From positions 992,001-1,056,000 of the forward strand of contig CAXXWS020000002.1 of NCBI GenBank assembly GCA_963665325.3: DNA of 64,000 nucleotides, read 5' to 3'. This document shows positions 1 through 64,000 of this stretch, piece by piece. Both the position numbers and the translations under genes were made by a program. Under the pieces are notes generated by a model. It made no database searches and was not told the DNA's origin. It worked only from the letters and a program-made list of their open reading frames with translations. Origin of the DNA: Alphaproteobacteria bacterium. GTDB lineage: Bacteria > Pseudomonadota > Alphaproteobacteria > Bin95. Within the stretch, counting starts at the first letter, position 1; the number at the start of each line of letters is the position of its first letter.

Positions 1-369
1 AATGCGCCGACCGACCATGTCTTCATTCGGGAAATCGAGCCCGACCCGGTGATGCTGTTCCGCTATTCAGCGATCACCTTCAACGGCCACCGCATCCACT
101 ACGACCGCAAGTATGTGACCGAGGTGGAAGGCTATCCGGGACTGATCGTCCACGGGCCGCTGACCACGACCCACATGCTGGAACTCGGCATGGCGCAGAT
201 GCCGGGGCGGCGCGTGGCCCGCTACGATTTCCAGGCCCGCGCGCCGCTGTTCGACAACGCTCCCTTCAAGGTCGCCGGCAAGCCGGGCGACGACGGCGCC
301 AGCCAGACGCTCTGGTCGGTGACGCCCGAAGGCAATCTGGGCACCGTCGGCACCGCCGCATACGAGTGA
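1..369 (+). CDS. MaoC/HTD2-like hot-dog-fold acyl-CoA dehydratase (mesaconyl-C4-CoA hydratase-like), 5' end outside window
   Basis: Open from position 1; motif LFRYSAITFNGHRIHYD...YPGLIVHGPL is typical of this family. Confidence 0.8.
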   Translation, partial: NAPTDHVFIREIEPDPVMLFRYSAITFNGHRIHYDRKYVTEVEGYPGLIVHGPLTTTHMLELGMAQMPGRRVARYDFQARAPLFDNAPFKVAGKPGDDGASQTLWSVTPEGNLGTVGTAAYE

Positions 370-1382
370 GCCGGAGCTGCCTCGCGCGCCCGGAACGATG
401 CGGTTCGCACCCCGCCGCGGAGCGCCTTGACCGCCAGGGCCACCCGGCGGCCGTAGCCCCGGTCGGCACGGCAGAAATGGCCGATTGAGCGGCAGACGGC
501 AGAGTCGCCGGCGGCGGTCCGCTGAACCTGCGACAGCGAGCCTGCGATCGCAGCGACGAGCCGTTCCCTTTCGGCCTCCGGCATGAGCCGGTAAAGGGTG
601 CCGGCCTGGGCGAAATCGTCCGCCTCGCGAACCCCGGCCGCGACGCCACCGCGCAGACCCTGGCATCGGTGGAAGTTCGGGGCCAGCCTGCAGCGGCGGG
701 ACTCGCCATAGGCAAACAGGCGGGCCTGCAGCATCCTGTCGGGGCTCGGGCCTACTCCGGTAACCATATGGCCGGGATCGAAGGCAGACCGTTCCACCTC
801 GGCGACACAAGTGTCGGGGAGGCGGTCGAGTGTCAACCGCCCGACCTCGATCAACGGGTAGTCGCCGTGCGGCCAGACCTTGGTAAGGTCGAAGGGGTCG
901 ATGCGGGATCCGGCAACATCGGCCTCAGGCATGATCTGCACGTTCAGCGTCCAGGACGGGAAGTTTCCATCCTCGACCGCCCTGTAGAGATCGTGCCGGA
1001 GATGCCGGGGAAACTCGCTTGAAATGCGGGCTGCCTCTTCCGTCGTGAGGCATTCGATGCCCTGGTCGGTCTTGAAGTGGAACTTCACCCAGAGGCGCTC
1101 ACCGGCGGCGTTGATCCACTGGAATGCGTGGGCGCCGTAACCGTCCATATGCCTCCAGCTTCGCGGCAACCCGCGGTCGCCGAACAACCAGGTGACCTGG
1201 TGCGTGGCCTCCGGGGAACGCGAGAAGAAATCCCACACATTGTCCGCGCGCTGCCGATCGGTATGCGGGTCCGTCTTCTGCGAGTGGATGAGGTAGGGTA
1301 ACTTCAACGGATCGCGAATGAAGAACACCGGAGAATTGCTGCCCGCAAGATCCCAATCGCCATCCTCGGTGTGAAGCTTCAA
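222..1382 (-). pseudogene. Decayed monofunctional heme catalase fragment
   Basis: Catalase motifs present (KLHTEDGDWDLAGSNSPVFFIRDP, VKFHFKTDQG, DLTKVWPHGDYPL, SPDRMLQARLFAYGE). The N-terminal part with the distal His is missing, the GNN motif reads GSN, the region after the proximal Tyr looks shortened, and the frame runs about 150 bp into the convergent gene. Confidence 0.8.
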
Positions 1383-1757
1383 CAGAAGGATTCCAAGTTC
1401 GGACTATCTGACGCAGGGTCGCTTTCTCTCCCTGAGAAGTCCTTTGAATAGAATGTCTTGATGGCACTGTCAAGGATATATTTTGCAGACACTGAGGACA
1501 ACAATTATCGAAGCTGTGTGGCCGATTTATGGTATCCAGGGAACTGGATAGTGTGGATAGGAGTAGGATCGGGGTGGTATTGATGACGTGCTGGTGCTGA
1601 TTTTCATTGGACCATAGGTAACGACATATGTACGATGCACCAGTGGGATGGGAGAAGCATGCATGCGGATCGGAACAGGAGGTTTATCGTCAACTGTCTC
1701 GCATAGGGGTAACCGTGTGTTGCCGAGCAGGGGCCTCGTTTCATACCGGAGGCGTCC

Positions 1758-2129
1758 ATGAGCGGCGGGGAGGAAGGGCGTCGCCAGCGCGCCGTGATGG
1801 CAACCGACGAGGAGTGGGAGCGCGTCGGGCGCAGGGCCGCGGCGAGCGGCATGGAGCTCTCGCGTTTCGTGATCCATCGCGCGCTGGCGACGGACATGCT
1901 GCCGCCGGAAGTCCTGCGCCGGGCGGTGCGGGAGATGCTGGCGATATCGCTGCTCGAGGAGCGGCGGCTGCGCGAGGCGGGTCTGGGCGCTGTCTGGGAT
2001 GATGCCTGCGACGCGGTGGACGAGTGGATCGACCGGGAGGGCATGCTGGGCCGCCTGACCGATCCCGGCGCGGCCAACCGCTGGAAGGCGGTGGGGCGGG
2101 AGCCGGATGACGAGGAGGAGGAGTCGTGA
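1758..2129 (+). CDS. Ribbon-helix-helix (MobC/CopG-like) relaxosome accessory protein
   Basis: GGAGG RBS; QRAVMATDEEWERVGRRAAASGMELSRFV fits a strand-helix-helix pattern; C-terminus resembles the RHH gene at 62038. Confidence 0.65.
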   Translation: MSGGEEGRRQRAVMATDEEWERVGRRAAASGMELSRFVIHRALATDMLPPEVLRRAVREMLAISLLEERRLREAGLGAVWDDACDAVDEWIDREGMLGRLTDPGAANRWKAVGREPDDEEEES

Positions 2130-2437
2130 CGGAAGAGGCGGCGCGTCCGCTCAGGCGCCAGCGGAGCCTGCATTGCACGCCGGCGGAGCAGGCGATGATC
2201 CGGGAGAAGGCGGCGGAGGCCGGCAAGCCGGTGTCGCGCCATGTGCTCGACCTTGCGCTTGCCGACGACCCGGACCGTCACTCCCTGGTGCTGACGGAGG
2301 AGGAGCAGCGCGAACTCGCGGATGGCATTCGCGAGGTGGGGGCGTTCGTGCTGGCGCTGAGGCGCGAGCTTCCGGGCGGCAGCGGCCTCAGCCTGCTGGG
2401 AGCGATCTCGCTGCTGGCGCGGGAGCGGAGCCGATGA
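2126..2437 (+). CDS. Ribbon-helix-helix MobC-like protein
   Basis: GTGA overlap with upstream gene; QRSLHCTPAEQAMIREKAAEAGKPVSRHVL is MobC-like. Confidence 0.65.
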   Translation: MTEEAARPLRRQRSLHCTPAEQAMIREKAAEAGKPVSRHVLDLALADDPDRHSLVLTEEEQRELADGIREVGAFVLALRRELPGGSGLSLLGAISLLARERSR

Positions 2438-2928
2438 GGCGGGCGAGACGGGGCCGCAGGGCGAAGCCGTCCTCGAAGCATATCTCGATCTCGGCGTGGG
2501 ACAGCGAGTGGGAGACCGTGCGCCGGCATGCGGACCGGCGGGGCCTGTCGATCGCGCGCTACCTTGTGGGCCTGGTGGAGCGCGGCGGCCCGGAGGAGAT
2601 AGCGGGTCCGGCGCTCGCGCTCAACGCCACCGAGCAGCGGGAGTTGCTGGCGGCGGTGCGGGAGGTCCGGTCGCTGATGCTGGAGGGCGCGGATGCGGAC
2701 CCATTGGTGCGGGACATGCAGGAGCGGATCGCGGTGCAGTTCGCCGCCTGGATGTCGGCCATGGCCGGCGCGGGCCGCGGGGAGGAGCTGCACGCCGCGC
2801 TCGCCTCGGTGCTGGGCGAGGACCGCGCCCGCCTGGTCGCCGCCTCCGTCGCGCCTGCGGCTGCCGGGGAGGAGCGGCCCGGAGACGCGGCGCAACCGGA
2901 AGACCCGGACGGGGGCTTGTCGTCGTGA
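2434..2928 (+). CDS. Ribbon-helix-helix-type protein
   Basis: ATGA overlap at 2434; HISISAWDSEWETVRRHADRRGLSIARYLV is RHH-like. Confidence 0.6.
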   Translation: MRRARRGRRAKPSSKHISISAWDSEWETVRRHADRRGLSIARYLVGLVERGGPEEIAGPALALNATEQRELLAAVREVRSLMLEGADADPLVRDMQERIAVQFAAWMSAMAGAGRGEELHAALASVLGEDRARLVAASVAPAAAGEERPGDAAQPEDPDGGLSS

Positions 2929-3019
2929 CGGCTCTGGCACTCCGGACGGGAACTGCAGGTCCGTGCGGCAGCGGTCCCGGGCGCTGCGGACCGCCGGCGA
3001 GGAGACCGTATGGCGGAGG

Positions 3020-3350
3020 TTCTACAATATGAGAGGCGGCACCGTTACTTCGGACCGGTTATATGGTCATAAGGTTAGTGTCGGTCTTATGTTGTCCGAA
3101 TATCATTTCATGATGGCGCTTGGATGCATAGAAATGTCATTTCTGTGTTGTGCATGGCGATATTGAATTTCTGCATTTTCAGGGCCGTGTGGGCGACGGT
3201 TCCTACAGGGTATGACCGGCATGGTCATATATGCCGTTCGATACAGGTCCGCGAATGGCGCGAAGTCCGGGAGGCGGGCTTTCGACGCCGCCGGTCGCTC
3301 GAGACGGGTCCGGACGTAACGTTATGGACAGTGATGAAGAGGGGTGATGA
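3020..3350. promoter_or_regulatory. AT-rich intergenic region with inverted repeats; candidate oriT/promoter of the left mobilization module
   Basis: Perfect IRs AGAAATG-T-CATTTCT (3130-3144) and TATGACC-N5-GGTCATA (3211-3229); ATGGTCATA also at 3063; lies between the RHH genes and the relaxase operon. Confidence 0.4.
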
Positions 3351-3353
3351 GAC

Positions 3354-4016
3354 ATGACGGCGGGACAGGACGAAGCGGACCCGAGGAGGCCGAACCTTCT
3401 GGCGGGCGTGCCGGGAGAGCCGGCGGCGCCGGGCGGCGGTCCGGCCGGGTTCGAGGCGCTGCTGACGACGGTGCTGGAGATGCGGGAGGAGCTGGCCGGG
3501 TTGCGGAAGGAGGTGCGGGCGGAACGGCCCGAGCCGGTGACACGGGAGGAGTTGGAGGCCTGGGGCGAGCGGTTGCTGAAGCGGTTCGACGATACGGATG
3601 TGCCGGAGCGCGCGGTGGCCGACGACGGCATTCTGATCGTGGCGGACTGTGCGGCGCGGATGACCGATGCGGCCCGAAAGATCGAGGAGGGAGCGGCCGG
3701 GGCGGAGAAACGGCTGACGGCCCGGATTGGCGCTGCCGAGGAGGCGCTCGCCGACAGGCTCTCCGCGATCGATGCGACGAAGGCGGTGGGTCAGGTCAGT
3801 AACGCGGCAGGGCGCATCGAGACGGAGCTCGCCGGGTTCCGGAACCGTGTCGACGACCGTTTCAACCATGTCGCGCCCATGGTCACCTATATTCGGGACA
3901 CGGTTCGCGAGCTGAAATTCACCTGGCGGATATTTATCGCGCCCTGGGCGCTTGGCATGTTCATTGCGGGCTTTGTCTTCGCCATCGTCACCAGACTGGT
4001 CGACCGGCTGTCATGA
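3354..4016 (+). CDS. Coiled-coil protein with C-terminal transmembrane segment (possible mobilization accessory)
   Basis: Heptad-rich body, hydrophobic C-terminus IFIAPWALGMFIAGFVFAIV; directly upstream of the relaxase. Confidence 0.6.
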   Translation: MTAGQDEADPRRPNLLAGVPGEPAAPGGGPAGFEALLTTVLEMREELAGLRKEVRAERPEPVTREELEAWGERLLKRFDDTDVPERAVADDGILIVADCAARMTDAARKIEEGAAGAEKRLTARIGAAEEALADRLSAIDATKAVGQVSNAAGRIETELAGFRNRVDDRFNHVAPMVTYIRDTVRELKFTWRIFIAPWALGMFIAGFVFAIVTRLVDRLS

Positions 4017-4072
4017 GGCAGGCCGCCGTTTGCCCGCTCCGGCCTGTGCCGGCGGCGGGGTAGTTCCGCCCC

Positions 4073-7000
4073 ATGGTCGCGACGTTCGTCGAGCTCAGGT
4101 CTTCGGCCGTCACGGTCTCCTATTTCGAGCGGGACGGCTACTACGCGAAGAACGACCCGGAGCACCGACAGGCAAGCTTCTGGCACGGGGGCGCGGCGCA
4201 GGCGCTGGGCCTGAAGGGCCATGTGCGCCCGAAGCGGTTCGAGGCCGTGCTTGCGGGGTTCGTGCCGGGCACGGACATCCGGCTGGGGCGGATGCGCGAG
4301 GGCGAGCGCGATCACCGCCCCGGCTGGGACCTTACCTTCTCGGCGCCGAAGTCGGTGTCGATCGAGGCGCTGGTGATGGGCGACCGGCGGGTGATCCGGG
4401 CGCATGACGAGGCGGTGCGCGCGACGCTCGACTGGGTGGAACGGGACCTGTTGCAGACGCGGGGGTGGGACCCGGCGACGCGGCGGCGCCCGCGGGTGAA
4501 GGCGGGCGGCATGGTCGCGGCCGGGTTCCGGCACCTGACCAGCCGCGACCGGGACCCGACGCTGCACACGCACTGCGTGCTGGCCAACATGACGCGCAAT
4601 GCGGCCGGCGAGTGGCGCAGCGTCGAGCCGACAGCCATCAAGTGGAACAAGAAGCTGATCGGGTCCTATTACCGCAACGAGCTGGCGCGGCGGCTGGAGG
4701 CGCTCGGCATGGCGGTCGCGCCGCGGCTGGTCGGACGCATCCCGGGGTTCGAACTTGCGGGCTACTCGCGCGATTTCGTCGAGGCGTTCTCGGCCCGGCG
4801 GCTGGCGATCGAGGCGGACCTGAAGCGCCGCAACCTGCCATACACGGCGAAGAACGCGCAGGCGGCGGCGCTGCGCACCCGCAGGCGCAAGAGCGAGGAG
4901 AGCCTGGCGGACCTCGTGCCGGAATGGCGCGCGCGGGTCCGTGAGCTGGGCCTCGTGCGCAAGAAGGCGGAGCTCGCGCCGCCCCGGCCGCTCGACCCGG
5001 TGACAGGCGAGCGGACGGCGCCGCCATGCATGCCGGCGCTCCATATGACGGCGAACGAGCTCAGGCGGCAGAGGCGCGCGCCGGCCCTGCCGAAGCTGCC
5101 GCGCGACGGGGCGGCGGTCCGGGCGGACAAGGCGTCCCTGCGGCTGGCGCGCTCGACGGCGCGGGCGGAACTCTCATATGAGCCGGCGCCAGGCCTGCCG
5201 GAAGCGGTCGCGCGCGCGGTGGCGCATGTCGAGGAACGGCGGGTGCGCATCCCGGAGGCCGAGATAAGGGCCGTTGCGCTCGGCCATGCGCCGGGGCGCT
5301 ACACGCTGGCAGAGGTCGATACCGCCATCGCACGCCTGGTGCGGAGCGGCGAGCTGGTCGAGACCGGGAGCCGGGGCGCTGACCGGGCCTTCGTCACCGA
5401 CCGCGCCGTGAAGACCGAGCGGCGCATGCTGGCGTCGATGCGCGCGGCGCGCGGCGAGGGGCGGGCCGAAGCGGACCCGGACACGGTCGCCGCACGGCTC
5501 CGGGAGAGCGGCCTCACGAGCGGCCAGCAGCAGGCGGTCCGCACGATCCTGCTCTCCCTCGACCGGATCGTCGGCGTGCAGGGCCATGCCGGCAGCGGCA
5601 AGACCACCATGCTGCGCACGGTGAAGGAGTTGCTGGACGGCAGGACGATCATGGGCCTTGCGCCCTCGGCGTCGGCGGCCAGGGTTCTGGCAAGGGAGGC
5701 GGACATCCCGTCCCGGACGCTGCAATGGTTCCTCACCCGCCACGGGGACCTATCCGATCCCGCGCGGTTCGCCCGGGCGCGGGCGGAGTTCGGGCGCGCG
5801 GTGCTGGCGGTGGACGAGGCCTCGATGATCGACACGGTGCGCATGGAGGCGCTGCTCCGGATCGCGCGCACCCTCGGCGTGGCCCGCATTGTCCTGGTCG
5901 GCGACACGGCGCAGCTCAGGGCCGTCGATGCGGGCCAGCCCTTCCGCGTGCTGCAGAAGGCCGGCATGGCGACGGCGCTCATGGACGAGGTGCTGCGCCA
6001 GAAGGACCCGGAGCTGAAGACGGCGGCGGGCAGCGCCCGGGCGGGCGAGCCGGGTGCCGCCATCGCCGGCCTGGGCCGGCGGGTGCATGAATATCCCCGC
6101 GAGGAGCTGGGACTGGAGGCGGGCCGGCGCTGGCTGGCGCTCTCGCCGGAGGACCGCGCCGACGCCCTCATCCTGGCGCCCACCCATGCGATCCGCCGGC
6201 AGGTGAACGAGACCGTGCGCGAGGGGCTGGCGGCGGAGGGTCTGCTGCACGGGCGCGTGCTCGCGATCGACCGCCTTGTGGACCGCCGCCTGACGCGCGC
6301 GCAGGCCTCCGACATACGCAGCTACGAGCCGGGCGACACCATCGTCTTCCACCGCGACGTCTTCGGCTGCCGGACGGGCGACGTCTGCATGGTGACGGGC
6401 AAGGATGAGGGGCATGTGGCGATGGACGGCCCGGACGGCGGCGAGCGCCGGTTCCGGCCCTCGGGCAATGCGGCGGCATATTTCGGGCTCTACGACGCGG
6501 AGCGGATCGAGGTCATGGCGGGCGACCGCATCCGCTGGACCCGCAACCGCAAGGCCCCGCCCGCGCGGTTCGGCCATCCTCGTCAGCCGGACCTGGTAAA
6601 CGGCGGCGAGGCGGAGATCGTGGAGATTGACCGCCAGCGGGTGCTGTTCCGCGACGATGCCGGCCGGACGTTCCCGCTCCGGCGCAAGGACCCCCAGCTT
6701 CGCCACCTGGACCATGCATACGGCTCCACCGTGCATGGCGCGCAGGGCCGCACCGCGCGCGCCGTCATCGCGGTGCTGGACGCGCACGGCGCCGTCGACC
6801 GGGCGATGTTCCACGTCGAGGTGAGCCGGGCCTCGGAGTCGTTCCTGCTGCTGACCGACGACCGCGAGGCGCTGGTGGAGATGCTGGAGGTGCGCCCCGA
6901 CCGCGAGGACGGCGCACTGGAGGCGCTCGGGCTCGACCCGGCCGCTCTGCCCGTCGTCGAGCCGGAGCTGTTCGAGGCGCTGGCGGCGGACTGGCGCACC

Positions 7001-8911
7001 CTGCAACGGCAGGGCGAGGAGACGGATACGCCGCCGTTCCTGCTTCCGGGCGCAGACGAGGTCATGGCGCGCGCGGTCGCGCTCTCCCTCGTTGAGGAGT
7101 TGCCGGCGGATATGCGGGCATTCGTGGACGGCATGCTGGCGGAACACGAACGCCATGCCGCGCATGAGCGGGACGCGCGGGGCCTCATGGAGCGCCTCCG
7201 CGCGCACTGGTGGCGCTGGCCGGAGCTCGGCTGGCTGGCGTCGGCGCAAGGCTGTGCGCCCGAGGAGCTGCCGGAACATGCCGCCTGGCGCGAGGAGGGC
7301 GCGGCGCTGCTGGCCGAGGCGCGCGGTCTGGAAGCGATGCCGGGTCTTGCCGCCGGGCTTGAGGGCGAGATGGCGGCGCTGGAACGCATGAGGCTGCGCG
7401 ACGATTGCGAACGGTTCCGACGGGACCGGGTGGCGCTCGGCGCGAGCGCCGTCCGCGCGGGCGTGCCGGAAGTGCACCTGGAGGGCTGCGCGGAGGTCGC
7501 CGAACTGGCCGGACGGCTCTCGGAAGCCGAAAACATCGACCCGGCCGACCGGCGCATTGCCGTGTTGTGGCTGAGGGTCCATGACCGGCAGTCGGCGCTT
7601 GCCGATGCGGTCCGCTCCCTGCCGGGCCGGATGGAAGCATGGCGGGCGCGGCGGGAAGCCGACCTGCCGCTCGACGGGCATGGCGGGGCCGATCCGGTCG
7701 ATCCCGCCTGCCGCGCCTGGCGCGAGGAGGGCGACGCGCTCAGGGACGAGACGGAGGCCATGCTCAGGGCGGGAAGCCCCCACCGCCGCCACATGGACGC
7801 CATGCCGGGCGCGCGGGAGGCCGTCGCCGTGGCGCTTGCGGAGATCGACGGCGCGGTCTTTGAGGACCGCTACGGGCGGTTCGCCTGGTTGGCGCGGCAT
7901 GTGGCGGGAAGGGCGAGGGAGACTGAAACCGAACCCTGCTACGTGCCCCGCTTCCGCGAGGCGGTCGCGCATGCCGCCGTGCTCCACGGCGAGGACGCTC
8001 TCACCGAAAACGGCAGCAAGGCCGTCGCCTCCTGGCTCGACTATGACCTGACATGCGAACGGCTCCGCCGGGAGATCCGGGACTGGCCGGCGCGCGCCGA
8101 TGCGCTCGCGGGCGAACGGATGGGGCCGGGGAGTGACCTCGGAGCGATGCGGCGGTGGCGCGCGGGGGCGGAGCCGTTGCTGGCCAACGCCCGCGCCATG
8201 CTGGCGGGGGGAAGCCCGCATGCGCCCCACCTGACGGCCATGCCGGAGGAACGCAAGCTGCTGGTCGAGACCGCCGGCCGGCTCGGCGGCGCGCTTGTCG
8301 AAGTCGAGACGGCGGAACTGGGCCGCCTTGCGGAGATCGCCGAAGAGGCCGCCGAACGAGCCGGCGGCATCGCGTTCGACACGGACGAATTTGCCGAACT
8401 GATGGAGCGCGTGCATGCGCTCGACGCCCGCCCCGCCCTGCCGGACAATCTGCGCGAGGCCGTCCGGGGCCATCTCCAACGGCATGAGCGCCTGGAGGAA
8501 GACCGCGCCAATGTCGATGCGTTCCTCGACCTCGCCGGCCAGCTGCTGCACGACCGCGACCGCATGGACCGCACGCCTCCCGAGGGCCGGGCGCAGGCGG
8601 CGCTGCCGCTCACATGGGAGGAATGGAAGCGGGACGCCGACGCGATACTCGCGAACGCAGGATCCCTCCGGCGGGACATTCCGGAACGGGAGCTCAAGGC
8701 CCATCTCGCCGCCGCTCGCGCCGGGCCCGGCGCCATCGAGGAAGCCGCCGGAAATATCGCGGACCGGATCGGGCAGGACGAGAAAGCCCGCGCCGCCGCA
8801 GAGCGGAAGCGCCAGGCCGGGGAACAGGCCCGGATCGCTGCCGAGCAGCGGAGGCTCGAAGAAGAACGCAGGCGGGACCGGAGCGAAGGCGGCGGAATAT
8901 CCATGTCGTAG
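4073..8911 (+). CDS. MOBF (TrwC/TraI-type) relaxase-helicase with long repetitive C-terminal extension
   Basis: N-terminal YFERDGYY, DLTFSAPKSVS, HUH motif DPTLHTHCVLAN, Walker A VQGHAGSGKTT, VDEASM, HAYGSTVHGAQGRT. Confidence 0.92.
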   Translation: MVATFVELRSSAVTVSYFERDGYYAKNDPEHRQASFWHGGAAQALGLKGHVRPKRFEAVLAGFVPGTDIRLGRMREGERDHRPGWDLTFSAPKSVSIEALVMGDRRVIRAHDEAVRATLDWVERDLLQTRGWDPATRRRPRVKAGGMVAAGFRHLTSRDRDPTLHTHCVLANMTRNAAGEWRSVEPTAIKWNKKLIGSYYRNELARRLEALGMAVAPRLVGRIPGFELAGYSRDFVEAFSARRLAIEADLKRRNLPYTAKNAQAAALRTRRRKSEESLADLVPEWRARVRELGLVRKKAELAPPRPLDPVTGERTAPPCMPALHMTANELRRQRRAPALPKLPRDGAAVRADKASLRLARSTARAELSYEPAPGLPEAVARAVAHVEERRVRIPEAEIRAVALGHAPGRYTLAEVDTAIARLVRSGELVETGSRGADRAFVTDRAVKTERRMLASMRAARGEGRAEADPDTVAARLRESGLTSGQQQAVRTILLSLDRIVGVQGHAGSGKTTMLRTVKELLDGRTIMGLAPSASAARVLAREADIPSRTLQWFLTRHGDLSDPARFARARAEFGRAVLAVDEASMIDTVRMEALLRIARTLGVARIVLVGDTAQLRAVDAGQPFRVLQKAGMATALMDEVLRQKDPELKTAAGSARAGEPGAAIAGLGRRVHEYPREELGLEAGRRWLALSPEDRADALILAPTHAIRRQVNETVREGLAAEGLLHGRVLAIDRLVDRRLTRAQASDIRSYEPGDTIVFHRDVFGCRTGDVCMVTGKDEGHVAMDGPDGGERRFRPSGNAAAYFGLYDAERIEVMAGDRIRWTRNRKAPPARFGHPRQPDLVNGGEAEIVEIDRQRVLFRDDAGRTFPLRRKDPQLRHLDHAYGSTVHGAQGRTARAVIAVLDAHGAVDRAMFHVEVSRASESFLLLTDDREALVEMLEVRPDREDGALEALGLDPAALPVVEPELFEALAADWRTLQRQGEETDTPPFLLPGADEVMARAVALSLVEELPADMRAFVDGMLAEHERHAAHERDARGLMERLRAHWWRWPELGWLASAQGCAPEELPEHAAWREEGAALLAEARGLEAMPGLAAGLEGEMAALERMRLRDDCERFRRDRVALGASAVRAGVPEVHLEGCAEVAELAGRLSEAENIDPADRRIAVLWLRVHDRQSALADAVRSLPGRMEAWRARREADLPLDGHGGADPVDPACRAWREEGDALRDETEAMLRAGSPHRRHMDAMPGAREAVAVALAEIDGAVFEDRYGRFAWLARHVAGRARETETEPCYVPRFREAVAHAAVLHGEDALTENGSKAVASWLDYDLTCERLRREIRDWPARADALAGERMGPGSDLGAMRRWRAGAEPLLANARAMLAGGSPHAPHLTAMPEERKLLVETAGRLGGALVEVETAELGRLAEIAEEAAERAGGIAFDTDEFAELMERVHALDARPALPDNLREAVRGHLQRHERLEEDRANVDAFLDLAGQLLHDRDRMDRTPPEGRAQAALPLTWEEWKRDADAILANAGSLRRDIPERELKAHLAAARAGPGAIEEAAGNIADRIGQDEKARAAAERKRQAGEQARIAAEQRRLEEERRRDRSEGGGISMS

Positions 8912-9159
8912 AACTCATGCTTGAATCCGTGTGCGCCGCTCCCGCAATGCCAGATGCGATTGAAGTCATGTTGCAGGATGGCAATGAGCGCATGGCTATC
9001 TCATCCACCATCGTCGGGCAGGGTCCCTGCAGGACGGAGATGTCGAAACCCGCCCTGCCGTCATGGTTGTATCCCCGTTTCCCGCCGCAAACACCGCGGC
9101 GCCGACATCGCAATACTCGTCGTGCTCTACAAAGGCCGGACGCGTAGAAATGGCCACGG

Positions 9160-9519
9160 CTACCGGCGGCCGATGGTACTGTCGTTACCGTCCGAGCCCA
9201 TGGCGCGCATAACCAGATGGTCGGTAACGTCATTGAAGTAGAATTGCAGTTCGGTCTGAAGCTGGCTGAACTCGGCCCATACCACGCGGTCGAAGGACCG
9301 TCCGGGGGCCCGCACCATGACGATTGTGCGCCGCTGCCGCGCATAGCGGAAGGGGTGTAGGCCGTGCTTGCGGCAGACGGCGACGAACAACCTGACCGAC
9401 CACATGTCGGGCAGCGAGAACCGGAGCTCGGTTTCCGGTCCGCCGTCGCTGCCGATATTCGTCACCGTCGCGACCATGGCGCCATCCTGCCCCGGAGGGC
9501 GGGACAAGGGCAGCCGCAT
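9160..9519 (-). CDS. Conserved hypothetical protein, possibly N-terminally truncated
   Basis: FSLPDMWSVRLFVAVCRKHGLHPFRYARQRRTIVMVRAP resembles a family of small hypothetical proteins recalled from mobile regions; start uncertain. Confidence 0.5.
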   Translation of the reverse strand: MRLPLSRPPGQDGAMVATVTNIGSDGGPETELRFSLPDMWSVRLFVAVCRKHGLHPFRYARQRRTIVMVRAPGRSFDRVVWAEFSQLQTELQFYFNDVTDHLVMRAMGSDGNDSTIGRR

Positions 9520-9650
9520 TCCGCGCCGCCTGCGGGCGCCGGTCCTGTCTGTGCCGTCCTCGCCCGGCGCCCGGTCGTCGAATTTTGTTGCATGACGGTT
9601 TTGCGGCGATTATTGGGCCGTTGTTGAGGGTTGAATGTGTATCGGAGGAC

Positions 9651-10079
9651 ATGGCGATGGGTGCGTTTTCGTTTCGCGGCTTGTTGCGTGCGCTTCTCTT
9701 GATTAAGATCAAGTCATCCGGCCGGATCGCCGGATCGCCGGATCGCCGGATCGCCGGATCGCCGGATCGCCGGATCGCCGGATCGCCGGATCGCCGGATC
9801 GCCGGATCGCCGGATCGCCGGATCGCCGGATCGCCGGATCGCCGGATCGCCGGATCGCCGGATCGCCGGATCGCCGGATCGCCGGATCGCCGGATCGCCG
9901 GATCGCCGGATCGCCGGATCGCCGGATCGCCGGATCGCCGGATCGCCGGATCGCCGGATCGCCGGATCGCCGGATCGCCGGATCGCCGGATCGCCGGATC
10001 GCCCCACCTGCGTCCGCGTGACGGCCATGAGCGTTTCTGCATGGCTGCGCCGGCCGGGCTGTCCTTCCTCCCCGCCTGA
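9651..10079 (+). CDS. Leader ORF reading through the 8-bp repeat; putative out-of-frame 5' end of autotransporter 1
   Basis: GGAGG at 9644-9648 before ATG 9651/9657; reads (RIAGSPDR)n and stops at 10079; one base out of frame with the ORF at 10018. Confidence 0.5.
   Translation: MAMGAFSFRGLLRALLLIKIKSSGRIAGSPDRRIAGSPDRRIAGSPDRRIAGSPDRRIAGSPDRRIAGSPDRRIAGSPDRRIAGSPDRRIAGSPDRRIAGSPDRRIAGSPDRRIAGSPHLRPRDGHERFCMAAPAGLSFLPA
9721..10003. repeat. Simple sequence repeat (GCCGGATC)x35
   Basis: 280 bp of perfect 8-bp units (9721-10000) plus GCC. Confidence 0.99.
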
Positions 10080-13000
10080 GTCTTCGCACGCCGGCGGCGA
10101 GCGTTCGCCTTCCCGCCGGCCCCCCAACGCTTCCGACAGTCTCGATGCTTCTTCCGCGCGCGGCGTCGTCGCGCGCGTGGGTTCCGCCATCCGCCGGCTG
10201 CGCCCCGCCCTCGCGGCTGCGCTGCTCTCCCTGCCGCTCTTCGCCGGCCTGACCACCGGGGCCGCCGCGCAGTCGGCGGTCGAGTGCAGCACCGCCAATG
10301 ACGAGGGCTCCTACACGGTGCCCGTCAACTGGGCGCTGAAGCCCTCGGGCGTCGCCGCCGGCGGTAAGTTCCGGCTGCTGTTCATCACCTCGACCACGCG
10401 CGACGCCACGGCGACCGGTATCGCCACCTACAACACGCATGTGCAGACCGCCGCCAAGGCCGGGCACAGCGCGATCTCCGACAGTTGCGGCAATCTCTTC
10501 AAGGTTGTCGGCTCGACCTCCGCGGTGGACGCGCGCGACAACACAGGGACCACGGGCACGGGGGTGGAGATATACTGGCTGAACGGCAACAGGCTCGCCA
10601 ACAACTACGCCGACTTCTACGACGGGAGCTGGGATGATTACGGCAGGAAAAACGAGAGTGGAGGCGATACGAACGACAATATCGTCACCACAGGCAGCAA
10701 CAATGACGGCACTAAACACTCATGGTTCTTAGGTGATACCTTCGTAGTTCGGCAAGGTAACGCGGGCGATTCGACCGCAGGACCTTTGGATGAGAGTAGT
10801 AATGGTGTTCCTGGTGCTTCATCACATCATTTCTACGGCCTCTCCCCCGTCTTCAAGGTGGAGGCCGCAAGCGAGTACACGATCAGCTTCGATCCGGCGG
10901 TTTACACTTTGTCCGAGGCCGATGGGTTCGTCGACGTGACCGGCACTCTGTCGGCGGCGCAGACGAGGGCTGTCACCATACCGTTCCGCTACGAATTCCC
11001 GGACCCAGGCGCCGGATACCGGAATTTCTCCCCCGTGCCCTGGGTGACCGTCCCTGCGGGGCAGACGAGTTTCACCCTGCGCGTCCCGATCCTCGACAAC
11101 AGCCTGTTCGAGAATAACGATCTTGTCGTTATCACTGTGCCGGGGGATGCGAGCGCAAGGGCCGACCTCGTCATCCTGGACGACGAGACCGCCAGGGGCT
11201 ACGCGACTCACGAGGCCTCGGATGGCAGTTACTCATGCATCAGCCGGGGCAGGGACATCCTGGTGGATGACCAATCGGGCGGCACGATAGCGGTTCAGCA
11301 GCCCGGCTGGTGGGTGGGCCAGCCGCCGCCGGGTCTGGTGGTGGACTGGGACCGGGACAACTACGCGGTCGGCGACACCGCGACGATCACGTTCCGCACG
11401 TCGGACGGCTCGCGCTCCTGCGCCGGCATCGAATTCTGGCTCAGCGTGAGCCAGAGTCCCCACCAAACGTGGAATAACGGGCTGCCGCCGCAGCCGGCGG
11501 TACTCCAGTTCCCCAGAGACAGTCACCGCGTGTTCGTAACGCTGGGCCGCGGCCAGACGGAGGTCAGCCGGTCGTTCAAGGTCCTGGCGCCGGGCATGGC
11601 GATTTTCCAGATCAAGAAGGTGTCGAACAGGACCCCCTGGAACCTGGGCCGTCTGGGCGCCAAGCTGCGCGACATGCCGACACCGGTGGACCGCGACGGA
11701 ACCGCGCTGACGGTCAGCCGGGACCTGTGGGGGGCGGGGGCCGCCACCGAGGTGACGGCGACCGTCCACCCGGGCGTGTACTTCCAGTCGGCATCGCGGG
11801 AGGTGCAGGAGGATGCCGGGACGGTGAACCTGACGGTGGCCGTCAATCCGCCGCCGGCCACGTCCCATACGCTCGTCTACACCCTGTCCGGAACCGCGAC
11901 GTGGGACGACGACTACAACATTGCTGGCGCGACCGATAGCGGCGGCGCCGTTACGGTGCCCGCGAATGCCGGCAGCGTGACCATTCCGGTGACGATCGTC
12001 GACGACTCGGTCGATGACGACGGCGAGACAATCGTGGTCCGTCTGGCGACGAGCGGCGATTACCGGCCCGCCACGCCCGACAGCGTGACGCTCACGATCC
12101 GCAATCACGATCCGGTGCCCGAGCCGGAGGTGAGCATCGCGGCCGGGGCCGGCGTGACCGAGGGCGGCAGCGCGAGTTTCACGCTGACGGCCGATCCGGC
12201 GCCGACGGCGCCGCTGGACGTGAGCGTGACGATTGCCGCCGAGGGCGAGTTCGGCATTGCGGCCGGCGAGCGGACCGTCACCATCCCGACCACGGGCAGT
12301 TATGAGCTGACCCTTGCGACGGCGGGCGACGGCGTGGACGAGCCCGATGGCTCGGTGACCGCGACGGTGTACGCCGGCAACGGCTACACGGTCGGCGCCG
12401 CTTCCTCCGGGACGGTCGCCATCGCGGACGACGACGCGCTTCCCGCCGCCCATCCGCTGGTGAAGCATGCGCCGGTGGTCAAGCGGTTCTTCGACCGGAT
12501 CACGGCGAGGAACCAGCACGGCAACGGCGCCGCCGGGGGATGGAACAAGCGCTTCCTGAAGGCGATGGGGCACCCGGACTATGTCGACTACCCGCAGGCC
12601 GCGGTGACGGTGGCGGATGCGACGCGGATATGGAACCACGGCGGTCCCGGCGCCAACACGGCCTGGAACGGCACGGTCGCGGCGGTGACCTATGCCGAGC
12701 GGTATTTCGCCGGGCTGGTGACGCCGCCCGATCCGGTACTCATTCCGGAGATCTCCATTGCGGCGGGTGCCGGCATTACCGAGGGCGGCGATGCGGTATT
12801 CACGGTGACGGCGGACCGGGCACCGGATGCCAACCTCTCTGTGGCGCTCACGGTGTCGGAAGCCCAGGGCAGCGACTTCGTGGCCGCGTCCGACGAGGGC
12901 ACGAAGACGGTGACCGTCCTTGCCGGCGAGACTTCGGGCACGCTTACCGTGAAGACGGAGGACGACAGGGCGGACGAGCCCGACGGCTCGGTGACCGCGA

Positions 13001-14976
13001 CATTGGCAGCCGGCAGCGGCTACACGGTGGCGGCGTCCCCGCAGGACGCGGCCTCGGTTGCGGTGGCCGACAACGACGCGGCGGGCGCTCTGCCGGTGCT
13101 TTCCGTGGAGAGCAAGTCGGTGCAGGAAGGCGACGGGAAGGTGACGTTGTGGGCCACCATCGACCCGTTCCCGTCGAAGGCGGATTTCCCGGAACTTTAC
13201 AGGACGACCCGGCTGAAGCTCCGCACCATCGAGGGGACGGCATGGGACGGTGTCGACTATGTCGGCATCCCCGCCAGCTTCGGGATCACGGAGGCGTGCA
13301 ATTTCCACACCACCCTGGCGCCGAACGGGAAGCACGGGTGCCGGATCGACGAGGTGACGATTCTGGACGACTCCCATGACGATGGCGGGGAGACCTTCCA
13401 GCTTGAGGTGGGATTCGCGGACAACGAGCCGGCGCCGCTGCGCGGCCTGGGCGAGGCGCGCGGCACGGTCACCATCGAGAACTCGGACCCGCTGCCGGGG
13501 GCATGGCTGGCGCGGTTCGGTCGTGCGGTGGCGGAACAGGCTCTGGACGGCATTACGGCCCGCATGGCGGCACCACGCACGCCGGGCATGCAGGGCACGA
13601 TTGCCGGGCAGTCTCTCGACTTCAGCGGCGGGGCAAGCCTGTCTCAGTCCCCCGGATCGTTGTCCGGGGCAGGCGGGGCAAGCTTCGGCGGGGAGACGCA
13701 GGCGCAGGCGCGGGGCATGACGATGCAGGAGGTTCTGCGGGGGTCGAGCTTCTCGCTGACCGGCGAGGCGGACAGCGTCGGCGGCACGCTTGCCTTCTGG
13801 GGCGGGACGCCCGGTGCGGGCGGTCTTGTGTCCGGGTCGCAGTTTGCCGGCAATCAGCGCGGCGACCCCGGATCGGGGTCCGGGGCAGGCGGCACGGCGG
13901 TGCATCTCAGCGGCGAGACGAGCGCGGCGCTTCTGGGCACGGACTATGCGCAGGGCCCGTGGCTGGTCGGGTTCGCACTGTCGCAGAGCCGGGCCGAGGG
14001 CAGCTATGCGGCCATTGGCGGCGATGTGGCGGCGCACGCAAGCGACGGCGAGGTTGAGGCATCATTGACGGCGACGATCCCCTATGCGGCGCTGGCGGTC
14101 TCGGAGCGGTTGAAGCTCTGGGGTGCTGCGGGCCAGGGGTCCGGCGATGTGACGGTGAAGACCGCGCTGGGCGGGAGCCTCAGCGCCGACACGGCCTGGA
14201 GCATGGCGGCGGCGGGCCTGCGGGGCGACCTGCTGGCTCCTTCTGCCGAGGGGACAGGGCCGTCCCTGGCGCTGGTATCGGACGCCTTGTGGGTGCAGAC
14301 CGCGTCGGAGAAGACGCGCGACCTTGCGGCGTCGGAGTCCGATGTGAGCCGGCTCAGGCTGGGCCTTGAGGGCAGCTGGGGACTGGCGCTGGCCGGCGGC
14401 GGCAACATTGTGCCAAAGCTGGAGCTTGGGGCGCGTCATGACGGCGGCGATGCGGAGACGGGCTTCGGGGTGGAACTCGGCGGCGGTCTTGCCTGGCGCG
14501 ACCCGGGCCTCGGGCTGACGCTCGACCTGTCGGGGCGCACGCTGGTCGCGCATAACGATGGCGGGCTGGAGGACCGGGGTATCTCGGCACAGCTCGCCTT
14601 CGACCCGGAGCCTGCGAACGGTCGGGGCCTGTCCTTCGGCCTCGGCCAGGACTGGGGCGGGCGGGCGCAAGGCGGCCTCGACACGCTGTTCACGCCGGAG
14701 CCGCTGGAGGACCGCGAGGGCAGCAGCGAGGCGGAGGCGCGCTGGACGGCGGAGGCGGCCTGGGGCTTCCCGGCGTTCGACGGGCGTTTCACCGGCAGCC
14801 CGCATGTCGGGTTGGGGCTTACGACGGACGCGCGCGACTACAGTCTCGGCTGGCGGCTGACGCCGGAAGCCGCGACCGCGCCCGACCTCTCCTTCGGTCT
14901 CAGGGCGACACGTAGGGAAAGCGGCAACGCCCGGCCGGAGCATACCGTCGGCGTGGACATTACGGCGCGGTGGTAA
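10018..14976 (+). CDS. Autotransporter adhesin-like protein 1 (N-terminal lectin-like domain, Calx-beta/Ig-like repeats, C-terminal beta-barrel)
   Basis: Signal-like RRLRPALAAALLSLPLFAGLTTGAAAQ; Calx-beta-like motifs (VTIPVTIVDDSVDDDGETIVV, DEPDGSVTAT); barrel motifs AWLARFGR and GARHDGGDAETGFGVELGGG; terminal W. Confidence 0.85.
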   Translation: MTAMSVSAWLRRPGCPSSPPESSHAGGERSPSRRPPNASDSLDASSARGVVARVGSAIRRLRPALAAALLSLPLFAGLTTGAAAQSAVECSTANDEGSYTVPVNWALKPSGVAAGGKFRLLFITSTTRDATATGIATYNTHVQTAAKAGHSAISDSCGNLFKVVGSTSAVDARDNTGTTGTGVEIYWLNGNRLANNYADFYDGSWDDYGRKNESGGDTNDNIVTTGSNNDGTKHSWFLGDTFVVRQGNAGDSTAGPLDESSNGVPGASSHHFYGLSPVFKVEAASEYTISFDPAVYTLSEADGFVDVTGTLSAAQTRAVTIPFRYEFPDPGAGYRNFSPVPWVTVPAGQTSFTLRVPILDNSLFENNDLVVITVPGDASARADLVILDDETARGYATHEASDGSYSCISRGRDILVDDQSGGTIAVQQPGWWVGQPPPGLVVDWDRDNYAVGDTATITFRTSDGSRSCAGIEFWLSVSQSPHQTWNNGLPPQPAVLQFPRDSHRVFVTLGRGQTEVSRSFKVLAPGMAIFQIKKVSNRTPWNLGRLGAKLRDMPTPVDRDGTALTVSRDLWGAGAATEVTATVHPGVYFQSASREVQEDAGTVNLTVAVNPPPATSHTLVYTLSGTATWDDDYNIAGATDSGGAVTVPANAGSVTIPVTIVDDSVDDDGETIVVRLATSGDYRPATPDSVTLTIRNHDPVPEPEVSIAAGAGVTEGGSASFTLTADPAPTAPLDVSVTIAAEGEFGIAAGERTVTIPTTGSYELTLATAGDGVDEPDGSVTATVYAGNGYTVGAASSGTVAIADDDALPAAHPLVKHAPVVKRFFDRITARNQHGNGAAGGWNKRFLKAMGHPDYVDYPQAAVTVADATRIWNHGGPGANTAWNGTVAAVTYAERYFAGLVTPPDPVLIPEISIAAGAGITEGGDAVFTVTADRAPDANLSVALTVSEAQGSDFVAASDEGTKTVTVLAGETSGTLTVKTEDDRADEPDGSVTATLAAGSGYTVAASPQDAASVAVADNDAAGALPVLSVESKSVQEGDGKVTLWATIDPFPSKADFPELYRTTRLKLRTIEGTAWDGVDYVGIPASFGITEACNFHTTLAPNGKHGCRIDEVTILDDSHDDGGETFQLEVGFADNEPAPLRGLGEARGTVTIENSDPLPGAWLARFGRAVAEQALDGITARMAAPRTPGMQGTIAGQSLDFSGGASLSQSPGSLSGAGGASFGGETQAQARGMTMQEVLRGSSFSLTGEADSVGGTLAFWGGTPGAGGLVSGSQFAGNQRGDPGSGSGAGGTAVHLSGETSAALLGTDYAQGPWLVGFALSQSRAEGSYAAIGGDVAAHASDGEVEASLTATIPYAALAVSERLKLWGAAGQGSGDVTVKTALGGSLSADTAWSMAAAGLRGDLLAPSAEGTGPSLALVSDALWVQTASEKTRDLAASESDVSRLRLGLEGSWGLALAGGGNIVPKLELGARHDGGDAETGFGVELGGGLAWRDPGLGLTLDLSGRTLVAHNDGGLEDRGISAQLAFDPEPANGRGLSFGLGQDWGGRAQGGLDTLFTPEPLEDREGSSEAEARWTAEAAWGFPAFDGRFTGSPHVGLGLTTDARDYSLGWRLTPEAATAPDLSFGLRATRRESGNARPEHTVGVDITARW
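13650..13674 (+). repeat. Intragenic palindromic element (CCCCGGATC-N-GTCCGGGGCAGGC family)
   Basis: CCCCGGATCGTTGTCCGGGGCAGGC; related copies at 13866, 45308, 47537 and 48991. Confidence 0.7.
13866..13890 (+). repeat. Intragenic palindromic element
   Basis: CCCCGGATCGGGGTCCGGGGCAGGC encodes PGSGSGAG, in a segment absent from the paralogous barrel. Confidence 0.75.
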
Positions 14977-15049
14977 GCCTGCGGCAAGCGGAGGACCCCG
15001 GTCGCCCGTCATGCGTCAATGGCGCGTGACGGGCGCTCGACGCATCCCT

Positions 15050-16204
15050 TCAGTTGCGGCAAGGCGCCATCGCGGCGGCCATTGCCGCTCCGACCCGTTC
15101 TGCGGCGGCTTCGATGTCGCGGTCGGCGAGATGGGCGTAGCGAAGCGTCATCTGGACATCCGCATGGCCGAGCAGGCGGGAGACGACCGGCAGCGGTACG
15201 CCGTTCATAACGGCATGGCTCGCCATGGTATGACGCAGGTCATGAAGGCGCACATCCTCGATCCCGGCCTCGCGGCGGACCCGGTCCCACAGCCCGAGGG
15301 TCGAGCAGCGCGGGCGTGCCGGGTCGCATGGCGAAGGGAACACGAACAGGCTGGCCGTGCGCGGCTGCCGGTCGAGAATGGCACGGGCCTGGCTGTTGAG
15401 CGGAACCGTCCTCGGCCCCGTCTTGGAATCGCCGAGCGCCAACATCCCGTCGCGGACTTCCGACCGGCGCAGGCCCATGATCTCGCCCTTGCGGCATCCG
15501 GTGAGCAGCAGCAGCCGGATGATGTCCGCCTGCGGACGCCTGTCCTTGCGGGTCTGCGCATCCAGCACGGCGTGCAGGCGTCCGAGCTCCTCCGTGGACA
15601 GGAACCGCGTGAGCTTCGCCCGCCGGTTGAACGCGATGCCCTGTGCGGGGTTGCGTTCGATATGGCCGCAGGCGACGGCGAAATTCAGGATCTGCCGGAG
15701 GCGCCTGAGTACGTGATTGGCGTTGCCGGGCGCGGTGCGGCTGAAGCGGTCGAACCAACGCCCGATCCGCGTCTCACTCATGCGGTCCAGCGGCTTCGAC
15801 CCGAAGACCGGAAGAAGCTGGCTCGCCAGCGCATACCGGGCGGTTTGCTTCGTCGAAGACTTGTAGCGGTCGTAGTGCGCCGCCTTCCACGGCCCCGCGA
15901 CGAACTCCCGGAACAACGGGACCGGACAAGCCGCCTCGATCCTTGTCACAGGCTTCGGGTTCGCACGGCGCGCGTGGCATTCCCTGCGGACCTCCTCAAG
16001 GCTCTTCACGCCGACCGGACCGAGCGAGATGCGCTTCGTGCGCCCGCCGACGTCCAGAAGCAGCACATAGCTGCACCCGCCGGAGGGCCGCACCCGGACG
16101 CCGAGACCGGAAGCGCGGCTGTCCCAGACCGTGTATTCCCGCTCGCGAGGGCGGAGACGGGCAATGGCGGCGTCGGTGAGTTTCATCCGTTCCCTGCCTG
16201 CCAT
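15050..16204 (-). CDS. Tyrosine recombinase/integrase with N-terminal arm-binding domain
   Basis: KLTDAAIARL...VWDSRASGLGVRV arm domain; catalytic LLLLTGCRKGEI, DSKTG, HDLRHT, LLGH, TLRY. Confidence 0.92.
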   Translation of the reverse strand: MAGRERMKLTDAAIARLRPREREYTVWDSRASGLGVRVRPSGGCSYVLLLDVGGRTKRISLGPVGVKSLEEVRRECHARRANPKPVTRIEAACPVPLFREFVAGPWKAAHYDRYKSSTKQTARYALASQLLPVFGSKPLDRMSETRIGRWFDRFSRTAPGNANHVLRRLRQILNFAVACGHIERNPAQGIAFNRRAKLTRFLSTEELGRLHAVLDAQTRKDRRPQADIIRLLLLTGCRKGEIMGLRRSEVRDGMLALGDSKTGPRTVPLNSQARAILDRQPRTASLFVFPSPCDPARPRCSTLGLWDRVRREAGIEDVRLHDLRHTMASHAVMNGVPLPVVSRLLGHADVQMTLRYAHLADRDIEAAAERVGAAMAAAMAPCRN

Positions 16205-16224
16205 CGCTCAGGCTCCCCCCAAGA

Positions 16225-18300
16225 TTACGCTTCATACTGCGCCCCAGTACTTCGTTGCCCCACAAGATCGGGGAAACGTCCTTGTTTTGAAGTCTTTGGT
16301 TGTTTGGCAGGTGGTGGATCGGGGAGTTCGAACAGGTATCCGGGTTTGTCGTTATAGGCGTGTCCGCGCAGAAGGCCGGCCCTGTGCCATCGGTATACCG
16401 TTTCGTCGGACACCCCGAGCCGGTTGGCGGCTTCCAGGGCGGTCAACAGCCCGAGTTCGCGCAGCCGTTGATGGCGGGACTTGAGAGCGTATTTGTCCCG
16501 GACCACCCTTACCAACATCGGATTGAAGGCGTGGCCGTATCCGCTTCGGTACCCGCGCTCGTTGAGGATTGTTGCGATCTCGCCGATGGTGTGGTCGTTC
16601 AACAGCCTGTCGACCTCGGCGACGACATCGTTGCTGGTCTTGTGGATTTCAGACGCGAGTGGACCCGGTTTCCAGGTAAGCTGTCGGGTCGCGCCACCGC
16701 GCAGCCGCACCCCCAGGCTGCGCGTAGCCTTGGTCAGTGTCACGTCCTCGATCAGCAGCCGCGCCATTCGCTTGCGCTCGCGGTGCGGCGTCGCCGGATC
16801 GTTCCACAGACGGGGGAAGTCACTGACCAGCGCGAGGATTCGCTCGCGTTGCCGATCGTCCAACCTCTGGCCCGGTTCAGCGCGGCTGCACTCGAGCTCG
16901 CGCTGTGCCTCGTCGAGGGCCCGAAGCTTCGCATTCCACTCCGCCTCCAGCACGTTGGCCACCATCCGGTTGTCGGGATGGGTCTGCATGAACCGCTGCC
17001 GCGCCAAGTCCGCTTCCTCGCGGGCGCGCTGAACCCGTTGAGCGCGCCACAGATCCGCCTCCCCGGCGCGTGCGGCGAGTTCGTCCTGTACCTGCAGCGC
17101 CATGTCCAGCGTGAGCGGTGTCATCAGCTCGACCAGCAGCTCGCCAATCGCTTGGTCTATGGCGCCGCCGGATATGCTCTGACAATTCCCGGCGCCCGCC
17201 GTCTCGATCTTTTCACGGGCGCACAGGTAGTAGGGGTTCAGCCCCCCTTTGCGGCTGCGATAGTGCACCGTCATGTTCCTGCCGCACACGCCGCAAATGG
17301 CCAGGCCCTGCAGCAGTGCGGGCCCCTCGCGCGGCGCACTGCGGCGCCCCGCGGCGCGCGCTTGAGCGTTGTCCCGGAGCTGGCGCTCATTCTCCTCGAA
17401 CCGCTCCCAGGTGATATAGCCCGGGTGGGCATCGCGCAGCAGGACTGTCCATTCCTCGCGTGCCAGGCGTTTCTTCTCGGCGCCCCCTCCGGGACGCCGC
17501 CGGCTGCGGCTGCGCCCGAACGCGAAAGCGCCGGCGTATCGCGGGTTGTGCAGAATCTGCAGCGCGCGCGTGAGCTTCAGAGGCTTCCAATGCAACTCGC
17601 CCCTGTGCGGCCCGCTGCGAGGACGGTACGGAAACAGCAATTTCTCGTTGTTGAAATGCCTGACCGTGGCGCTGGCCGAGCCGGTCCTGGTGAAGGTGTC
17701 GAACAGCAGGCGCAGACTGTGCTGCACCTGCTCGTCGGGGTCGAGCGCCACATTGCCGAGTGGGTCGTATACCAGCCCCACCGGCAGCGTCATCCTCAAC
17801 TCCCCGCGCTTGGCCTTGGCCAGCACTCCGCCCCGCATCCGGGCGCGCATCATGTGCAGCTCGGCCTCGCTCATGGTTCCTTTGAGCCCGAGCAGGAGCC
17901 GGTCGTTGAAGTCGCCGGGATCGTAGACGCCGTCCTCGTCGAGGATCAGCGTCTCGCTCAGGGCGCATATCTCGAGCAGGCGATGCCAATCGGTGGAGTT
18001 CCTCGCGAGCCTGGACACTTCGAGCCCGAGCACGATGCCGGCCCGGCCCATGCCGGCCTCGGCGACCAGACGCTGGAACCCCTCTCGGTCGGCGTCGGCG
18101 CCGGAGAGACCGAGATCGCTGTCGATCACGACGATGCTCTCGGTCGGCCAGCCCAGTGCCACGGCCCGCTCCCGCAGCGCGTACTGGCGCCGCGTGCTCT
18201 CGCCATGTTCGAATACCTGGCGCTGAGTAGACTGACGCACATACAGATAGGCATCGCGGCTCAGGTGGCTCGTCGTCACCTTCTGGTGAGCGGGATTCAT
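16225..18300 (-). CDS. Large serine recombinase (resolvase, recombinase, zinc ribbon and C-terminal HTH domains)
   Basis: AYLYVRQST catalytic Ser motif, LEVSRLARN, LLLGLKGTMSEAEL, LHNPRYAG, CGVCG...YYLC zinc ribbon. Confidence 0.93.
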   Translation of the reverse strand: MNPAHQKVTTSHLSRDAYLYVRQSTQRQVFEHGESTRRQYALRERAVALGWPTESIVVIDSDLGLSGADADREGFQRLVAEAGMGRAGIVLGLEVSRLARNSTDWHRLLEICALSETLILDEDGVYDPGDFNDRLLLGLKGTMSEAELHMMRARMRGGVLAKAKRGELRMTLPVGLVYDPLGNVALDPDEQVQHSLRLLFDTFTRTGSASATVRHFNNEKLLFPYRPRSGPHRGELHWKPLKLTRALQILHNPRYAGAFAFGRSRSRRRPGGGAEKKRLAREEWTVLLRDAHPGYITWERFEENERQLRDNAQARAAGRRSAPREGPALLQGLAICGVCGRNMTVHYRSRKGGLNPYYLCAREKIETAGAGNCQSISGGAIDQAIGELLVELMTPLTLDMALQVQDELAARAGEADLWRAQRVQRAREEADLARQRFMQTHPDNRMVANVLEAEWNAKLRALDEAQRELECSRAEPGQRLDDRQRERILALVSDFPRLWNDPATPHRERKRMARLLIEDVTLTKATRSLGVRLRGGATRQLTWKPGPLASEIHKTSNDVVAEVDRLLNDHTIGEIATILNERGYRSGYGHAFNPMLVRVVRDKYALKSRHQRLRELGLLTALEAANRLGVSDETVYRWHRAGLLRGHAYNDKPGYLFELPDPPPAKQPKTSKQGRFPDLVGQRSTGAQYEA

Positions 18301-18599
18301 GCGGCTTCCCTCCCCATATGACCGTTGAGCATGGCGATCAAAATGTCGATCGCCGACGTCTCGACCCCGGTGGGCAACGGCCCGGGCGAGGTCGCCGGGC
18401 ACAGGGCGGGCGGCGGGGCAGGCAGTTCGGCGAGGGCATGCAGCCAGGCCGCGACGCCGCGCAGCGCCACCAGGGCGATCCCGTGGCGGTCGTGGGCGGC
18501 GCCGGGCTCGACGGCATGACGGCGCATCCGCTCGTAACCGTGCCCGTAGGCGGAATGCTCCGCCGCGGCGAGCGCGGCGCAGGGCGGGTTGTGCATCAT
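18297..18599 (-). CDS. Small hypothetical protein of the serine recombinase element
   Basis: ATGA overlaps with both neighbours; YERMRRHA...GIALVALRGVAAWL. Confidence 0.65.
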   Translation of the reverse strand: MMHNPPCAALAAAEHSAYGHGYERMRRHAVEPGAAHDRHGIALVALRGVAAWLHALAELPAPPPALCPATSPGPLPTGVETSAIDILIAMLNGHMGREAA

Positions 18600-19054
18600 C
18601 GTTTTTTTCCCCGCGCGAGGGCGCGGTCGATGCTGCGGCGATGAACCGAGATGGCGAAGCGTGCGCGCACCAGCTCGACCAGGTCGGCGGCGGTCAGTTC
18701 CGGTTGTTCGCTTTTCGCCGCCCGCAGCGCTTCGACCACCTCGTCGCTGAGCTTGTGCGCCCGGCGCGGTCCCGGCCGGTCCGGCAGCAGGCCCGGCAGC
18801 CCGCCCGCCTCCCAGGCGCGCTGCGCCTGATACCAGGTGGGCCGCGAGACGCCGAAGCTCGCGGCCGCGTGGCTTACCGGCACGCCGTCCTCGCGCACGC
18901 GGCGCAGCATCTCGTACCTGACCTGGAGCAGGTCGCGCGGGTCGAAGAACGGGTTCGACAGGAACAGCTCGTCGCGCACCGCCTCCGCATTCGGGTTCAG
19001 GCAGCCGTGCTCCTTGAGGGAACGGGTCTTTGCGTCGGCGGGGCGTCTGGCCAT
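18596..19054 (-). CDS. Helix-turn-helix domain protein of the serine recombinase element
   Basis: FFDPRDLLQVRYEMLRR, AAASFGVSRPTWYQ (HTH), GLPGLLPDRPGPR. Confidence 0.85.
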   Translation of the reverse strand: MARRPADAKTRSLKEHGCLNPNAEAVRDELFLSNPFFDPRDLLQVRYEMLRRVREDGVPVSHAAASFGVSRPTWYQAQRAWEAGGLPGLLPDRPGPRRAHKLSDEVVEALRAAKSEQPELTAADLVELVRARFAISVHRRSIDRALARGKKR

Positions 19055-19236
19055 CGCACGGGCTCCGTCGGGAAAGATATGTAAATATGTTTATGCACAT
19101 ATCCGCCACCGTATCAAGTCTCGTCTTCCCCTGCACAGGAGCAAACGGTCTAAAATACCAAGCATTATACTCAATCCACACCACCTCTCCGGCCACTTCA
19201 ATGTGCTGCACTTCCCGCTTATGCGCAAAAACGATC

Positions 19237-19542
19237 TTACACACGCGGCAAAATCTCCTTGACAGTCCCCGCCCCGCCATCGCCCTCCCTCCCGGCGCCA
19301 CCGTCTCCGTCCAGGCTGTCCAGCAATGCCGCCAACGCGAGCAGATCCGAGACACGGAACGCCGACCGGCCCGACCCCACCCTCACAAACGGATCCTCGC
19401 AGGCAACGCTGGTCCAGGCTTGCCGTATGCTGCACAGTGTCCCGTCATCTCCTGTGTAGTGCACATGCCCCACCCCCATGACCGGCTTGTTCTCGACCAG
19501 TTCGAACTCACGGTCGTGAAGAGGATGAAACGGATGCGTCAC
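19237..19542 (-). CDS. DUF5372-like small protein; only a GTG start in the integrated state
   Basis: VTHPFHPLHDREFELV...WTSV...DPFV...GRSAFRVSDLLAL; the frame is open back to the element end. Confidence 0.7.
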   Translation of the reverse strand: MTHPFHPLHDREFELVENKPVMGVGHVHYTGDDGTLCSIRQAWTSVACEDPFVRVGSGRSAFRVSDLLALAALLDSLDGDGGAGREGDGGAGTVKEILPRV

Positions 19543-19955
19543 TCGGAAGGTCTGCCGCTCGACGCGTCGTCGAGATGCAGTTGAGTGCCCTGTCCCAGCG
19601 CGGTGCCGACCGTCTCGGCGGCATCCTGCACCATGGTGTCGGCAAGGTGGATGTATTTCAGCGTCGTCTCCGCCTTGCGGTGCCCAAGCATCCTGCCGAT
19701 CGCCAGCACGGTCTCGCCTTGCCTGAGCGCCAGACTCGCCACCGTGTGCCGCAGATCGTGAAGATGCGCGTCCTCAAGCTCCGCCTCGGCGCGGACCCGC
19801 TTCCAGAAACATTCCAGCCAGTTGATGCTCCGGGGGCGGTCGGCCCGCGACGCGGGGAACATCCAGCGTCCCTTCCGCTCAAGGCCGTCGAGAACGGCGC
19901 GCGCCGGCCCGGAGAGCCATACGGTCCTCGGCCCCGTCTTGCTGTCGCTAAGACG
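19539..19955 (-). pseudogene. C-terminal fragment of a second tyrosine integrase (N-terminal part lost; last codons displaced by the serine recombinase element)
   Basis: RLSDSKTGPRTVWL...HDLRHTVAS...MLGHRKAETTLKY; similarity stops near 19955 where AT-rich sequence begins. Confidence 0.85.
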
Positions 19956-20096
19956 AAAACATACCCTAAGATATTGTAAATATGGAGATATCTACTTTTA
20001 TGTAATCACACCGCATGCGGATGGCTTCAACTCCGCGACCCCTCACGTCCCCGTAGGGGGTAAGCCTTCGGGCGAGCCGTGGAGAGGACGACGATA

Positions 20097-20978
20097 TCAG
20101 CGATTGAGGGTTCGCCGCCAATCGCGTCGGAGGGGTCGGAGCCAGACATCCTTGCGGGGCTTTTCGTAGAGCTTGTCGCGGTCGTAGCGTCCCCGGCCCT
20201 GGGTGGTTCCGACATGGATCCAGCCCGACGCCCGGTAGACAGCGCCGGTGTAGCGCGGGGTCTCGACGAAGGTCTCGATGAGCACGGGGTTGGTGTTGTA
20301 GCGTTCGGTCCAGTCCCCGGGCAGGCGGCGGCGCACGATGGCGAGGATGTGCGAGCCGAGGTTGGGAATCGCGATCCACGGCAATATCAGGAACCTGGGG
20401 TTGTCCACCACCAGCGGCAGGTTCTTCTCGCGCAGCTCGGGCGCCCAGCCGATGAAGCGGTCGCGCGGGGCGAGCTTCCAGGCGGCGGTGGAGAAGCCGA
20501 GCATGGCGATGGGCCAGCCGTTGCGGTCGTGGACGGCGTAGCGCATCTGGGCGCCGACCAGGGTCTTGTATCCGAGGTAGTGGTAGCGGGCGACGAACTC
20601 GTTCCACAGCCTGCCCTCGCGAGTCTCGCGCACGACGGTGCGGAAGTCGAGCGGGCGCACCTCGTCAAGCGTCGTCGGTGCGGGGAACAGCGGCGGCTCG
20701 GTCTCCGGTCCGAAGACCATGGGCTTGGGCCGGCCCTGCTTACCCTTCGGCGGCGGCAGGGCGATCACCCCGTCGCGGTGCATGGCGAGCATGGTGACGC
20801 GGGCCATCATGTCCTTGAGGCCGCCGTCGGGCTTGAGCCAGCCGATGCGCCGGCAGAACTCCTTCGACAGGGCATGGCGGTTGAACGCCGGAGGCCCGGC
20901 GATCAGGGAGCGCAGCAGCGCCATTTCATCGGCGGTGAAGTCGCGACCGTAGTAGCGGCACTCGATGGCGCCGGTCAT
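20097..20978 (-). CDS. DUF4338 domain protein (domain family shared with Druantia DruA)
   Basis: RYYGRDF, LWNEFVARYHYLGY, AAWKLAPRDRFIGW, RFLILPWI..PNLGSHIL, ETFVE, GAVYRASGW; ATGA-coupled to the transposase. Confidence 0.8.
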   Translation of the reverse strand: MTGAIECRYYGRDFTADEMALLRSLIAGPPAFNRHALSKEFCRRIGWLKPDGGLKDMMARVTMLAMHRDGVIALPPPKGKQGRPKPMVFGPETEPPLFPAPTTLDEVRPLDFRTVVRETREGRLWNEFVARYHYLGYKTLVGAQMRYAVHDRNGWPIAMLGFSTAAWKLAPRDRFIGWAPELREKNLPLVVDNPRFLILPWIAIPNLGSHILAIVRRRLPGDWTERYNTNPVLIETFVETPRYTGAVYRASGWIHVGTTQGRGRYDRDKLYEKPRKDVWLRPLRRDWRRTLNR

Positions 20979-23362
20979 CCCGGGGCCGTGAACTTGAGCC
21001 TGCGCTCCTCGCTCATCGACCAGGGCAGCCAGGCCGACAAGTCGTCCGGCGGCTGGCGGCCATTTTCCGCACACGCCGCCAGCCACGCTTCCAGCCAGCG
21101 CAGCACGTCGATGCCGTTCATCGAGAGCGTGCCGACGACCGAGTACATGATCGCGGTGAACTCCGCGCCGTCCGCGCTGTTGGAACCGAAGCTCAGCCCC
21201 CGTCCGATTGCCGGAGCACGCAAGATTCTTTCGGCGACATTATTCGTGAGGGGCACTTGCGGGTGGTCGACGAAGACGCACAGCCCCTCGCGATGGTTGA
21301 GAAGCGAACGCAGCGCCTTGCCTTCGCGCGCGTGCTCCGGCAGAGCGGCCAGCTCCGCCTCGGCGTGCGCGAACAGGCGGTCGAGCGCCTTCTTCAGTTT
21401 GCGCGTCGCTTTCCTGAACGCCGCAGTCTGGCGTTTGCGGCCGGGCTTGTAATGTTCCAGCCGCGCATCGTTCAGCCGGAAGATCTCCGCGATCCGCTCG
21501 ATCCATTCCTGGCACCATTGCGTCAGCCGTTCCTGGCCGGCCGCGGCCTCGATGTAGTCGCGGCGCACATGGGACCAGCAGAAGGCGAGGATCACCTTGC
21601 CCCCGAGAAGGCGCACGAGCCGCTTGTATGCGCTGTAGCGGTCGCAGACGACGATCGTGTGGGGCAGGGCTTCGGCGAACAGCTTGAGCGCCGCCTCGGC
21701 GCTGCGGCTCGGGTCGATGTGGAAGCAGACCGCGTCGTGGCTGACCGAGGTCCACAGCCAGGCCCGGTTCGACCGATCTTCCCCGCGCAGCTCCTGCACA
21801 CGCCAGGAGGTCTCGTCGGCATGGCGCACCACCGCCTCGTTCTGGTGCGCGAGAATCGCCTCGAACAGCGGCAGGAACAGCGGCACGAAGCGCTTCAGGC
21901 TGTCGGCCAGCGTCCCCGGCGACACCGCCAGCCCCTGGGCCGACATCCATGCCGCGGTCCGGCTCAGCGGGCGCAGCCCGACACTGAGTTCGAAGAGGAA
22001 GCGCGCCCAGAAGGTGATTCCGTAGGGCGTGCCGCGGAACAGCCGCGCCACCGGGGGCGCGGACACTTCCATCGGCGAGGACGCGCACTCGCAGGTCCGG
22101 CGCATGCGTGGGCGCTGGATCACGCGCTTGTGGGCCTTGACCTCGATCTCGACGAGGGTGGATTCCTCGACGCCGTTCGCGGCGTAAGGCTCCCCGCATT
22201 GCGCGCACACGCACGCCTCCGGCGGCGGGGCGTGGACTTCAGGGCGCTCCTCGAGCCCGGGCCGCCGAGTGCGGCCGTGACCGGGCGCGCCGCGCTGCTG
22301 GCCGCGCTTGCGGTCCGAGCGCGGCTTGTTCTGCTGCTCGCTCTTGCGCCCATAGAGCCTCTTCGACAGCACCTTCCCGGTTGCACGGAGCTTCGTGGTC
22401 TCGGCTTCCAGCGCCTCGATCCGGTTCCGCGCGCCCTTCACGGTTCTGCGCAACCGGGCGTTCTCCCTCGACAGGGTCTTGATCGTTTTCTTCTGGCGCC
22501 GCGACCGCCTCAGGACGGTGCGCAGGTGAGCCACCTCGTCGAACGGCAACTTCGTCAGCGTCGCCCCGGCCGCGCGCAGCTTGGCAATCCGGGCCTTCAG
22601 CTTCTCCCGCCTGGCCTCGGACATCTTCAGCGCATAGCGCAGCCCGGACACTTCGTGGGACAGCGACCGGGACCGGATCTCGGCGTCTCTCAGGAACGTC
22701 AGCTCCCTGCGGAAGCTCAGGTTCTCGCGGGACAGCGCCTTGGCGGTTTCCCTGATGCTTTCCGACCTCTCCTTCTCCTCTTCCAACTGCTTGTTGAGCC
22801 GGGCAATCTGGGTGTACAGCGATTTGACCGACATCTCGCGTGCCGGCGCCATTCGACTGCGCCGCGCGGCCTCGGATCGCTCAGCGGCGTCCGTCGACAC
22901 GAGACCGCGCATTCGACCGATCACGATGCGCGCGGATACGATCCTCGCGCCTTCGCCCGGCTCAAGGCCGGGGGCGCACAGAAGTTTCCCGGGGGCGCAC
23001 AGAAGTTTCTCCAACTGCGCCAGCTCCGTCTGCAACAAGGGGACGGTCTTGACCGCGCGGCGCAGTTCCCTGGTCTCTTCCTCGACCGCCGTCAGCTTGC
23101 TGCGGCACTTGCCGAACCGCGACTTCCACGAACCGGCATCGCTACGGGCAGCCACTTCGGCCCAGCGCAATTCCTCAACGCGCGCCTCCGCCGCGTCCGC
23201 GCGCGCTTGTTCCCGATCCGCACGGGCGCGCTCACGCTGCAACAGCGTCAGCAAATCGCACGGCTCGTGCTCTGGCCGGGGCGCGGGAGAAAACCGTATC
23301 CCCCCGTCGACCTCGACCGGCGTCAGGTCTGTCGTGGCAAGATCAGCGTCGAGAACCACCAT
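20975..23362 (-). CDS. tnpC: IS66-family transposase with long N-terminal coiled coil
   Basis: RLYGRKSEQ, RGQQRGAPGHGR, CAQCG zinc finger, HADETSW, VCDRYSAY, CWSHVRR, LTNNVAERILR; in-frame 21-bp duplication at 22968-23009. Confidence 0.9.
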   Translation of the reverse strand: MVVLDADLATTDLTPVEVDGGIRFSPAPRPEHEPCDLLTLLQRERARADREQARADAAEARVEELRWAEVAARSDAGSWKSRFGKCRSKLTAVEEETRELRRAVKTVPLLQTELAQLEKLLCAPGKLLCAPGLEPGEGARIVSARIVIGRMRGLVSTDAAERSEAARRSRMAPAREMSVKSLYTQIARLNKQLEEEKERSESIRETAKALSRENLSFRRELTFLRDAEIRSRSLSHEVSGLRYALKMSEARREKLKARIAKLRAAGATLTKLPFDEVAHLRTVLRRSRRQKKTIKTLSRENARLRRTVKGARNRIEALEAETTKLRATGKVLSKRLYGRKSEQQNKPRSDRKRGQQRGAPGHGRTRRPGLEERPEVHAPPPEACVCAQCGEPYAANGVEESTLVEIEVKAHKRVIQRPRMRRTCECASSPMEVSAPPVARLFRGTPYGITFWARFLFELSVGLRPLSRTAAWMSAQGLAVSPGTLADSLKRFVPLFLPLFEAILAHQNEAVVRHADETSWRVQELRGEDRSNRAWLWTSVSHDAVCFHIDPSRSAEAALKLFAEALPHTIVVCDRYSAYKRLVRLLGGKVILAFCWSHVRRDYIEAAAGQERLTQWCQEWIERIAEIFRLNDARLEHYKPGRKRQTAAFRKATRKLKKALDRLFAHAEAELAALPEHAREGKALRSLLNHREGLCVFVDHPQVPLTNNVAERILRAPAIGRGLSFGSNSADGAEFTAIMYSVVGTLSMNGIDVLRWLEAWLAACAENGRQPPDDLSAWLPWSMSEERRLKFTAPG

Positions 23363-23520
23363 GCGCCCGACGATAGCGCAGGGTTCTCCGCGTTACCAGC
23401 CCCCTTGCGGCACCTCGATTCGCTCTGGATCACGAACCGTTGTCGGATTTCTCACGGCTCGCCCGAAGGCTTACCGTAGGGGTGTAAGCCTTCGGGCGAG
23501 CCGTGGAGAGGACGACGATA

Positions 23521-24402
23521 TCAGCGATTGAGGGTTCGCCGCCAATCGCGTCGGAGGGGTCGGAGCCAGACATCCTTGCGGGGCTTTTCGTAGAGCTTGT
23601 CGCGGTCGTAGCGTCCCCGGCCCTGGGTGGTTCCGACATGGATCCAGCCCGACGCCCGGTAGACAGCGCCGGTGTAGCGCGGGGTCTCGACGAAGGTCTC
23701 GATGAGCACGGGGTTGGTGTTGTAGCGTTCGGTCCAGTCCCCGGGCAGGCGGCGGCGCACGATGGCGAGGATGTGCGAGCCGAGGTTGGGAATCGCGATC
23801 CACGGCAATATCAGGAACCTGGGGTTGTCCACCACCAGCGGCAGGTTCTTCTCGCGCAGCTCGGGCGCCCAGCCGATGAAGCGGTCGCGCGGGGCGAGCT
23901 TCCAGGCGGCGGTGGAGAAGCCGAGCATGGCGATGGGCCAGCCGTTGCGGTCGTGGACGGCGTAGCGCATCTGGGCGCCGACCAGGGTCTTGTATCCGAG
24001 GTAGTGGTAGCGGGCGACGAACTCGTTCCACAGCCTGCCCTCGCGAGTCTCGCGCACGACGGTGCGGAAGTCGAGCGGGCGCACCTCGTCAAGCGTCGTC
24101 GGTGCGGGGAACAGCGGCGGCTCGGTCTCCGGTCCGAAGACCATGGGCTTGGGCCGGCCCTGCTTACCCTTCGGCGGCGGCAGGGCGATCACCCCGTCGC
24201 GGTGCATGGCGAGCATGGTGACGCGGGCCATCATGTCCTTGAGGCCGCCGTCGGGCTTGAGCCAGCCGATGCGCCGGCAGAACTCCTTCGACAGGGCATG
24301 GCGGTTGAACGCCGGAGGCCCGGCGATCAGGGAGCGCAGCAGCGCCATTTCATCGGCGGTGAAGTCGCGACCGTAGTAGCGGCACTCGATGGCGCCGGTC
24401 AT
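23521..24402 (-). CDS. DUF4338 domain protein (copy 2)
   Basis: Same translation as 20097-20978. Confidence 0.8.
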   Translation of the reverse strand: MTGAIECRYYGRDFTADEMALLRSLIAGPPAFNRHALSKEFCRRIGWLKPDGGLKDMMARVTMLAMHRDGVIALPPPKGKQGRPKPMVFGPETEPPLFPAPTTLDEVRPLDFRTVVRETREGRLWNEFVARYHYLGYKTLVGAQMRYAVHDRNGWPIAMLGFSTAAWKLAPRDRFIGWAPELREKNLPLVVDNPRFLILPWIAIPNLGSHILAIVRRRLPGDWTERYNTNPVLIETFVETPRYTGAVYRASGWIHVGTTQGRGRYDRDKLYEKPRKDVWLRPLRRDWRRTLNR

Positions 24403-26786
24403 CCCGGGGCCGTGAACTTGAGCCTGCGCTCCTCGCTCATCGACCAGGGCAGCCAGGCCGACAAGTCGTCCGGCGGCTGGCGGCCATTTTCCGCACACGC
24501 CGCCAGCCACGCTTCCAGCCAGCGCAGCACGTCGATGCCGTTCATCGAGAGCGTGCCGACGACCGAGTACATGATCGCGGTGAACTCCGCGCCGTCCGCG
24601 CTGTTGGAACCGAAGCTCAGCCCCCGTCCGATTGCCGGAGCACGCAAGATTCTTTCGGCGACATTATTCGTGAGGGGCACTTGCGGGTGGTCGACGAAGA
24701 CGCACAGCCCCTCGCGATGGTTGAGAAGCGAACGCAGCGCCTTGCCTTCGCGCGCGTGCTCCGGCAGAGCGGCCAGCTCCGCCTCGGCGTGCGCGAACAG
24801 GCGGTCGAGCGCCTTCTTCAGTTTGCGCGTCGCTTTCCTGAACGCCGCAGTCTGGCGTTTGCGGCCGGGCTTGTAATGTTCCAGCCGCGCATCGTTCAGC
24901 CGGAAGATCTCCGCGATCCGCTCGATCCATTCCTGGCACCATTGCGTCAGCCGTTCCTGGCCGGCCGCGGCCTCGATGTAGTCGCGGCGCACATGGGACC
25001 AGCAGAAGGCGAGGATCACCTTGCCCCCGAGAAGGCGCACGAGCCGCTTGTATGCGCTGTAGCGGTCGCAGACGACGATCGTGTGGGGCAGGGCTTCGGC
25101 GAACAGCTTGAGCGCCGCCTCGGCGCTGCGGCTCGGGTCGATGTGGAAGCAGACCGCGTCGTGGCTGACCGAGGTCCACAGCCAGGCCCGGTTCGACCGA
25201 TCTTCCCCGCGCAGCTCCTGCACACGCCAGGAGGTCTCGTCGGCATGGCGCACCACCGCCTCGTTCTGGTGCGCGAGAATCGCCTCGAACAGCGGCAGGA
25301 ACAGCGGCACGAAGCGCTTCAGGCTGTCGGCCAGCGTCCCCGGCGACACCGCCAGCCCCTGGGCCGACATCCATGCCGCGGTCCGGCTCAGCGGGCGCAG
25401 CCCGACACTGAGTTCGAAGAGGAAGCGCGCCCAGAAGGTGATTCCGTAGGGCGTGCCGCGGAACAGCCGCGCCACCGGGGGCGCGGACACTTCCATCGGC
25501 GAGGACGCGCACTCGCAGGTCCGGCGCATGCGTGGGCGCTGGATCACGCGCTTGTGGGCCTTGACCTCGATCTCGACGAGGGTGGATTCCTCGACGCCGT
25601 TCGCGGCGTAAGGCTCCCCGCATTGCGCGCACACGCACGCCTCCGGCGGCGGGGCGTGGACTTCAGGGCGCTCCTCGAGCCCGGGCCGCCGAGTGCGGCC
25701 GTGACCGGGCGCGCCGCGCTGCTGGCCGCGCTTGCGGTCCGAGCGCGGCTTGTTCTGCTGCTCGCTCTTGCGCCCATAGAGCCTCTTCGACAGCACCTTC
25801 CCGGTTGCACGGAGCTTCGTGGTCTCGGCTTCCAGCGCCTCGATCCGGTTCCGCGCGCCCTTCACGGTTCTGCGCAACCGGGCGTTCTCCCTCGACAGGG
25901 TCTTGATCGTTTTCTTCTGGCGCCGCGACCGCCTCAGGACGGTGCGCAGGTGAGCCACCTCGTCGAACGGCAACTTCGTCAGCGTCGCCCCGGCCGCGCG
26001 CAGCTTGGCAATCCGGGCCTTCAGCTTCTCCCGCCTGGCCTCGGACATCTTCAGCGCATAGCGCAGCCCGGACACTTCGTGGGACAGCGACCGGGACCGG
26101 ATCTCGGCGTCTCTCAGGAACGTCAGCTCCCTGCGGAAGCTCAGGTTCTCGCGGGACAGCGCCTTGGCGGTTTCCCTGATGCTTTCCGACCTCTCCTTCT
26201 CCTCTTCCAACTGCTTGTTGAGCCGGGCAATCTGGGTGTACAGCGATTTGACCGACATCTCGCGTGCCGGCGCCATTCGACTGCGCCGCGCGGCCTCGGA
26301 TCGCTCAGCGGCGTCCGTCGACACGAGACCGCGCATTCGACCGATCACGATGCGCGCGGATACGATCCTCGCGCCTTCGCCCGGCTCAAGGCCGGGGGCG
26401 CACAGAAGTTTCCCGGGGGCGCACAGAAGTTTCTCCAACTGCGCCAGCTCCGTCTGCAACAAGGGGACGGTCTTGACCGCGCGGCGCAGTTCCCTGGTCT
26501 CTTCCTCGACCGCCGTCAGCTTGCTGCGGCACTTGCCGAACCGCGACTTCCACGAACCGGCATCGCTACGGGCAGCCACTTCGGCCCAGCGCAATTCCTC
26601 AACGCGCGCCTCCGCCGCGTCCGCGCGCGCTTGTTCCCGATCCGCACGGGCGCGCTCACGCTGCAACAGCGTCAGCAAATCGCACGGCTCGTGCTCTGGC
26701 CGGGGCGCGGGAGAAAACCGTATCCCCCCGTCGACCTCGACCGGCGTCAGGTCTGTCGTGGCAAGATCAGCGTCGAGAACCACCAT
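24399..26786 (-). CDS. tnpC: IS66-family transposase (copy 2)
   Basis: Same translation as 20975-23362. Confidence 0.9.
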   Translation of the reverse strand: MVVLDADLATTDLTPVEVDGGIRFSPAPRPEHEPCDLLTLLQRERARADREQARADAAEARVEELRWAEVAARSDAGSWKSRFGKCRSKLTAVEEETRELRRAVKTVPLLQTELAQLEKLLCAPGKLLCAPGLEPGEGARIVSARIVIGRMRGLVSTDAAERSEAARRSRMAPAREMSVKSLYTQIARLNKQLEEEKERSESIRETAKALSRENLSFRRELTFLRDAEIRSRSLSHEVSGLRYALKMSEARREKLKARIAKLRAAGATLTKLPFDEVAHLRTVLRRSRRQKKTIKTLSRENARLRRTVKGARNRIEALEAETTKLRATGKVLSKRLYGRKSEQQNKPRSDRKRGQQRGAPGHGRTRRPGLEERPEVHAPPPEACVCAQCGEPYAANGVEESTLVEIEVKAHKRVIQRPRMRRTCECASSPMEVSAPPVARLFRGTPYGITFWARFLFELSVGLRPLSRTAAWMSAQGLAVSPGTLADSLKRFVPLFLPLFEAILAHQNEAVVRHADETSWRVQELRGEDRSNRAWLWTSVSHDAVCFHIDPSRSAEAALKLFAEALPHTIVVCDRYSAYKRLVRLLGGKVILAFCWSHVRRDYIEAAAGQERLTQWCQEWIERIAEIFRLNDARLEHYKPGRKRQTAAFRKATRKLKKALDRLFAHAEAELAALPEHAREGKALRSLLNHREGLCVFVDHPQVPLTNNVAERILRAPAIGRGLSFGSNSADGAEFTAIMYSVVGTLSMNGIDVLRWLEAWLAACAENGRQPPDDLSAWLPWSMSEERRLKFTAPG

Positions 26787-26903
26787 GCGCCCGACGATAG
26801 CGCAGGGTTCTCCGCGTTACCAGCCCCCTTGCGGCACCTCGATTCGCTCTGGATCACGAACCGTTGTCGGATTTCTCACGGCTCGCCCGAAGGCTTACCG
26901 TAG

Positions 26904-27050
26904 GGCCTCGTAAACGTTCCGTCGGGCCGGGGAGAACGGGAAAAGTAGGTGTCGCGACCGGCTGTGACGGTAGGAAATCCCTCGATTATGCGAACCAAGA
27001 TTACCTCTGAGTTCGACGACTCCACGGCCCGACGGAACCATTACAGGGCC
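26904..27050. mobile_element. 147-bp MITE-like element
   Basis: 31-bp terminal inverted repeats, 26/31 matching (GGCCTCGTAAACGTTCCGTCGGGCCGGGGAG vs GGCCCTGTAATGGTTCCGTCGGGCCGTGGAG); no ORF. Confidence 0.7.
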
Positions 27051-27054
27051 TCTC

Positions 27055-27396
27055 TCACGGCAAGAGCTTGACCAGAGCGACGATCAGGCCGCCCTGGGCG
27101 ATCAGCGCCCCGAACAGCCACTTCAACAAGTCGACCTTGACCGCCTCGATGGCAGCCCTGGTTTCCTGCCGCAGTACGTCGATACCGGCCTCGACCCTGG
27201 CGATATCGGCCTTGGTCTCCTGACGCAGCGCGTCCACGCCGGCCTCGATCCTGGCGATATCGGCCTTGGTCGCGAGGTTGGTATTGAGCAGGGCGACATG
27301 CTCTTCGGCCAGGGTCTCGGCCTGCTTCTCGGTGAAGCCGCTCTCGGTCAGGCGCTTCACGAAGCGGTGGGTGTCGAACGCGATGGCCTCGGTCAT
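27055..27396 (-). CDS. DUF1640/CCDC90-like coiled-coil protein with C-terminal membrane anchor
   Basis: FDTHRFVKRLTESGFTEKQAE, LATKADI, two 18-aa repeats, LLKWLFGALIAQGGLIVALVKLL. Confidence 0.85.
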   Translation of the reverse strand: MTEAIAFDTHRFVKRLTESGFTEKQAETLAEEHVALLNTNLATKADIARIEAGVDALRQETKADIARVEAGIDVLRQETRAAIEAVKVDLLKWLFGALIAQGGLIVALVKLLP

Positions 27397-27516
27397 GCAT
27401 CGATCATACATTCCCGCCGGCACGGAGCAAGGATCCCGCGTGGCGGAATCGGGCGTGCCTGGGGCTGCAAGCCCCAACGAGCCCAGCGATGAGCCGGTGC
27501 ACGCTTTCGGCGGCGA

Positions 27517-27735
27517 TCAGTGTTCGGTCGAGTTCAGCTTCTCGCCGAGTTGCGTGAGCTGTTCACCGAGGCGCACCGCATCCTCGGGGACGAGCCCGAA
27601 CTGAAGGCGCGTGGGCTCCCCTGCGTCCTCCCGGTACTGGATCTCGACGCCGACATGCACCGTGCCGTCGGTGGCGGTGAGCTTGCGAAGCCGCACCTTC
27701 TCGAGCGGCGGCACGAGCTTCACGGTATCGCTCAT
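27517..27735 (-). CDS. Small hypothetical protein (72 aa)
   Basis: Protein-like composition (MSDTVKLVPPLEKVRLRKL...) and GC3-biased codons. Confidence 0.5.
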   Translation of the reverse strand: MSDTVKLVPPLEKVRLRKLTATDGTVHVGVEIQYREDAGEPTRLQFGLVPEDAVRLGEQLTQLGEKLNSTEH

Positions 27736-28208
27736 CGCGCGGAGTCGCCCCGGGTTGCCGTCACCGGCAGGTCCTCGTACCGATCCGGACCAGATCGCCG
27801 CCCGGCGTCGAGAGTCGCCATGATGGAATCGCCCGGAGGTCTCATGTCGTTGGCCTGACGACGATACGACGCTCGCCATGCGTGAGCCCGCAGGCGCCGT
27901 CGTGCCCTCGGGCGTCGGTGTCGCCCGCGCAACCGGCGCAGCGAACCGCGGCCGTGGCGAAGGCGGTTGAGCGAAGCATGGCCACGACTATACCGCCCAA
28001 TCGGTGGCGTTCGACAGCGGCGCGGCCAATCCCTTCGAGAGAGAGGCGGAGCCCGACATCGTTCCTGGGCTCGGCCCGCTTGATGTGGATGCGTGTCGTG
28101 ACGTCCGTCCCTCGGGTGCGTCCGACCCGGCGCCGGCTGAGCGTCGGTCGGCGATGGTGGTCAAGGTGTGCGTCGCGCGGCGTTCGCTCTCTGTCGGCGT
28201 TCATTGTA

Positions 28209-28237
28209 TTGATTTGCCGCCGGGTTCGGTTTACGGT
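28209..28237 (+). promoter_or_regulatory. Putative sigma70 promoter of autotransporter 2
   Basis: TTGATT-N17-TACGGT in a local AT-rich patch about 95 bp upstream of RBS/ATG 28334. Confidence 0.35.
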
Positions 28238-28333
28238 TTGCGCAAGTGGGACAGGCGATGCTTGGCGGGATTGTGTGCGGCGTCGGACGGGGCGCGGGAC
28301 GGTCAGCCGGGCGACAGGTTCGGAGGCGACACG

Positions 28334-31300
28334 ATGACCATGACGGACAAGACGCGTGACGTGCTGCGCGCGACGGGAGCGAGTGTTCTGGAGGCGCTGG
28401 GTCTGGACGGCAAGGCGAACGAACTGTTTTCGTCCGGGGGGTTGACAAGCGCCGCTGAGGGTTCCGACAGTATAATGGTCGCCGGGTCGCCGGGTCGCCG
28501 GGTCGCCGGGTCGCCGGGTCGCCGGGTCGCCGGGTCGCCGGGTCGCCGGGTCGCCGGGTCGCCGGGTCGCCGGGTCGCCGGGTCGCCGGGTCGCCGGGTC
28601 GCCGGGTCGCCGGGTCGCCGGGTCGCCGGGTCGCCGGGTCGCCGGGTCGCCGGGTCGCCGGGTCGCCGGGTCGCCGGGTCGCCGGGTCGCCGGGTCGCCG
28701 GGTCGCCGGATCGCCGGATCGCCGGATCGCCGGATCGCCGGATCGCCGGATCGCCGGATCGCCGGATCGCCGGATCGCCGGCCATGAGTGCGTCCGGCGC
28801 ATGGCTTCGCCGGCTCCGCTCCCGCCCGCCGTCCTCCCCGCCTGAACCTTCCCGTTCCGCGGTCCGGCGGCTGCGTCCCGCCCTTGCCGCCGCGCTGCTC
28901 TCCCTGCCGCTCCTGGCGGGCCTTCCGACCGGGGCGCAGGCCCAGGTCGCGTGCGGTACCGCCAATGCCGACGGCTCGTACCCGGTGCCGGACAACTGGG
29001 CGCTGAAGCCCTCGGGGCTCGGCGTCGGGGCCAAGTTCCGGCTGCTGTTCGTGACCTCCACCCAACGCGACGCCACGGCGACCGACATCGCCACCTACAA
29101 CACGTATGTGCAGACCCGCGCCAAGGCCGGTCACAGCGCGATCGCCGACAGCTGCGGCAACCTCTTCAAGGTCGTCGGTTCGACCTCGGCGGTGGACGCG
29201 CGCGACAACACCGGGACCACCGGCACGGGCGTTCCGATCTACTGGCTGAACGGCGCCAAGGTCGCCGATAACTACGGCGACTTCTACGACGGAACCTGGG
29301 ACAGCTACGGCTTTGCGAACGCGAAGACTGAGAGCGGAGGTGCCGCTGTGTTGGGTAATGCGCATACCGGCAGCAACGCTGACGGCACCAAGCATGGCTT
29401 TTATCTCGGCCACGGCAGCGCGGTTAGACGTGGCACGATTCAAAGTGGTGGTAATCCGTTAACTCAGGCCGTATCCCCCCCTACGAGTGCCCACACGTTC
29501 TACGGCCTCTCCCCGGTATTCTCGGTGGTTGTGGCTCCGCTCGCCGCCAAGCCGTCCACGGTACGCGAGGGGGGTGTCAGTTTTGTCACCGTCACCGGTT
29601 TTCCGTCCAGCTGGGGCGCGCCCCGGATAAGGTCCCTTGCCGGCGCCACGACGTCGCTCAGGTGCGACCATGTGACTGACGGGCTGTCCAACTCTGGTAA
29701 CAACCTCGATGTCTGCGTCGGCCTGGCCGACGGCACCCGCACCCGGGGGCATTGGGACGGCGTCGCGTACAGGCTGACGCTGACCGTGGTGGCCGACGGC
29801 GTGGCCGAGAACGAAAGCCTCACGGTGACGTTCGAGGATTCGACCGACACCAGCAGGACCAGGACGGCCGTCATCGCGCTCGACGACAGGTCGCCCCTGC
29901 CGTTCGTCAGCCTCGAAGCGGTTGTCGGCACCAATCCCGGCAACGTGGTTTCCCCGACCCCGCATACCGTCACGGAGGGGGGTGCGTTCAACCTCCGGGT
30001 GAAGATGGATCCCTGGTTCAGGCTGGCCACTCCGGTCATCGTGAACTACTACCTCGCCGACTACCACGGCGAGCGTGTGGTCCGGGGGCCGAGCCTCACG
30101 GATCCGAAGCGGGATCGGGACCCCAACCCCCGGAGCATCGAGATCGGGGCCGGGCATTCCGCTACGGTCATTCACATACCGACCGTGGCGAGCCCCGACC
30201 TCGATGGCGACAGCAAGGTGGAGGTCATCCTGCTGGGCGGCAGGGACTATGCGACCAGCACGGGCAAGCTGACGCTCACGGTCCAGGACGCGGACCCGGT
30301 CACGAACATAGACGACAACACGCGGGCGCAGATGCTGGCCACGCCCTCGACGCTGACGCTCGGCGCCGATGCGGCTTCGGTGACGGAGGGCGGCGAGGTG
30401 ACCTTCACGGTCACGGCCGCCCCGGCGCCGGGCTACGACCTCCCGGTGCACCTGGGCGCGTCGGAGGAGATGGGCGCGGGCCTGGACTATATCGGGCTCG
30501 AACGGGCCCGCACGGTGACGATCCCGGCGGGCGCGACCTCGGCGGCCTGGACGGTCACGACCTGGTCGGACGACAAGCAGCGCGCCGACGGCACGGTGGT
30601 GGCCCGGATCAAGCCGGGCGACGGCTACACGGCGGGCACGCCGTCGACGGTCACCGTGGCCCTGCTCGACGACGACGCGCCGGCGCTGGACCCGTCGCTG
30701 GTGGCGCAGGTCAGAATACTTGCGGGGCAGACCCATAACGGCGCGGCGCATGTCCTGCGCTGGCGGCGGGTGCTGGTGGCGTTCGGGGTGGAGGCGTATC
30801 CGGGCGTGACGGCGATGACGGCGGCGCAAGCCGAGGCGAATGCCCGTCGCTACAGCAGCCCGCTCTGGCCCCGGATCGCGGAGGCGATCGGGGCGATCGG
30901 GGCGGCGGGGAGCGACCCCGCGCCGCAGCAGGCCGCGACGCAGCAGGCCGCACCGGCGGTGGACCCGGCGCTGGTTGCGCTGGTCAGGAGCTACGCGGCG
31001 GAGACCCATAACGGCGCGGCGCATGTGGAACGCTGGATGCGCGTGCTCGCGGCTTTCGGCGAAGACAACGGCCGTGCGCCGATGACGGCGGCGGAGGCGC
31101 GGACCTATGCCGACCGGGGCTGGACACGCTGGGACCCGGTGGTCGTGGCGATCGCGGCGCTGGAAGCGGCGCCCGAGCCGGAGCCGCAGCCCGTAATCCC
31201 GCCGGCGGTGAGCGTCGCGGCCGGGGAGGCGGTCTCCGAAGGCGGCGGCGCGGTGTTCACGCTCACGGCGGCGCCGGCCCCGGCATCGCCGCTGGCGGTC

Positions 31301-33781
31301 GAGGTGACGGTTGGCGCCGAGGGCGACTTCGGCATTGCCGCCGGCGCGCGGACGGTGACCGTTCCGACGAGCGGCAGCCTCGTGCTGACCCTGGCGACGG
31401 TCGATGACGGTACGGACGAGCCGGACGGCTCGGTGAGCGTGACCCTGAACGGCGGCGACGGCTACACGGTCGGTTCCCCGGCATCGGGCGCCGTCGCCGT
31501 GACGGACGACGACCTGCCGCCGCCGGTGGTCTCGGTGACGGCGAAGGCCGGCTCCATTACCGAGGGGGCGGGCGCGGTGTTCACGGTGACGGCGGACCGG
31601 GCGCCGGATGCGGCGCTTGCGGTGCGGCTCACGGTCTCGGAGGAAGCGGGCAGCGACTTCGTGGCCGCGGGCGACGAGGGCGGTCGCACGGTGACCATCC
31701 CGGCCGGCACGACCGGGGTTGCGCTCACCGTGGCGACGGACGACGACGCGGCGGACGAGCCCGACGGCTCGGTGAGCGCGGCGGTGGATGCCGGCGCGGG
31801 CTACACGGTGGCGGCGTCTCCGGGGGATACGGCCTCGGTCGCGGTGGCCGACAACGACGCGGCGGCCACCGGGGCGTCGCTCTCGGTGGACGACGCGACG
31901 GTGAAGGAAGGCGCGGGGCTGATGTGGTTCACGCTCCGGCTGAGCGCGCCGTCGGAGCGGGCGGTGCGGGTGTCGTACCGGACCCGGGAGTCGAGCCCGG
32001 TGTCGGCGCGGCAGGGCCGGGACTACCTTGCCGCCGGCTGGCATCTCTACTTCCAGCCGGGCGAGACCGAGAAGCGGGTGTGGGTCTGGGTCTACGACGA
32101 CAGCCATGACGAGGACCCGGAGACGTTCGAGTTCGTGCTGACGGAGGCGACGGTGGTGCCGATCGCGGACGGCGTGGCGGTGGGGACGATCGTGAACGAC
32201 GACCCGCTGCCGGCGGCGTTCCTGGCGCGCTTCGGGCGCACGGTGGCGGAGCAGGCGCTGGACGGCATCGCGGGGCGCATGGCGGCCCCGCGCACGCCCG
32301 GCATGCAGGGCACGGTTGCCGGGCAGGCGCTCAACTTCGACCCCGCCGCCGGCCGGCCGGCAGCGGGCGCAACGCCCGGCGCAACGCCGGCGGACCGCGA
32401 TACGGCGCTGGCCATGGCCGACATCGCGCGCGGCTTCGGTGCGGATGCGCCCGCCGCGGTATCGCCGGGCGGCGCGGGCGACCGGTTCGGCGACGCCCGT
32501 GCCGGCGCGTCCCTGGCGCAATCGCGGTCGATGACGGCGCGCGACGCGCTGCTCGGATCGAGTTTCTCGCTGACCGGCGCGGCGGACGGCTCGGGCGGCA
32601 GCCTGGCGTTCTGGGGCCGGGCGTCGCAGGGGAGCTTCGACGGCCGCGAGGGGACGTTCTCGCTCGACGGCACGGTCACCACGGGCATGCTCGGCGCGGA
32701 CTATGCGCGCGGCAAGTGGCTGGTCGGCCTGGCGCTCGCGCAGAGCGCGGGCGAGGGCGACTACCGCGACACCGAGGTCAGTCCCCGTCCCGACGGCCAG
32801 AGCTGTCCCGACGGCGCGGACGCCGAACTGTGCGGCGGCGCCGTACGCGCGGGCGACGGCGCGGTGGAGGCGTCGCTGACGGCGGCGATCCCCTATGCGG
32901 CGCTGCAGGTCTCGGAGCGTCTGAAGCTCTGGGGCGCGGCGGGCTACGGCACCGGCGAGGTGACGCTGAAGACCGCGCTGGGCGGCAGCTACAGCTCCGA
33001 CACGAGCTGGAGCATGGCGGCGGCGGGGCTCAGGGGCGACCTGCTGGCTTCCCCGGCCGAGGGCTCCGGGCCGGCGCTGGCGGTGACCTCGGACGCGCTG
33101 TGGACGCGGACCTCGTCGGAGAAGACCCGCGACCTCGCGGCCTCGGACTCCGACGCGACCCGGCTCCGGCTCGGGCTGGAGGGCAGCTGGCGGTTCGCGA
33201 TGGAGGGCGGCGGGTCTCTGGTGCCGAAGCTGGAGATCGGCGCACGCCATGACGGCGGCGATGCCGAGACCGGCTTCGGGGTCGAGATCGGCGGCGGGAT
33301 CGCGTGGAGCGACCCGGCGCTCGGTCTCTCGCTCGACGTCTCGGGCCGCACGCTGCTGGCGCACGAGAACGACGACCTGAAGGACCGGGGCTATGCGGCC
33401 TCGCTCGCCTTCGACCCGGACCCGGCGACGCAGCGGGGTCCGTCGCTCAACCTGCGCCAGGAGTTCGGCGGGCAGGCGCAGGGCGGGCTCGACGCGCTGT
33501 TCCAGCCGGCGACGCTGGAGGACCGCACGGGCAGCGAGGCCGCGTCCCGCTGGAGCATGGAAGCCGCGTACGGCTTCCCGGCCTTCGGCGGGCGCTGGAC
33601 CGGCAGCCCGCATGTGGGGCTGGGGCTTGCGACGGGCGCGCGCGACTACAGCCTCGGCTGGCGGCTGACGCCGGAAGCCGACGCGCCCGACTTCTCCTTC
33701 GGCCTCAGGGCGACCCGCAGGGAGAGCGATATGGACGCGCCGGAGCACACCGTGGGGTTCGAGGTCCGCGCGCGCTGGTAA
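28334..33781 (+). CDS. Autotransporter adhesin-like protein 2 (paralog of 10018-14976), in frame through the 8-bp repeat
   Basis: GGAGG at 28322-26 and ATG 28334; frame open through the repeat to the signal-like segment; same N-terminal domain, Calx-beta repeats and barrel; alternative start ATG 28784. Confidence 0.85.
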   Translation: MTMTDKTRDVLRATGASVLEALGLDGKANELFSSGGLTSAAEGSDSIMVAGSPGRRVAGSPGRRVAGSPGRRVAGSPGRRVAGSPGRRVAGSPGRRVAGSPGRRVAGSPGRRVAGSPGRRVAGSPDRRIAGSPDRRIAGSPDRRIAGSPAMSASGAWLRRLRSRPPSSPPEPSRSAVRRLRPALAAALLSLPLLAGLPTGAQAQVACGTANADGSYPVPDNWALKPSGLGVGAKFRLLFVTSTQRDATATDIATYNTYVQTRAKAGHSAIADSCGNLFKVVGSTSAVDARDNTGTTGTGVPIYWLNGAKVADNYGDFYDGTWDSYGFANAKTESGGAAVLGNAHTGSNADGTKHGFYLGHGSAVRRGTIQSGGNPLTQAVSPPTSAHTFYGLSPVFSVVVAPLAAKPSTVREGGVSFVTVTGFPSSWGAPRIRSLAGATTSLRCDHVTDGLSNSGNNLDVCVGLADGTRTRGHWDGVAYRLTLTVVADGVAENESLTVTFEDSTDTSRTRTAVIALDDRSPLPFVSLEAVVGTNPGNVVSPTPHTVTEGGAFNLRVKMDPWFRLATPVIVNYYLADYHGERVVRGPSLTDPKRDRDPNPRSIEIGAGHSATVIHIPTVASPDLDGDSKVEVILLGGRDYATSTGKLTLTVQDADPVTNIDDNTRAQMLATPSTLTLGADAASVTEGGEVTFTVTAAPAPGYDLPVHLGASEEMGAGLDYIGLERARTVTIPAGATSAAWTVTTWSDDKQRADGTVVARIKPGDGYTAGTPSTVTVALLDDDAPALDPSLVAQVRILAGQTHNGAAHVLRWRRVLVAFGVEAYPGVTAMTAAQAEANARRYSSPLWPRIAEAIGAIGAAGSDPAPQQAATQQAAPAVDPALVALVRSYAAETHNGAAHVERWMRVLAAFGEDNGRAPMTAAEARTYADRGWTRWDPVVVAIAALEAAPEPEPQPVIPPAVSVAAGEAVSEGGGAVFTLTAAPAPASPLAVEVTVGAEGDFGIAAGARTVTVPTSGSLVLTLATVDDGTDEPDGSVSVTLNGGDGYTVGSPASGAVAVTDDDLPPPVVSVTAKAGSITEGAGAVFTVTADRAPDAALAVRLTVSEEAGSDFVAAGDEGGRTVTIPAGTTGVALTVATDDDAADEPDGSVSAAVDAGAGYTVAASPGDTASVAVADNDAAATGASLSVDDATVKEGAGLMWFTLRLSAPSERAVRVSYRTRESSPVSARQGRDYLAAGWHLYFQPGETEKRVWVWVYDDSHDEDPETFEFVLTEATVVPIADGVAVGTIVNDDPLPAAFLARFGRTVAEQALDGIAGRMAAPRTPGMQGTVAGQALNFDPAAGRPAAGATPGATPADRDTALAMADIARGFGADAPAAVSPGGAGDRFGDARAGASLAQSRSMTARDALLGSSFSLTGAADGSGGSLAFWGRASQGSFDGREGTFSLDGTVTTGMLGADYARGKWLVGLALAQSAGEGDYRDTEVSPRPDGQSCPDGADAELCGGAVRAGDGAVEASLTAAIPYAALQVSERLKLWGAAGYGTGEVTLKTALGGSYSSDTSWSMAAAGLRGDLLASPAEGSGPALAVTSDALWTRTSSEKTRDLAASDSDATRLRLGLEGSWRFAMEGGGSLVPKLEIGARHDGGDAETGFGVEIGGGIAWSDPALGLSLDVSGRTLLAHENDDLKDRGYAASLAFDPDPATQRGPSLNLRQEFGGQAQGGLDALFQPATLEDRTGSEAASRWSMEAAYGFPAFGGRWTGSPHVGLGLATGARDYSLGWRLTPEADAPDFSFGLRATRRESDMDAPEHTVGFEVRARW
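28477..28780. repeat. Compound simple sequence repeat (GCCGGGTC)x28 + (GCCGGATC)x9
   Basis: Units counted directly: 28481-28704 and 28705-28776. Confidence 0.99.
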
Positions 33782-33868
33782 GCCATGGCGCGCGCCGATG
33801 ACCGCTGCGGGCGCGGGGCGGGTCCCCGGCTGCGCGCCCGCCGGTAGGCGCCGGGCGGGGGCTCGGCG

Positions 33869-34668
33869 GTGGACCGCGGCGTGGCGGGGAAGCGGGGCGC
33901 GATCCGGGGGGCGCACGCCTGGGCCTACATGCGGCGCGACCCGCTCTATCGCGCGGCGTGGGCGGCGCAGGCCGGCGCGGTGCGTTTCGAGTCGGCGGCA
34001 TTCCCCATCAAGGTGCAGGGCGAGGCGGACCTGGCGGCGGAGGCATGGTCGCTGCTGGCCTGGGAGGATCCCGGACCGGCGGCGTGGCGCTCGCCGTTCT
34101 GGTCGGGCATTCCGATGCTCGTCGGCGAGCCCGACCCGGAGCCGTGGCCCGACCCCGCGCCGCTGCTGGGGATGCTGGCCGAGGCGGGGGCGCGGGTCGA
34201 GGGGCTGCGCCTGCTGAGCGGCCGTCTGGTGGTGAAGGCGGAGCTGGGCAACGCGGTGTTGCAGATCATGGTGCCGTCGGGCCGGGCGTTCGGCCCCGGT
34301 GACGGGATTATGGCGAAGCTCGGGCTGAGCCTGCCGCTGGAGGCGGCGGTGGGCCGGGTGGAGGATCTGTGGCGGGTGGCGGGCCGGCTGCCCCCTCCTC
34401 GGAGGAGCCGGGTTCGGGGGCGGAGCACGCGGAGCTGCTGAGGGTGCTGGACGCGCGGCTGGAGGCGGCGTCGGTGCAGGGGGTGGCGAAGGAGGTCCTG
34501 GGGGCGGACCGGTCGCAGAAGTGGGACACCGACGGCGGGGAGCGCTCGAAGGCGTATCGGCGCATCCGCAAGGCGAAGGCGTTCATGGAGGAGCGCTACC
34601 GGGAGTTTCTGGAGCCGGGCGGCGGGGGACGGCGCCGGCCCGCGAGGCGGCATTCCCGCGAGAGCTGA
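33869..34668 (+). CDS. FseA-like transcriptional activator (DUF6499 + DUF2285), split by a frameshift near 34410-34425
   Basis: AWAYMRRDPLYRAAW resembles the DUF6499 AWEFLRRN motif; the -1 frame continues ELLRVLDARLEAASVQGVAKEVLG...RRIRKAKAFMEERYREFL, which is DUF2285-like. Confidence 0.7.
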
Positions 34669-35558
34669 GGGCGCGCGCCCCGCATGCCGATTCTCATCGT
34701 CTCATCGACTGCTGCCGATTTGCACGCCCGACGAGGGCGGTACGCGGTATGCGGTATCGGCGGGGGACGCGCGCGCCGGAACCCTCGCTGACGGCACCGT
34801 CGGCACCACCGTGATGAGGTCTTCGACCGTCACCGGCGCGGGGCCACCCGGCAGATAGCCCGAGCCCGCCTCCACCGTGCCCGTCACCGGGCCGGAAGGC
34901 TCGTCGCCGGTGTCGGGGCAGTCATCGCCCGCCGGGGGCAACCGGTGACCGGGGCGTGGCCGCCGCACATTGCGTCTTTCACGCACTGCCTCTCCGGCTC
35001 GAGTCCCGGCACAGGCTCCCCGCTGGAGGGTTGCGCGCACCGTAACGGACGGTCGAGACGGCCCCCGCCCCCCGATCCTGCCGGCCCTGCGTTCGGACGC
35101 CGGTGCTGCTTCCTGCTGCCGATATCCGCCCGACCGCTACCGCGTCCGGCGCCGTCCGCCGGTCCGCTGCCGCGCCGGCGGTGTCGAGTCGCTTCCTCCT
35201 TTCCCGTTCCGCCCGCCCTGCCGAATATCACCAATTTAGCCGGTGAATATCATCCAATGTAGCCGGCCAATGTCATCCAAAGTAGCCACCCAGTGTCAGC
35301 AAAGTAGCCACCCCGGAGCGCAGCGACGCGATCACGTTGCGGTCGGCAGGATTTCCTCCGCAGTTTCTCCATCATCGATACCACCGCCGAAGGCGTGGCG
35401 GCAAGGCGTTGAGGCATGGTGCGCGCGCGACGCGTGACCCCTCACGAGTCGGAGCGGCGCGCGCGCACCATGCTGTGGCACGCCCTCTCGTCTCGCACGG
35501 ACACCCCGGAGCGGAGCGACGCAGACGCCGCGCTCCGCGCGGCGCTCCCTCACCGCAC

Positions 35559-36323
35559 TCATGCCTTGGTTCCGGCGCCGGCGTCGTCGGTGCGCATGGA
35601 CGTGCCGTGCAGCTCGAAGCGGATGGCGCCATGAACGAGACGATCGAGGATGGCGTCCGCGAGGGTTGGATCATTGAGTTGCCGATGCCAGTCGGCCACC
35701 GGCAGCTGGGAGGTTACGATCACCGAGCGGCGGCCGAAGCGGTCGTCGAGGATTTCGAGGAGATCGCGGCCGCGGGCGGCATCGATGGGCGCCAGGCCCC
35801 AGTCGTCGAGGATGAGGACCTCGATCCGGGCGAGGTCGCGGTAGAGCTTCGGCACCGTGCCCTCGCCGTGCGCGATCCGCAGCTCGGTGAGCAGGCGGGG
35901 GACGCGCTGGTACTGGGCCTGGTGGCCTTCGAGACAGGCCTTGTGGGCGAGCGCGCAAGAGAGCCAGCTCTTGCCCGTGCCGCACGGGCCGGTGATCAGG
36001 ATGTTGGCGCCGTTGCGGACCCAGGCGCAGTCGCCGAGGCCGAGGACGACGCTGCGGTCGAGGCCGCGGGGCCGGCTGAGGTTGATGTCTTCGAAGCAGG
36101 CGTCCGTGTGGCGCAGCTGGGCCTTCTTGAGGCGCCGCTGCAGGGCGCGCGAGCGCCGCTCGGCGATCTCGCGGTCGACCAGCAGCGCGAGCCGGTCCTC
36201 GAACGTCATGTCGTCGAGGTCGTTGCGCGCCATCTGTTCGAGGAAGGCGGCGTGCATGCCGGGCAGACGCAATGAGGCGATCCGCTCGGCCAATGGATGG
36301 GATAACGCGTTCTTGTCGGTCAT
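35559..36323 (-). CDS. istB: IS21 helper ATPase IstB
   Basis: Walker A GPCGTGKS, LILDDWG, IVTSQLP, ADAILDRLVH, GTSMR. Confidence 0.95.
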   Translation of the reverse strand: MTDKNALSHPLAERIASLRLPGMHAAFLEQMARNDLDDMTFEDRLALLVDREIAERRSRALQRRLKKAQLRHTDACFEDINLSRPRGLDRSVVLGLGDCAWVRNGANILITGPCGTGKSWLSCALAHKACLEGHQAQYQRVPRLLTELRIAHGEGTVPKLYRDLARIEVLILDDWGLAPIDAARGRDLLEILDDRFGRRSVIVTSQLPVADWHRQLNDPTLADAILDRLVHGAIRFELHGTSMRTDDAGAGTKA

Positions 36324-37849
36324 CGATAGTACTCCGGTCCTCTGATGTTGGAATGATCGATCGGCGCGGTCTCGGGCTCCTGCGCGGCGGTGAGATCGGC
36401 GCCGGTGCGCAGGATGTTGTCGAGCCCGCGATAGGACACCGAGCCGAGCTCCATGGCGTAGCGGCAGGCGTCGTCGAAGCGGTCCGGCTCTTGGCCGTTG
36501 GCCAGGCGCAGCACGCCATAGCAGGAGCGGAAGCCGAACTCGGGATTGGGGTTGCGCTCCATGATCGCGACCACGACGGCGAGGACATGGGGGCCGATGT
36601 TCCCTGCGTCCTGCTCCAGCCGGGCGCGGGTATCCTCGACGCCGGCGCGCTGGTGCTTCGCAGGCTGATGTTCCTTGAGGGTGGTCGCGCGGCCCTTCCT
36701 GTTGCTCCGCAGGTGGCTGGCGATCTGCCGGCCGCGGTGGAAGACGTCGATCACCTGGCCGCGCAAGCGGACATCGACCTCCTTGCCGACATACTGGTAG
36801 GGCACCGAGTAGAACCGGTAGTCGATGGCGATGTGGTAGTCAGGGTGGACCGTGTTCTTGCGCCACACCGTGCGCTGCCAGCGCCGGTCCGGCAGCGGGT
36901 TCATGTGCGGGAGGTCGATGGCCTCGAATCGCTCGTAGCGGTTCTCGCCCGTGCCGTCGGCGTAGGGCTTGGCGTTGAGCTTCCGGACCTGGGCGGCAAT
37001 CGCCCGGTTCAGCGACGCCAGATCATGGAAGACGTGCTTGCGCAGAGGCGCGAGGATCCAGCGTTCGGCCTGGAGCACGCCGTTCTCGACGAGACCCTTG
37101 TCACGGGGCTTTCTCACGCGCGCCGGGAAGCCCTGGGCGCCGTAATGCTCGAGCAGATCGGAGTAGGTCTCGTTCAGGACCGGCTCGTAGCGCGACGGCT
37201 TGATCACCGCCGGCTTGATGTTGTCAGGCACCACCACCGGCGGCGCCCAGCCCATGTCCTCGAAGCAGCGCACATGCGAGGCGCACCAATCTTCGATCTT
37301 CTGGCTCAGCGTCGCCTCGGCGTAGAGCCGGCCCGAGACGCCCATCGAGGCCACGAACACCTGCGCCTCGTGTTCCACCCGGTCGATCAGCAGCGGCACC
37401 GTCATGCCGGCGTAGTCGACGAACAACCGCTCGCCGGGACGGCGGTTCTGACGCATCGTCACGCCCCGCCGCGGCCGCCAGTCCCGGAACCGGCGGCACC
37501 AGGTGACATAGCTCATGCCGCCGGGATGCGTCTCGCGCCATTCCTCCCACAACAGCTTCAGCGTCATGCCGCGCCCGGACAGGTCCTTCTCGACCTGCGT
37601 CCAGTCCACATCATCTGCCGACACGTCCTGCCGAGCGGGCGGATAGAGCGCCGCCTCAAGGGCCTCCTCGTCCAGCTCGCGGGCTTCCGGCCAACTCAGG
37701 CCCGAGGCGTCGAACCGCTCCACCAGGAGAGCCACCGAGCGCCGCGCGATGCCGCAGTGAGCCGCGATCGTCCGTGCGCTGCGCCCCTCGTCGAAATGAT
37801 ACGCAAGTGCCTTCTTCACCTTCCTCATCGGCAGCCGTCCCCGTGCCAT
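36320..37849 (-). CDS. istA: IS21 DDE transposase IstA
   Basis: PGERLFVDYAG, VVPDNIK, PRDKGLVENGV, FYSVPY; GAGGAAGGG RBS. Confidence 0.95.
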   Translation of the reverse strand: MARGRLPMRKVKKALAYHFDEGRSARTIAAHCGIARRSVALLVERFDASGLSWPEARELDEEALEAALYPPARQDVSADDVDWTQVEKDLSGRGMTLKLLWEEWRETHPGGMSYVTWCRRFRDWRPRRGVTMRQNRRPGERLFVDYAGMTVPLLIDRVEHEAQVFVASMGVSGRLYAEATLSQKIEDWCASHVRCFEDMGWAPPVVVPDNIKPAVIKPSRYEPVLNETYSDLLEHYGAQGFPARVRKPRDKGLVENGVLQAERWILAPLRKHVFHDLASLNRAIAAQVRKLNAKPYADGTGENRYERFEAIDLPHMNPLPDRRWQRTVWRKNTVHPDYHIAIDYRFYSVPYQYVGKEVDVRLRGQVIDVFHRGRQIASHLRSNRKGRATTLKEHQPAKHQRAGVEDTRARLEQDAGNIGPHVLAVVVAIMERNPNPEFGFRSCYGVLRLANGQEPDRFDDACRYAMELGSVSYRGLDNILRTGADLTAAQEPETAPIDHSNIRGPEYYR

Positions 37850-38123
37850 CCCTTCCTCCTCGGATCGATCGCGAAAATCCGAGGCGTAGGGCGGCACCCT
37901 GTGTCGTTCCAAAATCCGCCGCCCCCGAGGGGTGGCTACTTTGCTGACACCGGGTGGCTACTTTCGATGAAATCGGGTGGCTACTTTGCGTGAAACTCGG
38001 TGGCTACTTTGCGTGAAACTCGGTGGCTACTTTGCTGATACTCGGCACGCCCGGCGTGCGCCCTGCGCATGGCTGCGCTGGCCGCGTGCGGCCGCGCGAG
38101 GCCCCGTGTGGTGGGGTCGCGCA

Positions 38124-38151
38124 GGCGAATCGCAAATCGACCCTCCCCGCC
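38124..38151 (+). promoter_or_regulatory. Candidate activator-binding inverted repeat upstream of the RdfS-like gene
   Basis: GGCGAA-N16-CCCGCC; partly matches the FseA box as I recall it (GGCGAA-N16-TTCGCC). Confidence 0.35.
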
Positions 38152-38243
38152 GGTGCCCGGTCCCGGTTCAATCGCGGGACAGGCCGACGGCGCCGAGGGG
38201 CGGCGTCGCGGCGGGGCGGAGCGGGAAGCCGAGGAGGACTGCG

Positions 38244-38558
38244 ATGAACGACGAACGCAACTACCTGTCGACGTGCGAGGCGGCCGAGTACCTGGGGCTG
38301 TCGGCGCGCACGCTCAGGCGCTACCGGGTCACGGGCGACGGGCCGGTGTTCCACCGTTTCGGCGGCCGGGTGCGCTACCGGCGCGAGCATCTCGACGCCT
38401 GGGCGGCGGCGCGCCGGCGGTTGTCGACCGTCGACGACGGCAGCGCGCTGCCAGCCCCGCGCGTCCCCGTCTCCCGCGCTCCCCGCCCGCGAGCCGGAAC
38501 TCGCAGGGCGCGGGGGAAGGAGGAGGCCAGGGCCGACGATCCGGGAGCGGCGCGATGA
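38244..38558 (+). CDS. RdfS-like excisionase / MerR-type HTH_17 protein
   Basis: GAGGAGG RBS; YLSTCEAAEYLGLSARTLRRYRVTGDGPVFHRFGGRVRYRREHLDAWA. Confidence 0.88.
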   Translation: MNDERNYLSTCEAAEYLGLSARTLRRYRVTGDGPVFHRFGGRVRYRREHLDAWAAARRRLSTVDDGSALPAPRVPVSRAPRPRAGTRRARGKEEARADDPGAAR

Positions 38559-38896
38559 AGGGCGCGGCGGCGACGCCGGTGCCCGGCACGGGTCCCTCCG
38601 GCGCCGCATGGCGCGGGGCGGCCGTCCTCGCGTTGACGGCCGCATCCGTGCTGGCCGGCCCGGATGCAGCGCTGGCGACCACGGACACGACCTTCGATGC
38701 CCCGCTCGACACGGTGCAGGACATCGTCGGCGGCAGCGGCGGGCAGCTCGCGGCGGCGCTGGCCGTGGGCGCAGCGCTGGTGGGCTCGGTGCTGCGTTTC
38801 AACGCGATGCAGCTGATGGGCGCGGTCGGGGTCGGCATCGCGGCGGGCGCGGACACCGGCATCGTCACCGGCCTGGTCGGCTCGGCGATCGTCTGA
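38555..38896 (+). CDS. traA: F-type conjugative pilin
   Basis: Signal peptide plus two hydrophobic Gly/Ala-rich helices; immediately before traL. Confidence 0.75.
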   Translation: MKGAAATPVPGTGPSGAAWRGAAVLALTAASVLAGPDAALATTDTTFDAPLDTVQDIVGGSGGQLAAALAVGAALVGSVLRFNAMQLMGAVGVGIAAGADTGIVTGLVGSAIV

Positions 38897-39189
38897 TGAA
38901 CGACACCGCGCGCCACACCATTCCCCGGCGTCTCGACGATCCGGAGCGCTGGCTGTTCTGGACCGTCGACGAGGCCGCCGCGCTGATGGGCCCGGCGCTG
39001 CTCGGTCTGGCCGCCAACCAGTTCGTGACCGGGCTGGTCGCGGGCATCGGCGGCTGGCTCGCGCTGCGCCGGGTCAAGCGCGGCGGCGGGGCCAACATCG
39101 CGCGCTACGCGCTCTACTGGTTCCTGCCGGACTTCGTGCTGCGGCTCAGGGCGACGCCGCCGAGCCATCTCCGGCGCTTCGCGGGCTGA
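38896..39189 (+). CDS. traL: Pilus assembly protein TraL
   Basis: IPRRLDDPERWLFWTVDE, YWFLP, TPPSHLRRF. Confidence 0.9.
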   Translation: MNDTARHTIPRRLDDPERWLFWTVDEAAALMGPALLGLAANQFVTGLVAGIGGWLALRRVKRGGGANIARYALYWFLPDFVLRLRATPPSHLRRFAG

Positions 39190-39200
39190 GGAACGGGGGG

Positions 39201-39767
39201 ATGCGCCGTGTCGAGCTCGAGAGCGCGGTGCGCCGGGTGCGGGACATCCGCCTGGCGCTGGCCGGGCTGCTGGTGCTGTCGATGACGGCCAACCTTGCGC
39301 TCACGGTGGGCTTTGCCGGGCGCGAGACGGCGACGGTGCTGCTGCCGGCGACGGCGGGGCCTTCCTGGGCGGTCGGCGGCGGTGGCGCGGGGGAAGGCCG
39401 GGCCGGCGCCCGGTATCTGGAGGACATGGCGCGCACCGTGGCGGTGACGCTGCTGACGCTGACGCCGGAGAACGCGGCCCATGTGCGGCTGGCGGCGGCG
39501 CGCATGAGCCACCCCTCGGCGCGCGGCGCGATCGGCGCCTGGGTCGAGGCCGAGGCCGCCCGCATGGCCGGGCGCGATCTCGCCAGCGCCTTCTACCCCG
39601 AAGAGATCGAGGCCGACCCCGAGCGGCTCACGGTGGAGATATCGGGCGAGCTGGTGACCTGGATCGGGCGCGAGGAGGCCTCGCGCGAGGACCGGCGCTA
39701 CCGGCTCGCCTTCCGCATCGAGGCCGGGCGCATCGGCCTGCTGCGCTTCGAACAGATGGAGAACTGA
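39201..39767 (+). CDS. traE: TraE
   Basis: N-terminal TM, YLEDMA...LLTLTPEN, SAFYP; synteny. Confidence 0.85.
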   Translation: MRRVELESAVRRVRDIRLALAGLLVLSMTANLALTVGFAGRETATVLLPATAGPSWAVGGGGAGEGRAGARYLEDMARTVAVTLLTLTPENAAHVRLAAARMSHPSARGAIGAWVEAEAARMAGRDLASAFYPEEIEADPERLTVEISGELVTWIGREEASREDRRYRLAFRIEAGRIGLLRFEQMEN

Positions 39768-39769
39768 CC

Positions 39770-40552
39770 GTGAAACGGATACATCGGTGGGCGCTCGCCA
39801 TTGCATGCGCCATGTTCATGGGCGCGGTGCTGGCGCCTGTCCCGGCTCTGGCGATGCAGATCCTGGAGGCGGCCGACCATGCCGAGCTCGCCGCGGAAAT
39901 CTCCGCGACCGGCGTCAACCGGATCGCGCTCGCAGGCGACCGGATCGCCCGGGTGGTGCGGGCGCCGGACGGATACGCGGTCGAGCACGACGCGGCGTCG
40001 GGCGACCTCTATCTGAGGTCCGCCGTGGCGGGGCCTGTGGAACCGGGGACCGGACAGGCGGTCCGATACGAGCCGGTCACGCTGTTCGTCGGCACCGAGC
40101 GGGGCTTCACCTACCGGCTGACGCTGACGCCGTCGGCGCGGGGCTCGGCGCAGATATTGATCCGCAACGCGGCGGTGTTGCCGGACGCGGCGACCGCCGT
40201 CCCGGCCGGCCGGGACAGCCCCCGCGTGGCGGCGCTGGTGCGGCTGGTGCGCGCTGTGACGCGGCGCGAGCCGCTGGCGGCCTACGAAATCCACGCCGGT
40301 GGGCCTTCCCTTTCCGGCCTCATCCCGATCGAGACCTGGCGGGGCCCGCGCTTCCGGGCGCTCGTGTTCGAGGCCGGCCGTTCCGCGCCCGCCGGCGGGG
40401 ACGGGTCCGCGGGCCTCGCCGGGACCATCGGGGACAGCCTGGCCCCGGGCCGCCTTGCCGCGCTCTGGCTCGCCGCGCCCGGTAGCGGGCCGAGCGGTGG
40501 GCGTCTCGCCGTGGCGATCGTGGAGACCGCCCGCATGGAGACTCCGCGATGA
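39770..40552 (+). CDS. traK: Secretin-like TraK
   Basis: Signal peptide, ISATGVNRIAL, GDLYL, LFVGTERGFTYRLTL; synteny. Confidence 0.85.
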   Translation: MKRIHRWALAIACAMFMGAVLAPVPALAMQILEAADHAELAAEISATGVNRIALAGDRIARVVRAPDGYAVEHDAASGDLYLRSAVAGPVEPGTGQAVRYEPVTLFVGTERGFTYRLTLTPSARGSAQILIRNAAVLPDAATAVPAGRDSPRVAALVRLVRAVTRREPLAAYEIHAGGPSLSGLIPIETWRGPRFRALVFEAGRSAPAGGDGSAGLAGTIGDSLAPGRLAALWLAAPGSGPSGGRLAVAIVETARMETPR

Positions 40553-41835
40553 GCGCGCGGCAGGACACTTCGGATCCCGGCGCGGTGCGGCGGCGCCAGC
40601 TGCTGCTGTTCTCGGCTCTCGCCGCCGTGCTCCTGGTCGTGCTGGCCGTCTGGCTCGGCATGGGCGGCGGCGGGCAGCCGGCGCCGCGGGGCGGCATCGA
40701 GGCCGGGATCGTGGCGCCGGACGCGGCCGAGCAGGTCTGGACGCGGCGCTCGGAGGCCCGGCTCGGCGGGATCGAGACGCAGTTGCGCGAGATGCGCCAG
40801 GAGGCGCGCCGGCTCGCCGCCGACAACGACCGCCTGCGGGCGAAGCTGGAGCGGGACACCGCCGACGCGCGCACCGTGATCGACCGGCAGGCGGCGGTGA
40901 TGGACGAGCTCGAACGCCGGCTCGGGGCGCCCGTGCAGCCGGGAACGGTGCCCGGCGGCGGCACCGCGGCGGATCCGTACTTCCGCGTTCCGTCCTCGAC
41001 GCCTGAGACCGGCGGGGAGGCGCCGACGCGACCGGTCGCACCCACGCGCATGATCGAGACCTTCGATCTGGAAGGCGGCCCGCGGTCGTCGGCGACCGAT
41101 CCCCGAACCGGGCCCGAGCTCGTGGCGGACGCCGTGGCCAAGCCGGTCTCGGCCTGGCTGCCGGCGGGCGCCCATGCGCAAGCCGTGGTGCTTGCCGGCG
41201 TCGACGCCTCGGCCGGCATCTCGTCGCAGGGCGATCCCCGCCCGGTGCTGATGCGCGTTACGGGTCCGGCATGGACCGCCGCCCCATCGGGTTCGGGGGA
41301 CGGTGCCGCCCTGCAGGTCGACATCGACGGCTGCACCGTGACGGGGGCAGCGCATGGCGACCTCTCCTCGGAGAAGGTTTACGTCCGCTTCCGCACGATG
41401 ACTTGTGCCGGGCCGGAGCCGGGCACCGTGATCGAGACCGATGTGGCGGGCTTCGTCGCCGGCTCGGGCAAGACCGGGGTGCGCGGACCGGTGGTGAGCC
41501 GCGAGGGCGCGCTGGTCGAGAAGGCGTTCCTGGCCGGCGTGGTGTCGGGCGTCGGCCAGGGCGCGGCGCAGGCCTTCCAGCCGCAGGCGGTGGCCACGGG
41601 CGCGGGCGGCGCCGCGGTTGCGAACACCGGGCTCGGCGACATCGGCCGGGCCGGTCTCGGCGCCGGTGCGTCCTCGGCGGGGCAGAAAGTGGCCGACTAC
41701 ATGATCCGGCGCGCCGAGCAGTACCAGCCGGTGATCCAGCTCCAGGCCGGCACGAAGGTGACCCTGGTGTTCCTTGAAGGCGCCCGCATCGACGGCCGCG
41801 CCGTGCAACCGCAATCGAACAACGGAGGGAAATGA
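40549..41835 (+). CDS. traB: TraB (VirB10-like)
   Basis: TM, coiled coil, WLPAG...LAGVDA, GCTVTGAAHGDLSSE, GVRGPVVSREG, RAEQYQPVI. Confidence 0.92.
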   Translation: MSARQDTSDPGAVRRRQLLLFSALAAVLLVVLAVWLGMGGGGQPAPRGGIEAGIVAPDAAEQVWTRRSEARLGGIETQLREMRQEARRLAADNDRLRAKLERDTADARTVIDRQAAVMDELERRLGAPVQPGTVPGGGTAADPYFRVPSSTPETGGEAPTRPVAPTRMIETFDLEGGPRSSATDPRTGPELVADAVAKPVSAWLPAGAHAQAVVLAGVDASAGISSQGDPRPVLMRVTGPAWTAAPSGSGDGAALQVDIDGCTVTGAAHGDLSSEKVYVRFRTMTCAGPEPGTVIETDVAGFVAGSGKTGVRGPVVSREGALVEKAFLAGVVSGVGQGAAQAFQPQAVATGAGGAAVANTGLGDIGRAGLGAGASSAGQKVADYMIRRAEQYQPVIQLQAGTKVTLVFLEGARIDGRAVQPQSNNGGK

Positions 41836-41836
41836 C

Positions 41837-42406
41837 ATGGTCGGTTCGCGATTGGGTAATCGGGCCATGGCGCCTGTGGCTGCGGCCGTCGCGGCCCTCA
41901 TGCTCGCCGGATGCTCCTCGGGCCACATCGGTGAGGACTGGCAGTGCCCGCTGGCGAAGGGCGGCTCCTGCGCCAGCGTCGCCGCCGCCGATCCGGCGGT
42001 GCCGAAGACGGGCGCTGCGCGGACGATGACGACCGGGCAGCCGATCCGGCTGCTGCCCCGCGACATGGAAGCCGAACGCGCCGATCTACCGGCGATGGAG
42101 CCCCGATCCTGTGAGACCGCCTGCGGCTTCGATCCCTTCGCCTGGCTCGCGCGGCTGTTGGGCGGCAGCGATAACGACGACCGCCCCGGCTACGGTGGTG
42201 CCGAACCGGAAACGATCGATTCCGCCGCCGCCGCTCTTCCGGCCGATCCCGCCTCCGGCAGTGACGCCGGGCAAGCCGACGGTCTGCGCACCGGCGAGGT
42301 CGTGGCGCGCATCTGGATCGCGCCCTTCGTCGACGCCGACGGCGTCTACCGCGAAGCGTCCCATGTCCGGGTCGTTCTGGAGCCCGCCGGCTGGAGGCTC
42401 CGCTGA
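41837..42406 (+). CDS. traV: Lipoprotein TraV
   Basis: Lipobox LAGC, WQCP...GSC, RIWIAPFVDADG. Confidence 0.88.
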   Translation: MVGSRLGNRAMAPVAAAVAALMLAGCSSGHIGEDWQCPLAKGGSCASVAAADPAVPKTGAARTMTTGQPIRLLPRDMEAERADLPAMEPRSCETACGFDPFAWLARLLGGSDNDDRPGYGGAEPETIDSAAAALPADPASGSDAGQADGLRTGEVVARIWIAPFVDADGVYREASHVRVVLEPAGWRLR

Positions 42407-45006
42407 TGGCGGCGGGAGCGCTCGGCCGGCTGCTGGAGATGTTCGAGGGGCCGGAGGCGCCGGGTCCCTGGTCGCCCCCCGCCATGCCGGCCGCGCTGCA
42501 TGCGCTGCTGCCATGGCGCGCGTTCGACGAGTCGAGCGAGCTCTATGTCAACGCAGGCTCCGTTGGCTTCGTCATCGAGCTGCCGCCCTTCGCCGGCATC
42601 GACGCCGAGACGCTGGGAGCGCTTTCCGGCACGCTCGCCGACGCCGCGCCCGAGCGCTGCACGATACAGATCGTCCACTGGGCGAGCCCGCGCTTCGGCG
42701 CCGCCATGCGCGCCTGGGCCGAGCCGCGTGTCGGGACCGGCGGGGCGCTGAACCGCATGGGCGAACGCCGCCGGAACCTGCTTGCCCCCGGAGGATGGCG
42801 CCGGCTGCATGACGGGGGACCGCCCTTCACCCTCACGGACTACCGGGTGTTCGTCACCGCCTGTCTTGCGGGCGGTCCCGGTCCGGCGGCGGAGACCGCG
42901 CTCGGCGCCTTCCGCCGGGCGCTGGAGGGAACCCTCGCCTCCGCCGGGGCCTCGGCAAGGCGGCTGGAGCCGGACGGGCTGCTGTCGCTGGCGGTGGAAC
43001 TGACCGCGCCCGACATTGCCGGACGCCATGACGGGGGAACCGAACGCCCGGTGCGGCGCTGGGCGCCGCGCGATCCGCTGCACGAGCAGTGCACCGCGCC
43101 CGGACGCGCTCTCACGGTCCATCCCACCGGCCTCACTCTCCACCATCCGGACGGTGGCGGCAACGGCGGCTCCGGGGACATCGCCGTGCGCGTACTCAGC
43201 GCCATCGCCTTTCCCGAAGTCTGGCCGGGCTGGCGCGGCAACGCGCTGATCGGCGACTTCCACCGCGACTTCCTCCAGCCCGGCTGTCCGGTGCTGACCT
43301 GCCTCACCGTCATGACCGGCGACGAGGCGGCGGGCGAGAAGGCGTTCCTCAAATCCGCCCGCGCCACCCAGCAGGCCGGCACCGGGATCGCGCGCTATCT
43401 CCCGGGCCTGCCCGAGAAGGCGCGCGACTGGCAGGCGGTGACCGAGCGGCTCAAGGACGGCGAGCGGCTGGTCCGCGCCTGCTACATGGCCGCCGTCTAC
43501 GCCCCGCTGGACGTGCTCGACGAAGCCGAGCAGGCGGTGCGCGCGATCTATCACGGCCAGGGCTGGCGGGTGAACGCCGAGCGCTACATGCAGCTGCCCT
43601 CCTGGCTCGCCTGCCTCCCCATGGCGTCCGCCGGCGGGCTCGACGCCGATCTCGAACGCATGGGCCGCATGAAGACCCTGCTGACCGCATCGGCGGTCAA
43701 TCTCGCGCCGTGGCACGGCGAGTGGCGGGGCCAGCCGATGAACCCGGACAACCCGCCGGCCCTCTTCCTGATCGGCAGGCGCGGCCAGCCGGCCTGCTGG
43801 TCGCCCTTCGCCAACGAGGCGGGCAACTACAACACTGCGGTCACCGGCAAGTCCGGCTCCGGCAAGTCGGTGCTGATGCAGGAGCTGGTGACCGGGCTGA
43901 TCGGCGCCGGCGGCGAGGCGGTGGTGATCGACGACGGACGCTCGTTCCAGCACACGGCGGAGGCGCTCGGCGGCGCGTTCATCGCCTTCGGCAAGGATCC
44001 GGCCTGCCTCAACCCCTTCGCCATGATCGATGCCGGAACCGCGGAACATGACGGCGACTACCGCGAGGAGTGCTTCGCCATGCTGGCCGGCGTCATCGGG
44101 CGGATGGCAAGGCGAAGGGGCTCCATCGACGACATCGAGGCGGCGCTGATCGCCGAAGCCATCGCGGCCGCGTGGGACGAGGCCGGCAACGGTGCCGATC
44201 TCGGCACCGTGCGCAAGAACCTGGAATCGAGGGACGACCGCCGCGCCGCCGACATGGCGACCGCCCTCGGCCCCTGGTGTCCGGGCGGCGCCATGGGGCG
44301 GCTGTTCGCCGGCTCGAACGTGCCGGACCTTGAGAACGCCATGACGGTGTTCGAGCTGGCCGAGCTCAAGGGACGAGGCGACGTGCAGGCGGTGGTGCTG
44401 ATGCTGGTGGTCTTCCTCGCCACCCAGCGCATGTATCACGGCCCCCGCACCCGCGCGAAGGCGATCGTCATCGACGAGGCCTGGGACCTGCTCTCCGGCG
44501 AGGACAGCCGCGCCTTCCTCGAAGGCGCGGCCAGACGGGCCCGAAAATATCGGGGCTCCCTCATCACCGGCACGCAGAGCGTCAACGACTATTACGCCAA
44601 CCCGGCCGCGCGCGCGGCCTGGGAGAACTCGGACTGGGTGATCTTCCTCGCCCAGAAGGACGAATCCATCGAGCTGCTCAAGTCCGAGAAGCGCATCCAC
44701 TGCGATCCCGGCATGGAGCGCGCGCTGAAGTCCCTCACCACCGCCGACGGCCGCTATGCCGAGCTGGTGCTGCACGGCCCCGACGGCTGGCGGGTGGCGC
44801 GGCTGGTGCTCGATGCCTGGTCGGTGGCGCTGTTCTCCTCGCGCGGCCCCGCCTTCGCCGCGGTCGAGACGCTCAAGGCCGAGGGGCTCTCCACCGTCCA
44901 GGCCATCGACCGGCTCGCGGGGGACGGTCCCCTCGCGGGCGGCGGCGCCCTCGCCGGCCCCGCTGCCGGACATTCCGAACCATCCGAAACGGAGGATGCG
45001 GCATGA
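42406..45006 (+). CDS. traC: TraC (VirB4-like ATPase)
   Basis: NYNTAVTGKSGSGKS, VIDDGRS, IDEAWDLL, RRARKY, TQSVNDY. Confidence 0.95.
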   Translation: MAAGALGRLLEMFEGPEAPGPWSPPAMPAALHALLPWRAFDESSELYVNAGSVGFVIELPPFAGIDAETLGALSGTLADAAPERCTIQIVHWASPRFGAAMRAWAEPRVGTGGALNRMGERRRNLLAPGGWRRLHDGGPPFTLTDYRVFVTACLAGGPGPAAETALGAFRRALEGTLASAGASARRLEPDGLLSLAVELTAPDIAGRHDGGTERPVRRWAPRDPLHEQCTAPGRALTVHPTGLTLHHPDGGGNGGSGDIAVRVLSAIAFPEVWPGWRGNALIGDFHRDFLQPGCPVLTCLTVMTGDEAAGEKAFLKSARATQQAGTGIARYLPGLPEKARDWQAVTERLKDGERLVRACYMAAVYAPLDVLDEAEQAVRAIYHGQGWRVNAERYMQLPSWLACLPMASAGGLDADLERMGRMKTLLTASAVNLAPWHGEWRGQPMNPDNPPALFLIGRRGQPACWSPFANEAGNYNTAVTGKSGSGKSVLMQELVTGLIGAGGEAVVIDDGRSFQHTAEALGGAFIAFGKDPACLNPFAMIDAGTAEHDGDYREECFAMLAGVIGRMARRRGSIDDIEAALIAEAIAAAWDEAGNGADLGTVRKNLESRDDRRAADMATALGPWCPGGAMGRLFAGSNVPDLENAMTVFELAELKGRGDVQAVVLMLVVFLATQRMYHGPRTRAKAIVIDEAWDLLSGEDSRAFLEGAARRARKYRGSLITGTQSVNDYYANPAARAAWENSDWVIFLAQKDESIELLKSEKRIHCDPGMERALKSLTTADGRYAELVLHGPDGWRVARLVLDAWSVALFSSRGPAFAAVETLKAEGLSTVQAIDRLAGDGPLAGGGALAGPAAGHSEPSETEDAA

Positions 45007-45629
45007 CGCAAAAAGCAAACGGCGGCGAAAGGTCGCTCAACTGGCCGGACGACCCGGAGACAGTGACGGCCGCCGATATCGACTTCACCGCGCTGGCGCA
45101 TGTGCTTGCCAACACCTGCCGCCGGGGCGGCTGTGTGCGTTCCTACCACTCGGTGGCGGCGCACGCGGTAATCGTCTCGGAGGAGATCGAGGCGCTCGAC
45201 GGTCTCGCGGACGAAGACCGGCGGGTGCTGGCTCTCCATGCGCTCCTTGCGCCCGCGCCGTCGGCCTGGCTCCGGGCCCGGCTGCCGGACTCGCAGCGGG
45301 CGGCCGAGCCCGGATCGCGGTCCGGGCCAGGACGCGCCGGAAGGCTGGCGACGGGGATCGAGACCGCGGTGCGCGAGGCCGCCGGGCTCGATGCCGTGCT
45401 GGACGAGGACCACGGCGAACTGCTGCGATTCGTGACCCGCATGGCGGCTTCGGCCGAGCGCCGCGACATCATGGACGGGAACGCCGCCGCGAGCGCCGGC
45501 GTGGCCTTCCCGCCGCTGAAACGGCGCATCCGTTCGATCATGCCCGACAAGGCGGCGGAGGCCTGGCTCGCCCGCTTCCGGGCGCTCGCCGGACCGGCCG
45601 GCGGCTCGTCGGATGGGCCGCGAGGCTGA
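45003..45629 (+). CDS. HD-superfamily (YfbR-like) protein with degenerate HD motif
   Basis: IDFTALAHVLANTCRRGG...YHSVAAHAVIVS is intact, but the expected LLHDAAEAY reads LLAPAPSAW. Confidence 0.65.
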   Translation: MTQKANGGERSLNWPDDPETVTAADIDFTALAHVLANTCRRGGCVRSYHSVAAHAVIVSEEIEALDGLADEDRRVLALHALLAPAPSAWLRARLPDSQRAAEPGSRSGPGRAGRLATGIETAVREAAGLDAVLDEDHGELLRFVTRMAASAERRDIMDGNAAASAGVAFPPLKRRIRSIMPDKAAEAWLARFRALAGPAGGSSDGPRG

Positions 45630-45633
45630 CACG

Positions 45634-46020
45634 ATGCGTTCCGACTCCGCGTGGCCGGCGATGGTGTCCGCCGTGCTGCTCTCGGGCGCGGTGGCGGCGG
45701 CGGTCGCGGCGGCCGTCCTCCGATATGGGGTCGATCCGCCACCGCGCATCGCCGGCGTTCGTCTTGCGGAAATGACCGCGGCCTGGACGACGCGGGCGGC
45801 AGCCGAAGGCCGGCCGGCGTCGGAGGTCCGCGCCTGGGGCGCGGCGCTGGAGACCGCTCTCGACCGCGTGGCGCACGATCATGGCGTCGTTCTGCTGCCT
45901 GCGCGCGCCGTCGCCGCCGGGGCGCCGGACCTGACGCGGCAGGTCAAGGACGTGCTGGCGGCGATCCTGGCGGGTCGCGGGTCCGGGCCGTCCGCGCTCT
46001 CCGGCGGAGAGCGGCCGTGA
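45634..46020 (+). CDS. trbI: F-type TrbI
   Basis: N-terminal TM, VVLLPARAVAAGAPDLT; synteny. Confidence 0.75.
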   Translation: MRSDSAWPAMVSAVLLSGAVAAAVAAAVLRYGVDPPPRIAGVRLAEMTAAWTTRAAAEGRPASEVRAWGAALETALDRVAHDHGVVLLPARAVAAGAPDLTRQVKDVLAAILAGRGSGPSALSGGERP

Positions 46021-46604
46021 CCGCATCGCGCCCGATGTTCGCCCGGCGGGACGCCCATGCGCGCCGCCGCCAGGTCGGCCTGGCGGTCATGATCGCGCTG
46101 GCGGCGCTCTGGCTCGGCCTCGCCTCGCGGGTGCATGTCAATGCCAGCTGGTCGGACCAAGCCTGGGGCTATGCCGCCTTCCCGCTGTTCGGCGAGGACC
46201 CGAGGATCGGCGACCGGGTGTTGTTCGAGCCTCCCGAAGCGCTGGAATCCCGGGTGCCGTATCTGAAGACCGTGCGCGGCCTGCCGGGCATGGCGGTCGC
46301 GGTCTCGGAAGACGGGACGGTCTTTCTCGACGGCGTCGCGGTCGGCCGCGCCAAGACCCATGCCCTCGACGGGCGGCCGCTCGAAGCCATCGCACCGGGG
46401 ATCATCCCGCCCGGCCATTACTTCCTGCTTGGCCGTCATCCCGACAGCCACGACAGCCGCTACGCCGAAATCGGTCTGGTGCCGCGCCATCGCATCCTCG
46501 GCCGCGCGATTGCCCTGCCGGACCTGCCCTGGCTCGGCCTGAAGGGACCGCTGGTGGGGCCGGAGGATGTCCGGCCGGACGCGAAACCGGAGGCGCGGCG
46601 ATGA
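46017..46604 (+). CDS. S26-family conjugative signal peptidase (TrhF/TraF_P-like pilin maturase)
   Basis: VNASWS, YLKTVRGLPG, HPDSHDSRYAEIGLV. Confidence 0.88.
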   Translation: MTASRPMFARRDAHARRRQVGLAVMIALAALWLGLASRVHVNASWSDQAWGYAAFPLFGEDPRIGDRVLFEPPEALESRVPYLKTVRGLPGMAVAVSEDGTVFLDGVAVGRAKTHALDGRPLEAIAPGIIPPGHYFLLGRHPDSHDSRYAEIGLVPRHRILGRAIALPDLPWLGLKGPLVGPEDVRPDAKPEARR

Positions 46605-47308
46605 GACGGTCGGCGACACTGCTGCTTGCCGCCCTGCTCGCGGCGATGGCGCCGGAAGCGTCCGCGAAGGACCTGGGCGTGCGCGGCGCGACCTGGCCGG
46701 TGGCCGAGCCCGACCTGCTGCTCGAAATAGAGGCGCGGCTCGCGGAATTGCAGCGCTCCGGCGAGCTTGCCCGTCTGGAGGACGAGGCCCGCACCCGCGC
46801 CCGCCGGAGCCTTCAAGAGCCCGAAACTGTGCCCGGCATTGCGCCGGCACGGGAGCAATTCAGCCGGCTGTTCGATCCCTCGATCGCGGTGGCACAGGAT
46901 ATCCGCGCGCCCGACGGCACGCTCATCGCCGCCACCGGGACCAGGGTCAACCCGCTGGAGCGCCTGCCGCTCACCCGCGATCTGATCTTCATCGACGGCA
47001 GGCGCGCGGCCGAGATCGCCTGGGCGCTCGCCCATGACCGTCCGGCGAAGATCGTGCTGCTGGCCGGGCGTCCGCTCGATCTCATGCGCCGCCATCGGCG
47101 GCCCTTCTTCTTCGACACCGGCGGCAGGCTCGCCGCGCGCTTCGGCGTCGCCGCGACGCCCACGCTGATCGAACAGGACGGCGTTCGACTGCGCCTGACC
47201 GAATTCCCGGTTGTGGATCGGGCGGGGCCGCAGTCCGGCCAATGCGATGGCGATACGCAACCCACCGAATCATTGAAACCGACAGCGAGGGGAGAAAAGC
47301 CATGCTGA
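46601..47308 (+). CDS. traW: TraW
   Basis: KDLGVRGATWPVAEPDLL, FDPSI, GTRVNPL, FFDTGGRLAARFG. Confidence 0.92.
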   Translation: MRRSATLLLAALLAAMAPEASAKDLGVRGATWPVAEPDLLLEIEARLAELQRSGELARLEDEARTRARRSLQEPETVPGIAPAREQFSRLFDPSIAVAQDIRAPDGTLIAATGTRVNPLERLPLTRDLIFIDGRRAAEIAWALAHDRPAKIVLLAGRPLDLMRRHRRPFFFDTGGRLAARFGVAATPTLIEQDGVRLRLTEFPVVDRAGPQSGQCDGDTQPTESLKPTARGEKPC

Positions 47309-47712
47309 CCGTGAACCGCGCGACCCTGGTGGGCCATGCAGGCCGCGATCCCGAGATCCGCGCCCTGCCGAACGGGGGCAGGGCGGCGACCTTCCCGCTC
47401 GCCACCGCCGAAAAATGGACCGACCGCGAGGGCAAGCCCCAGGAGGCCACGGACTGGCACCGCATCGTGGTCTATGGCGCGGCCGTCGAGATCGTCGGGA
47501 CCATGCTGCGCAAGGGCGGTCCGGTCATGGTCGAGAGCCTGCCCCGGACTCGATCCGGGGGCCGCATCGCGACCCGGCAATACCGCGACCGGGACGACAA
47601 CGACCGCACCGTCACCGAGATCGTCGTCGCCGGGCCGCAGGGCATGGTCAATATCCTCAGCCCGAGGAAGCTGGAGCATGGCAACGCCGCGGCAACCGGG
47701 TCCACGGCATGA
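47302..47712 (+). CDS. ssb: Single-stranded DNA-binding protein (no acidic tail; 8-aa palindrome-derived insertion)
   Basis: VNRATLVGHAGRDPEIR, ATAEKW, TDWHRIVVY, VE[SLPRTRSG]GRIATRQY, TEIVV. Confidence 0.9.
   Translation: MLTVNRATLVGHAGRDPEIRALPNGGRAATFPLATAEKWTDREGKPQEATDWHRIVVYGAAVEIVGTMLRKGGPVMVESLPRTRSGGRIATRQYRDRDDNDRTVTEIVVAGPQGMVNILSPRKLEHGNAAATGSTA
47537..47560 (-). repeat. Intragenic palindromic element inserted in frame in ssb
   Basis: GCCTGCCCCGGACTCGATCCGGGG (24 bp) splits the conserved VEG motif. Confidence 0.8.
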
Positions 47713-48710
47713 CCCGTCGCATCCTCGCCGTCTGCGCGGTCGCGCTGGCGTCCGCCCTGTGGTCCGGGCCTGCGGCAGCGCAGTCCTGCACCGGGCGGTT
47801 CGTCAACCCGGTCTCGGACGTCTGCTGGGAGTGCCTGTTCCCGATCTCGATCGGCCCGCTCACCATCGGCAGCACCGGCGGCGTCACGGATACGCCCAAC
47901 CCGTCCTCGCCGATCTGCTTCTGCGGCTCCCCCATCCCCCGCATCGGCCTGTCGCTCGGGGTCTGGGAGCCGGCACGGCTGGTCGATGTCACCAGGACCC
48001 CCTGGTGCTTCCCCAATCTGGGCGGGCTCACCATCGATCCCGGCCTGCCCGCCGCGCGGGGCCGTACCGGGTCCTCCGGCGGCGACGGCGCCAAGGGCTC
48101 GGTCTGGCATGCGCACTATTACATGTATCCGCTCTTGTCCTGGATCGGGGTGCTGCTCGATCTCGGCTGCCTGGAGGGCGGGTCGCTCGACATCGCCTGG
48201 GTCTCGGAGCTCGACCCGGCCTGGCTCGACGACGAGCTGTCGTTCCTCCTGAACCCGGAAGCCGCGCTGTTCGCCAACCTGCCGGCGCAGGCGGCCTGCG
48301 CCGCCGACTGCGCGGCGGCCTCGGTCGGGCTGCCGCAGGACGGTCTGTTCTGGTGCGCGGGCTGCCAGGGCGGGATGTATCCGCTGACCGGCAATGTGGC
48401 GGCCCATGTGGGCGGCGTGCAGGCGTCGCTGCTGGCGGCCCAGCGTCTGGTCTACCGCCTCCACCGCGCCGGGCTCGCCTGGGGCACCTCGGGCTCGGCC
48501 GCGCTCTGCGGGCGCTATCCGATGCCGGTGATGAAGAAGTCGCAATACCGCTGGCAGATGACCGAGCCGGTGCCGGCGACCACGCCCGCGACGGGCTGCA
48601 ACCCGACCGGGCGGTCCTCGGTGCTCTGGGAATCGCTCCGCGAGCTGCCGGTCTCCGGCGAGAGCTTCGGCTACCTGCTGTGGAGAAAACGCACATGCTG
48701 CCTCTTGTGA
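47709..48710 (+). CDS. traU: TraU
   Basis: CTGRFVNPVSDVCWECLFPISIG, WEPARL, SELDPAW, WCAGCQG, KSQYR, WRKRTCC. Confidence 0.95.
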   Translation: MTRRILAVCAVALASALWSGPAAAQSCTGRFVNPVSDVCWECLFPISIGPLTIGSTGGVTDTPNPSSPICFCGSPIPRIGLSLGVWEPARLVDVTRTPWCFPNLGGLTIDPGLPAARGRTGSSGGDGAKGSVWHAHYYMYPLLSWIGVLLDLGCLEGGSLDIAWVSELDPAWLDDELSFLLNPEAALFANLPAQAACAADCAAASVGLPQDGLFWCAGCQGGMYPLTGNVAAHVGGVQASLLAAQRLVYRLHRAGLAWGTSGSAALCGRYPMPVMKKSQYRWQMTEPVPATTPATGCNPTGRSSVLWESLRELPVSGESFGYLLWRKRTCCLL

Positions 48711-48751
48711 ACCCATTGAAACGCAACGCCAGAGACGACTCCGACGAGAAC

Positions 48752-49504
48752 ATGACGACGCTCTCCTCACCCTTCCGGACCGCCCTCCTGCTCACGGCCA
48801 TGCTGGTTCTCGGCGCCTGCGCCTGTCCGGCGCGGGCCGGCGAAATGCCCACCGCAGGCCCGGAGGCGGGCGCATCGCGCCTGGTCGAGGAGGTGCTGCG
48901 CAAGGCGGGCGACGGCGATCTCGGCGAGTGGACGCGCTCCATCATGGACCGCGCCCTGAAACGCGCAGGCGATACCGCACGCCGGACGATCCCCGGATCG
49001 GGATCCGGAGCAGGCTCTGGACCCTCCGCCGCGCCTCTCCCGGCCGAACGCCATGCCGGTGAATTTGCGGGGCCGCGTTCCGGCACGGCGGAAATCCTGA
49101 TCTTCACCAGCCTCTCGGTGCCGGCCGCAAGCTGGCGGCAATGGGCGCGCGATGCGGCCCAAACCGGCGCGCCGCTGGTGCTGCGCGGTGTCGGCGCGGG
49201 CGGATTGCGCGAAACCGCCAGACGGATCGGCGCCCGTCTCGGCAGCCACGAACCGGGCATCGCCATCGATCCCAGATTGTTCCGCCTGTTCGGCATCGAC
49301 CGCGTGCCGGCGGTGGTCGTCGTGCCGGGCGGCGTGCCGCCCTGCGAGAGTCGGGGTTGCACGGAGGACCCCGCCCCGCCGCACGATCTTGTCGCCGGCA
49401 ATATCGGCCTCGACGCCGCGCTGGAAGCCGTCGCCGCCGAAGGCGATGCCGGTCGCGCGGTCGCGAAGGCGTATCTCCAGCGTCTGGTGGGGGACGGGCA
49501 ATGA
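48752..49504 (+). CDS. trbC: F-type pilus assembly protein TrbC
   Basis: LIFTSLSVP, LVLRG, IDPRLFRLFGIDRVPAVVV, GNIGLDAALE. Confidence 0.88.
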   Translation: MTTLSSPFRTALLLTAMLVLGACACPARAGEMPTAGPEAGASRLVEEVLRKAGDGDLGEWTRSIMDRALKRAGDTARRTIPGSGSGAGSGPSAAPLPAERHAGEFAGPRSGTAEILIFTSLSVPAASWRQWARDAAQTGAPLVLRGVGAGGLRETARRIGARLGSHEPGIAIDPRLFRLFGIDRVPAVVVVPGGVPPCESRGCTEDPAPPHDLVAGNIGLDAALEAVAAEGDAGRAVAKAYLQRLVGDGQ

Positions 49505-50622
49505 TCCTTCAGGCACCCGGTCGCGGCGCCCGAGGGCAGAGGATTGCCCGGTTGCCGGGCTATGTCGTTACGGCGGCCGTGTTCGGCTTCCTGCTCTGGA
49601 TCGTCTTCGGTGGAGCCGCCCATTCTGGCGATCCAAGGGCGGAAGCCCGCGCCATCGGCAATGCGGGTACGGCAGCGGCACGAGCGATCGCGCGGGACGC
49701 CTCGAACGCCGCGACGGTGCCGGGCTACTCGGGCACGAACGTCCCGGAGCGGCATATCGGCGCGAATGCGCTGGAGAACGAAGGCCGGGCCCGGCTCGCC
49801 GACCCGGACGATCCCGGCGGTGCGGTGGGACGCAGCGTCGTCGAGGGCGTGACGGTCTGCCCGGACGTGCCGGTGACGGTGAGCGATCCCGGCATCGCGC
49901 GCGGCAAGGCCGTCGCCGCCGATCCCGGCAATGCCGCCCATGGCGCGGGCAATCTCGCCTCGGGCAGCGTCTCGGACTGCGGCGCCGGTTTGCCGGACGC
50001 CCAGGACGGCGGGAGCTGCGGTTCGGTGCGCTGGTGCGTCGGCGCCGGCTGCGAGACGGTGGAACCGGAGGCCAACACCGGCTTCGTCGAGGCGACGACC
50101 CGGCTCAACATGGCGCTGGAGCTCGGCGGCGAGGAGTTCGACCGCGAGAACCTGCGCTTCTTCGCCGGCAAGCGCCGGCGCTGCCACATCCATTTCGGGG
50201 GGCTGGCGAACTGCTGCAAAAACTCGGGCCTGCTGGTCGGTCTCGCCAACTGCTCGGCGAACGAGCGGGAACTCGCCAGGGATCGCAACGCCGGCAACAC
50301 CCACTACCTCGGCCGATACTGCTCGAAGCGCGTCTTCGGGGTCTGCATCCGCCGCTCACGGGCCTGGTGCGTGTTCGGCTCCAAGCTCGGGCGCATCCTG
50401 CACCAGCAGGCAAGGCCGCAGCTCGGCATCGGCTGGGGCAGCTGCCGGGGCTTCTCTGTGGCCGAGGTCGAACGCATCGACTTCGCGCGCCTCGATCTCT
50501 CGGAGTTCACGCAGGACCTGATGGACGGATCGCGGGAGCCGGCCGTGACCCTGCCTGAGGCCGGCGACACGCAGTCGGTCATGCGCGAGCGGGTGCGCGA
50601 CTTCTACGGGAGAAGCCCGTGA
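49501..50622 (+). CDS. traN: Mating-pair stabilisation protein TraN (short form, 373 aa)
   Basis: Cys-rich C-terminal domain: FAGKRRRC, NCC, HYLGRYC, CVFGSKLGRILHQQARPQLG, CRGF, IDFARLDLSEF. Confidence 0.88.
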   Translation: MILQAPGRGARGQRIARLPGYVVTAAVFGFLLWIVFGGAAHSGDPRAEARAIGNAGTAAARAIARDASNAATVPGYSGTNVPERHIGANALENEGRARLADPDDPGGAVGRSVVEGVTVCPDVPVTVSDPGIARGKAVAADPGNAAHGAGNLASGSVSDCGAGLPDAQDGGSCGSVRWCVGAGCETVEPEANTGFVEATTRLNMALELGGEEFDRENLRFFAGKRRRCHIHFGGLANCCKNSGLLVGLANCSANERELARDRNAGNTHYLGRYCSKRVFGVCIRRSRAWCVFGSKLGRILHQQARPQLGIGWGSCRGFSVAEVERIDFARLDLSEFTQDLMDGSREPAVTLPEAGDTQSVMRERVRDFYGRSP

Positions 50623-51485
50623 TAGCGGGCGCCACGCAACCCACCCTCCGGCGCGTCCTGGGACGCGTCCTTGCGGGGATCGGCGTCTGGGCGGCGTTCG
50701 GCGCCTCGGCGGCGGGCGGGGACACTCGTGCCGGAGAATGGCGGTCCTGGTGTACCGATCCGGGCTCCGGCGCCTCGCTCGGCTGGCACTTCTACTGCGA
50801 CCGGGAAGAGGAACGTCAGGAAGCCGAGCCGCCGCCAGCGCAGCCTCCCTCCGGGTCGCCCGCCGCCGGGGACAGTCAGTCGGCCACCGAGCGCATCCTG
50901 GCGCTGCGCCGGGCGCTGGAGGAGGCCCGCGCGGAGGCGATCCTCGACCCGACGCCGGCGAAGGTGGCTGCGTATCTGCGCCTCCAGCAGGAGACGCTGC
51001 AACGGGCCGCCGTCTTCTCCGACGCCTTCCGGCGCACGGTGTGGGCGAGCCCGGCGCTCGACTACACGCTGAAGCGCCCGGTCGGCGCGCTCGCCAAGCA
51101 GGTCTGGTCGGACGGGCGAAGGCAGGCCCGCGACGCCGCGCTTGCGCGGCTCGGGGAGCGCTTCGGGCTGATCTATCTCGGCCATGCCGGGTGCGCCGGC
51201 TGCAAGGTGTTCGGGCCGCTGCTGCGCGCCTTCGCCATGCGCCACGGCCTCGACGTGCTGGCCGTGTCGCTTACCGGCCAAGCGCTGGAGGGCTGGCCGG
51301 AGGCGGTCGCGGACAATGGGCGCGCCGCCCGGCTCGGTCTCGGCAACGCCCCGGTGCCGGCGCTGGTGCTGTTCGACACGAAGACGCGGCGCGTCCTGCC
51401 GGTCGGCTTCGGCGTGCTGGCCGAGGACGAGATGGCAGAGCGCATCTACGCGCTCACCGCCCTGGAGCCCGGACATGACTACTGA
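50619..51485 (+). CDS. traF: Thioredoxin-like TraF
   Basis: GWHFYCD, AILDPT, PALDY, CAGC, VPALVL. Confidence 0.88.
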   Translation: MIAGATQPTLRRVLGRVLAGIGVWAAFGASAAGGDTRAGEWRSWCTDPGSGASLGWHFYCDREEERQEAEPPPAQPPSGSPAAGDSQSATERILALRRALEEARAEAILDPTPAKVAAYLRLQQETLQRAAVFSDAFRRTVWASPALDYTLKRPVGALAKQVWSDGRRQARDAALARLGERFGLIYLGHAGCAGCKVFGPLLRAFAMRHGLDVLAVSLTGQALEGWPEAVADNGRAARLGLGNAPVPALVLFDTKTRRVLPVGFGVLAEDEMAERIYALTALEPGHDY

Positions 51486-52899
51486 GCGCAGGAATATCGC
51501 GGCTGCCGTCGCCATGGGCATGGTGCTGACGGCTACCTTCCCCGCGAAGGCCGACGTGCTCTCCGAGATGAACCGCTTCTGGCAGGGCGCGGCGGTCAAT
51601 GTCACTGGCCCGACGGCGTTCAACGGCCAGGCCTCCGGCCACTGGACGCTCGGCAATCTCTATCTGCGCGCGCCGGTGCGCTCCGAGCAGGTCGCCACGG
51701 TGAGCCTGCCGAGCTTCCGGGCAGGCTGCGGCGGCATCGATGCCTTCGCCGGCGCCTTCTCGTTCATCGACTCGGACCAGCTGATCGCCTTCGGCCGCGC
51801 GGTCGCCCAGAACGCCGCCGGCTTCGCCTTCGAGCTGGCGCTGGAGACCATCTCGCCGGTGATCGCCGAAACGATGGCCAAGCTCCGGGCGCTGGCGCAA
51901 TGGGTCAACGGGCAGAACCTCAACTCCTGCGAGACCGCCCAGGCGCTGGTCGGCGCGCTCTGGTCGAAGAACGACCGGGCGAGCGCTTCGATCTGCGCCG
52001 CGATCGGCACCAGCCAGGGCATCTTCTCGGACTATGCCGCCGCGAAGCACGGCTGCGGCGCCGACGGGAAGAGGAACTCCACCCTGGCTTCGGCCTCCGG
52101 GGCGATGGCGGACCAGGTGCCGGTCAACGTCAACTATGCCTGGAAGGCGATAAGGGCGTCCTCCTTCCTCGCGGGCGACGCGCAGTTGGCCGAGTTCGCC
52201 ATGGCGGTGACCGGCACGCTGATCGTGACCGCGCCCACCTCGGACGGCGATACCTCGGGCCCGCGGGTGCGCATCCTGGAGCCGCTGGCGCTCGACCGGC
52301 GGGTGACGGAAGTGCTGATGGAGGGCGGCGGCAGCCTGCCCGTCTATCGCTGCGATACGCCCGACCGCTGCCTCAACCCGACCCTGGGCACGGTCTCCAT
52401 CCCCGCCGACCGGGGCTTCCGGGCGCGGGTGGCGGAGCTGCTGCGCGACCTCGTCGATGCGGTCCGGAACGACACCGCCCCGCCGGCCGCCGCGCTCGGC
52501 CTGGTCAACCTAACCACGCTGCCGGTCTACCGGGTCGCCAATGCCGCGGCCGCATACAGGGGCGCGGTGGTGGACCAGGAGATGGACGCGCTCGCCGAGG
52601 CGGTGGCGCTCGACGTCATGCAGGTCTGGCTCTCGGACCTGCACCGCACGGTCGAGGAACGCGCCGGAACCCTCGACATCGCCGACGGAGAGCAGCTCCA
52701 GCGCTGGCGCGAAGGGCTGAGGACCAACCGCATCGCGCTCGCCCGGCACCGCAACGAGGGGCTCGCCCGCTTCAACACCGCGCTCGCCGTGGTCGAGAAG
52801 CTGCGCCTGATCGAGACCGAGCTCGCGGGCGCCCTCTCCGCCGATCTCCGCGCCGCACTGGCGTTCGCAAGGGGCGGCGCCGGGGCCGGGTCGCGGTGA
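51475..52899 (+). CDS. traH: TraH
   Basis: NVTGPTAFNGQ, LPSFRAGCGGIDAFAGAFSFI, NSCETAQALV. Confidence 0.93.
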   Translation: MTTERRNIAAAVAMGMVLTATFPAKADVLSEMNRFWQGAAVNVTGPTAFNGQASGHWTLGNLYLRAPVRSEQVATVSLPSFRAGCGGIDAFAGAFSFIDSDQLIAFGRAVAQNAAGFAFELALETISPVIAETMAKLRALAQWVNGQNLNSCETAQALVGALWSKNDRASASICAAIGTSQGIFSDYAAAKHGCGADGKRNSTLASASGAMADQVPVNVNYAWKAIRASSFLAGDAQLAEFAMAVTGTLIVTAPTSDGDTSGPRVRILEPLALDRRVTEVLMEGGGSLPVYRCDTPDRCLNPTLGTVSIPADRGFRARVAELLRDLVDAVRNDTAPPAAALGLVNLTTLPVYRVANAAAAYRGAVVDQEMDALAEAVALDVMQVWLSDLHRTVEERAGTLDIADGEQLQRWREGLRTNRIALARHRNEGLARFNTALAVVEKLRLIETELAGALSADLRAALAFARGGAGAGSR

Positions 52900-52981
52900 G
52901 GGGTTCGATGCGCCCGACCCGCCAACCTGACGGCATCGCGATCCGGAAACGCGTCCGGGTCGCGGTAACCCCCACTATATA

Positions 52982-55888
52982 ATGTACGAGCTCTTCACCC
53001 TCGGCGGCGGCGCCTACCTGGTCGACCTGCTGAACGCGGTGGCGGCCATTACCGGCGGCGGGGCCTTCGTCAACCTCGCGCAGCTCGCCGGCATGGCCGG
53101 TCTCGCCTGGGTCCTGTTCCGCACCGCCTTCGGCGGCTCGTGGAAGGACAACGCGAAGTGGATGCTGCTCTTCGCCGCCGTCTGGGGCGCGATGATCGTG
53201 CCGAAGGCGACTGTGCGGGTGGTGGACCGGCTCGACCCGGCGCTCGCGCCGGCCGTGGTCGCCAACGTCCCCATCGGGCTCGCGCTGTTCGCGTCCCTGA
53301 CCAGCCAGGTCGGCGACGGCCTCACCCGTCTTACCGAGCAGGCTTTCGCGCTGCCCAACGATCTCGCCTACCGCCGCCACGGGCTGATCTTCGGGGCAAG
53401 GCTCGCCGGCAAGGCGACCCGGCTCGAAGTGACCGACGCGGTGTTCGCGAGGAACATCCGCAACTATGCTAGGCAATGCGTCTTCCCCGCCCTGCTGCTG
53501 GGCCATGTCTCGGCGGACGATCTGCGGGAGAGCACCGACATCTGGCGGCTGGTGACCGCGACGGGCACGCCCTCGGCCGGGGCCTCGCCCGCGCGCATGG
53601 TCGAGTTCGCCACCCGGCAGGCGGCGTCCGGCACCGGCGCGACGACCGTGGACCGGCAGATCGTCACCTGCCGCGATGCGGCGGGCAGGCTGAACGCGCA
53701 GTGGAACGCCGAGATCGCGCGCGCCGGCACGATCTTCGGGCGGCGCATCTTCCCCGATGCGAGAACCGACGCGCTAGCCCGGGCCGAGCTGCTGGCGTCG
53801 CTGCCGGCCGCGCATGACTTCCTGATCGGCGCCTCGCGCAGCGCCGGCGAGATCATGCGCCAGCAGATGGTGCTGAACGCGGTCCACGACGCCGGCGAGC
53901 AATGGGCCGCCGAGGCCGGCAATGCCGCCGCCTTGCAGGCCTATACCGAGGCCAGGGCCGAAGCCCAGACGGTCTCGGCCTACCGCGCCATCGGCAGGCA
54001 GGCCGAGACCTGGGTGCCGCTGCTGCGCATCGTGTTCGAGTGCCTCTATGTCGGGGCCTTCCCGATGGCGGTGCTGCTCATGCTGACCCCGGCGGGCGGG
54101 ACGATATTCCGGTCCTACGTCACCGGGCTGGTCTGGCTCCAGAGCTGGGGCCCGCTCTACGCGGTGCTGCACCGGATCAGCATGGGCGAGGCGGCCGAGC
54201 GCATGTCGGCCGCCGCGGCGATGCCGAACGGCGAGATCGGCATTTCGCTGGTGGCGCAGGCCGGCATAAGGGCGGTTGCCGCCGACGTGGCGGTGATGTC
54301 GGGCTACCTCTCGATGTCGGTGCCGTTCCTGGCGGCGGCGCTGGCCTACGGACTGTCGAAGGCGACGGTGCTCGCGACCTCGGTGCTGGCCGTGGGCCAG
54401 GACGCCGCGTCGTCGGCGGCGCATGAGGGCACGACGGGCAATCTCTCGCTCGCCAACACCGGCTACGACAGCCACCGCTTCGCGACCCTGGAGGGCCGCC
54501 AGATCCGCACCTCCGCCCATGTCGATACCGACCGCTATACCGGCTACGCCCCGGCCGGGGCGGGGTTCGTCGTGACCGGCGATGGCACGGCGGTCGTGGA
54601 TGCGTCGTCTGCGACCAGCCGCATCCCGGCCGCCGGCGTGCGGATCTCGGAATCGCTGGCCACCAGCTACGAGACCCGTGCGGCGCAGGCCCGCTCGCTC
54701 GCCCGCAACTGGGACGTGCAGGCGGGCGTGGCGAGGAACGCGGCCGTGACCGACGCGACCGGGCTGGTGGAACGCTACAGCCATGACGTGAATGTCGGCG
54801 AGGCGCACGCGCGCGGGGTGACGGAGAGCGAGACCGCCCAGGTCCAGGCGCTCGAGTCGCACTACGAGAAGCTCGCCGAGATCGGCGGCATCACCAAGAA
54901 CCAGGCCGCGGTGCTGACCGGCGAGGCGAAGTTCGGCGGCGGACTGGACAAGATCGTCAAGCTCGGTGCGACCGGGACCGCGACCTGGCGCGGCGAGACC
55001 ATCGAGTCCGACGCCTGGAACCGCATGAAGGAGTACGACCGCCAGCACGGGGTGACGGAGCTGTGGTCCAGCGTCTCGGAGGCGTCGCGGCGCTACTCGG
55101 CGGCGACCGGCGAGAGCGAGGCGGCCGCCCTGGAGGAGAGCCTCAACGCCAACCTGACGCGGATGCGCAGCTTCCAGGAGCGGGCCTCGATGGCGCGCCA
55201 GGAATCCGAGATGTGGTCGGAGCAGGAGGCGCAGGTGCGCTCGGACGCGCAGGCCATCGACCGCGACCTCGCCCAGCCCTTCTTCGCCTGGCTGTCGGAG
55301 CGCACGGGAACGGACGGCAGGCCGATCGGCGCGGCCGGTGCCGGCGCCCTGATCTCGGTGCAGACGGCGGAGGACGCGGAAACCCTGCGCGAGCATGCCG
55401 CCGCGTTCGTCGCGGAGAAGTTCCCCGCGCCCGCGGGACCGGACCCGGCGTCGATCGGCGGCGAGGCGGAATACGGCGCGGCGCGCGACACGCTGTCGGA
55501 GGCCTATGGCCGCGAGACCGCGGCGGCCCATGCCGGCTGGTCGGAGGGCGTGCGCGGCCGGGCGCGCGCGGCGGGAACGCCGCGGCCGGGGGACGTGGCG
55601 GAGGATGCGATCCGGGAAGGCGCGCGGGCGGAGACCGACATGGTCGTGCGCGGCAGCGCGCGCGAGGCGCGGACGGACATCGCCCGGGAGGACGCGCTGG
55701 AGGGCCGGGCCGGGGTCGCGGCGGAAACGGAGAAGCCCTTCGAGCGCCACGCCACCGAGAACCTGCCCCTGATCGGCGGCTGGCTCGCCGGCAAGCTGTT
55801 CGGCACCGCGCGGAACGCCGCGCCGGACGGGGCCGGAGAGCAGCCGAAGACGGCCCCTGCGCCGGACTGGGGAAACCAGTCGCCGTGA
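52982..55888 (+). CDS. traG: F-type TraG
   Basis: ELFTLGGG..LVDLLNAVAA, VANVPIGLA, WLQSWGPLYAVL; long hydrophilic C-terminus. Confidence 0.93.
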   Translation: MYELFTLGGGAYLVDLLNAVAAITGGGAFVNLAQLAGMAGLAWVLFRTAFGGSWKDNAKWMLLFAAVWGAMIVPKATVRVVDRLDPALAPAVVANVPIGLALFASLTSQVGDGLTRLTEQAFALPNDLAYRRHGLIFGARLAGKATRLEVTDAVFARNIRNYARQCVFPALLLGHVSADDLRESTDIWRLVTATGTPSAGASPARMVEFATRQAASGTGATTVDRQIVTCRDAAGRLNAQWNAEIARAGTIFGRRIFPDARTDALARAELLASLPAAHDFLIGASRSAGEIMRQQMVLNAVHDAGEQWAAEAGNAAALQAYTEARAEAQTVSAYRAIGRQAETWVPLLRIVFECLYVGAFPMAVLLMLTPAGGTIFRSYVTGLVWLQSWGPLYAVLHRISMGEAAERMSAAAAMPNGEIGISLVAQAGIRAVAADVAVMSGYLSMSVPFLAAALAYGLSKATVLATSVLAVGQDAASSAAHEGTTGNLSLANTGYDSHRFATLEGRQIRTSAHVDTDRYTGYAPAGAGFVVTGDGTAVVDASSATSRIPAAGVRISESLATSYETRAAQARSLARNWDVQAGVARNAAVTDATGLVERYSHDVNVGEAHARGVTESETAQVQALESHYEKLAEIGGITKNQAAVLTGEAKFGGGLDKIVKLGATGTATWRGETIESDAWNRMKEYDRQHGVTELWSSVSEASRRYSAATGESEAAALEESLNANLTRMRSFQERASMARQESEMWSEQEAQVRSDAQAIDRDLAQPFFAWLSERTGTDGRPIGAAGAGALISVQTAEDAETLREHAAAFVAEKFPAPAGPDPASIGGEAEYGAARDTLSEAYGRETAAAHAGWSEGVRGRARAAGTPRPGDVAEDAIREGARAETDMVVRGSAREARTDIAREDALEGRAGVAAETEKPFERHATENLPLIGGWLAGKLFGTARNAAPDGAGEQPKTAPAPDWGNQSP

Positions 55889-55902
55889 CGCGGCCGGTGC
55901 GG

Positions 55903-56256
55903 TCAGCTCCCGCCCATCAGCCGTTCGTGCTCCTCGTGGATGCGAAGATATGCGTACGAGCCCGTCCTGGTGCCCCAGTCGAAACCGTCGCCGCCTCCGT
56001 CGGCAGGCTCGTAGCTCCGGAACGCCGACCAGTCCCGGTGGCGCAAGCCCTGCCACAGGGCGGCGGCGAGGGCGGCGGCGACCGTCCAGGCGATCGCGGC
56101 CATCCAGAGGGGGCCGATGGCCTCCGTGCCGGATCCGGCCGCCAGCGACGCGGCGGAGTACAGTGCCGCCAGGGCGAACCCGCCGAGCACGAAGAGGCGC
56201 TCCCGCCAGGTGCTCGGGCGTTGCCGCCGGTCCGTGGATGTTCCCGTCATGTCCAT
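55903..56256 (-). CDS. Small two-TM membrane protein convergent with traG; candidate entry-exclusion protein
   Basis: GGAGG RBS; two hydrophobic helices; position next to the 3' end of traG. Confidence 0.6.
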   Translation of the reverse strand: MDMTGTSTDRRQRPSTWRERLFVLGGFALAALYSAASLAAGSGTEAIGPLWMAAIAWTVAAALAAALWQGLRHRDWSAFRSYEPADGGGDGFDWGTRTGSYAYLRIHEEHERLMGGS

Positions 56257-56390
56257 GGTCCTCCATCATACCGGCGCCGGCGCGGATTGCAGCCGCCGCC
56301 CGCCTCGGGCGCGACGCTCTCCGGCCCCGCCTTCTTCGGCCCGCGCCCCGCCGGCCTCCGGCTCCTTGCGGCGCGGCCCGCGATGCGGCG

Positions 56391-58469
56391 ATGATCCGGG
56401 GCGTCGGCGGCAGCACGCTCAGGGGCGGCCAGACCGTCTTCCACGGCATCCGCATGTGGGGCCAGCTGTTCCAGGCCGCGCTGCTGTTCGCCGCCTTCAC
56501 CACCGTCGCCGTCCCGGCCTGGAACCTCTGGCATTCGACCTCGGGCGCGGAGTGGTATGCCGCCGGCATGGTGACGCTCGCGGAGTCGAAGCTCGCGCTC
56601 GGCTACGAGCGGGACTCGGGCCAGGAAATCCGCTTCGCCGACGGCACGCGGCGCGTGCTCGCCATCCGCGACATCGCGTCGTCGATGCCGGCGCTCGAGG
56701 CGCGCGAGAAGATCCTCGACGAAATACTGGCGAGCGCCTGGCTCGGCCTGAAGACCGGCGGCGGGCTGATCGCGCTCTTCCTCGCCGTCTTCTGGTATCG
56801 CGGCGTGCAGCTCGGGCGGCAGAGGCGGATCCGGGGCGCGGAACTCGTGACCGGGGCCGAACTGCATCGCCGGCTGCGTCCGTTCCACCTGCGCCTGCTC
56901 GACCGCGCGCCGGGCGCAGCACGAACGCGGCCCTGGCGCATTGCCGGCATCCCCTATCCGGAGCGGACGGAGACGCAGCACACGATCGTCTCGGGCACCA
57001 CGGGCTCGGGCAAGACCGTGCTGATCTCCGACCTGGTGGCCCAGATCCGGGCGCGCGGCGAGCGCTGCGTGATCTACGACAAGATGGGCAGCTACACCGC
57101 GGCCTTCTTCGATCCCGGGCGCGACGTGCTGATGAACCCGCTGGACGCAAGGGCGCCGCGCTGGTCGCCCTTCCTCGAAGCGAGGAACCCCCGCGACTTC
57201 GACATGATGGCGGCCGCGCTGATCCCCCAGCAGAAGGACACGGTGGACCCCTTCTGGGTGACGGCGGCGCGCCAGCTCTTCTCCAACGGCGCGGGCGTGC
57301 TCCGGCAGAAGGGGGTGAAGGACAACAAGGTGCTGGTCGACCATCTCCTGAAGACCGACTTGACGGCGCTCGCCGAAGCCATGGAGGGCACGGTGGCGCA
57401 GTCGATCGTCGATCCCGACAACCCGAAGACCGCGCTCAGCGTCCGCGCCATGCTGACCGCCAACCTCTCGGCGTTGGAGTTCCTGCCCGATACCGGCAAG
57501 CCCTTCTCGATCCGGGAGTGGATCTCCGACGAGGAGCGCGGCGGGTTCCTGTTCCTCACGTCCAGGGGCGACCAGCATGCCAGCCTGCGCGGGCTGATCT
57601 CGACCTGGCTGGAGATCGCGGTCAACGCCATGCTCTCGCTGGCGCAGGACGACGGCAGGCGCATCTGGGTCATCCTCGACGAGCTGCCGACGCTCCACCA
57701 GGTGCCGAGCCTCCAGCCCGGCCTTGCCGAGAGCCGGCAGTTCGGCGGCTGCTTCGTCCTCGGCGTCCAGGTGGCGTCTGCCTTGCGCGACCTCTACGGC
57801 AGGAACGGCGCGGAGACGATATCCGGGCTCTGCGGCACCCGCGTGGTGCTGGCGGCGCCCGACCGCGACACCGCGCAGTGGTCGGCCGACAGCCTCGGCC
57901 GGAGCGAGGTCGAGGAAATCGCCGAGGGCTATTCCTACGGCGCCAACACGATTCGGGACGGGGTGAGCCTCACGCCGCGGCGCGAGCTCAGGGCGCTCAC
58001 GCTGCCGTCCGAGATCATGCGGCTGCCCAACCTGGAGGGCTATCTCAAGTTCCCCGGTCCCTGGCCCGTCGCCTCGATCCGGCTGAAATACGTCGCCCGG
58101 CCGAAGGCGGCGGAGCGGTTCGTGCCGCGCAAGGACGATGGGGCGGAGTCCGGCGAGACGCCTGCCACGGCGCGTTCCGGGGATGAAGGGGTGACGATCC
58201 CGGGGCCGCCGGGGCCGGATGAGATCGGCCGCGCCGACGGCCCGGATACGCCCGGCATGCCGTCCGGGCCGGCGTCCTGGCAGGGGGAGCTGGATCTTGT
58301 GCCGCTGCCGGGCGAGGCGGGGGATGCGCAACCGGACGTAGCAGCGGCCGAAACGGCGGACGGCGATGGCGGAGCGCCCGCGCCGCGCGACGATGCACCG
58401 GACGCCGGTTCGGAGCCGGCTGACCCGCCGCGCTCCTCCGATGGCGGCCGCACCTCCGACTGGGGCTGA
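56391..58469 (+). CDS. traD: Type IV coupling protein TraD
   Basis: Two TMs, ETQHTIVSGTTGSGKT, IYDKMG, NPLDAR, ILDELPTL, ESRQFGG. Confidence 0.95.
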   Translation: MIRGVGGSTLRGGQTVFHGIRMWGQLFQAALLFAAFTTVAVPAWNLWHSTSGAEWYAAGMVTLAESKLALGYERDSGQEIRFADGTRRVLAIRDIASSMPALEAREKILDEILASAWLGLKTGGGLIALFLAVFWYRGVQLGRQRRIRGAELVTGAELHRRLRPFHLRLLDRAPGAARTRPWRIAGIPYPERTETQHTIVSGTTGSGKTVLISDLVAQIRARGERCVIYDKMGSYTAAFFDPGRDVLMNPLDARAPRWSPFLEARNPRDFDMMAAALIPQQKDTVDPFWVTAARQLFSNGAGVLRQKGVKDNKVLVDHLLKTDLTALAEAMEGTVAQSIVDPDNPKTALSVRAMLTANLSALEFLPDTGKPFSIREWISDEERGGFLFLTSRGDQHASLRGLISTWLEIAVNAMLSLAQDDGRRIWVILDELPTLHQVPSLQPGLAESRQFGGCFVLGVQVASALRDLYGRNGAETISGLCGTRVVLAAPDRDTAQWSADSLGRSEVEEIAEGYSYGANTIRDGVSLTPRRELRALTLPSEIMRLPNLEGYLKFPGPWPVASIRLKYVARPKAAERFVPRKDDGAESGETPATARSGDEGVTIPGPPGPDEIGRADGPDTPGMPSGPASWQGELDLVPLPGEAGDAQPDVAAAETADGDGGAPAPRDDAPDAGSEPADPPRSSDGGRTSDWG

Positions 58470-58470
58470 C

Positions 58471-61400
58471 ATGCTGTCGATCGGCGCGCTCTCATCGGCG
58501 GCCCAGGGCGCGTCCTATTACGAGCGGGACGGCTATTACGAGAAGGACGATCCCGAGCATCGCGACGCCAGCGCCTGGGCCGGCAAGGGAGCGGAAGAGC
58601 TCGGGCTGACGGGTCCGGTCGATCCCGCGACCTTCCGCGCGGTCCTCGAAGGCAAGGTGCCCGACGGATCGGGCACCGAGCTCGGCCGCCGCGGCAAGGA
58701 CGGAGAGATCCTCCACCGTCCGGGCCGCGATCTCACCTTCTCGGCGCCCAAGTCGGTCTCGCTCGCCGCGCTGGTCGGCGGCGACCGGCGCATCGTCGAG
58801 GCGCACGACCGCGCCGTGTCGGCGACGCTCGCCTGGGTCGAGAAGAACGCCGCCGAGACCCGCATGAAAGATCCCGATACCGGCCGCATGGCGCGGGTGG
58901 GCAACCAGAAGATCGTCACCGCCACCTTCCGCCATGACACCTCGCGCAACCTCGATCCCCAGCTTCATACCCACGCGGTGCTGGCCAACATGGTCCAGGG
59001 GGAGGACGGCAAGTGGCGCTCGATGGCCAACGAGAGCCTTTACGCGAACCAGAAGCTGATCGGGATGCTCTACCGCAACGAGCTTGCGGCGGGGCTCGGG
59101 AAGCTCGGCTACGGCATCGAGAAGACCCATGCCGACGGGCGCTTCGAGATCGCCGGCGTCTCCAGGGAAGCCATCGAGGCGTTCTCGAGCCGCCGCGCCG
59201 AGATCGAGGCGGCGATGGAAGCGCGCGGGCTCGGCGCTTCGGCGGACAATCCGCGCATCGCGGAGCGCGCCGCGCTGATGACGCGGGCGAAGAAGCGCGA
59301 CATCGACCGCGCCGAACTCGGGAGCGTGTGGCAGCGCCAGGCCGCCGATCTCGGCCTCGACGCGAAGGCGCTGGTTGCGGAGGCCGAGGGGAATTCCGCC
59401 GCGCCGGTGCGGGACGCCGGGATAGAGCCGACGGTTGGACCGGACGCAGGATCGGCCAGAGAGGCGCCTGCGGCGCTTCCCGGTATCGATGGCGCGCCGG
59501 CTCCGGATGCTCCCCGGATCGAACCGGTGTCCGGGGATTTGCGGTCAAGCGGCAACGGGATGCAGGCGCCCGGGCGCGACGCCGCGCCGGAACCTGCGCC
59601 GGCATCGCCCGCCGCGGAGGCCGTGGCCTGGGCGATGGCGCATCTCTCGGAACGGGAGGCGGTATTTGCGCGCACCGATCTGCTGGCGGCCGCGCTTGCC
59701 CATGCGCCCGGCGCCGTGGCGATCGGGGAGGTGGAGCGGGAAGTCGCGGCGCTGGAGAAGGCCGGAACGCTGCACGCCGTCGACCTGCCCGGCGCCGAGA
59801 CCTCCCTCGCGACCGACCGCACGGTGGGCGAGGAGCGCGAGACGGTGGCGCTCATGCGCGGCGGTCAGGCTCGCGGCCGGGCGCCGATGCGCGGCTGGCA
59901 GGTCCAGGGGCACCTCAACAAGGGGCCGCTCACGGCCGGGCAGAAGGACGCGGTGAAGCTGATTCTGTCGGCGAAGGACCGGGTGGTCGGCGTGCAGGGC
60001 TACGCCGGGACGGGCAAGACCACCATGCTGAACCGGGCCAGGACGCTCGCGGAGAAGAAGGGCTGGCGCATGGCGGGGCTCGCGCCCTCGGCCTCGGCGG
60101 CGCAAACCCTGGCCTCGGAGGCCGGCATTGCCACCGAAACCCTCCAGATGTTCCTCGCCCGCAATGCCGGGGTGGCCGAGGGCAGGCTCACGAAAAAGGG
60201 CGCGAGGGAGATGCGCGCCGCCTTCGCGAAGACGATCCTGGTGGTCGACGAGGGCTCGCTCGCCTCGACCGTGCAGGCGCGCGACCTGCTGCGCATAGCG
60301 GCCGAGCTGCGGATTCCCCGCGTTGTGCTGGTGGGCGATGCGAAGCAGCTCGACGCGGTGGACGCGGGGAAGCCTTTCGCCCAGCTCCAGGCCGCCGGCA
60401 TGCAGACCGCCACGATGGACGAGATCATGCGCCAGCGCGATCCCGTGCTGAAGGAGGCGGTCGAGGCGAGCCTGAAGGGCGACATCGGACGCGCGTTCGA
60501 GAAGCTCGGGTCCAACGTCGCGGAGGTCAAACCCGACAATATCGCCGGCGCCGTCGCCGCGCGCTGGCTCCGGCTCGACGCGGAAGCGCGTGAGAACACC
60601 GGCGTCATGGCGCCCTCGCACCAGCTGCGGCAGGCGATCAACGGCCATATCCGCGAGCGCCTCGCCCGCGAGGGCCGCATCCACGGGCCGAAGATGGAGA
60701 GCGAGAGGCTGGTGTCGATGGGCTACACCAACGCCGAGAAGGCGCTGGCCGCCAACTATGGCGTGGGCGACGTGGTGGCGTTCCACCGCCCCTACAAGCG
60801 GATCGGGGTCGAGAAGGGCGACGAACGGCGCGTGATGGGCGTCGACCACAAGGCCCGTGCGGTGCTGCTCGACGATCGCCACGGCGGCAAGGTCGCCTGG
60901 AAGCCGGAGGAGATCGGCGGACGCCGGGGCGGCAGCGAGGTCTATCGCGCGGAAGAAATCGAGCTCCGGGCCGGCGACCGCATCCGCTGGACCCGCAACG
61001 ACGCCGGGCTCGGGCTGGTCAACAGCCGCACGGCGGAGGTGCTGAAGGTCGCCAACGGCCGGGTGACGTTCCGCCTGGAGGACGGCAAGACGCTCGAACT
61101 CGGCAAGGGCGACCCGCAGCTGCGCCATCTCGACCACGCCTGGGCGTCGACCGTGCACGCCTTCCAGGGCCGCACGGTGGACAACGTCATCGCCGCGATG
61201 GAGGCCAGGCACCCGCATCTGACCACGCAGAAAAGCTTCTACGTCGAGATCAGCCGGGCGCGCGACCGCGCCGAGCTGGTGACCGACGACGCGGCCGAGC
61301 TCCGCGCCCAGCTCCAGGCCGCCACCGGCGAGCGCATCGCGGCGCTCGAAGGGATCGGCGAGATGAAGCGCGAGGCGCCGGACAAGGCTGGCGAGGCGGC

Positions 61401-61539
61401 ACGGGACCGGTCGATGCAGCCGGAACGTGGCATTGGCGAAGATGCCGGAAAGGCGCGCGAGGGCATGAAGACCCCCGCGAAAGCGCCGGAACCGCCGGTC
61501 CGCGACCGCGGCAAGGGAGGCGTGGACCTTGGATTGTGA
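58471..61539 (+). CDS. traI: MOBF relaxase-helicase TraI/TrwC
   Basis: YYERDGYY, DLTFSAPKSVS, DPQLHTHAVLAN, VQGYAGTGKTT, STVHAFQGRT. Confidence 0.95.
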   Translation: MLSIGALSSAAQGASYYERDGYYEKDDPEHRDASAWAGKGAEELGLTGPVDPATFRAVLEGKVPDGSGTELGRRGKDGEILHRPGRDLTFSAPKSVSLAALVGGDRRIVEAHDRAVSATLAWVEKNAAETRMKDPDTGRMARVGNQKIVTATFRHDTSRNLDPQLHTHAVLANMVQGEDGKWRSMANESLYANQKLIGMLYRNELAAGLGKLGYGIEKTHADGRFEIAGVSREAIEAFSSRRAEIEAAMEARGLGASADNPRIAERAALMTRAKKRDIDRAELGSVWQRQAADLGLDAKALVAEAEGNSAAPVRDAGIEPTVGPDAGSAREAPAALPGIDGAPAPDAPRIEPVSGDLRSSGNGMQAPGRDAAPEPAPASPAAEAVAWAMAHLSEREAVFARTDLLAAALAHAPGAVAIGEVEREVAALEKAGTLHAVDLPGAETSLATDRTVGEERETVALMRGGQARGRAPMRGWQVQGHLNKGPLTAGQKDAVKLILSAKDRVVGVQGYAGTGKTTMLNRARTLAEKKGWRMAGLAPSASAAQTLASEAGIATETLQMFLARNAGVAEGRLTKKGAREMRAAFAKTILVVDEGSLASTVQARDLLRIAAELRIPRVVLVGDAKQLDAVDAGKPFAQLQAAGMQTATMDEIMRQRDPVLKEAVEASLKGDIGRAFEKLGSNVAEVKPDNIAGAVAARWLRLDAEARENTGVMAPSHQLRQAINGHIRERLAREGRIHGPKMESERLVSMGYTNAEKALAANYGVGDVVAFHRPYKRIGVEKGDERRVMGVDHKARAVLLDDRHGGKVAWKPEEIGGRRGGSEVYRAEEIELRAGDRIRWTRNDAGLGLVNSRTAEVLKVANGRVTFRLEDGKTLELGKGDPQLRHLDHAWASTVHAFQGRTVDNVIAAMEARHPHLTTQKSFYVEISRARDRAELVTDDAAELRAQLQAATGERIAALEGIGEMKREAPDKAGEAARDRSMQPERGIGEDAGKAREGMKTPAKAPEPPVRDRGKGGVDLGL

Positions 61540-62041
61540 GGGCAAAGGCACGCCGGAGCGGGCCGGGCGGCCGCGTCTCGCCGTGCTCATCGACGGCGAG
61601 AACGCCGGCGCGTGCCATGCAGGGGCGGTGTTCAGGGCCGCCGAAGCACTCGGCGAGGCCACGGTGCGGCGCATCTACGGCGACTTCTCGAACCGCCGGC
61701 TGGTCTCGTGGAGCGCTGCAATCCGCTCATACTCGATCGTGCCGTGCTATCAGCCGGCTTATGCGCGGGGCAAGAACGCTGCCGATATCGCGCTCGCGAT
61801 GGACGCGATGGACCTGATGCACCGCGAGGGGTTGGATGGAGTCTGCCTGATGTCGAGCGACAGGGACTTCACCCGGCTCGCCCGGCGGCTCCGCGAGGGC
61901 GGGCTTGCGGTCTACGGCTTCGGCGAAAGCAAGACGCCGCAGGCGTTCCGGGCGACCTGCCATCGCTTCGAGGCCGTGGGAAAGGTCCGGGAACGGGCAC
62001 GCGAGCCGGGGCAGCGGTTCTTCCGGGAGCCGGATCGATGA
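61529..62041 (+). CDS. NYN/LabA-DUF88 (PIN-like) domain protein
   Basis: LAVLIDGEN, RRIYGDF, GKNAADIALAMDAMD, SSDRDF, VYGFG. Confidence 0.88.
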   Translation: MDCEGKGTPERAGRPRLAVLIDGENAGACHAGAVFRAAEALGEATVRRIYGDFSNRRLVSWSAAIRSYSIVPCYQPAYARGKNAADIALAMDAMDLMHREGLDGVCLMSSDRDFTRLARRLREGGLAVYGFGESKTPQAFRATCHRFEAVGKVRERAREPGQRFFREPDR

Positions 62042-62421
62042 GCGAAGACGACCGGAACGCGGCCGCCGGCGGCGGGAACGAGCCCGGAAAGGCGGACGAC
62101 AACCGCAAGACCCGGAGCATCCGCTTCTCCGAATCCGAGTGGGATGAGGTCAGGAACGCCGCGCTGGCGCACGATCTGCCGGCCGCGGAGTTCGTCCGGG
62201 AGCGGATTCTGGCGCTCGTCCGCGCCCCGGAGAGCACGGATCGGGCAACGGTTCCGGCCTCGATGGCGCCGCTGATCGAGCGGATGTTCCGCTACACCTG
62301 GTTCCTGGCGACCGAGAAACGCGACGCGATGCTGCGCGAGGGGCGCGAAGCGGAGCTCGAAAAGCTGGTCGCCGAGGCCCGCGCGTTCCAGGAATCGCTC
62401 GGCGGTGACGCCCCGGACTGA
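62038..62421 (+). CDS. Ribbon-helix-helix relaxosome accessory protein
   Basis: ATGA overlap; KTRSIRFSESEWDEVRNAALAHDLPAAEFVRERIL; adjacent to oriT. Confidence 0.75.
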   Translation: MSEDDRNAAAGGGNEPGKADDNRKTRSIRFSESEWDEVRNAALAHDLPAAEFVRERILALVRAPESTDRATVPASMAPLIERMFRYTWFLATEKRDAMLREGREAELEKLVAEARAFQESLGGDAPD

Positions 62422-62464
62422 GCGCAATCCCCTTCCCGAGGAGGCGGATTCGAGCCTCACGGGC

Positions 62465-62615
62465 GAAACTCATACGCAACTCGCGCGAGTTTCACGCGGA
62501 ACTCGCCGAACACAATCCGAAACCCGATGAGTTGCGCACGAGTTGCGCGGGGGCGCACGCGGGGCCATGCGGGGCCAAGGCGGTGACGATCCGCGAGTTG
62601 CGCGCGAAACTCGCT
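62465..62615. repeat. Cluster of about 8 AACTC/GAGTT-core repeats (consensus CGCAACTCGC) in both orientations
   Basis: Examples cgcaactcgc, gcgagtttc, gaactcgc, atgagttgcg, cgagttgcg, gcgagttgcg, gaaactcgc; probable relaxosome binding sites. Confidence 0.55.
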
Positions 62616-62692
62616 CGCTCCAACAACCGCATGGCCCCCGTTGGCACCGAAAGGCCCCGCAAGGGCACGGCATGGACCCCCATGGCACGCCT

Positions 62693-62715
62693 GCATCAAC
62701 GATGCGTGGGGTGTG
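62693..62715 (+). promoter_or_regulatory. oriT: oriT nic site, F-like
   Basis: GCATC-AAC-GATGC hairpin followed by GTGGGGTGT^G; TGCGTGGGGTGTG matches the F-plasmid TraI site; predicted nick 62714/62715. Confidence 0.8.
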
Positions 62716-63230
62716 AAGCCGAAGCCGCCCCGGGCGGTCGGGACGGCGAAATCGGCAGCATCGATGTTCGGGAAATCGTCGCCGGGGAACCCGGCGGAGG
62801 GGAGCCACCACGGCGCTTGAGTGGCGGCTGGCGCGGACACCGCGAAGGGGCGCGGTGTCGAGCGAAGTGACGGCGGGCGCGGCGCGAGCGCCGTCACGAG
62901 CACCGGCGGAAGTGCCGGGCGCTCCGCGGGCGGCGGTGCGCGCCGATCGCGACAGCGGGCGCGCGCAAGTGCATCGGCTGGCGATCGGGCCGACGATCGG
63001 CACGGCCGACGGCGGCGAGGGCAGCGGTGCGAAGCACCCTGCCGGGGATGCCGATCATGACGATTGCCATGATGATCGTCGCGACGGTCGCAACGACCGT
63101 CGGCGATGGCGAGCGGCGCGAAGCGCGCGAGGATGACGGTGCTGCCGCAACGCCGTCGGTCGGGAAACGAAACGGGCCGCGCCGCCGTCCCGATGCCGGG
63201 ATGACGACGCGGCCCGTCGACGCGCTGCGG

Positions 63231-64000
63231 TCAGACGCGGCAGACCGGGATGCCGAGCGAGCGCGCCTTGTCGACGAGGTTCTCGGTGATGCCCGAACCG
63301 GGGAAGGCGATGACGCCCTTCGGCAGGAGTTGCAGCAGCTCGTCGTTGCGGCGGAACGGGGCGGCGCGTCCGTGACGGTCCCAGTCCGGCTTGCAGACGA
63401 CCTGGTGGACGCCGTTGCGCTCGGCCCAGCTTGCCGCGATCTTCTCGACGCCGGGGCCGCCGCCATGGACCAGCACCATGTCGCCATGCTTGGCGCGGGT
63501 CCTGTCGAGCATGCGGATGACCGCGCCCGGGTCGGCGACGTCCCTGCCGCCGGCGATGGCGACGAGGGTTCCCTGCGGCAGATGCGCCATGGTCTTGCGG
63601 TCCTTCCTCGCGCGCTGGTAGTCGCGGGCGTCGATGGCCGCGCTGGTCAGCCTGCCGGTCTCGGAGACGTGGCTGCCGCGCCGGGGACGCCAGACGCTGC
63701 CCGTCGCGTTGCGGTAGGCGTCGGCGGCGGTGTCGCGCAGGGTCTCGAAGGCGTCGCGCCGGTCGGTCAGGCACTGCGCCCGGTGGGTGGTCATCTCCAG
63801 CTCCAGCGACTTGATCTCGGTGCCGTCCTGGGCCTTCTGGAGGTCGCGGAGGTCGGGCATCAGCTTGTCGGCGGCGCGGTCGAGGCGGCGGGTCTGTGCG
63901 TCGAGCATGTTGACGAAGCCCCAGAGCAGGCTCTCGCGTTCGTCGGCGATCTGGAACCCGTCGGGTGCGACGCCCTCGGCCAGGATGCGGAAGGCTTCGC
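63231..64000 (-). CDS. DUF2493 (SLOG/YspA-like) domain protein, 5' end outside window
   Basis: VAIAGG, VLVHGGGPGVEKIAASWA, KPDWDRHGRAAPFRRNDELL, IAFPGSGITENLVDKAR. Confidence 0.85.
   Translation of the reverse strand, partial: EAFRILAEGVAPDGFQIADERESLLWGFVNMLDAQTRRLDRAADKLMPDLRDLQKAQDGTEIKSLELEMTTHRAQCLTDRRDAFETLRDTAADAYRNATGSVWRPRRGSHVSETGRLTSAAIDARDYQRARKDRKTMAHLPQGTLVAIAGGRDVADPGAVIRMLDRTRAKHGDMVLVHGGGPGVEKIAASWAERNGVHQVVCKPDWDRHGRAAPFRRNDELLQLLPKGVIAFPGSGITENLVDKARSLGIPVCRV

Follow-up and report, generated by a model that had tools for sequence, protein, structure and literature searches.

Putative translational phase variation through 5-, 7- and 8-nt repeats in a family of type Va autotransporter genes

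In a 64,000-nucleotide stretch of bacterial DNA (the window), two paralogous genes for type Va (classical) autotransporters, which are large surface proteins, each carry a long octamer tract between a leader and the autotransporter body. We consider it rather probable that these genes are contingency loci of the opa kind, in which SSR-driven translational phase variation is frame-switched from the leader ATG. The anatomy of the loci, its conservation, the allelic differences in unit number and the frame statistics were established by the analysis, and from them we infer slippage within a population and use of the leader ATG. In the proposed mechanism, translation would begin at a strong SD-ATG 5' of the repeat, and the ribosome would cross a leader of 24-50 codons and the stop-free tract, and then the Ser/Pro/Arg-rich linker, the Sec signal peptide and the body of the autotransporter. 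Stops ahead of the tract shut the other two frames, so that the leader frame alone would enter it. With a unit of 8 nt in the window genes and of 5 or 7 nt in the relatives, the encoded peptide is the same in all frames. Slipped-strand gain or loss of one unit would then shift the leader frame against the body. The full precursor would be made in one phase of three, and in the remaining two phases, ribosomes would end at conserved stops 3-75 nt past the tract.

Anatomy of the two window genes

The layout that a sequence-only reading had described for both genes, namely GGAGG-ATG, a leader, an octamer tract and a nearly identical signal-like segment, was seen again by direct reading and with Tandem Repeats Finder (Table 1). 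Its range of 35-37 units holds for gene 1 (35.4), but gene 2 lies above it with 38.1. By direct sequence reading, the candidate starts of gene 1 were located at ATG 9651, ATG 9657, GTG 10018 and ATG 10027. The leader ATGs are one base out of frame with the body ((10027-9651) mod 3 = 1) and their frame stops at 10079, as had been stated together with the presence of TGA 9700-9702. Offset arithmetic also agrees that one unit more or two fewer would bring gene 1 back in frame, and the ORF list gives its two parts as 9585..10079 (leader frame) and 10018..14976. In gene 2, ATG 28334 is in frame through the tract, as had been read before ((28784-28334) mod 3 = 0), and the continuous precursor (28334-33781; 28004..33781 in the ORF list) has 1815 aa. 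Gene 2 is thus continuous and gene 1 broken because their frame offsets are 0 and 1 (mod 3), respectively. Given initiation at the leader ATG, gene 2 would on this model be ON in the assembled sequence, and gene 1 is predicted to be OFF, one base out of phase. The OFF state of gene 1 is a prediction of the model only, because an ATG is also kept 3' of the tract. Such a post-tract ATG is present in both window genes, 2 or 23 nt past the tract, and that of gene 1 has no SD, in agreement with the earlier reading.

Immediately before the gene 1 tract, the two non-leader frames are shut by TGA 9700-9702 and TAA 9704-9706. Before the gene 2 tract, the +2 frame is shut by TGA 28456-28458, and the +1 frame by the TGA within TTGACA and the TAA within TATAAT. 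The gene 1 tract codes for (RIAGSPDR)n whichever frame is read, and that of gene 2 for (VAGSPGRR)n followed by (IAGSPDRR)n; the tract peptides VAGSPGRR and IAGSPDRR bear out the claim of the same stop-free octapeptide in all frames. The type A leader of gene 2 is shared by G000 C1:576867 and three G011 loci, and the type B leader of gene 1, with SD and start codon, by loci of G006, G010 and G015; in the database protein P0008, a type B leader is followed by a 7-nt unit. The AT-rich patch within the gene 1 leader has canonical spacing, yet 8 of 12 positions match, and a scan of this leader at a 9-of-12 threshold found no promoter. Upstream of gene 2, a scan with 16-18 nt spacing found no canonical promoter.

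The class assignment follows PF03797, which was matched by gene 2 in Pfam and was extended to gene 1 by 64% C-terminal identity to gene 2 (414 aligned positions), a Pfam search of the gene 1 C-terminus having given no match of its own. In the last 393 aa of gene 2, the match to the PF03797 Autotransporter beta-domain (39.9 bits, cut-off 26) lies at ~32609-33271, the barrel extends to 33778, and the C-terminal residue is W, as in gene 1. In the gene 1 body, the Ser/Pro/Arg-rich linker is followed by the signal peptide (~10192-10272), a head that is DUF1554-like (a lead only), Calx-beta and LapA-like repeats, and a C-terminal beta-barrel ending in W. The signal-like segments of the two genes are near-identical (RRLRPALAAALLSLPLFAGL and RRLRPALAAALLSLPLLAGL), and RRLRPALAAALLSLPLLAGLPTGAQAQ, judged by eye, has a basic n-region, a hydrophobic core and an A-x-A site and is a putative Sec signal peptide. 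The segment lies 27-55 residues past the post-tract Met and 177 residues past the gene 2 leader Met (signal peptide of gene 2, ~28865-28939). The gene 2 extension ahead of it (177 residues, net +22) is probably cytoplasmic; export of the long precursor is presumed, as is an adhesin function of both products. An extension of 177 residues preceding a Sec signal peptide is unusual. Carriage on mobile elements, which had also been proposed, is in keeping with the neighbourhood of the two window copies, where a TrwC relaxase gene, a serine recombinase gene and two IS66 copies were found; the first IS66 copy (20975-23362), the copy scanned, matches PF03050 with 177.9 bits.

Table 1 Features of the two autotransporter genes and their neighbourhood in the window
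Feature	Coordinates	Strand	Details
TrwC-type relaxase/helicase gene	4073..8911	+	directly upstream of gene 1; PF08751 262 bits, AAA_30 158.7 bits
Gene 1 Shine-Dalgarno GGAGG	9644..9648	+	2 nt 5' of ATG 9651, 8 nt 5' of ATG 9657
Gene 1 leader ORF, type B (MAMGAFSFRGLLRALLLIKIKSSG)	9651..9720	+	enters tract; present phase ends at TGA 10077-10079
AT-rich patch within gene 1 leader	9681..9709	+	TTGTTG-N17-TAAGAT; sigma-70-like, 8/12
Gene 1 tract, (GCCGGATC) x 35.4	9721..10003	+	period 8, 100% pure (Tandem Repeats Finder)
Gene 1 +1-frame stops 3' of tract	10019..10030	+	TGA 10019-10021 and TGA 10028-10030, the latter overlapping ATG 10027 (ATGA)
Conserved +2-frame TGA in motif TCCCCGCCTGAGTCTTC	10077..10079	+	end of gene 1 leader frame
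Gene 1 body	10027..14976	+	1649 aa counted from ATG 10027
Large serine recombinase gene	16225..18402	-	Resolvase, Recombinase, Zn_ribbon_recom
IS66-family transposase ORF, two tandem copies between genes 1 and 2	20975..26786	-	20975-23362 and 24399-26786, 795 aa each
Gene 2 Shine-Dalgarno GGAGG	28322..28326	+	7 nt 5' of ATG 28334
Gene 2 leader ORF, type A (MTMTDK...GGLTSAAEGSDSIM)	28334..28476	+	in frame with body via tract
Hexamers adjoining gene 2 tract	28442..28476	+	TTGACA (28442-28447), 23-nt spacer, TATAAT (28471-28476)
Gene 2 tract, 29 x GGTCGCCG then 9 x GATCGCCG	28477..28781	+	period 8, 38.1 units, 99% matches (Tandem Repeats Finder)
Gene 2 body from post-tract ATG 28784 (ATGA)	28784..33781	+	+1-frame stop 28785-28787; +2-frame stop 28843-28845

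The tract family and its unit numbers

The adhesin family proposed from the two window copies was recovered, but it is larger than two: the genome has at least eight such tract modules, with units of 5, 7 and 8 nt in the family. In this multi-replicon host of 5.6 Mb and 67% GC (5.58 Mb assembled), octamer arrays of at least 4 copies occur in six places, all before the N-terminal module of the autotransporter family. The seventh module stands at the start of contig C2, where the assembly breaks exactly at the tract, and the eighth uses (AGCCGAG)14. The tract has an equivalent position in all eight modules, and the family copies are spread over all five contigs. The 283-base perfect octamer array of gene 1 cannot be due to chance. 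Eight of 16 further species of the genus have the octamer pattern, and none of 24 genomes from outside the genus has it. Eleven distinct units were collected (4 octamers, 5 heptamers and 2 pentamers), none of them a multiple of three. The switch at G004 could be leaky, because its unit CCGGATG holds an ATG.

Alleles with like flanks differ in whole units. For example, gene 2 has ~38 units (37.9-38.1) and its allele P0064 has 19.9, G000 C1b has 14.75 and its G011 counterpart 21.75, and two G011 paralogs have 10.75 and 4.75, the flanks being alike in each case. In the P0069 cluster (five assemblies), alleles lie 16 residues (6 units) apart, and one of them starts at the post-tract Met only. The 22 runs listed are available as Logan contigs, with no RNA run among them, and contigs of other strains terminate inside the tract.

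Reading frame on both sides of the tract

Translation across the tract is suggested by several frame-related features. An SD, a start codon and a leader ORF entering the tract are present at every locus with a complete upstream side, and 9 of the 120 homologs listed carry leader and repeat peptide at the N-terminus. In 6 of 16 loci, no ATG, GTG or TTG was found in the body frame from the tract to the signal-peptide region, and in the database proteins P0008, P0074 and P0109, no Met was found over that interval. The tract-less paralog L037 has one open frame from SD-ATG through a leader remnant and the linker to the signal peptide. The linker holds the body frame in 15/15 loci in spite of indels, and indels in the spacer between the conserved hexamers preserve codons, because its length (20, 23 or 32 nt) is 2 mod 3 in 16/16 loci.

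Stops close the other frames on both sides. In 14/16 loci, both non-leader frames are shut in the 60 nt ahead of the tract (background 0.066), and in 15/16, both non-body frames are shut in the 90 nt past it (background 0.126), where the background was taken from long open frames of the same genome. Being paralogs and orthologs, the counted loci are no independent samples, and the counts overstate significance because of this relatedness. The off-frame stops lie 3-75 nt past the tract in 15/16 loci. Upstream closure is achieved by three unrelated sequences, TTGACA..TGA..TATAAT, TTGATTAAG and GTAAGTAAG. The phase tally of 16 loci has 4 in frame, in line with the earlier expectation of about one third of homologs in frame; the two off-phases have 8 and 4. 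RNA of the tract folds more weakly than all 100 shuffles (z +5.05 for gene 1, +4.64 for gene 2), and the tract should not hinder translation for this reason. Using these comparative lines, the core of the earlier proposal, a translational switch driven by the octamers, is strengthened, but its OFF assignment for gene 1 still depends on the model.

Alternative readings and known systems

The sequence-only reading had added that the tract might instead act in a 5'-UTR. The frame features speak against this caveat, but perfect TTGACA and TA(T/C)AAT hexamers adjoin the tract in 16/17 loci with a type A leader, the second hexamer lying 0-9 nt from the tract in leaders that are otherwise unrelated. 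They use rare codons (TTG, 5.8% of Leu; ACA, 7.1% of Thr), and of six such pairs in the whole genome, five sit at tract loci, which points to selection on DNA. Possibly, the hexamers are a promoter whose mRNA would begin within the tract and lack the leader ATG. In a mechanism of the HMW type, which we regard as fairly unlikely, the mRNA would start in the first unit, the tract would be untranslated, unit number would tune the level, and translation from the ATG just past the tract would make expression level, not frame, the thing that changes. This would suit the TTG(T/C)TG-N17-TAA(A/G)(A/C)T of the gene 1 leader type with its canonical spacing, the contigs of other strains that enter the tract from flanks ending TATAATA, GATAATT or TACAATCA, and an orphan TTGACG-N20-TATAAT-(GCGCCGT)22 with stops in the first 50 nt 3' and no downstream autotransporter body. 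It would also suit the wide conservation of the post-tract Met, since all 12 loci of the window-gene type keep an ATG 2-24 nt past the tract (51 nt in G004) and 61 of the 120 homologs listed are called from it; if this ATG initiates by itself, the genes are not OFF. However, a promoter spacer would measure 17 +/- 1 nt and those of type A measure 20, 23 or 32 nt; a scan for canonical sigma-70 promoters (hexamers 16-18 nt apart) found none. On such an mRNA, a start codon would be missing at six of 16 loci, which nevertheless keep the hexamers, and the post-tract ATG has no SD. Nor would this mechanism account for the SD-ATG leaders, the indels that preserve codons, the stops that close frames or the absence of 3n units, and no HMW-like hairpin was found, the RNA being less stable than shuffles.

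The translational switch may also take a three-state form at loci with a post-tract ATG, although this variant seems quite unlikely. The leader would be translated in every phase as a uORF: the in-frame phase would give a long fusion, the phase ending at a TGA that overlaps the ATG (ATGA) would allow re-initiation to a normal-length precursor, and in the third phase, ribosomes would run 50 nt beyond the ATG and expression would be off. ATGA is present in 12/12 loci with a post-tract ATG despite a variable second residue (Ser AGC/AGT, Lys AAG, Thr ACC), the +1-frame stop lies at this ATG or 9 nt before it, and the ATG lacks an SD of its own, the leader having GGAGG. Against this, the loci are related by descent, so that 12/12 stands for no more than a few independent events, a stop at any position of the +1 frame would do as well for simple termination, and the post-tract ATG is missing in 6/16 loci. 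Both layers may even coexist, which is unlikely in our view: a frame-reading uORF with three outputs (long fusion, re-initiated normal precursor and silence) would be combined with a hexamer promoter firing into the tract. In that case, the promoter could keep the repeat transcribed and hence unstable, and each copy would have one signal for its expression and another for its mutability, an arrangement that is not known to have been described; a report on hmw states that transcription is required for repeat changes (PMC12721329). It is very improbable that the tracts are functionally neutral, that is, unstable microsatellites, selfish or accidental, in an N-terminal region that the protein can do without, translation beginning at or near the signal peptide (e.g. 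GTG 10176 in gene 1). Some loci do have a GTG or TTG there, and 50 of the 120 database proteins listed are called from the signal peptide region or later, but a scan of gene 2 from ATG 28784 to the signal-peptide region found no start codon between, the linker is in frame throughout, wrong-frame stops are enriched, and the tract keeps one position in all 8 modules and in 8/16 congeners.

Returning to the frame-switched reading, the family appears closest to Neisseria opa among SSR phase variation systems. Both are multi-copy outer-membrane protein families in which an SSR with a non-3n unit lies in the translated 5' end of every single copy, ahead of the mature protein, and in which the phase differs between copies, those out of frame running into stops close by. 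In Neisseria opa, the repeat (CTTCT/CTCTT pentamers) lies inside the signal-peptide coding part; here, the tract is part of a long charged extension ahead of the signal peptide, has units of 8, 7 or 5 nt in up to 38 copies (305 nt), and is accompanied by an additional post-tract ATG and promoter-like hexamers before it. The products here are type Va autotransporters of 1650-2000 aa, and the host is a 5.6-Mb multi-replicon bacterium of 67% GC. For Opa, a survey gives a genic CTTCT repeat (7-21) in 4 to 12 gene copies per genome (PMC5953494).

Haemophilus influenzae hmw1A/hmw2A are alike in having many-copy 7- or 8-bp SSRs before paralogous genes for large type V-secreted adhesins. The repeats upstream of these genes, which form the precedent for an HMW-type mechanism, are described in two reports as 7-bp or 8-bp GCATCATC repeats (PMC3309571; PMC12721329), and more precisely as an ATCTTTC heptamer and, in biogroup aegyptius, the octamer GCATCATC x 12-15 (PMC3309571). 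The HMW repeat region is transcribed as a 5'-UTR and is not translated, a long hairpin is cut by RNase III, and more repeats lead to less expression (PMC12721329). In contrast, the RNA here is less structured than shuffles, an SD-ATG leader ORF crosses the tract, and features tied to the reading frame predominate. Neisseria also provides a genic heptanucleotide tract with as many as 34 copies, that of pglE (CAAACAC x 5-34), and a phase-variable autotransporter, nalP (poly-C) (PMC5953494). Those are single genes of small-genome, host-restricted pathogens, whereas here a family has one common N-terminal switch module, and pathogen-style random switching would operate in a bacterium whose genome is large and GC-rich.

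Repeat tracts and reading frames of the two window genes

Near its 5' end, each of the two paralogous autotransporter genes of the window (gene 1 and gene 2) carries a long octamer tract, which lies between a short leader (an ORF with a Shine-Dalgarno (SD) sequence and ATG) and the body of the gene (linker, signal peptide, passenger and barrel). The tracts claimed by the sequence-only reading were recovered by Tandem Repeats Finder as the two period-8 arrays of the window, and the SD, start and stop landmarks that it named were all found in place. The frame arithmetic behind its claim also holds, with gene 2 continuous and gene 1 one base out. In gene 2, (28784-28334) mod 3 = 0, and thus a single 1815-aa ORF runs from the leader ATG. 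In gene 1, (10027-9651) mod 3 = 1, so that the leader frame crosses the tract and terminates at the second TGA, and by frame arithmetic the joining of leader and body needs the gain of one unit or the loss of two.

Positions of the repeat tracts, gene landmarks and neighbouring elements in the window
Feature	Position	Strand	Details
TrwC-type relaxase gene	4073-8911		followed by gene 1
Gene 1 landmarks	GGAGG 9644-9648; ATG 9651, 9657; TGA 9700-9702; GTG 10018; ATG 10027; TGA 10077-10079		
Gene 1 tract	9721-10003		35.4 copies of GCCGGATC, period 8, 100% matches (Tandem Repeats Finder)
Large serine recombinase gene	between gene 1 and gene 2		
IS66-family copies	between gene 1 and gene 2		two in tandem
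Tandem duplication, ~3.4 kb	20079-26903	minus	IS66-family transposase ORFs 20975-23362, 24399-26786
Perfect 21-bp x 2 repeat	22968-23009, 26392-26433		one per ~3.4-kb copy
Gene 2 landmarks	GGAGG 28322-28326; ATG 28334; ATG 28784		
Gene 2 tract	28477-28781		37.9-38.1 units, period 8, 99% matches: 29 GGTCGCCG then 9 GATCGCCG
23-bp repeat arrays	35222-35313, 37930-38045		~3 and ~5 copies, ~2.6 kb apart

The two proteins have a signal-peptide-like segment in common, and both contain Calx-beta and LapA-like repeats. The C-terminus of gene 2 scored 39.9 bits (cut-off 26) with the Pfam autotransporter beta-domain (PF03797); that of gene 1 had no Pfam match of its own and shares 64% identity with the gene 2 C-terminus. 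NCBIfam gave only a Calx-like match below threshold. For the head domain, a PDB sequence search gave no match, and DUF1554 clusters found in the ESM Atlas at 0.81 serve as a lead only. The in-frame precursor of gene 2 has 177 residues with a net charge of +22 ahead of the signal peptide. Under the positive-inside rule such a charge would be compatible with a cytoplasmic extension, though the predicted arrangement is unusual.

A family with a common module ahead of the signal peptide

In the source genome (G000; contigs C1-C5, 5.58 Mb, 67% GC), octamer arrays of at least four copies occur at six sites, and at all six a common segment lies 2-24 nt downstream, comprising an ATG, 'MSxxAWLRRPGRPSSPPES', a Ser/Pro/Arg-rich linker and a signal peptide. 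The first 60 bases of contig C2 are a seventh copy of this conserved segment, and since the contig begins exactly at the expected tract end, the assembly was broken at a seventh tract, whose leader is absent; the tract would explain the break. Assembled sequencing-run contigs aligned to window 9300-9810 terminate inside the gene 1 tract. An eighth module, (AGCCGAG)14 (C1:1337013-1337110, minus strand), has a leader ATG and GTAAGTAAG before the tract, the latter closing both other frames, and is followed by a linker and signal peptide like those of the other modules and then by a different large surface protein.

In one search, the genomes of 8/16 other species in the genus had the octamer pattern and 0/24 genomes from outside the genus did, and the conserved post-tract motif used as a query identified 14 loci from six genomes. 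Across the loci and database homologs, the position of the tract is constant and the unit varies: four octamers (GCCGGATC, GCCGGGTC, TGCCGGAT and CCCCGGAT), five heptamers (CCGGATG, ACGCCGG, AGCCGAG, GCGCCGT and that of the 7-residue peptide repeat of homolog P0008) and two pentamers (AAGCC and AGCCG) were seen, and none of these 11 units has a length that is a multiple of three. The heptamer CCGGATG, from genome G004, contains ATG, so that this locus could initiate in any frame. Of 8000 candidates that were scored, 707 matched the protein family at E <= 0.001. Its head domain is rare elsewhere (4/36 other genomes of the order and 2/400 other genomes sampled from the class), and a search of genome contigs for related loci yielded two distant ones, one from a Dehalococcoidia MAG and one from a Rariloculaceae MAG, which match through the head domain and were left out of the comparisons. 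In one family member of the source genome (C1:498805), the N-terminal module breaks off within the cleavage region of the signal peptide, and unrelated DNA with many 'GAGTCGCCA' repeats takes its place, probably through an insertion or rearrangement.

Proposed translation through the tract and competing readings

Wherever the upstream side of a locus is intact, an SD-like sequence and a start codon are present and a leader ORF of 24-50 codons runs into the tract. Two types of leader were distinguished: type A, that of gene 2, is marked by '..G-L-T..(7-11 residues)..I-I/M', and type B, '..FRGLLRAL.LIKI..' of gene 1, appears again in three other species and in P0008. At 6/16 loci, and likewise in the database proteins P0008, P0074 and P0109, the body frame lacks any start codon (ATG, GTG or TTG) from the tract to the signal-peptide region, so these could be translated only from the leader. 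A paralog without a tract (G009:C1:639513-643169), in which about two degenerate units remain, has a single open frame through the SD-ATG, a leader remnant including AGTATAATC, 'AWRCRP', linker, signal peptide and head domain, and appears to be a 'locked-on' form. Moreover, the linker stays in the body frame at 15/15 loci, many indels notwithstanding, and the type A hexamer spacer (20, 23 or 32 nt) is 2 mod 3 at 16/16 loci, which together read as a pattern of codon-preserving indels. The stop-freeness of the units was discounted as evidence, because by a rough estimate some four-fifths of random 8-mers lack stops in every frame at 67% GC.

The tracts are also flanked by stop codons. At 14/16 loci, stops in the 60 nt before the tract close both non-leader frames and leave the leader frame open, and at 15/16 the 90 nt after it close both non-body frames, compared with backgrounds of 0.066 (upstream) and 0.126 (downstream) in long open frames of the source genome, these counts being non-independent in that the loci are related and represent about nine leader families. 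One of the two upstream misses, on contig C5 of the source genome, is an artefact of the tract finder: a +2-frame stop is present, and TATAAT holds a +1-frame TAA. As upstream closure is achieved by three unrelated sequences (TTGACA..TGA..TATAAT, TTGATTAAG and GTAAGTAAG), it argues for selection on the stops themselves.

Unit number also appears to change quickly. For example, an allele of gene 2 in another assembly, with the same leader, has 19.9 units; a further locus of the source genome (C1b) has 14.75 units and its counterpart in genome G011 has 21.75, and thus the two are in different phases; and two identically flanked G011 paralogs have 10.75 and 4.75. A cluster at 90% identity, drawn from five assemblies, contains in-frame alleles whose lengths are 16 residues (six units) apart, together with an allele that begins only at the post-tract Met and another that begins far downstream. 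The suggestion that about one third of homologs would be in frame agrees with the count of 4/16 loci (gene 2, G000 C5, G011 C1a and G009 c); of the remainder, eight end at a conserved gccTGAg and four at the stop beside the post-tract ATG. Among the 120 homologs listed, 9 called N-termini comprise leader and repeat peptide, 61 lie at the post-tract Met, which is thus the called start in most, and 50 lie later; the switch module would explain these three kinds.

We consider a translational switch by slipped-strand change of the translated tract to be the most likely reading, and a probable one. Units would be gained or lost by slipped-strand events, the full precursor would be made only with the leader ATG in phase with the body, and the stops before and after the tract would make the off states tight. 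Under such a switch gene 2 would be ON and gene 1 OFF. The core of the octamer phase variation proposed from sequence was supported and now covers a family with eight modules or more, and its simple ON/OFF scheme is complicated by the post-tract ATG and the hexamers. This ATG is present in both window genes and at 12 loci in all, each time as ATGA, and direct reading of the sequence found no SD before it in gene 1 or gene 2. If it initiates, gene 1 would not be fully off. A coupling in which the leader acts as a uORF and a phase ending at ATGA re-initiates is accordingly conceivable, and we regard it as improbable; neutral instability of the tracts is considered very improbable.

A promoter-proximal or 5'-UTR tract, of the kind upstream of the hmw1A and hmw2A adhesin genes of Haemophilus influenzae (HMW), draws on the type A leaders, in which TTGACA and TA(T/C)AAT are perfectly conserved islands amid otherwise unrelated sequence, the second lying 0-9 nt from the tract. 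Their codons in the leader frame are rare (by a crude count, 5.8% of Leu codons are TTG and 7.1% of Thr codons are ACA), and TTGACA-N14-36-TA[TC]AAT occurs six times in the source genome, five of them at tract loci, which points to selection on DNA or RNA rather than on the peptide. The conservation could be partly due to the contained stops (TGA in TTGACA, TAA in TATAAT), which do not need all six bases of each hexamer. However, spacings of 20, 23 or 32 nt are wrong for a sigma-70 promoter, and a promoter scan found none. An HMW-like RNA hairpin was rejected, and a structured 5'-UTR is not supported, as each of the 100 shuffles was more structured than the tract RNA (z +5.05 and +4.64). We therefore hold an HMW-like tract to be unlikely, although somewhat less so than the uORF coupling. 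The gene 1 leader has TTGTTG-N17-TAAGAT at canonical spacing, with better versions in relatives, and contigs of other strains contain further tract-entry flanks ending TATAATA, GATAATT or TACAATCA. The sixth pair (C1:2085720, minus strand, spacer 20), the only TTGACA-N20-TATAAT away from tracts, lies in AT-rich intergenic DNA at a typical promoter position, about 30 nt before the GGGAGA-ATG of an unrelated gene, and hints that a 20-nt-spacer promoter may work in this organism; a 20-nt spacer also occurs in the leader of the orphan module described below.

Known switches and genomic setting

Published work regards phase variation by simple sequence repeats (SSRs) as a typical trait of bacterial pathogens with small genomes (PMC11475388). 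The present family resembles the Neisseria opa genes, a set of outer-membrane protein paralogs in which every gene has its own genic SSR with a unit length not divisible by three; the same source describes genic heptamer tracts of up to 34 copies in pglE and the phase-variable autotransporter nalP (PMC5953494). In H. influenzae biogroup aegyptius, 12-15 copies of the octamer GCATCATC lie upstream of hmw1A and hmw2A (PMC3309571), and the HMW repeat is reported to form a structured 5'-UTR that RNase III cleaves (PMC12721329), in contrast to the poorly folding tract RNA of the window genes. In the literature covered, largely outside subscription journals, no description was found of this family, of a pre-signal-peptide tract or, in Alphaproteobacteria, of switches based on octamers or heptamers. 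Judged from the genome, a 5.6-Mb, 67% GC, multi-replicon host would carry at least eight giant autotransporter genes that could be switched independently of one another, all with one common switch module, which has unusually long units and tracts, lies ahead of the signal peptide and is flanked by frame-closing stops and promoter-like hexamers. If confirmed, this would extend contingency-locus bet-hedging to a new lineage and gene architecture, and provide a natural test of how far from the N-terminus a Sec signal peptide is tolerated.

The neighbourhood of the window genes is rich in mobile elements, as indicated by the relaxase, the recombinase, the IS66 copies and the 1.43 kb upstream of gene 2, which is 96.6% identical to the region upstream of the copy at C1:576867. 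The consensus units of the two 23-bp arrays look by eye like mutual reverse complements, and the arrays may bound a mobile element.

Several other repeats were observed in the source genome. An orphan module (C1:1244758-1244911) consists of GGAGG, ATG, a short leader with TTGACG-N20-TATAAT, 9 nt and (GCGCCGT)22. The 50 nt beyond the tract contain stop codons, no autotransporter body lies downstream, and a cytochrome-P450-like heme motif, recognized by eye only, is found at the end of the long open frame that comes next (748 codons). On contig C3, (GAGGCGC)18 (709149-709274), C14 (698009-698022) and G12 (788423-788434) are also long simple repeats and could represent additional contingency loci.

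Follow-up and report, generated by a model that had tools for sequence, protein, structure and literature searches.

Genes and host site of the element

The window, which is the whole 64,000-nucleotide stretch of alphaproteobacterial DNA analysed here, carries on its minus strand an integrated element with four real genes, encoding a DUF5372 protein, an HTH protein, a 100-aa protein (ORF3) and a 691-aa large serine recombinase (LSR) (Table 1). The window's own genome holds one full copy of this element. The DUF5372 protein matches Pfam PF17342 (E-value 3.3e-21; 75.6 bits, where the gathering score is 25; profile positions 1-77). The recombinase shows the domain set of an LSR, with matches to Resolvase (1.6e-20), Recombinase (1.3e-14) and Zn_ribbon_recom (2.3e-10); its R-Q-S catalytic block is invariant across 26 recombinase sequences, and its match to the SPbeta integrase structure is weak. 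The HTH gene overlaps ORF3, and ORF3 the recombinase gene, by ATGA, giving an operon-like arrangement.

Table 1 Features of the element and its insertion site (window coordinates)
Feature	Position	Strand	Remarks
Integrated serine-recombinase element	16220-19597	-	both TG core copies included; homologous ends, matching cores
Left crossover dinucleotide TG (attL core)	19596-19597	-	
Right crossover dinucleotide TG (attR core)	16220-16221	-	
P' arm of attP, GGACAGGGCACTCAACTGC	19577-19595	-	codes part of the DUF5372 N-terminal extension, including conserved S-T-A
P arm of attP, GCAGTATGAAGCGTAATCT	16222-16240	-	start codon of the joint ORF; last recombinase codons and stop
DUF5372 ORF body, left end	19237-19595	-	open from the crossover on; Pfam domain starts at GTG 19542-19540; stop 19239-19237
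Arm ATG for DUF5372	16233-16235	-	in frame only across the attP joint; 23 codons upstream of Val codon 19542
HTH protein, 152 aa (HTH_23/HTH_32)	18596-19054	-	similar to the IS630/IS481 transposase N-terminal domain; stop overlaps next start (ATGA)
Small ORF, 100 aa (ORF3)	18297-18599	-	no family match; kept among closer relatives; stop overlaps recombinase start (ATGA)
Large serine recombinase, 691 aa, C-terminal HTH	16225-18300	-	stop TAA 16227-16225 element-borne
int1, tyrosine integrase 3' remnant (residues 269-387)	19598-19952	-	truncated on its upstream side by an IS66/DruA-like element
int1 last 3 codons and stop (ggg gga gcc TGA), 3-nt spacer, intact int2 (16204-15050)	15050-16219	-	

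The interrupted host gene is a tyrosine integrase gene, of which only residues 269-387 of about 390 are left because another element cuts it near 19953. After excision, the empty site is predicted to read gcg ctg ggg gga gcc TGA. An earlier prediction made from the sequence (hereafter the original prediction) had the empty site ending 3 nt before the ATG of the next integrase, which is correct; however, the end should be ALGGA-stop rather than the proposed ALGQGVILGGA-stop, as ALGGA-stop has the length found in all six paralogous int1-int2 junctions of the same genome. Likewise, the idea that excision repairs the host gene applies to its last 5 codons only, the rest being a 5'-truncated remnant. 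The assembled contigs of public runs contained neither a circle joint nor a precise empty site of the window copy, but only paralogous empty junctions.

Borders, crossover and attachment site

The homologous ends of related elements, together with a 19+2+19 attP geometry, place the crossover at the dinucleotide TG (19597-19596 and 16221-16220, minus strand), which predicts an excised circle of 3376 bp. Left-end homology in five relatives (L029, L030, L032, L033 and L035) starts at 19594, just after TGG, and right-end homology in L030 ends at TGG. The ends of another relative were fixed by comparing L065 with L067, two copies that are 99.97% identical over 3357 bp but lie at different sites in different host genes, so this relative has evidently moved recently. 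Under the 19+2+19 geometry, 42 of 44 elements have matching dinucleotides at their left and right junctions (the exceptions being L053 and L055), and eight different dinucleotides serve as cores among the elements (TG, TC, CG, AC, TT, CT, AG and TA). A 2-bp core crossover without target duplication, as known for LSRs, is thus seen in the window (TG/TG); the core of the nearest relative, L036, is TC/TC.

These positions differ from those in the original prediction, which had placed the crossover at GC (19588-87 and 16230-29), with a circle of 3358 bp, a host-supplied TAA for the recombinase and a gain of about 25 recombinase residues on excision. The minus strand has all sequence strings quoted for it where they were said to be, both positions do read GC, and a joint built there is also in frame. 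However, the relatives' left-end homology starts 7-9 nt further out, and each border turns out to be misplaced by 9 nt. In L036 these two positions differ, with GC at the left one and AC at the right one; the agreement in the window copy is thus coincidental. The empty site that a GC crossover predicts is 5 codons longer than all six paralogues, and the naturally joined form described below obeys the 19+2+19 rule. Moreover, the recombinase stop lies within the conserved right arm, 4 nt short of the crossover, in the relatives as in the window; the TAA at 16227-16225 is inside the element, which refutes a recombinase lengthened by excision. A crossover at GC with its consequences therefore has hardly any probability left, and the TG crossover is used hereafter.

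The deduced attP spans about 40-50 bp and consists of two imperfectly inverted 19-nt arms with more inverted bases outside them; the consensus common to both sides is GGTGCAGT(A)TGA. At the right end, a purine-rich stretch of the GAGGTG type is followed by an ATG, and both overlap the last recombinase codons. The three ATG positions are conserved at 97, 100 and 100% in 35 unique P arms, whereas the Shine-Dalgarno-like stretch is weak in the window copy (GGGGCG). The frame of the recombinase end relative to this motif differs among elements (...QYEA-stop, ...GAV-stop with its TGA overlapping the ATG, and ...EV-stop), so recombinase coding does not account for its conservation. The half-site motif of both arms (GCAGT-TGA) includes the T and G of the arm ATG, and the GAGGTG stretch doubles as the outer inverted repeat, so the conservation can also be explained by DNA binding.

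A DUF5372 reading frame split between the element ends

When the ends were joined in silico, the check that the original prediction had proposed for other elements, the right-arm start codon (ATG in 43, GTG in one) was in frame with DUF5372 in 44/44 elements, which come from many phyla and are kin rather than independent trials. No stop interrupts the DUF5372 frame between the arm start and the domain in any of the 44, while the other two frames contain stops in 36 and 42 of them; among the 33 unique joints the corresponding numbers are 0, 27 and 31. Likewise, all 57 unique left ends are free of stops in the DUF5372 frame, whereas 12 of them have a stop in one of the other frames and 34 in the remaining one. 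The linkers have a median pairwise identity of 0.5; after shuffling, the fraction that remains open is only 0.685. Lengths of 31, 34 and 37 nt all keep the frame; the L105 linker has 35 nt. Conserved residues lie upstream of the Val codon at which the Pfam domain starts, namely F-R-V and S-T-A; TFRV forms the first beta strand in the AlphaFold model, and the central part of the N-terminal extension is unconserved and modelled with low confidence.

In the window, the in-frame ATG across the joint was rightly foreseen (16235-16233), except that its distance to the CAC codon is 18 nt longer than in the original prediction. These data support the view that the full ORF of the small protein is put together only by circularisation, throughout the family. 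In all 44 joints, the attP core falls inside an ORF of the element itself, as it does in the phages BPs and Mx8 and in the joined form described next. A full-text search of the literature gave no paper on DUF5372, its structure model had no PDB match at E <= 0.001, and solved directionality factors matched it neither in sequence nor in fold.

The joined form of a relative occurs in nature. A metagenome contig (L116) runs from the recombinase 3' end through the P arm, TT and the P' arm into DUF5372, and is the exact recombinant of the right and left ends of L115. Its ORF encodes 102 aa, begins at the arm ATG, where start and recombinase stop overlap as ATGA, and has GTC as the Val codon. This is the only joined-form contig found, and it could be a tandem instead of a circle. 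The joined-form pattern was absent from 401 genomes (the window's own and 400 of the class) and from five multi-copy genomes.

Possible expression of DUF5372 in the integrated state

The original prediction further held that DUF5372 has no ATG while the element is integrated. To take this as the lack of any start codon would be too strong for the window copy, in which GTG 19542 is present and shares bases with the stop that ends the host reading frame (GTGA), so that a shortened DUF5372 product is possible there. Among 77 loci, 27 have a canonical start inside the left end (ATG in L037, L040 and L072, otherwise GTG or TTG), and eight lack any canonical in-frame start while integrated. Since left-end starts allow shorter products, "circle-only" refers to the full-length form and not necessarily to every product.

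DUF5372 might then be an ordinary self-contained gene that starts at GTG 19542 and encodes 101 aa, as gene callers have it, with the open upstream frame and the in-frame ATG as by-products of the recombinase-binding sequence and high G+C that play no role in expression. Most database entries do have this length and start, the Pfam profile begins at this codon, the GTGA overlap would permit coupled re-initiation in the window copy, and both the ATG and GAGGTG lie within conserved half-site DNA. The codon itself is GTG at 54 of 81 loci, but a synonymous variant (GTC 17, GTA 4, GTT 3) or ATA (2) or ATT (1) at the other 27. The original prediction had named equally good translation from GTG 19542 in the integrated form as evidence against itself; this codon is present in the window copy, but its counterpart is not GTG at a third of the loci. 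In such cases, many database entries have their start only at an internal Met, which gives 80-81 aa and clips the conserved domain. Other evidence against an ordinary gene is that the 57 diverged upstream stretches are free of stops, that indels keep the frame, that the residues upstream of Val belong to the first beta strand in the model, and that L116 combines GTC at this codon with an intact ATG-started ORF. We thus regard an ordinary gene as unlikely.

A still less probable alternative is that the interrupted host gene gives promoter and start to the integrated DUF5372 by read-through or fusion, so that landing in expressed recombinase genes would switch it on. The elements do insert into genes, and an integrase-targeting subgroup does so in sense orientation; there the host frame enters the element for 18 codons and ends at the Val codon, the overlap being GTGA in the window and ATAA in both L030 and L075. 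Some annotated proteins, e.g. P0012 and P0049, also have host-derived N-termini. However, the majority of relatives lie antisense within transposase genes, and in-frame starts on the host side are sporadic, at variable distances or absent. The host gene in the window is a promoter-less remnant, and its frame is not that of DUF5372, which precludes a fusion protein.

Proposed working of the element

Compared with these alternatives, we favour a widespread 3.3-3.4-kb mobile element that is moved by an LSR and has attP in the 5' part of its own DUF5372 gene, full-length DUF5372 being the product of the excised state; this reading is probably correct, and the element family is apparently without earlier description. 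According to this proposal, the right end would supply the GAGGTG-type stretch and the ATG, and the left end the rest of the DUF5372 ORF, so that an excised circle or a head-to-tail tandem would carry one four-cistron unit (HTH, ORF3, recombinase and DUF5372) in which stops overlap starts. Integration would sever the fourth cistron from its start codon and operon, making full-length DUF5372 an excised-state product. We infer that the arm ATG is actually used and that DUF5372 may work with the recombinase on the circle. By analogy with IS circle-junction promoters, which integration dismantles, our best guess is that DUF5372 would favour or commit re-integration, or damp further excision or expression.

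A wider version is more speculative, and we offer it tentatively. The DUF5372-HTH-ORF-LSR elements might form a large undescribed family of serine-recombinase transposons that target recombinase genes belonging to other mobile elements, at the catalytic-motif end of rve DDE transposase genes or the 3' end of tyrosine integrase genes. The split cistron might act as a topological sensor: full-length DUF5372, made from the circle only and coupled to the end of recombinase translation, would tell the recombinase which reaction to perform, so that either the circle is committed to re-integration or a second excision is blocked, and integration would destroy the gene and reset the switch.

Comparison with known systems

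Some mobile elements sense whether they are integrated. Pjunc of the IS911 type is a circle-junction promoter, a kind in which the -35 and -10 boxes come together when the element ends are joined, and retroregulation of lambda int depends on sib, a site beyond attP that is linked to int in one topological state only. Like sib, the split DUF5372 gene would sense integration; unlike it, a coding frame is split here, whereas sib acts on RNA stability and int.

Circle-junction promoters are also outlined for Tn4451/Tn4453 TnpX, ICEclc (Pcirc) and ICEKp1 (P3'end) in PMC13023037. As proposed for DUF5372, expression of a recombination gene there needs joined ends and is undone by integration, and Tn4451 likewise uses a large serine recombinase. 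The difference is that Tn4451, ICEclc and ICEKp1, as presented in that source, assemble or reposition a promoter, whereas here a reading frame is assembled; a simple scan covering the integrated sequence found no promoter-like sites.

A closer parallel is the mycobacteriophage BPs, whose attP lies inside the repressor gene 33 and whose immunity depends on integration (PMC4557955). Both there and here, the attachment site is within a coding gene of the element, so that the integrated and excised forms encode different products and the DNA state is read out as protein. As far as that account goes, BPs uses a tyrosine integrase and alters the 3' end of a gene that has its own start in both forms, removing a degradation tag, whereas a serine recombinase acts here, and the 5' end is split, with the start codon at one end of a 3.4-kb transposon-like element and the gene body at the other; DUF5372 is also not a known repressor. 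In the myxophage Mx8, attP lies within the int coding sequence and integration gives the resulting recombinant gene a new end (PMC6070905). The original prediction amounted to such a change in the recombinase, whose stop codon in fact stays with the element; the remodelled gene here is DUF5372, at its 5' end.

LSR elements within host genes are exemplified by skin, SPbeta (SprA/SprB) and gin in gerE, where excision restores the host frame and a small partner protein sets direction (PMC5499854, PMC5595907 and PMC5025042). The present element shares the location within a host gene and the predicted restoration of the host frame by excision. Those elements, as these sources describe them, have one developmental target and a factor with its own start, whereas the present elements have several targets (integrase or transposase genes) and four conserved genes. 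Directionality factors of LSRs are small proteins (coiled-coil/zinc domain) that bind the integrase and switch between attL x attR and attP x attB recombination. The original prediction suggested that the small protein could set the direction in this way, and DUF5372 may be such a partner of its LSR.

Implications

The known readouts of integration state in mobile elements are junction promoters, an attP inside a repressor or integrase gene, and sib. If the proposed reading is true, a start codon and an ORF body at opposite ends would be the most direct readout of all, with the protein made only while the DNA is circular, and DUF5372 would gain the first testable role for its family. With four genes, defined 40-bp sites and its own state reporter, this compact LSR system would also be a candidate recombinase tool, and is of interest for how LSR transposons control direction. 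The landing of these elements in conserved motifs of other mobile elements' recombinase genes suggests a "parasite of parasites" lifestyle.

Borders and crossover site of the element

The four genes of the 3.4-kb serine-recombinase element sit between two tyrosine-integrase reading frames, int1 and int2, on the minus strand of the window, and the own genome, that of the window, holds one full copy. The original prediction placed the crossover at a GC dinucleotide (19588-87 and 16230-29); this was not borne out, and four lines of evidence put it at TG (19597-96 and 16221-20), 9 nt outward on each side. The own genome contains at least six uninterrupted int1-int2 junctions, 81-89% identical to the element flanks, and in 6/6 of these paralogues int1 closes with a conserved Ala-Leu, five codons and a stop, followed after 1-3 nt by the int2 ATG. 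The empty site would end ALGGA-stop under the TG model, whereas the GC model would give a tail five codons longer than in any paralogue. At the int2-associated ends of related elements (see the table; L- and G-numbers denote relatives' loci and genomes), left-side similarity to the window begins directly after TGG, and in the internally deleted L030 the right-side similarity ends at TGG. In one Longimicrobiales genome, two copies in different host genes (L065, L067) share 99.97% identity over 3357 bp. Finally, one geometry fits all elements, with a 2-nt core between two 19-nt arms, of which the right one begins with G(C/T)AGTATGA and the left one closes with TCAACTGC.

When this rule was applied blindly to the window and to the 43 of 80 fetched loci with both ends locatable (44 elements), the core was identical on the left and right in 42/44, with eight dinucleotides seen. 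The two mismatches, L053 (TT/CG) and L055 (CT/CG), belong to a single genome that carries at least six copies and in which the sister copies L054 and L090 match (CT/CT); to judge from these sequences, recombination between copies has probably exchanged their flanks. L036, the closest relative, shares the int1-element-int2 context of the window; there the originally proposed positions hold GC on one side and AC on the other, whereas the rule gives TC/TC. A 15-nt target duplication (ALGQG / ILGGA) was also considered and rejected, as only 6/15 bases match and the TG-core model accounts for both sides.

The corrected borders bear on two expected effects of excision. The recombinase, predicted to be altered, would stay unaltered because its stop TAA (16227-16225) lies 4 nt inside the element. 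As for the proposed repair of the host gene, the last five int1 codons would be restored, but not a working gene: what is left of int1 is residues 269-387, as an IS66-family/DruA-like element truncates it near 19953 and the window lacks its N-terminal part.

Genes of the element and features around it
Feature	Location	Strand	Remarks
DUF5372 ORF		minus	Pfam 3.3e-21
HTH protein, 152 aa	18596-19054	minus	
ORF3, 100 aa		minus	without family match
Large serine recombinase, 691 aa		minus	Resolvase, Recombinase, Zn_ribbon_recom and C-terminal HTH
IS66-family transposase, 795 aa, and DruA-like (Druantia) protein, 329 aa	within 19953-23400	minus	directly upstream; truncate int1
Repeat-rich protein, 1652 aa	10018-14976	plus	adjoins the integrases
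Related element ends	L029 (own genome); L030, L034, L035 (G009); L032, L033 (G014); L031 (G004)		at 3' end of int2-type genes
Left-end relics	L029 5519-5700; L030; L032; L033; L034/L035; L031		

Joining of the ends places an ATG in frame with DUF5372

The prediction that an ATG comes into frame with DUF5372 on the circle held once the crossover was moved to TG: ATG 16235-16233 is then in frame with DUF5372 across the joint and is separated from the Val codon at 19542 by 23 codons, counted from the ATG (five in the right arm, one across the core, 17 in the left end). Among relatives (the 80 best loci, one genome per species), the module DUF5372-HTH-(ORF3)-recombinase is conserved, with at least part of the recombinase following DUF5372 in 67/80 loci; the hosts include Alpha- and Gammaproteobacteria, Longimicrobiales, Acidobacteriota, Planctomycetota, Chloroflexota, Actinomycetes and others. 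As the loci counted are relatives, they are not independent samples. The right arm carries ATG in 43/44 elements and GTG in 1/44, in frame with DUF5372 in 44/44, and the joint is stop-free in this frame in 44/44, while the other two frames have stops in 36/44 and 42/44; for the 33 unique joints the corresponding counts with stops are 0, 27 and 31. The linker from the crossover to the Val codon is likewise open in the DUF frame in 57/57 unique sequences, compared with stops in 12 and 34 in the other frames; shuffled linkers stay open at a frequency of 0.685, and the real ones are only about 50% identical pairwise. Linker lengths of 31, 34 and 37 nt preserve the frame, and a single locus with 35 nt does not keep it. 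The arm encodes a conserved S-T-A, and F-R-V, immediately before the Val codon, is conserved too; in an AlphaFold model (mean pLDDT 76.4) TFRV forms strand 1 of an SH3-like barrel.

The codon at which the Pfam profile and most gene callers begin is GTG in 54 of 81 loci, GTC in 17, GTA in 4, GTT in 3, ATA in 2 and ATT in 1, and it behaves as an internal Val/Ile codon; because of this variation, many database relatives are called as 80-81 aa from an internal Met. A canonical start of some kind lies within the left end in 27/77 loci, and only 8/77 have no canonical start at all while integrated. In the window copy, a shortened product could possibly be made from GTG 19542, perhaps through coupling to the host frame, whose stop overlaps this codon (GTGA). 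Recombinase coding does not explain the conservation of the arm motif, because the recombinase ends in differing frames relative to it (...QYEA-stop; ...GAV-stop, with TGA overlapping the ATG; ...EV-stop). A purine-rich stretch lies 4 nt upstream of the arm ATG, reading GAGGTG in 26/33 unique joints and GGGGCG in the window; the TG of this ATG and the GAGGTG stretch are also part of an inverted half-site common to both arms.

Occurrence of the joined form in nature

Metagenome contigs were searched for both half-site motifs 23 nt apart, a distance that is 3.3 kb in integrated copies. The search gave one match, L116 (1068 bp), in which the last 248 aa of the recombinase, in a frame that runs off the contig end, are followed by the right arm, the TT core, the left arm and DUF5372. 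This arrangement is exactly what recombination between the two ends, right and left, of the integrated relative L115 would produce. The 102-aa DUF5372 ORF of L116 (Pfam 3.4e-26) starts with MKHAPSTALSTAAHTGEVTSPVRVTHPFHPL; its ATG and the stop of the recombinase overlap as ATGA, and it has GTC as its Val codon. Joined ends with the full ORF as predicted are thus found in nature, a circle and a head-to-tail tandem being equally compatible with this contig. Two viral contigs found with a looser pattern (L117, L118) were chance matches within phage genes and had no DUF5372.

The pattern was present in 0/401 genomes (the own genome and 400 of the class) and in 0/5 multi-copy genomes. Of 21 sequencing runs, all available as assembled contigs, which cannot show rare forms, four (X1, X2, X3, X8) were compared with the window and gave neither a circle back-joint nor a precise empty site of the window copy. 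Skips of 3383-3407 nt in these four have other letters in between and are paralogous uninterrupted int1-int2 junctions, not the empty site of this copy. This outcome weighs neither for nor against excision of the window copy.

Gene content, surroundings and insertion targets

Within the element, stop and start overlap as ATGA twice, from HTH to ORF3 and from ORF3 to the recombinase. The HTH protein resembles IS630 and IS481 transposases in their DNA-binding N-terminal part, with matches of 3.4e-15 and 2.3e-14 that stay under the full-length cut-offs; genes for these kinds of transposases serve as insertion targets for relatives. NCBIfam holds no family for ORF3 or DUF5372. A scan of the integrated sequence at 15900-19900 gave 0 promoter-like sites and one terminator-like site, within ORF3, a yield not above that of shuffled sequences; folding of the spacer RNA between DUF5372 and HTH gave z = -0.52, and none of this was usable.

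The IS66-family/DruA-like genes that cut int1 make the region a nest of mobile elements. The 1652-aa protein is probably surface or autotransporter-like, and at 5000-5400 of L035 (G009) a DUF5372 relic is fused to repeats very similar to those of this protein. The genus carries multiple copies of tandem int1-int2 pairs, whose genes overlap or are spaced by 1-3 nt, with at least six junctions in the own genome (C1, C4, C5; L002-L010, L029) and many in G010, G016 and many relatives; they are probably a mobile element family of their own. Sister-element left-end relics of about 140-260 bp, with ATA replacing the GTG codon, lie downstream of int2 in several genomes. Several break at one common point (...GCGAGGGTA) and continue into unrelated DNA, which suggests one old deletion spread with the integrase pair.

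Most relatives outside the subgroup of the window lie antisense in DDE transposase genes. In 6/10 host flanks tested (those to the right of the element in L064, L065, L078, L091, L094 and L107, to be compared with L077, L083, L092 and L096), a Pfam rve domain ends, at profile position 82-102 of 102, no more than about 30 residues from the junction and mostly exactly at it. The junction lies beside a conserved ...(S/T)-N/K-G..E-R motif, with the TT core within the Asn/Lys codon. On these sequences, the family's homing targets seem to be recombinase genes carried by other mobile elements.

Proposed role of DUF5372

In the proposed mechanism, the genes would be joined on the circle as HTH - ORF3 - recombinase - DUF5372, a single unit in which stops overlap starts. 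Integration at attP would leave the fourth cistron without its start and without transcription from upstream, so that full-length DUF5372 would mark the excised state. The fold of DUF5372 gives no functional match: Foldseek against the PDB returned nothing at E <= 0.001, the best sub-threshold matches being SH3-like parts of ribosomal protein eS4 and NdhS, and an Atlas search returned DUF5372 itself and weak unnamed rows only.

A full-text search, mainly of open journals, found no paper on DUF5372, and in the same literature neither this element family nor a case of attP parting a start codon from its ORF was found described. The circle-junction promoters of Tn4451 TnpX, ICEclc and ICEKp1 are analogues for state-dependent expression, and the attP-in-gene switches of BPs and Mx8 can be likened to the DUF5372 split. 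The principle of an att site inside a gene giving state-dependent expression is already known; what appears to be new is the variant in which a gene of a serine-recombinase transposon is split at its 5' end, with conservation across phyla. By analogy with the circle-junction promoters, we infer that DUF5372 most likely acts on the fate of the circle, be it re-integration, a block of re-excision, or feedback.
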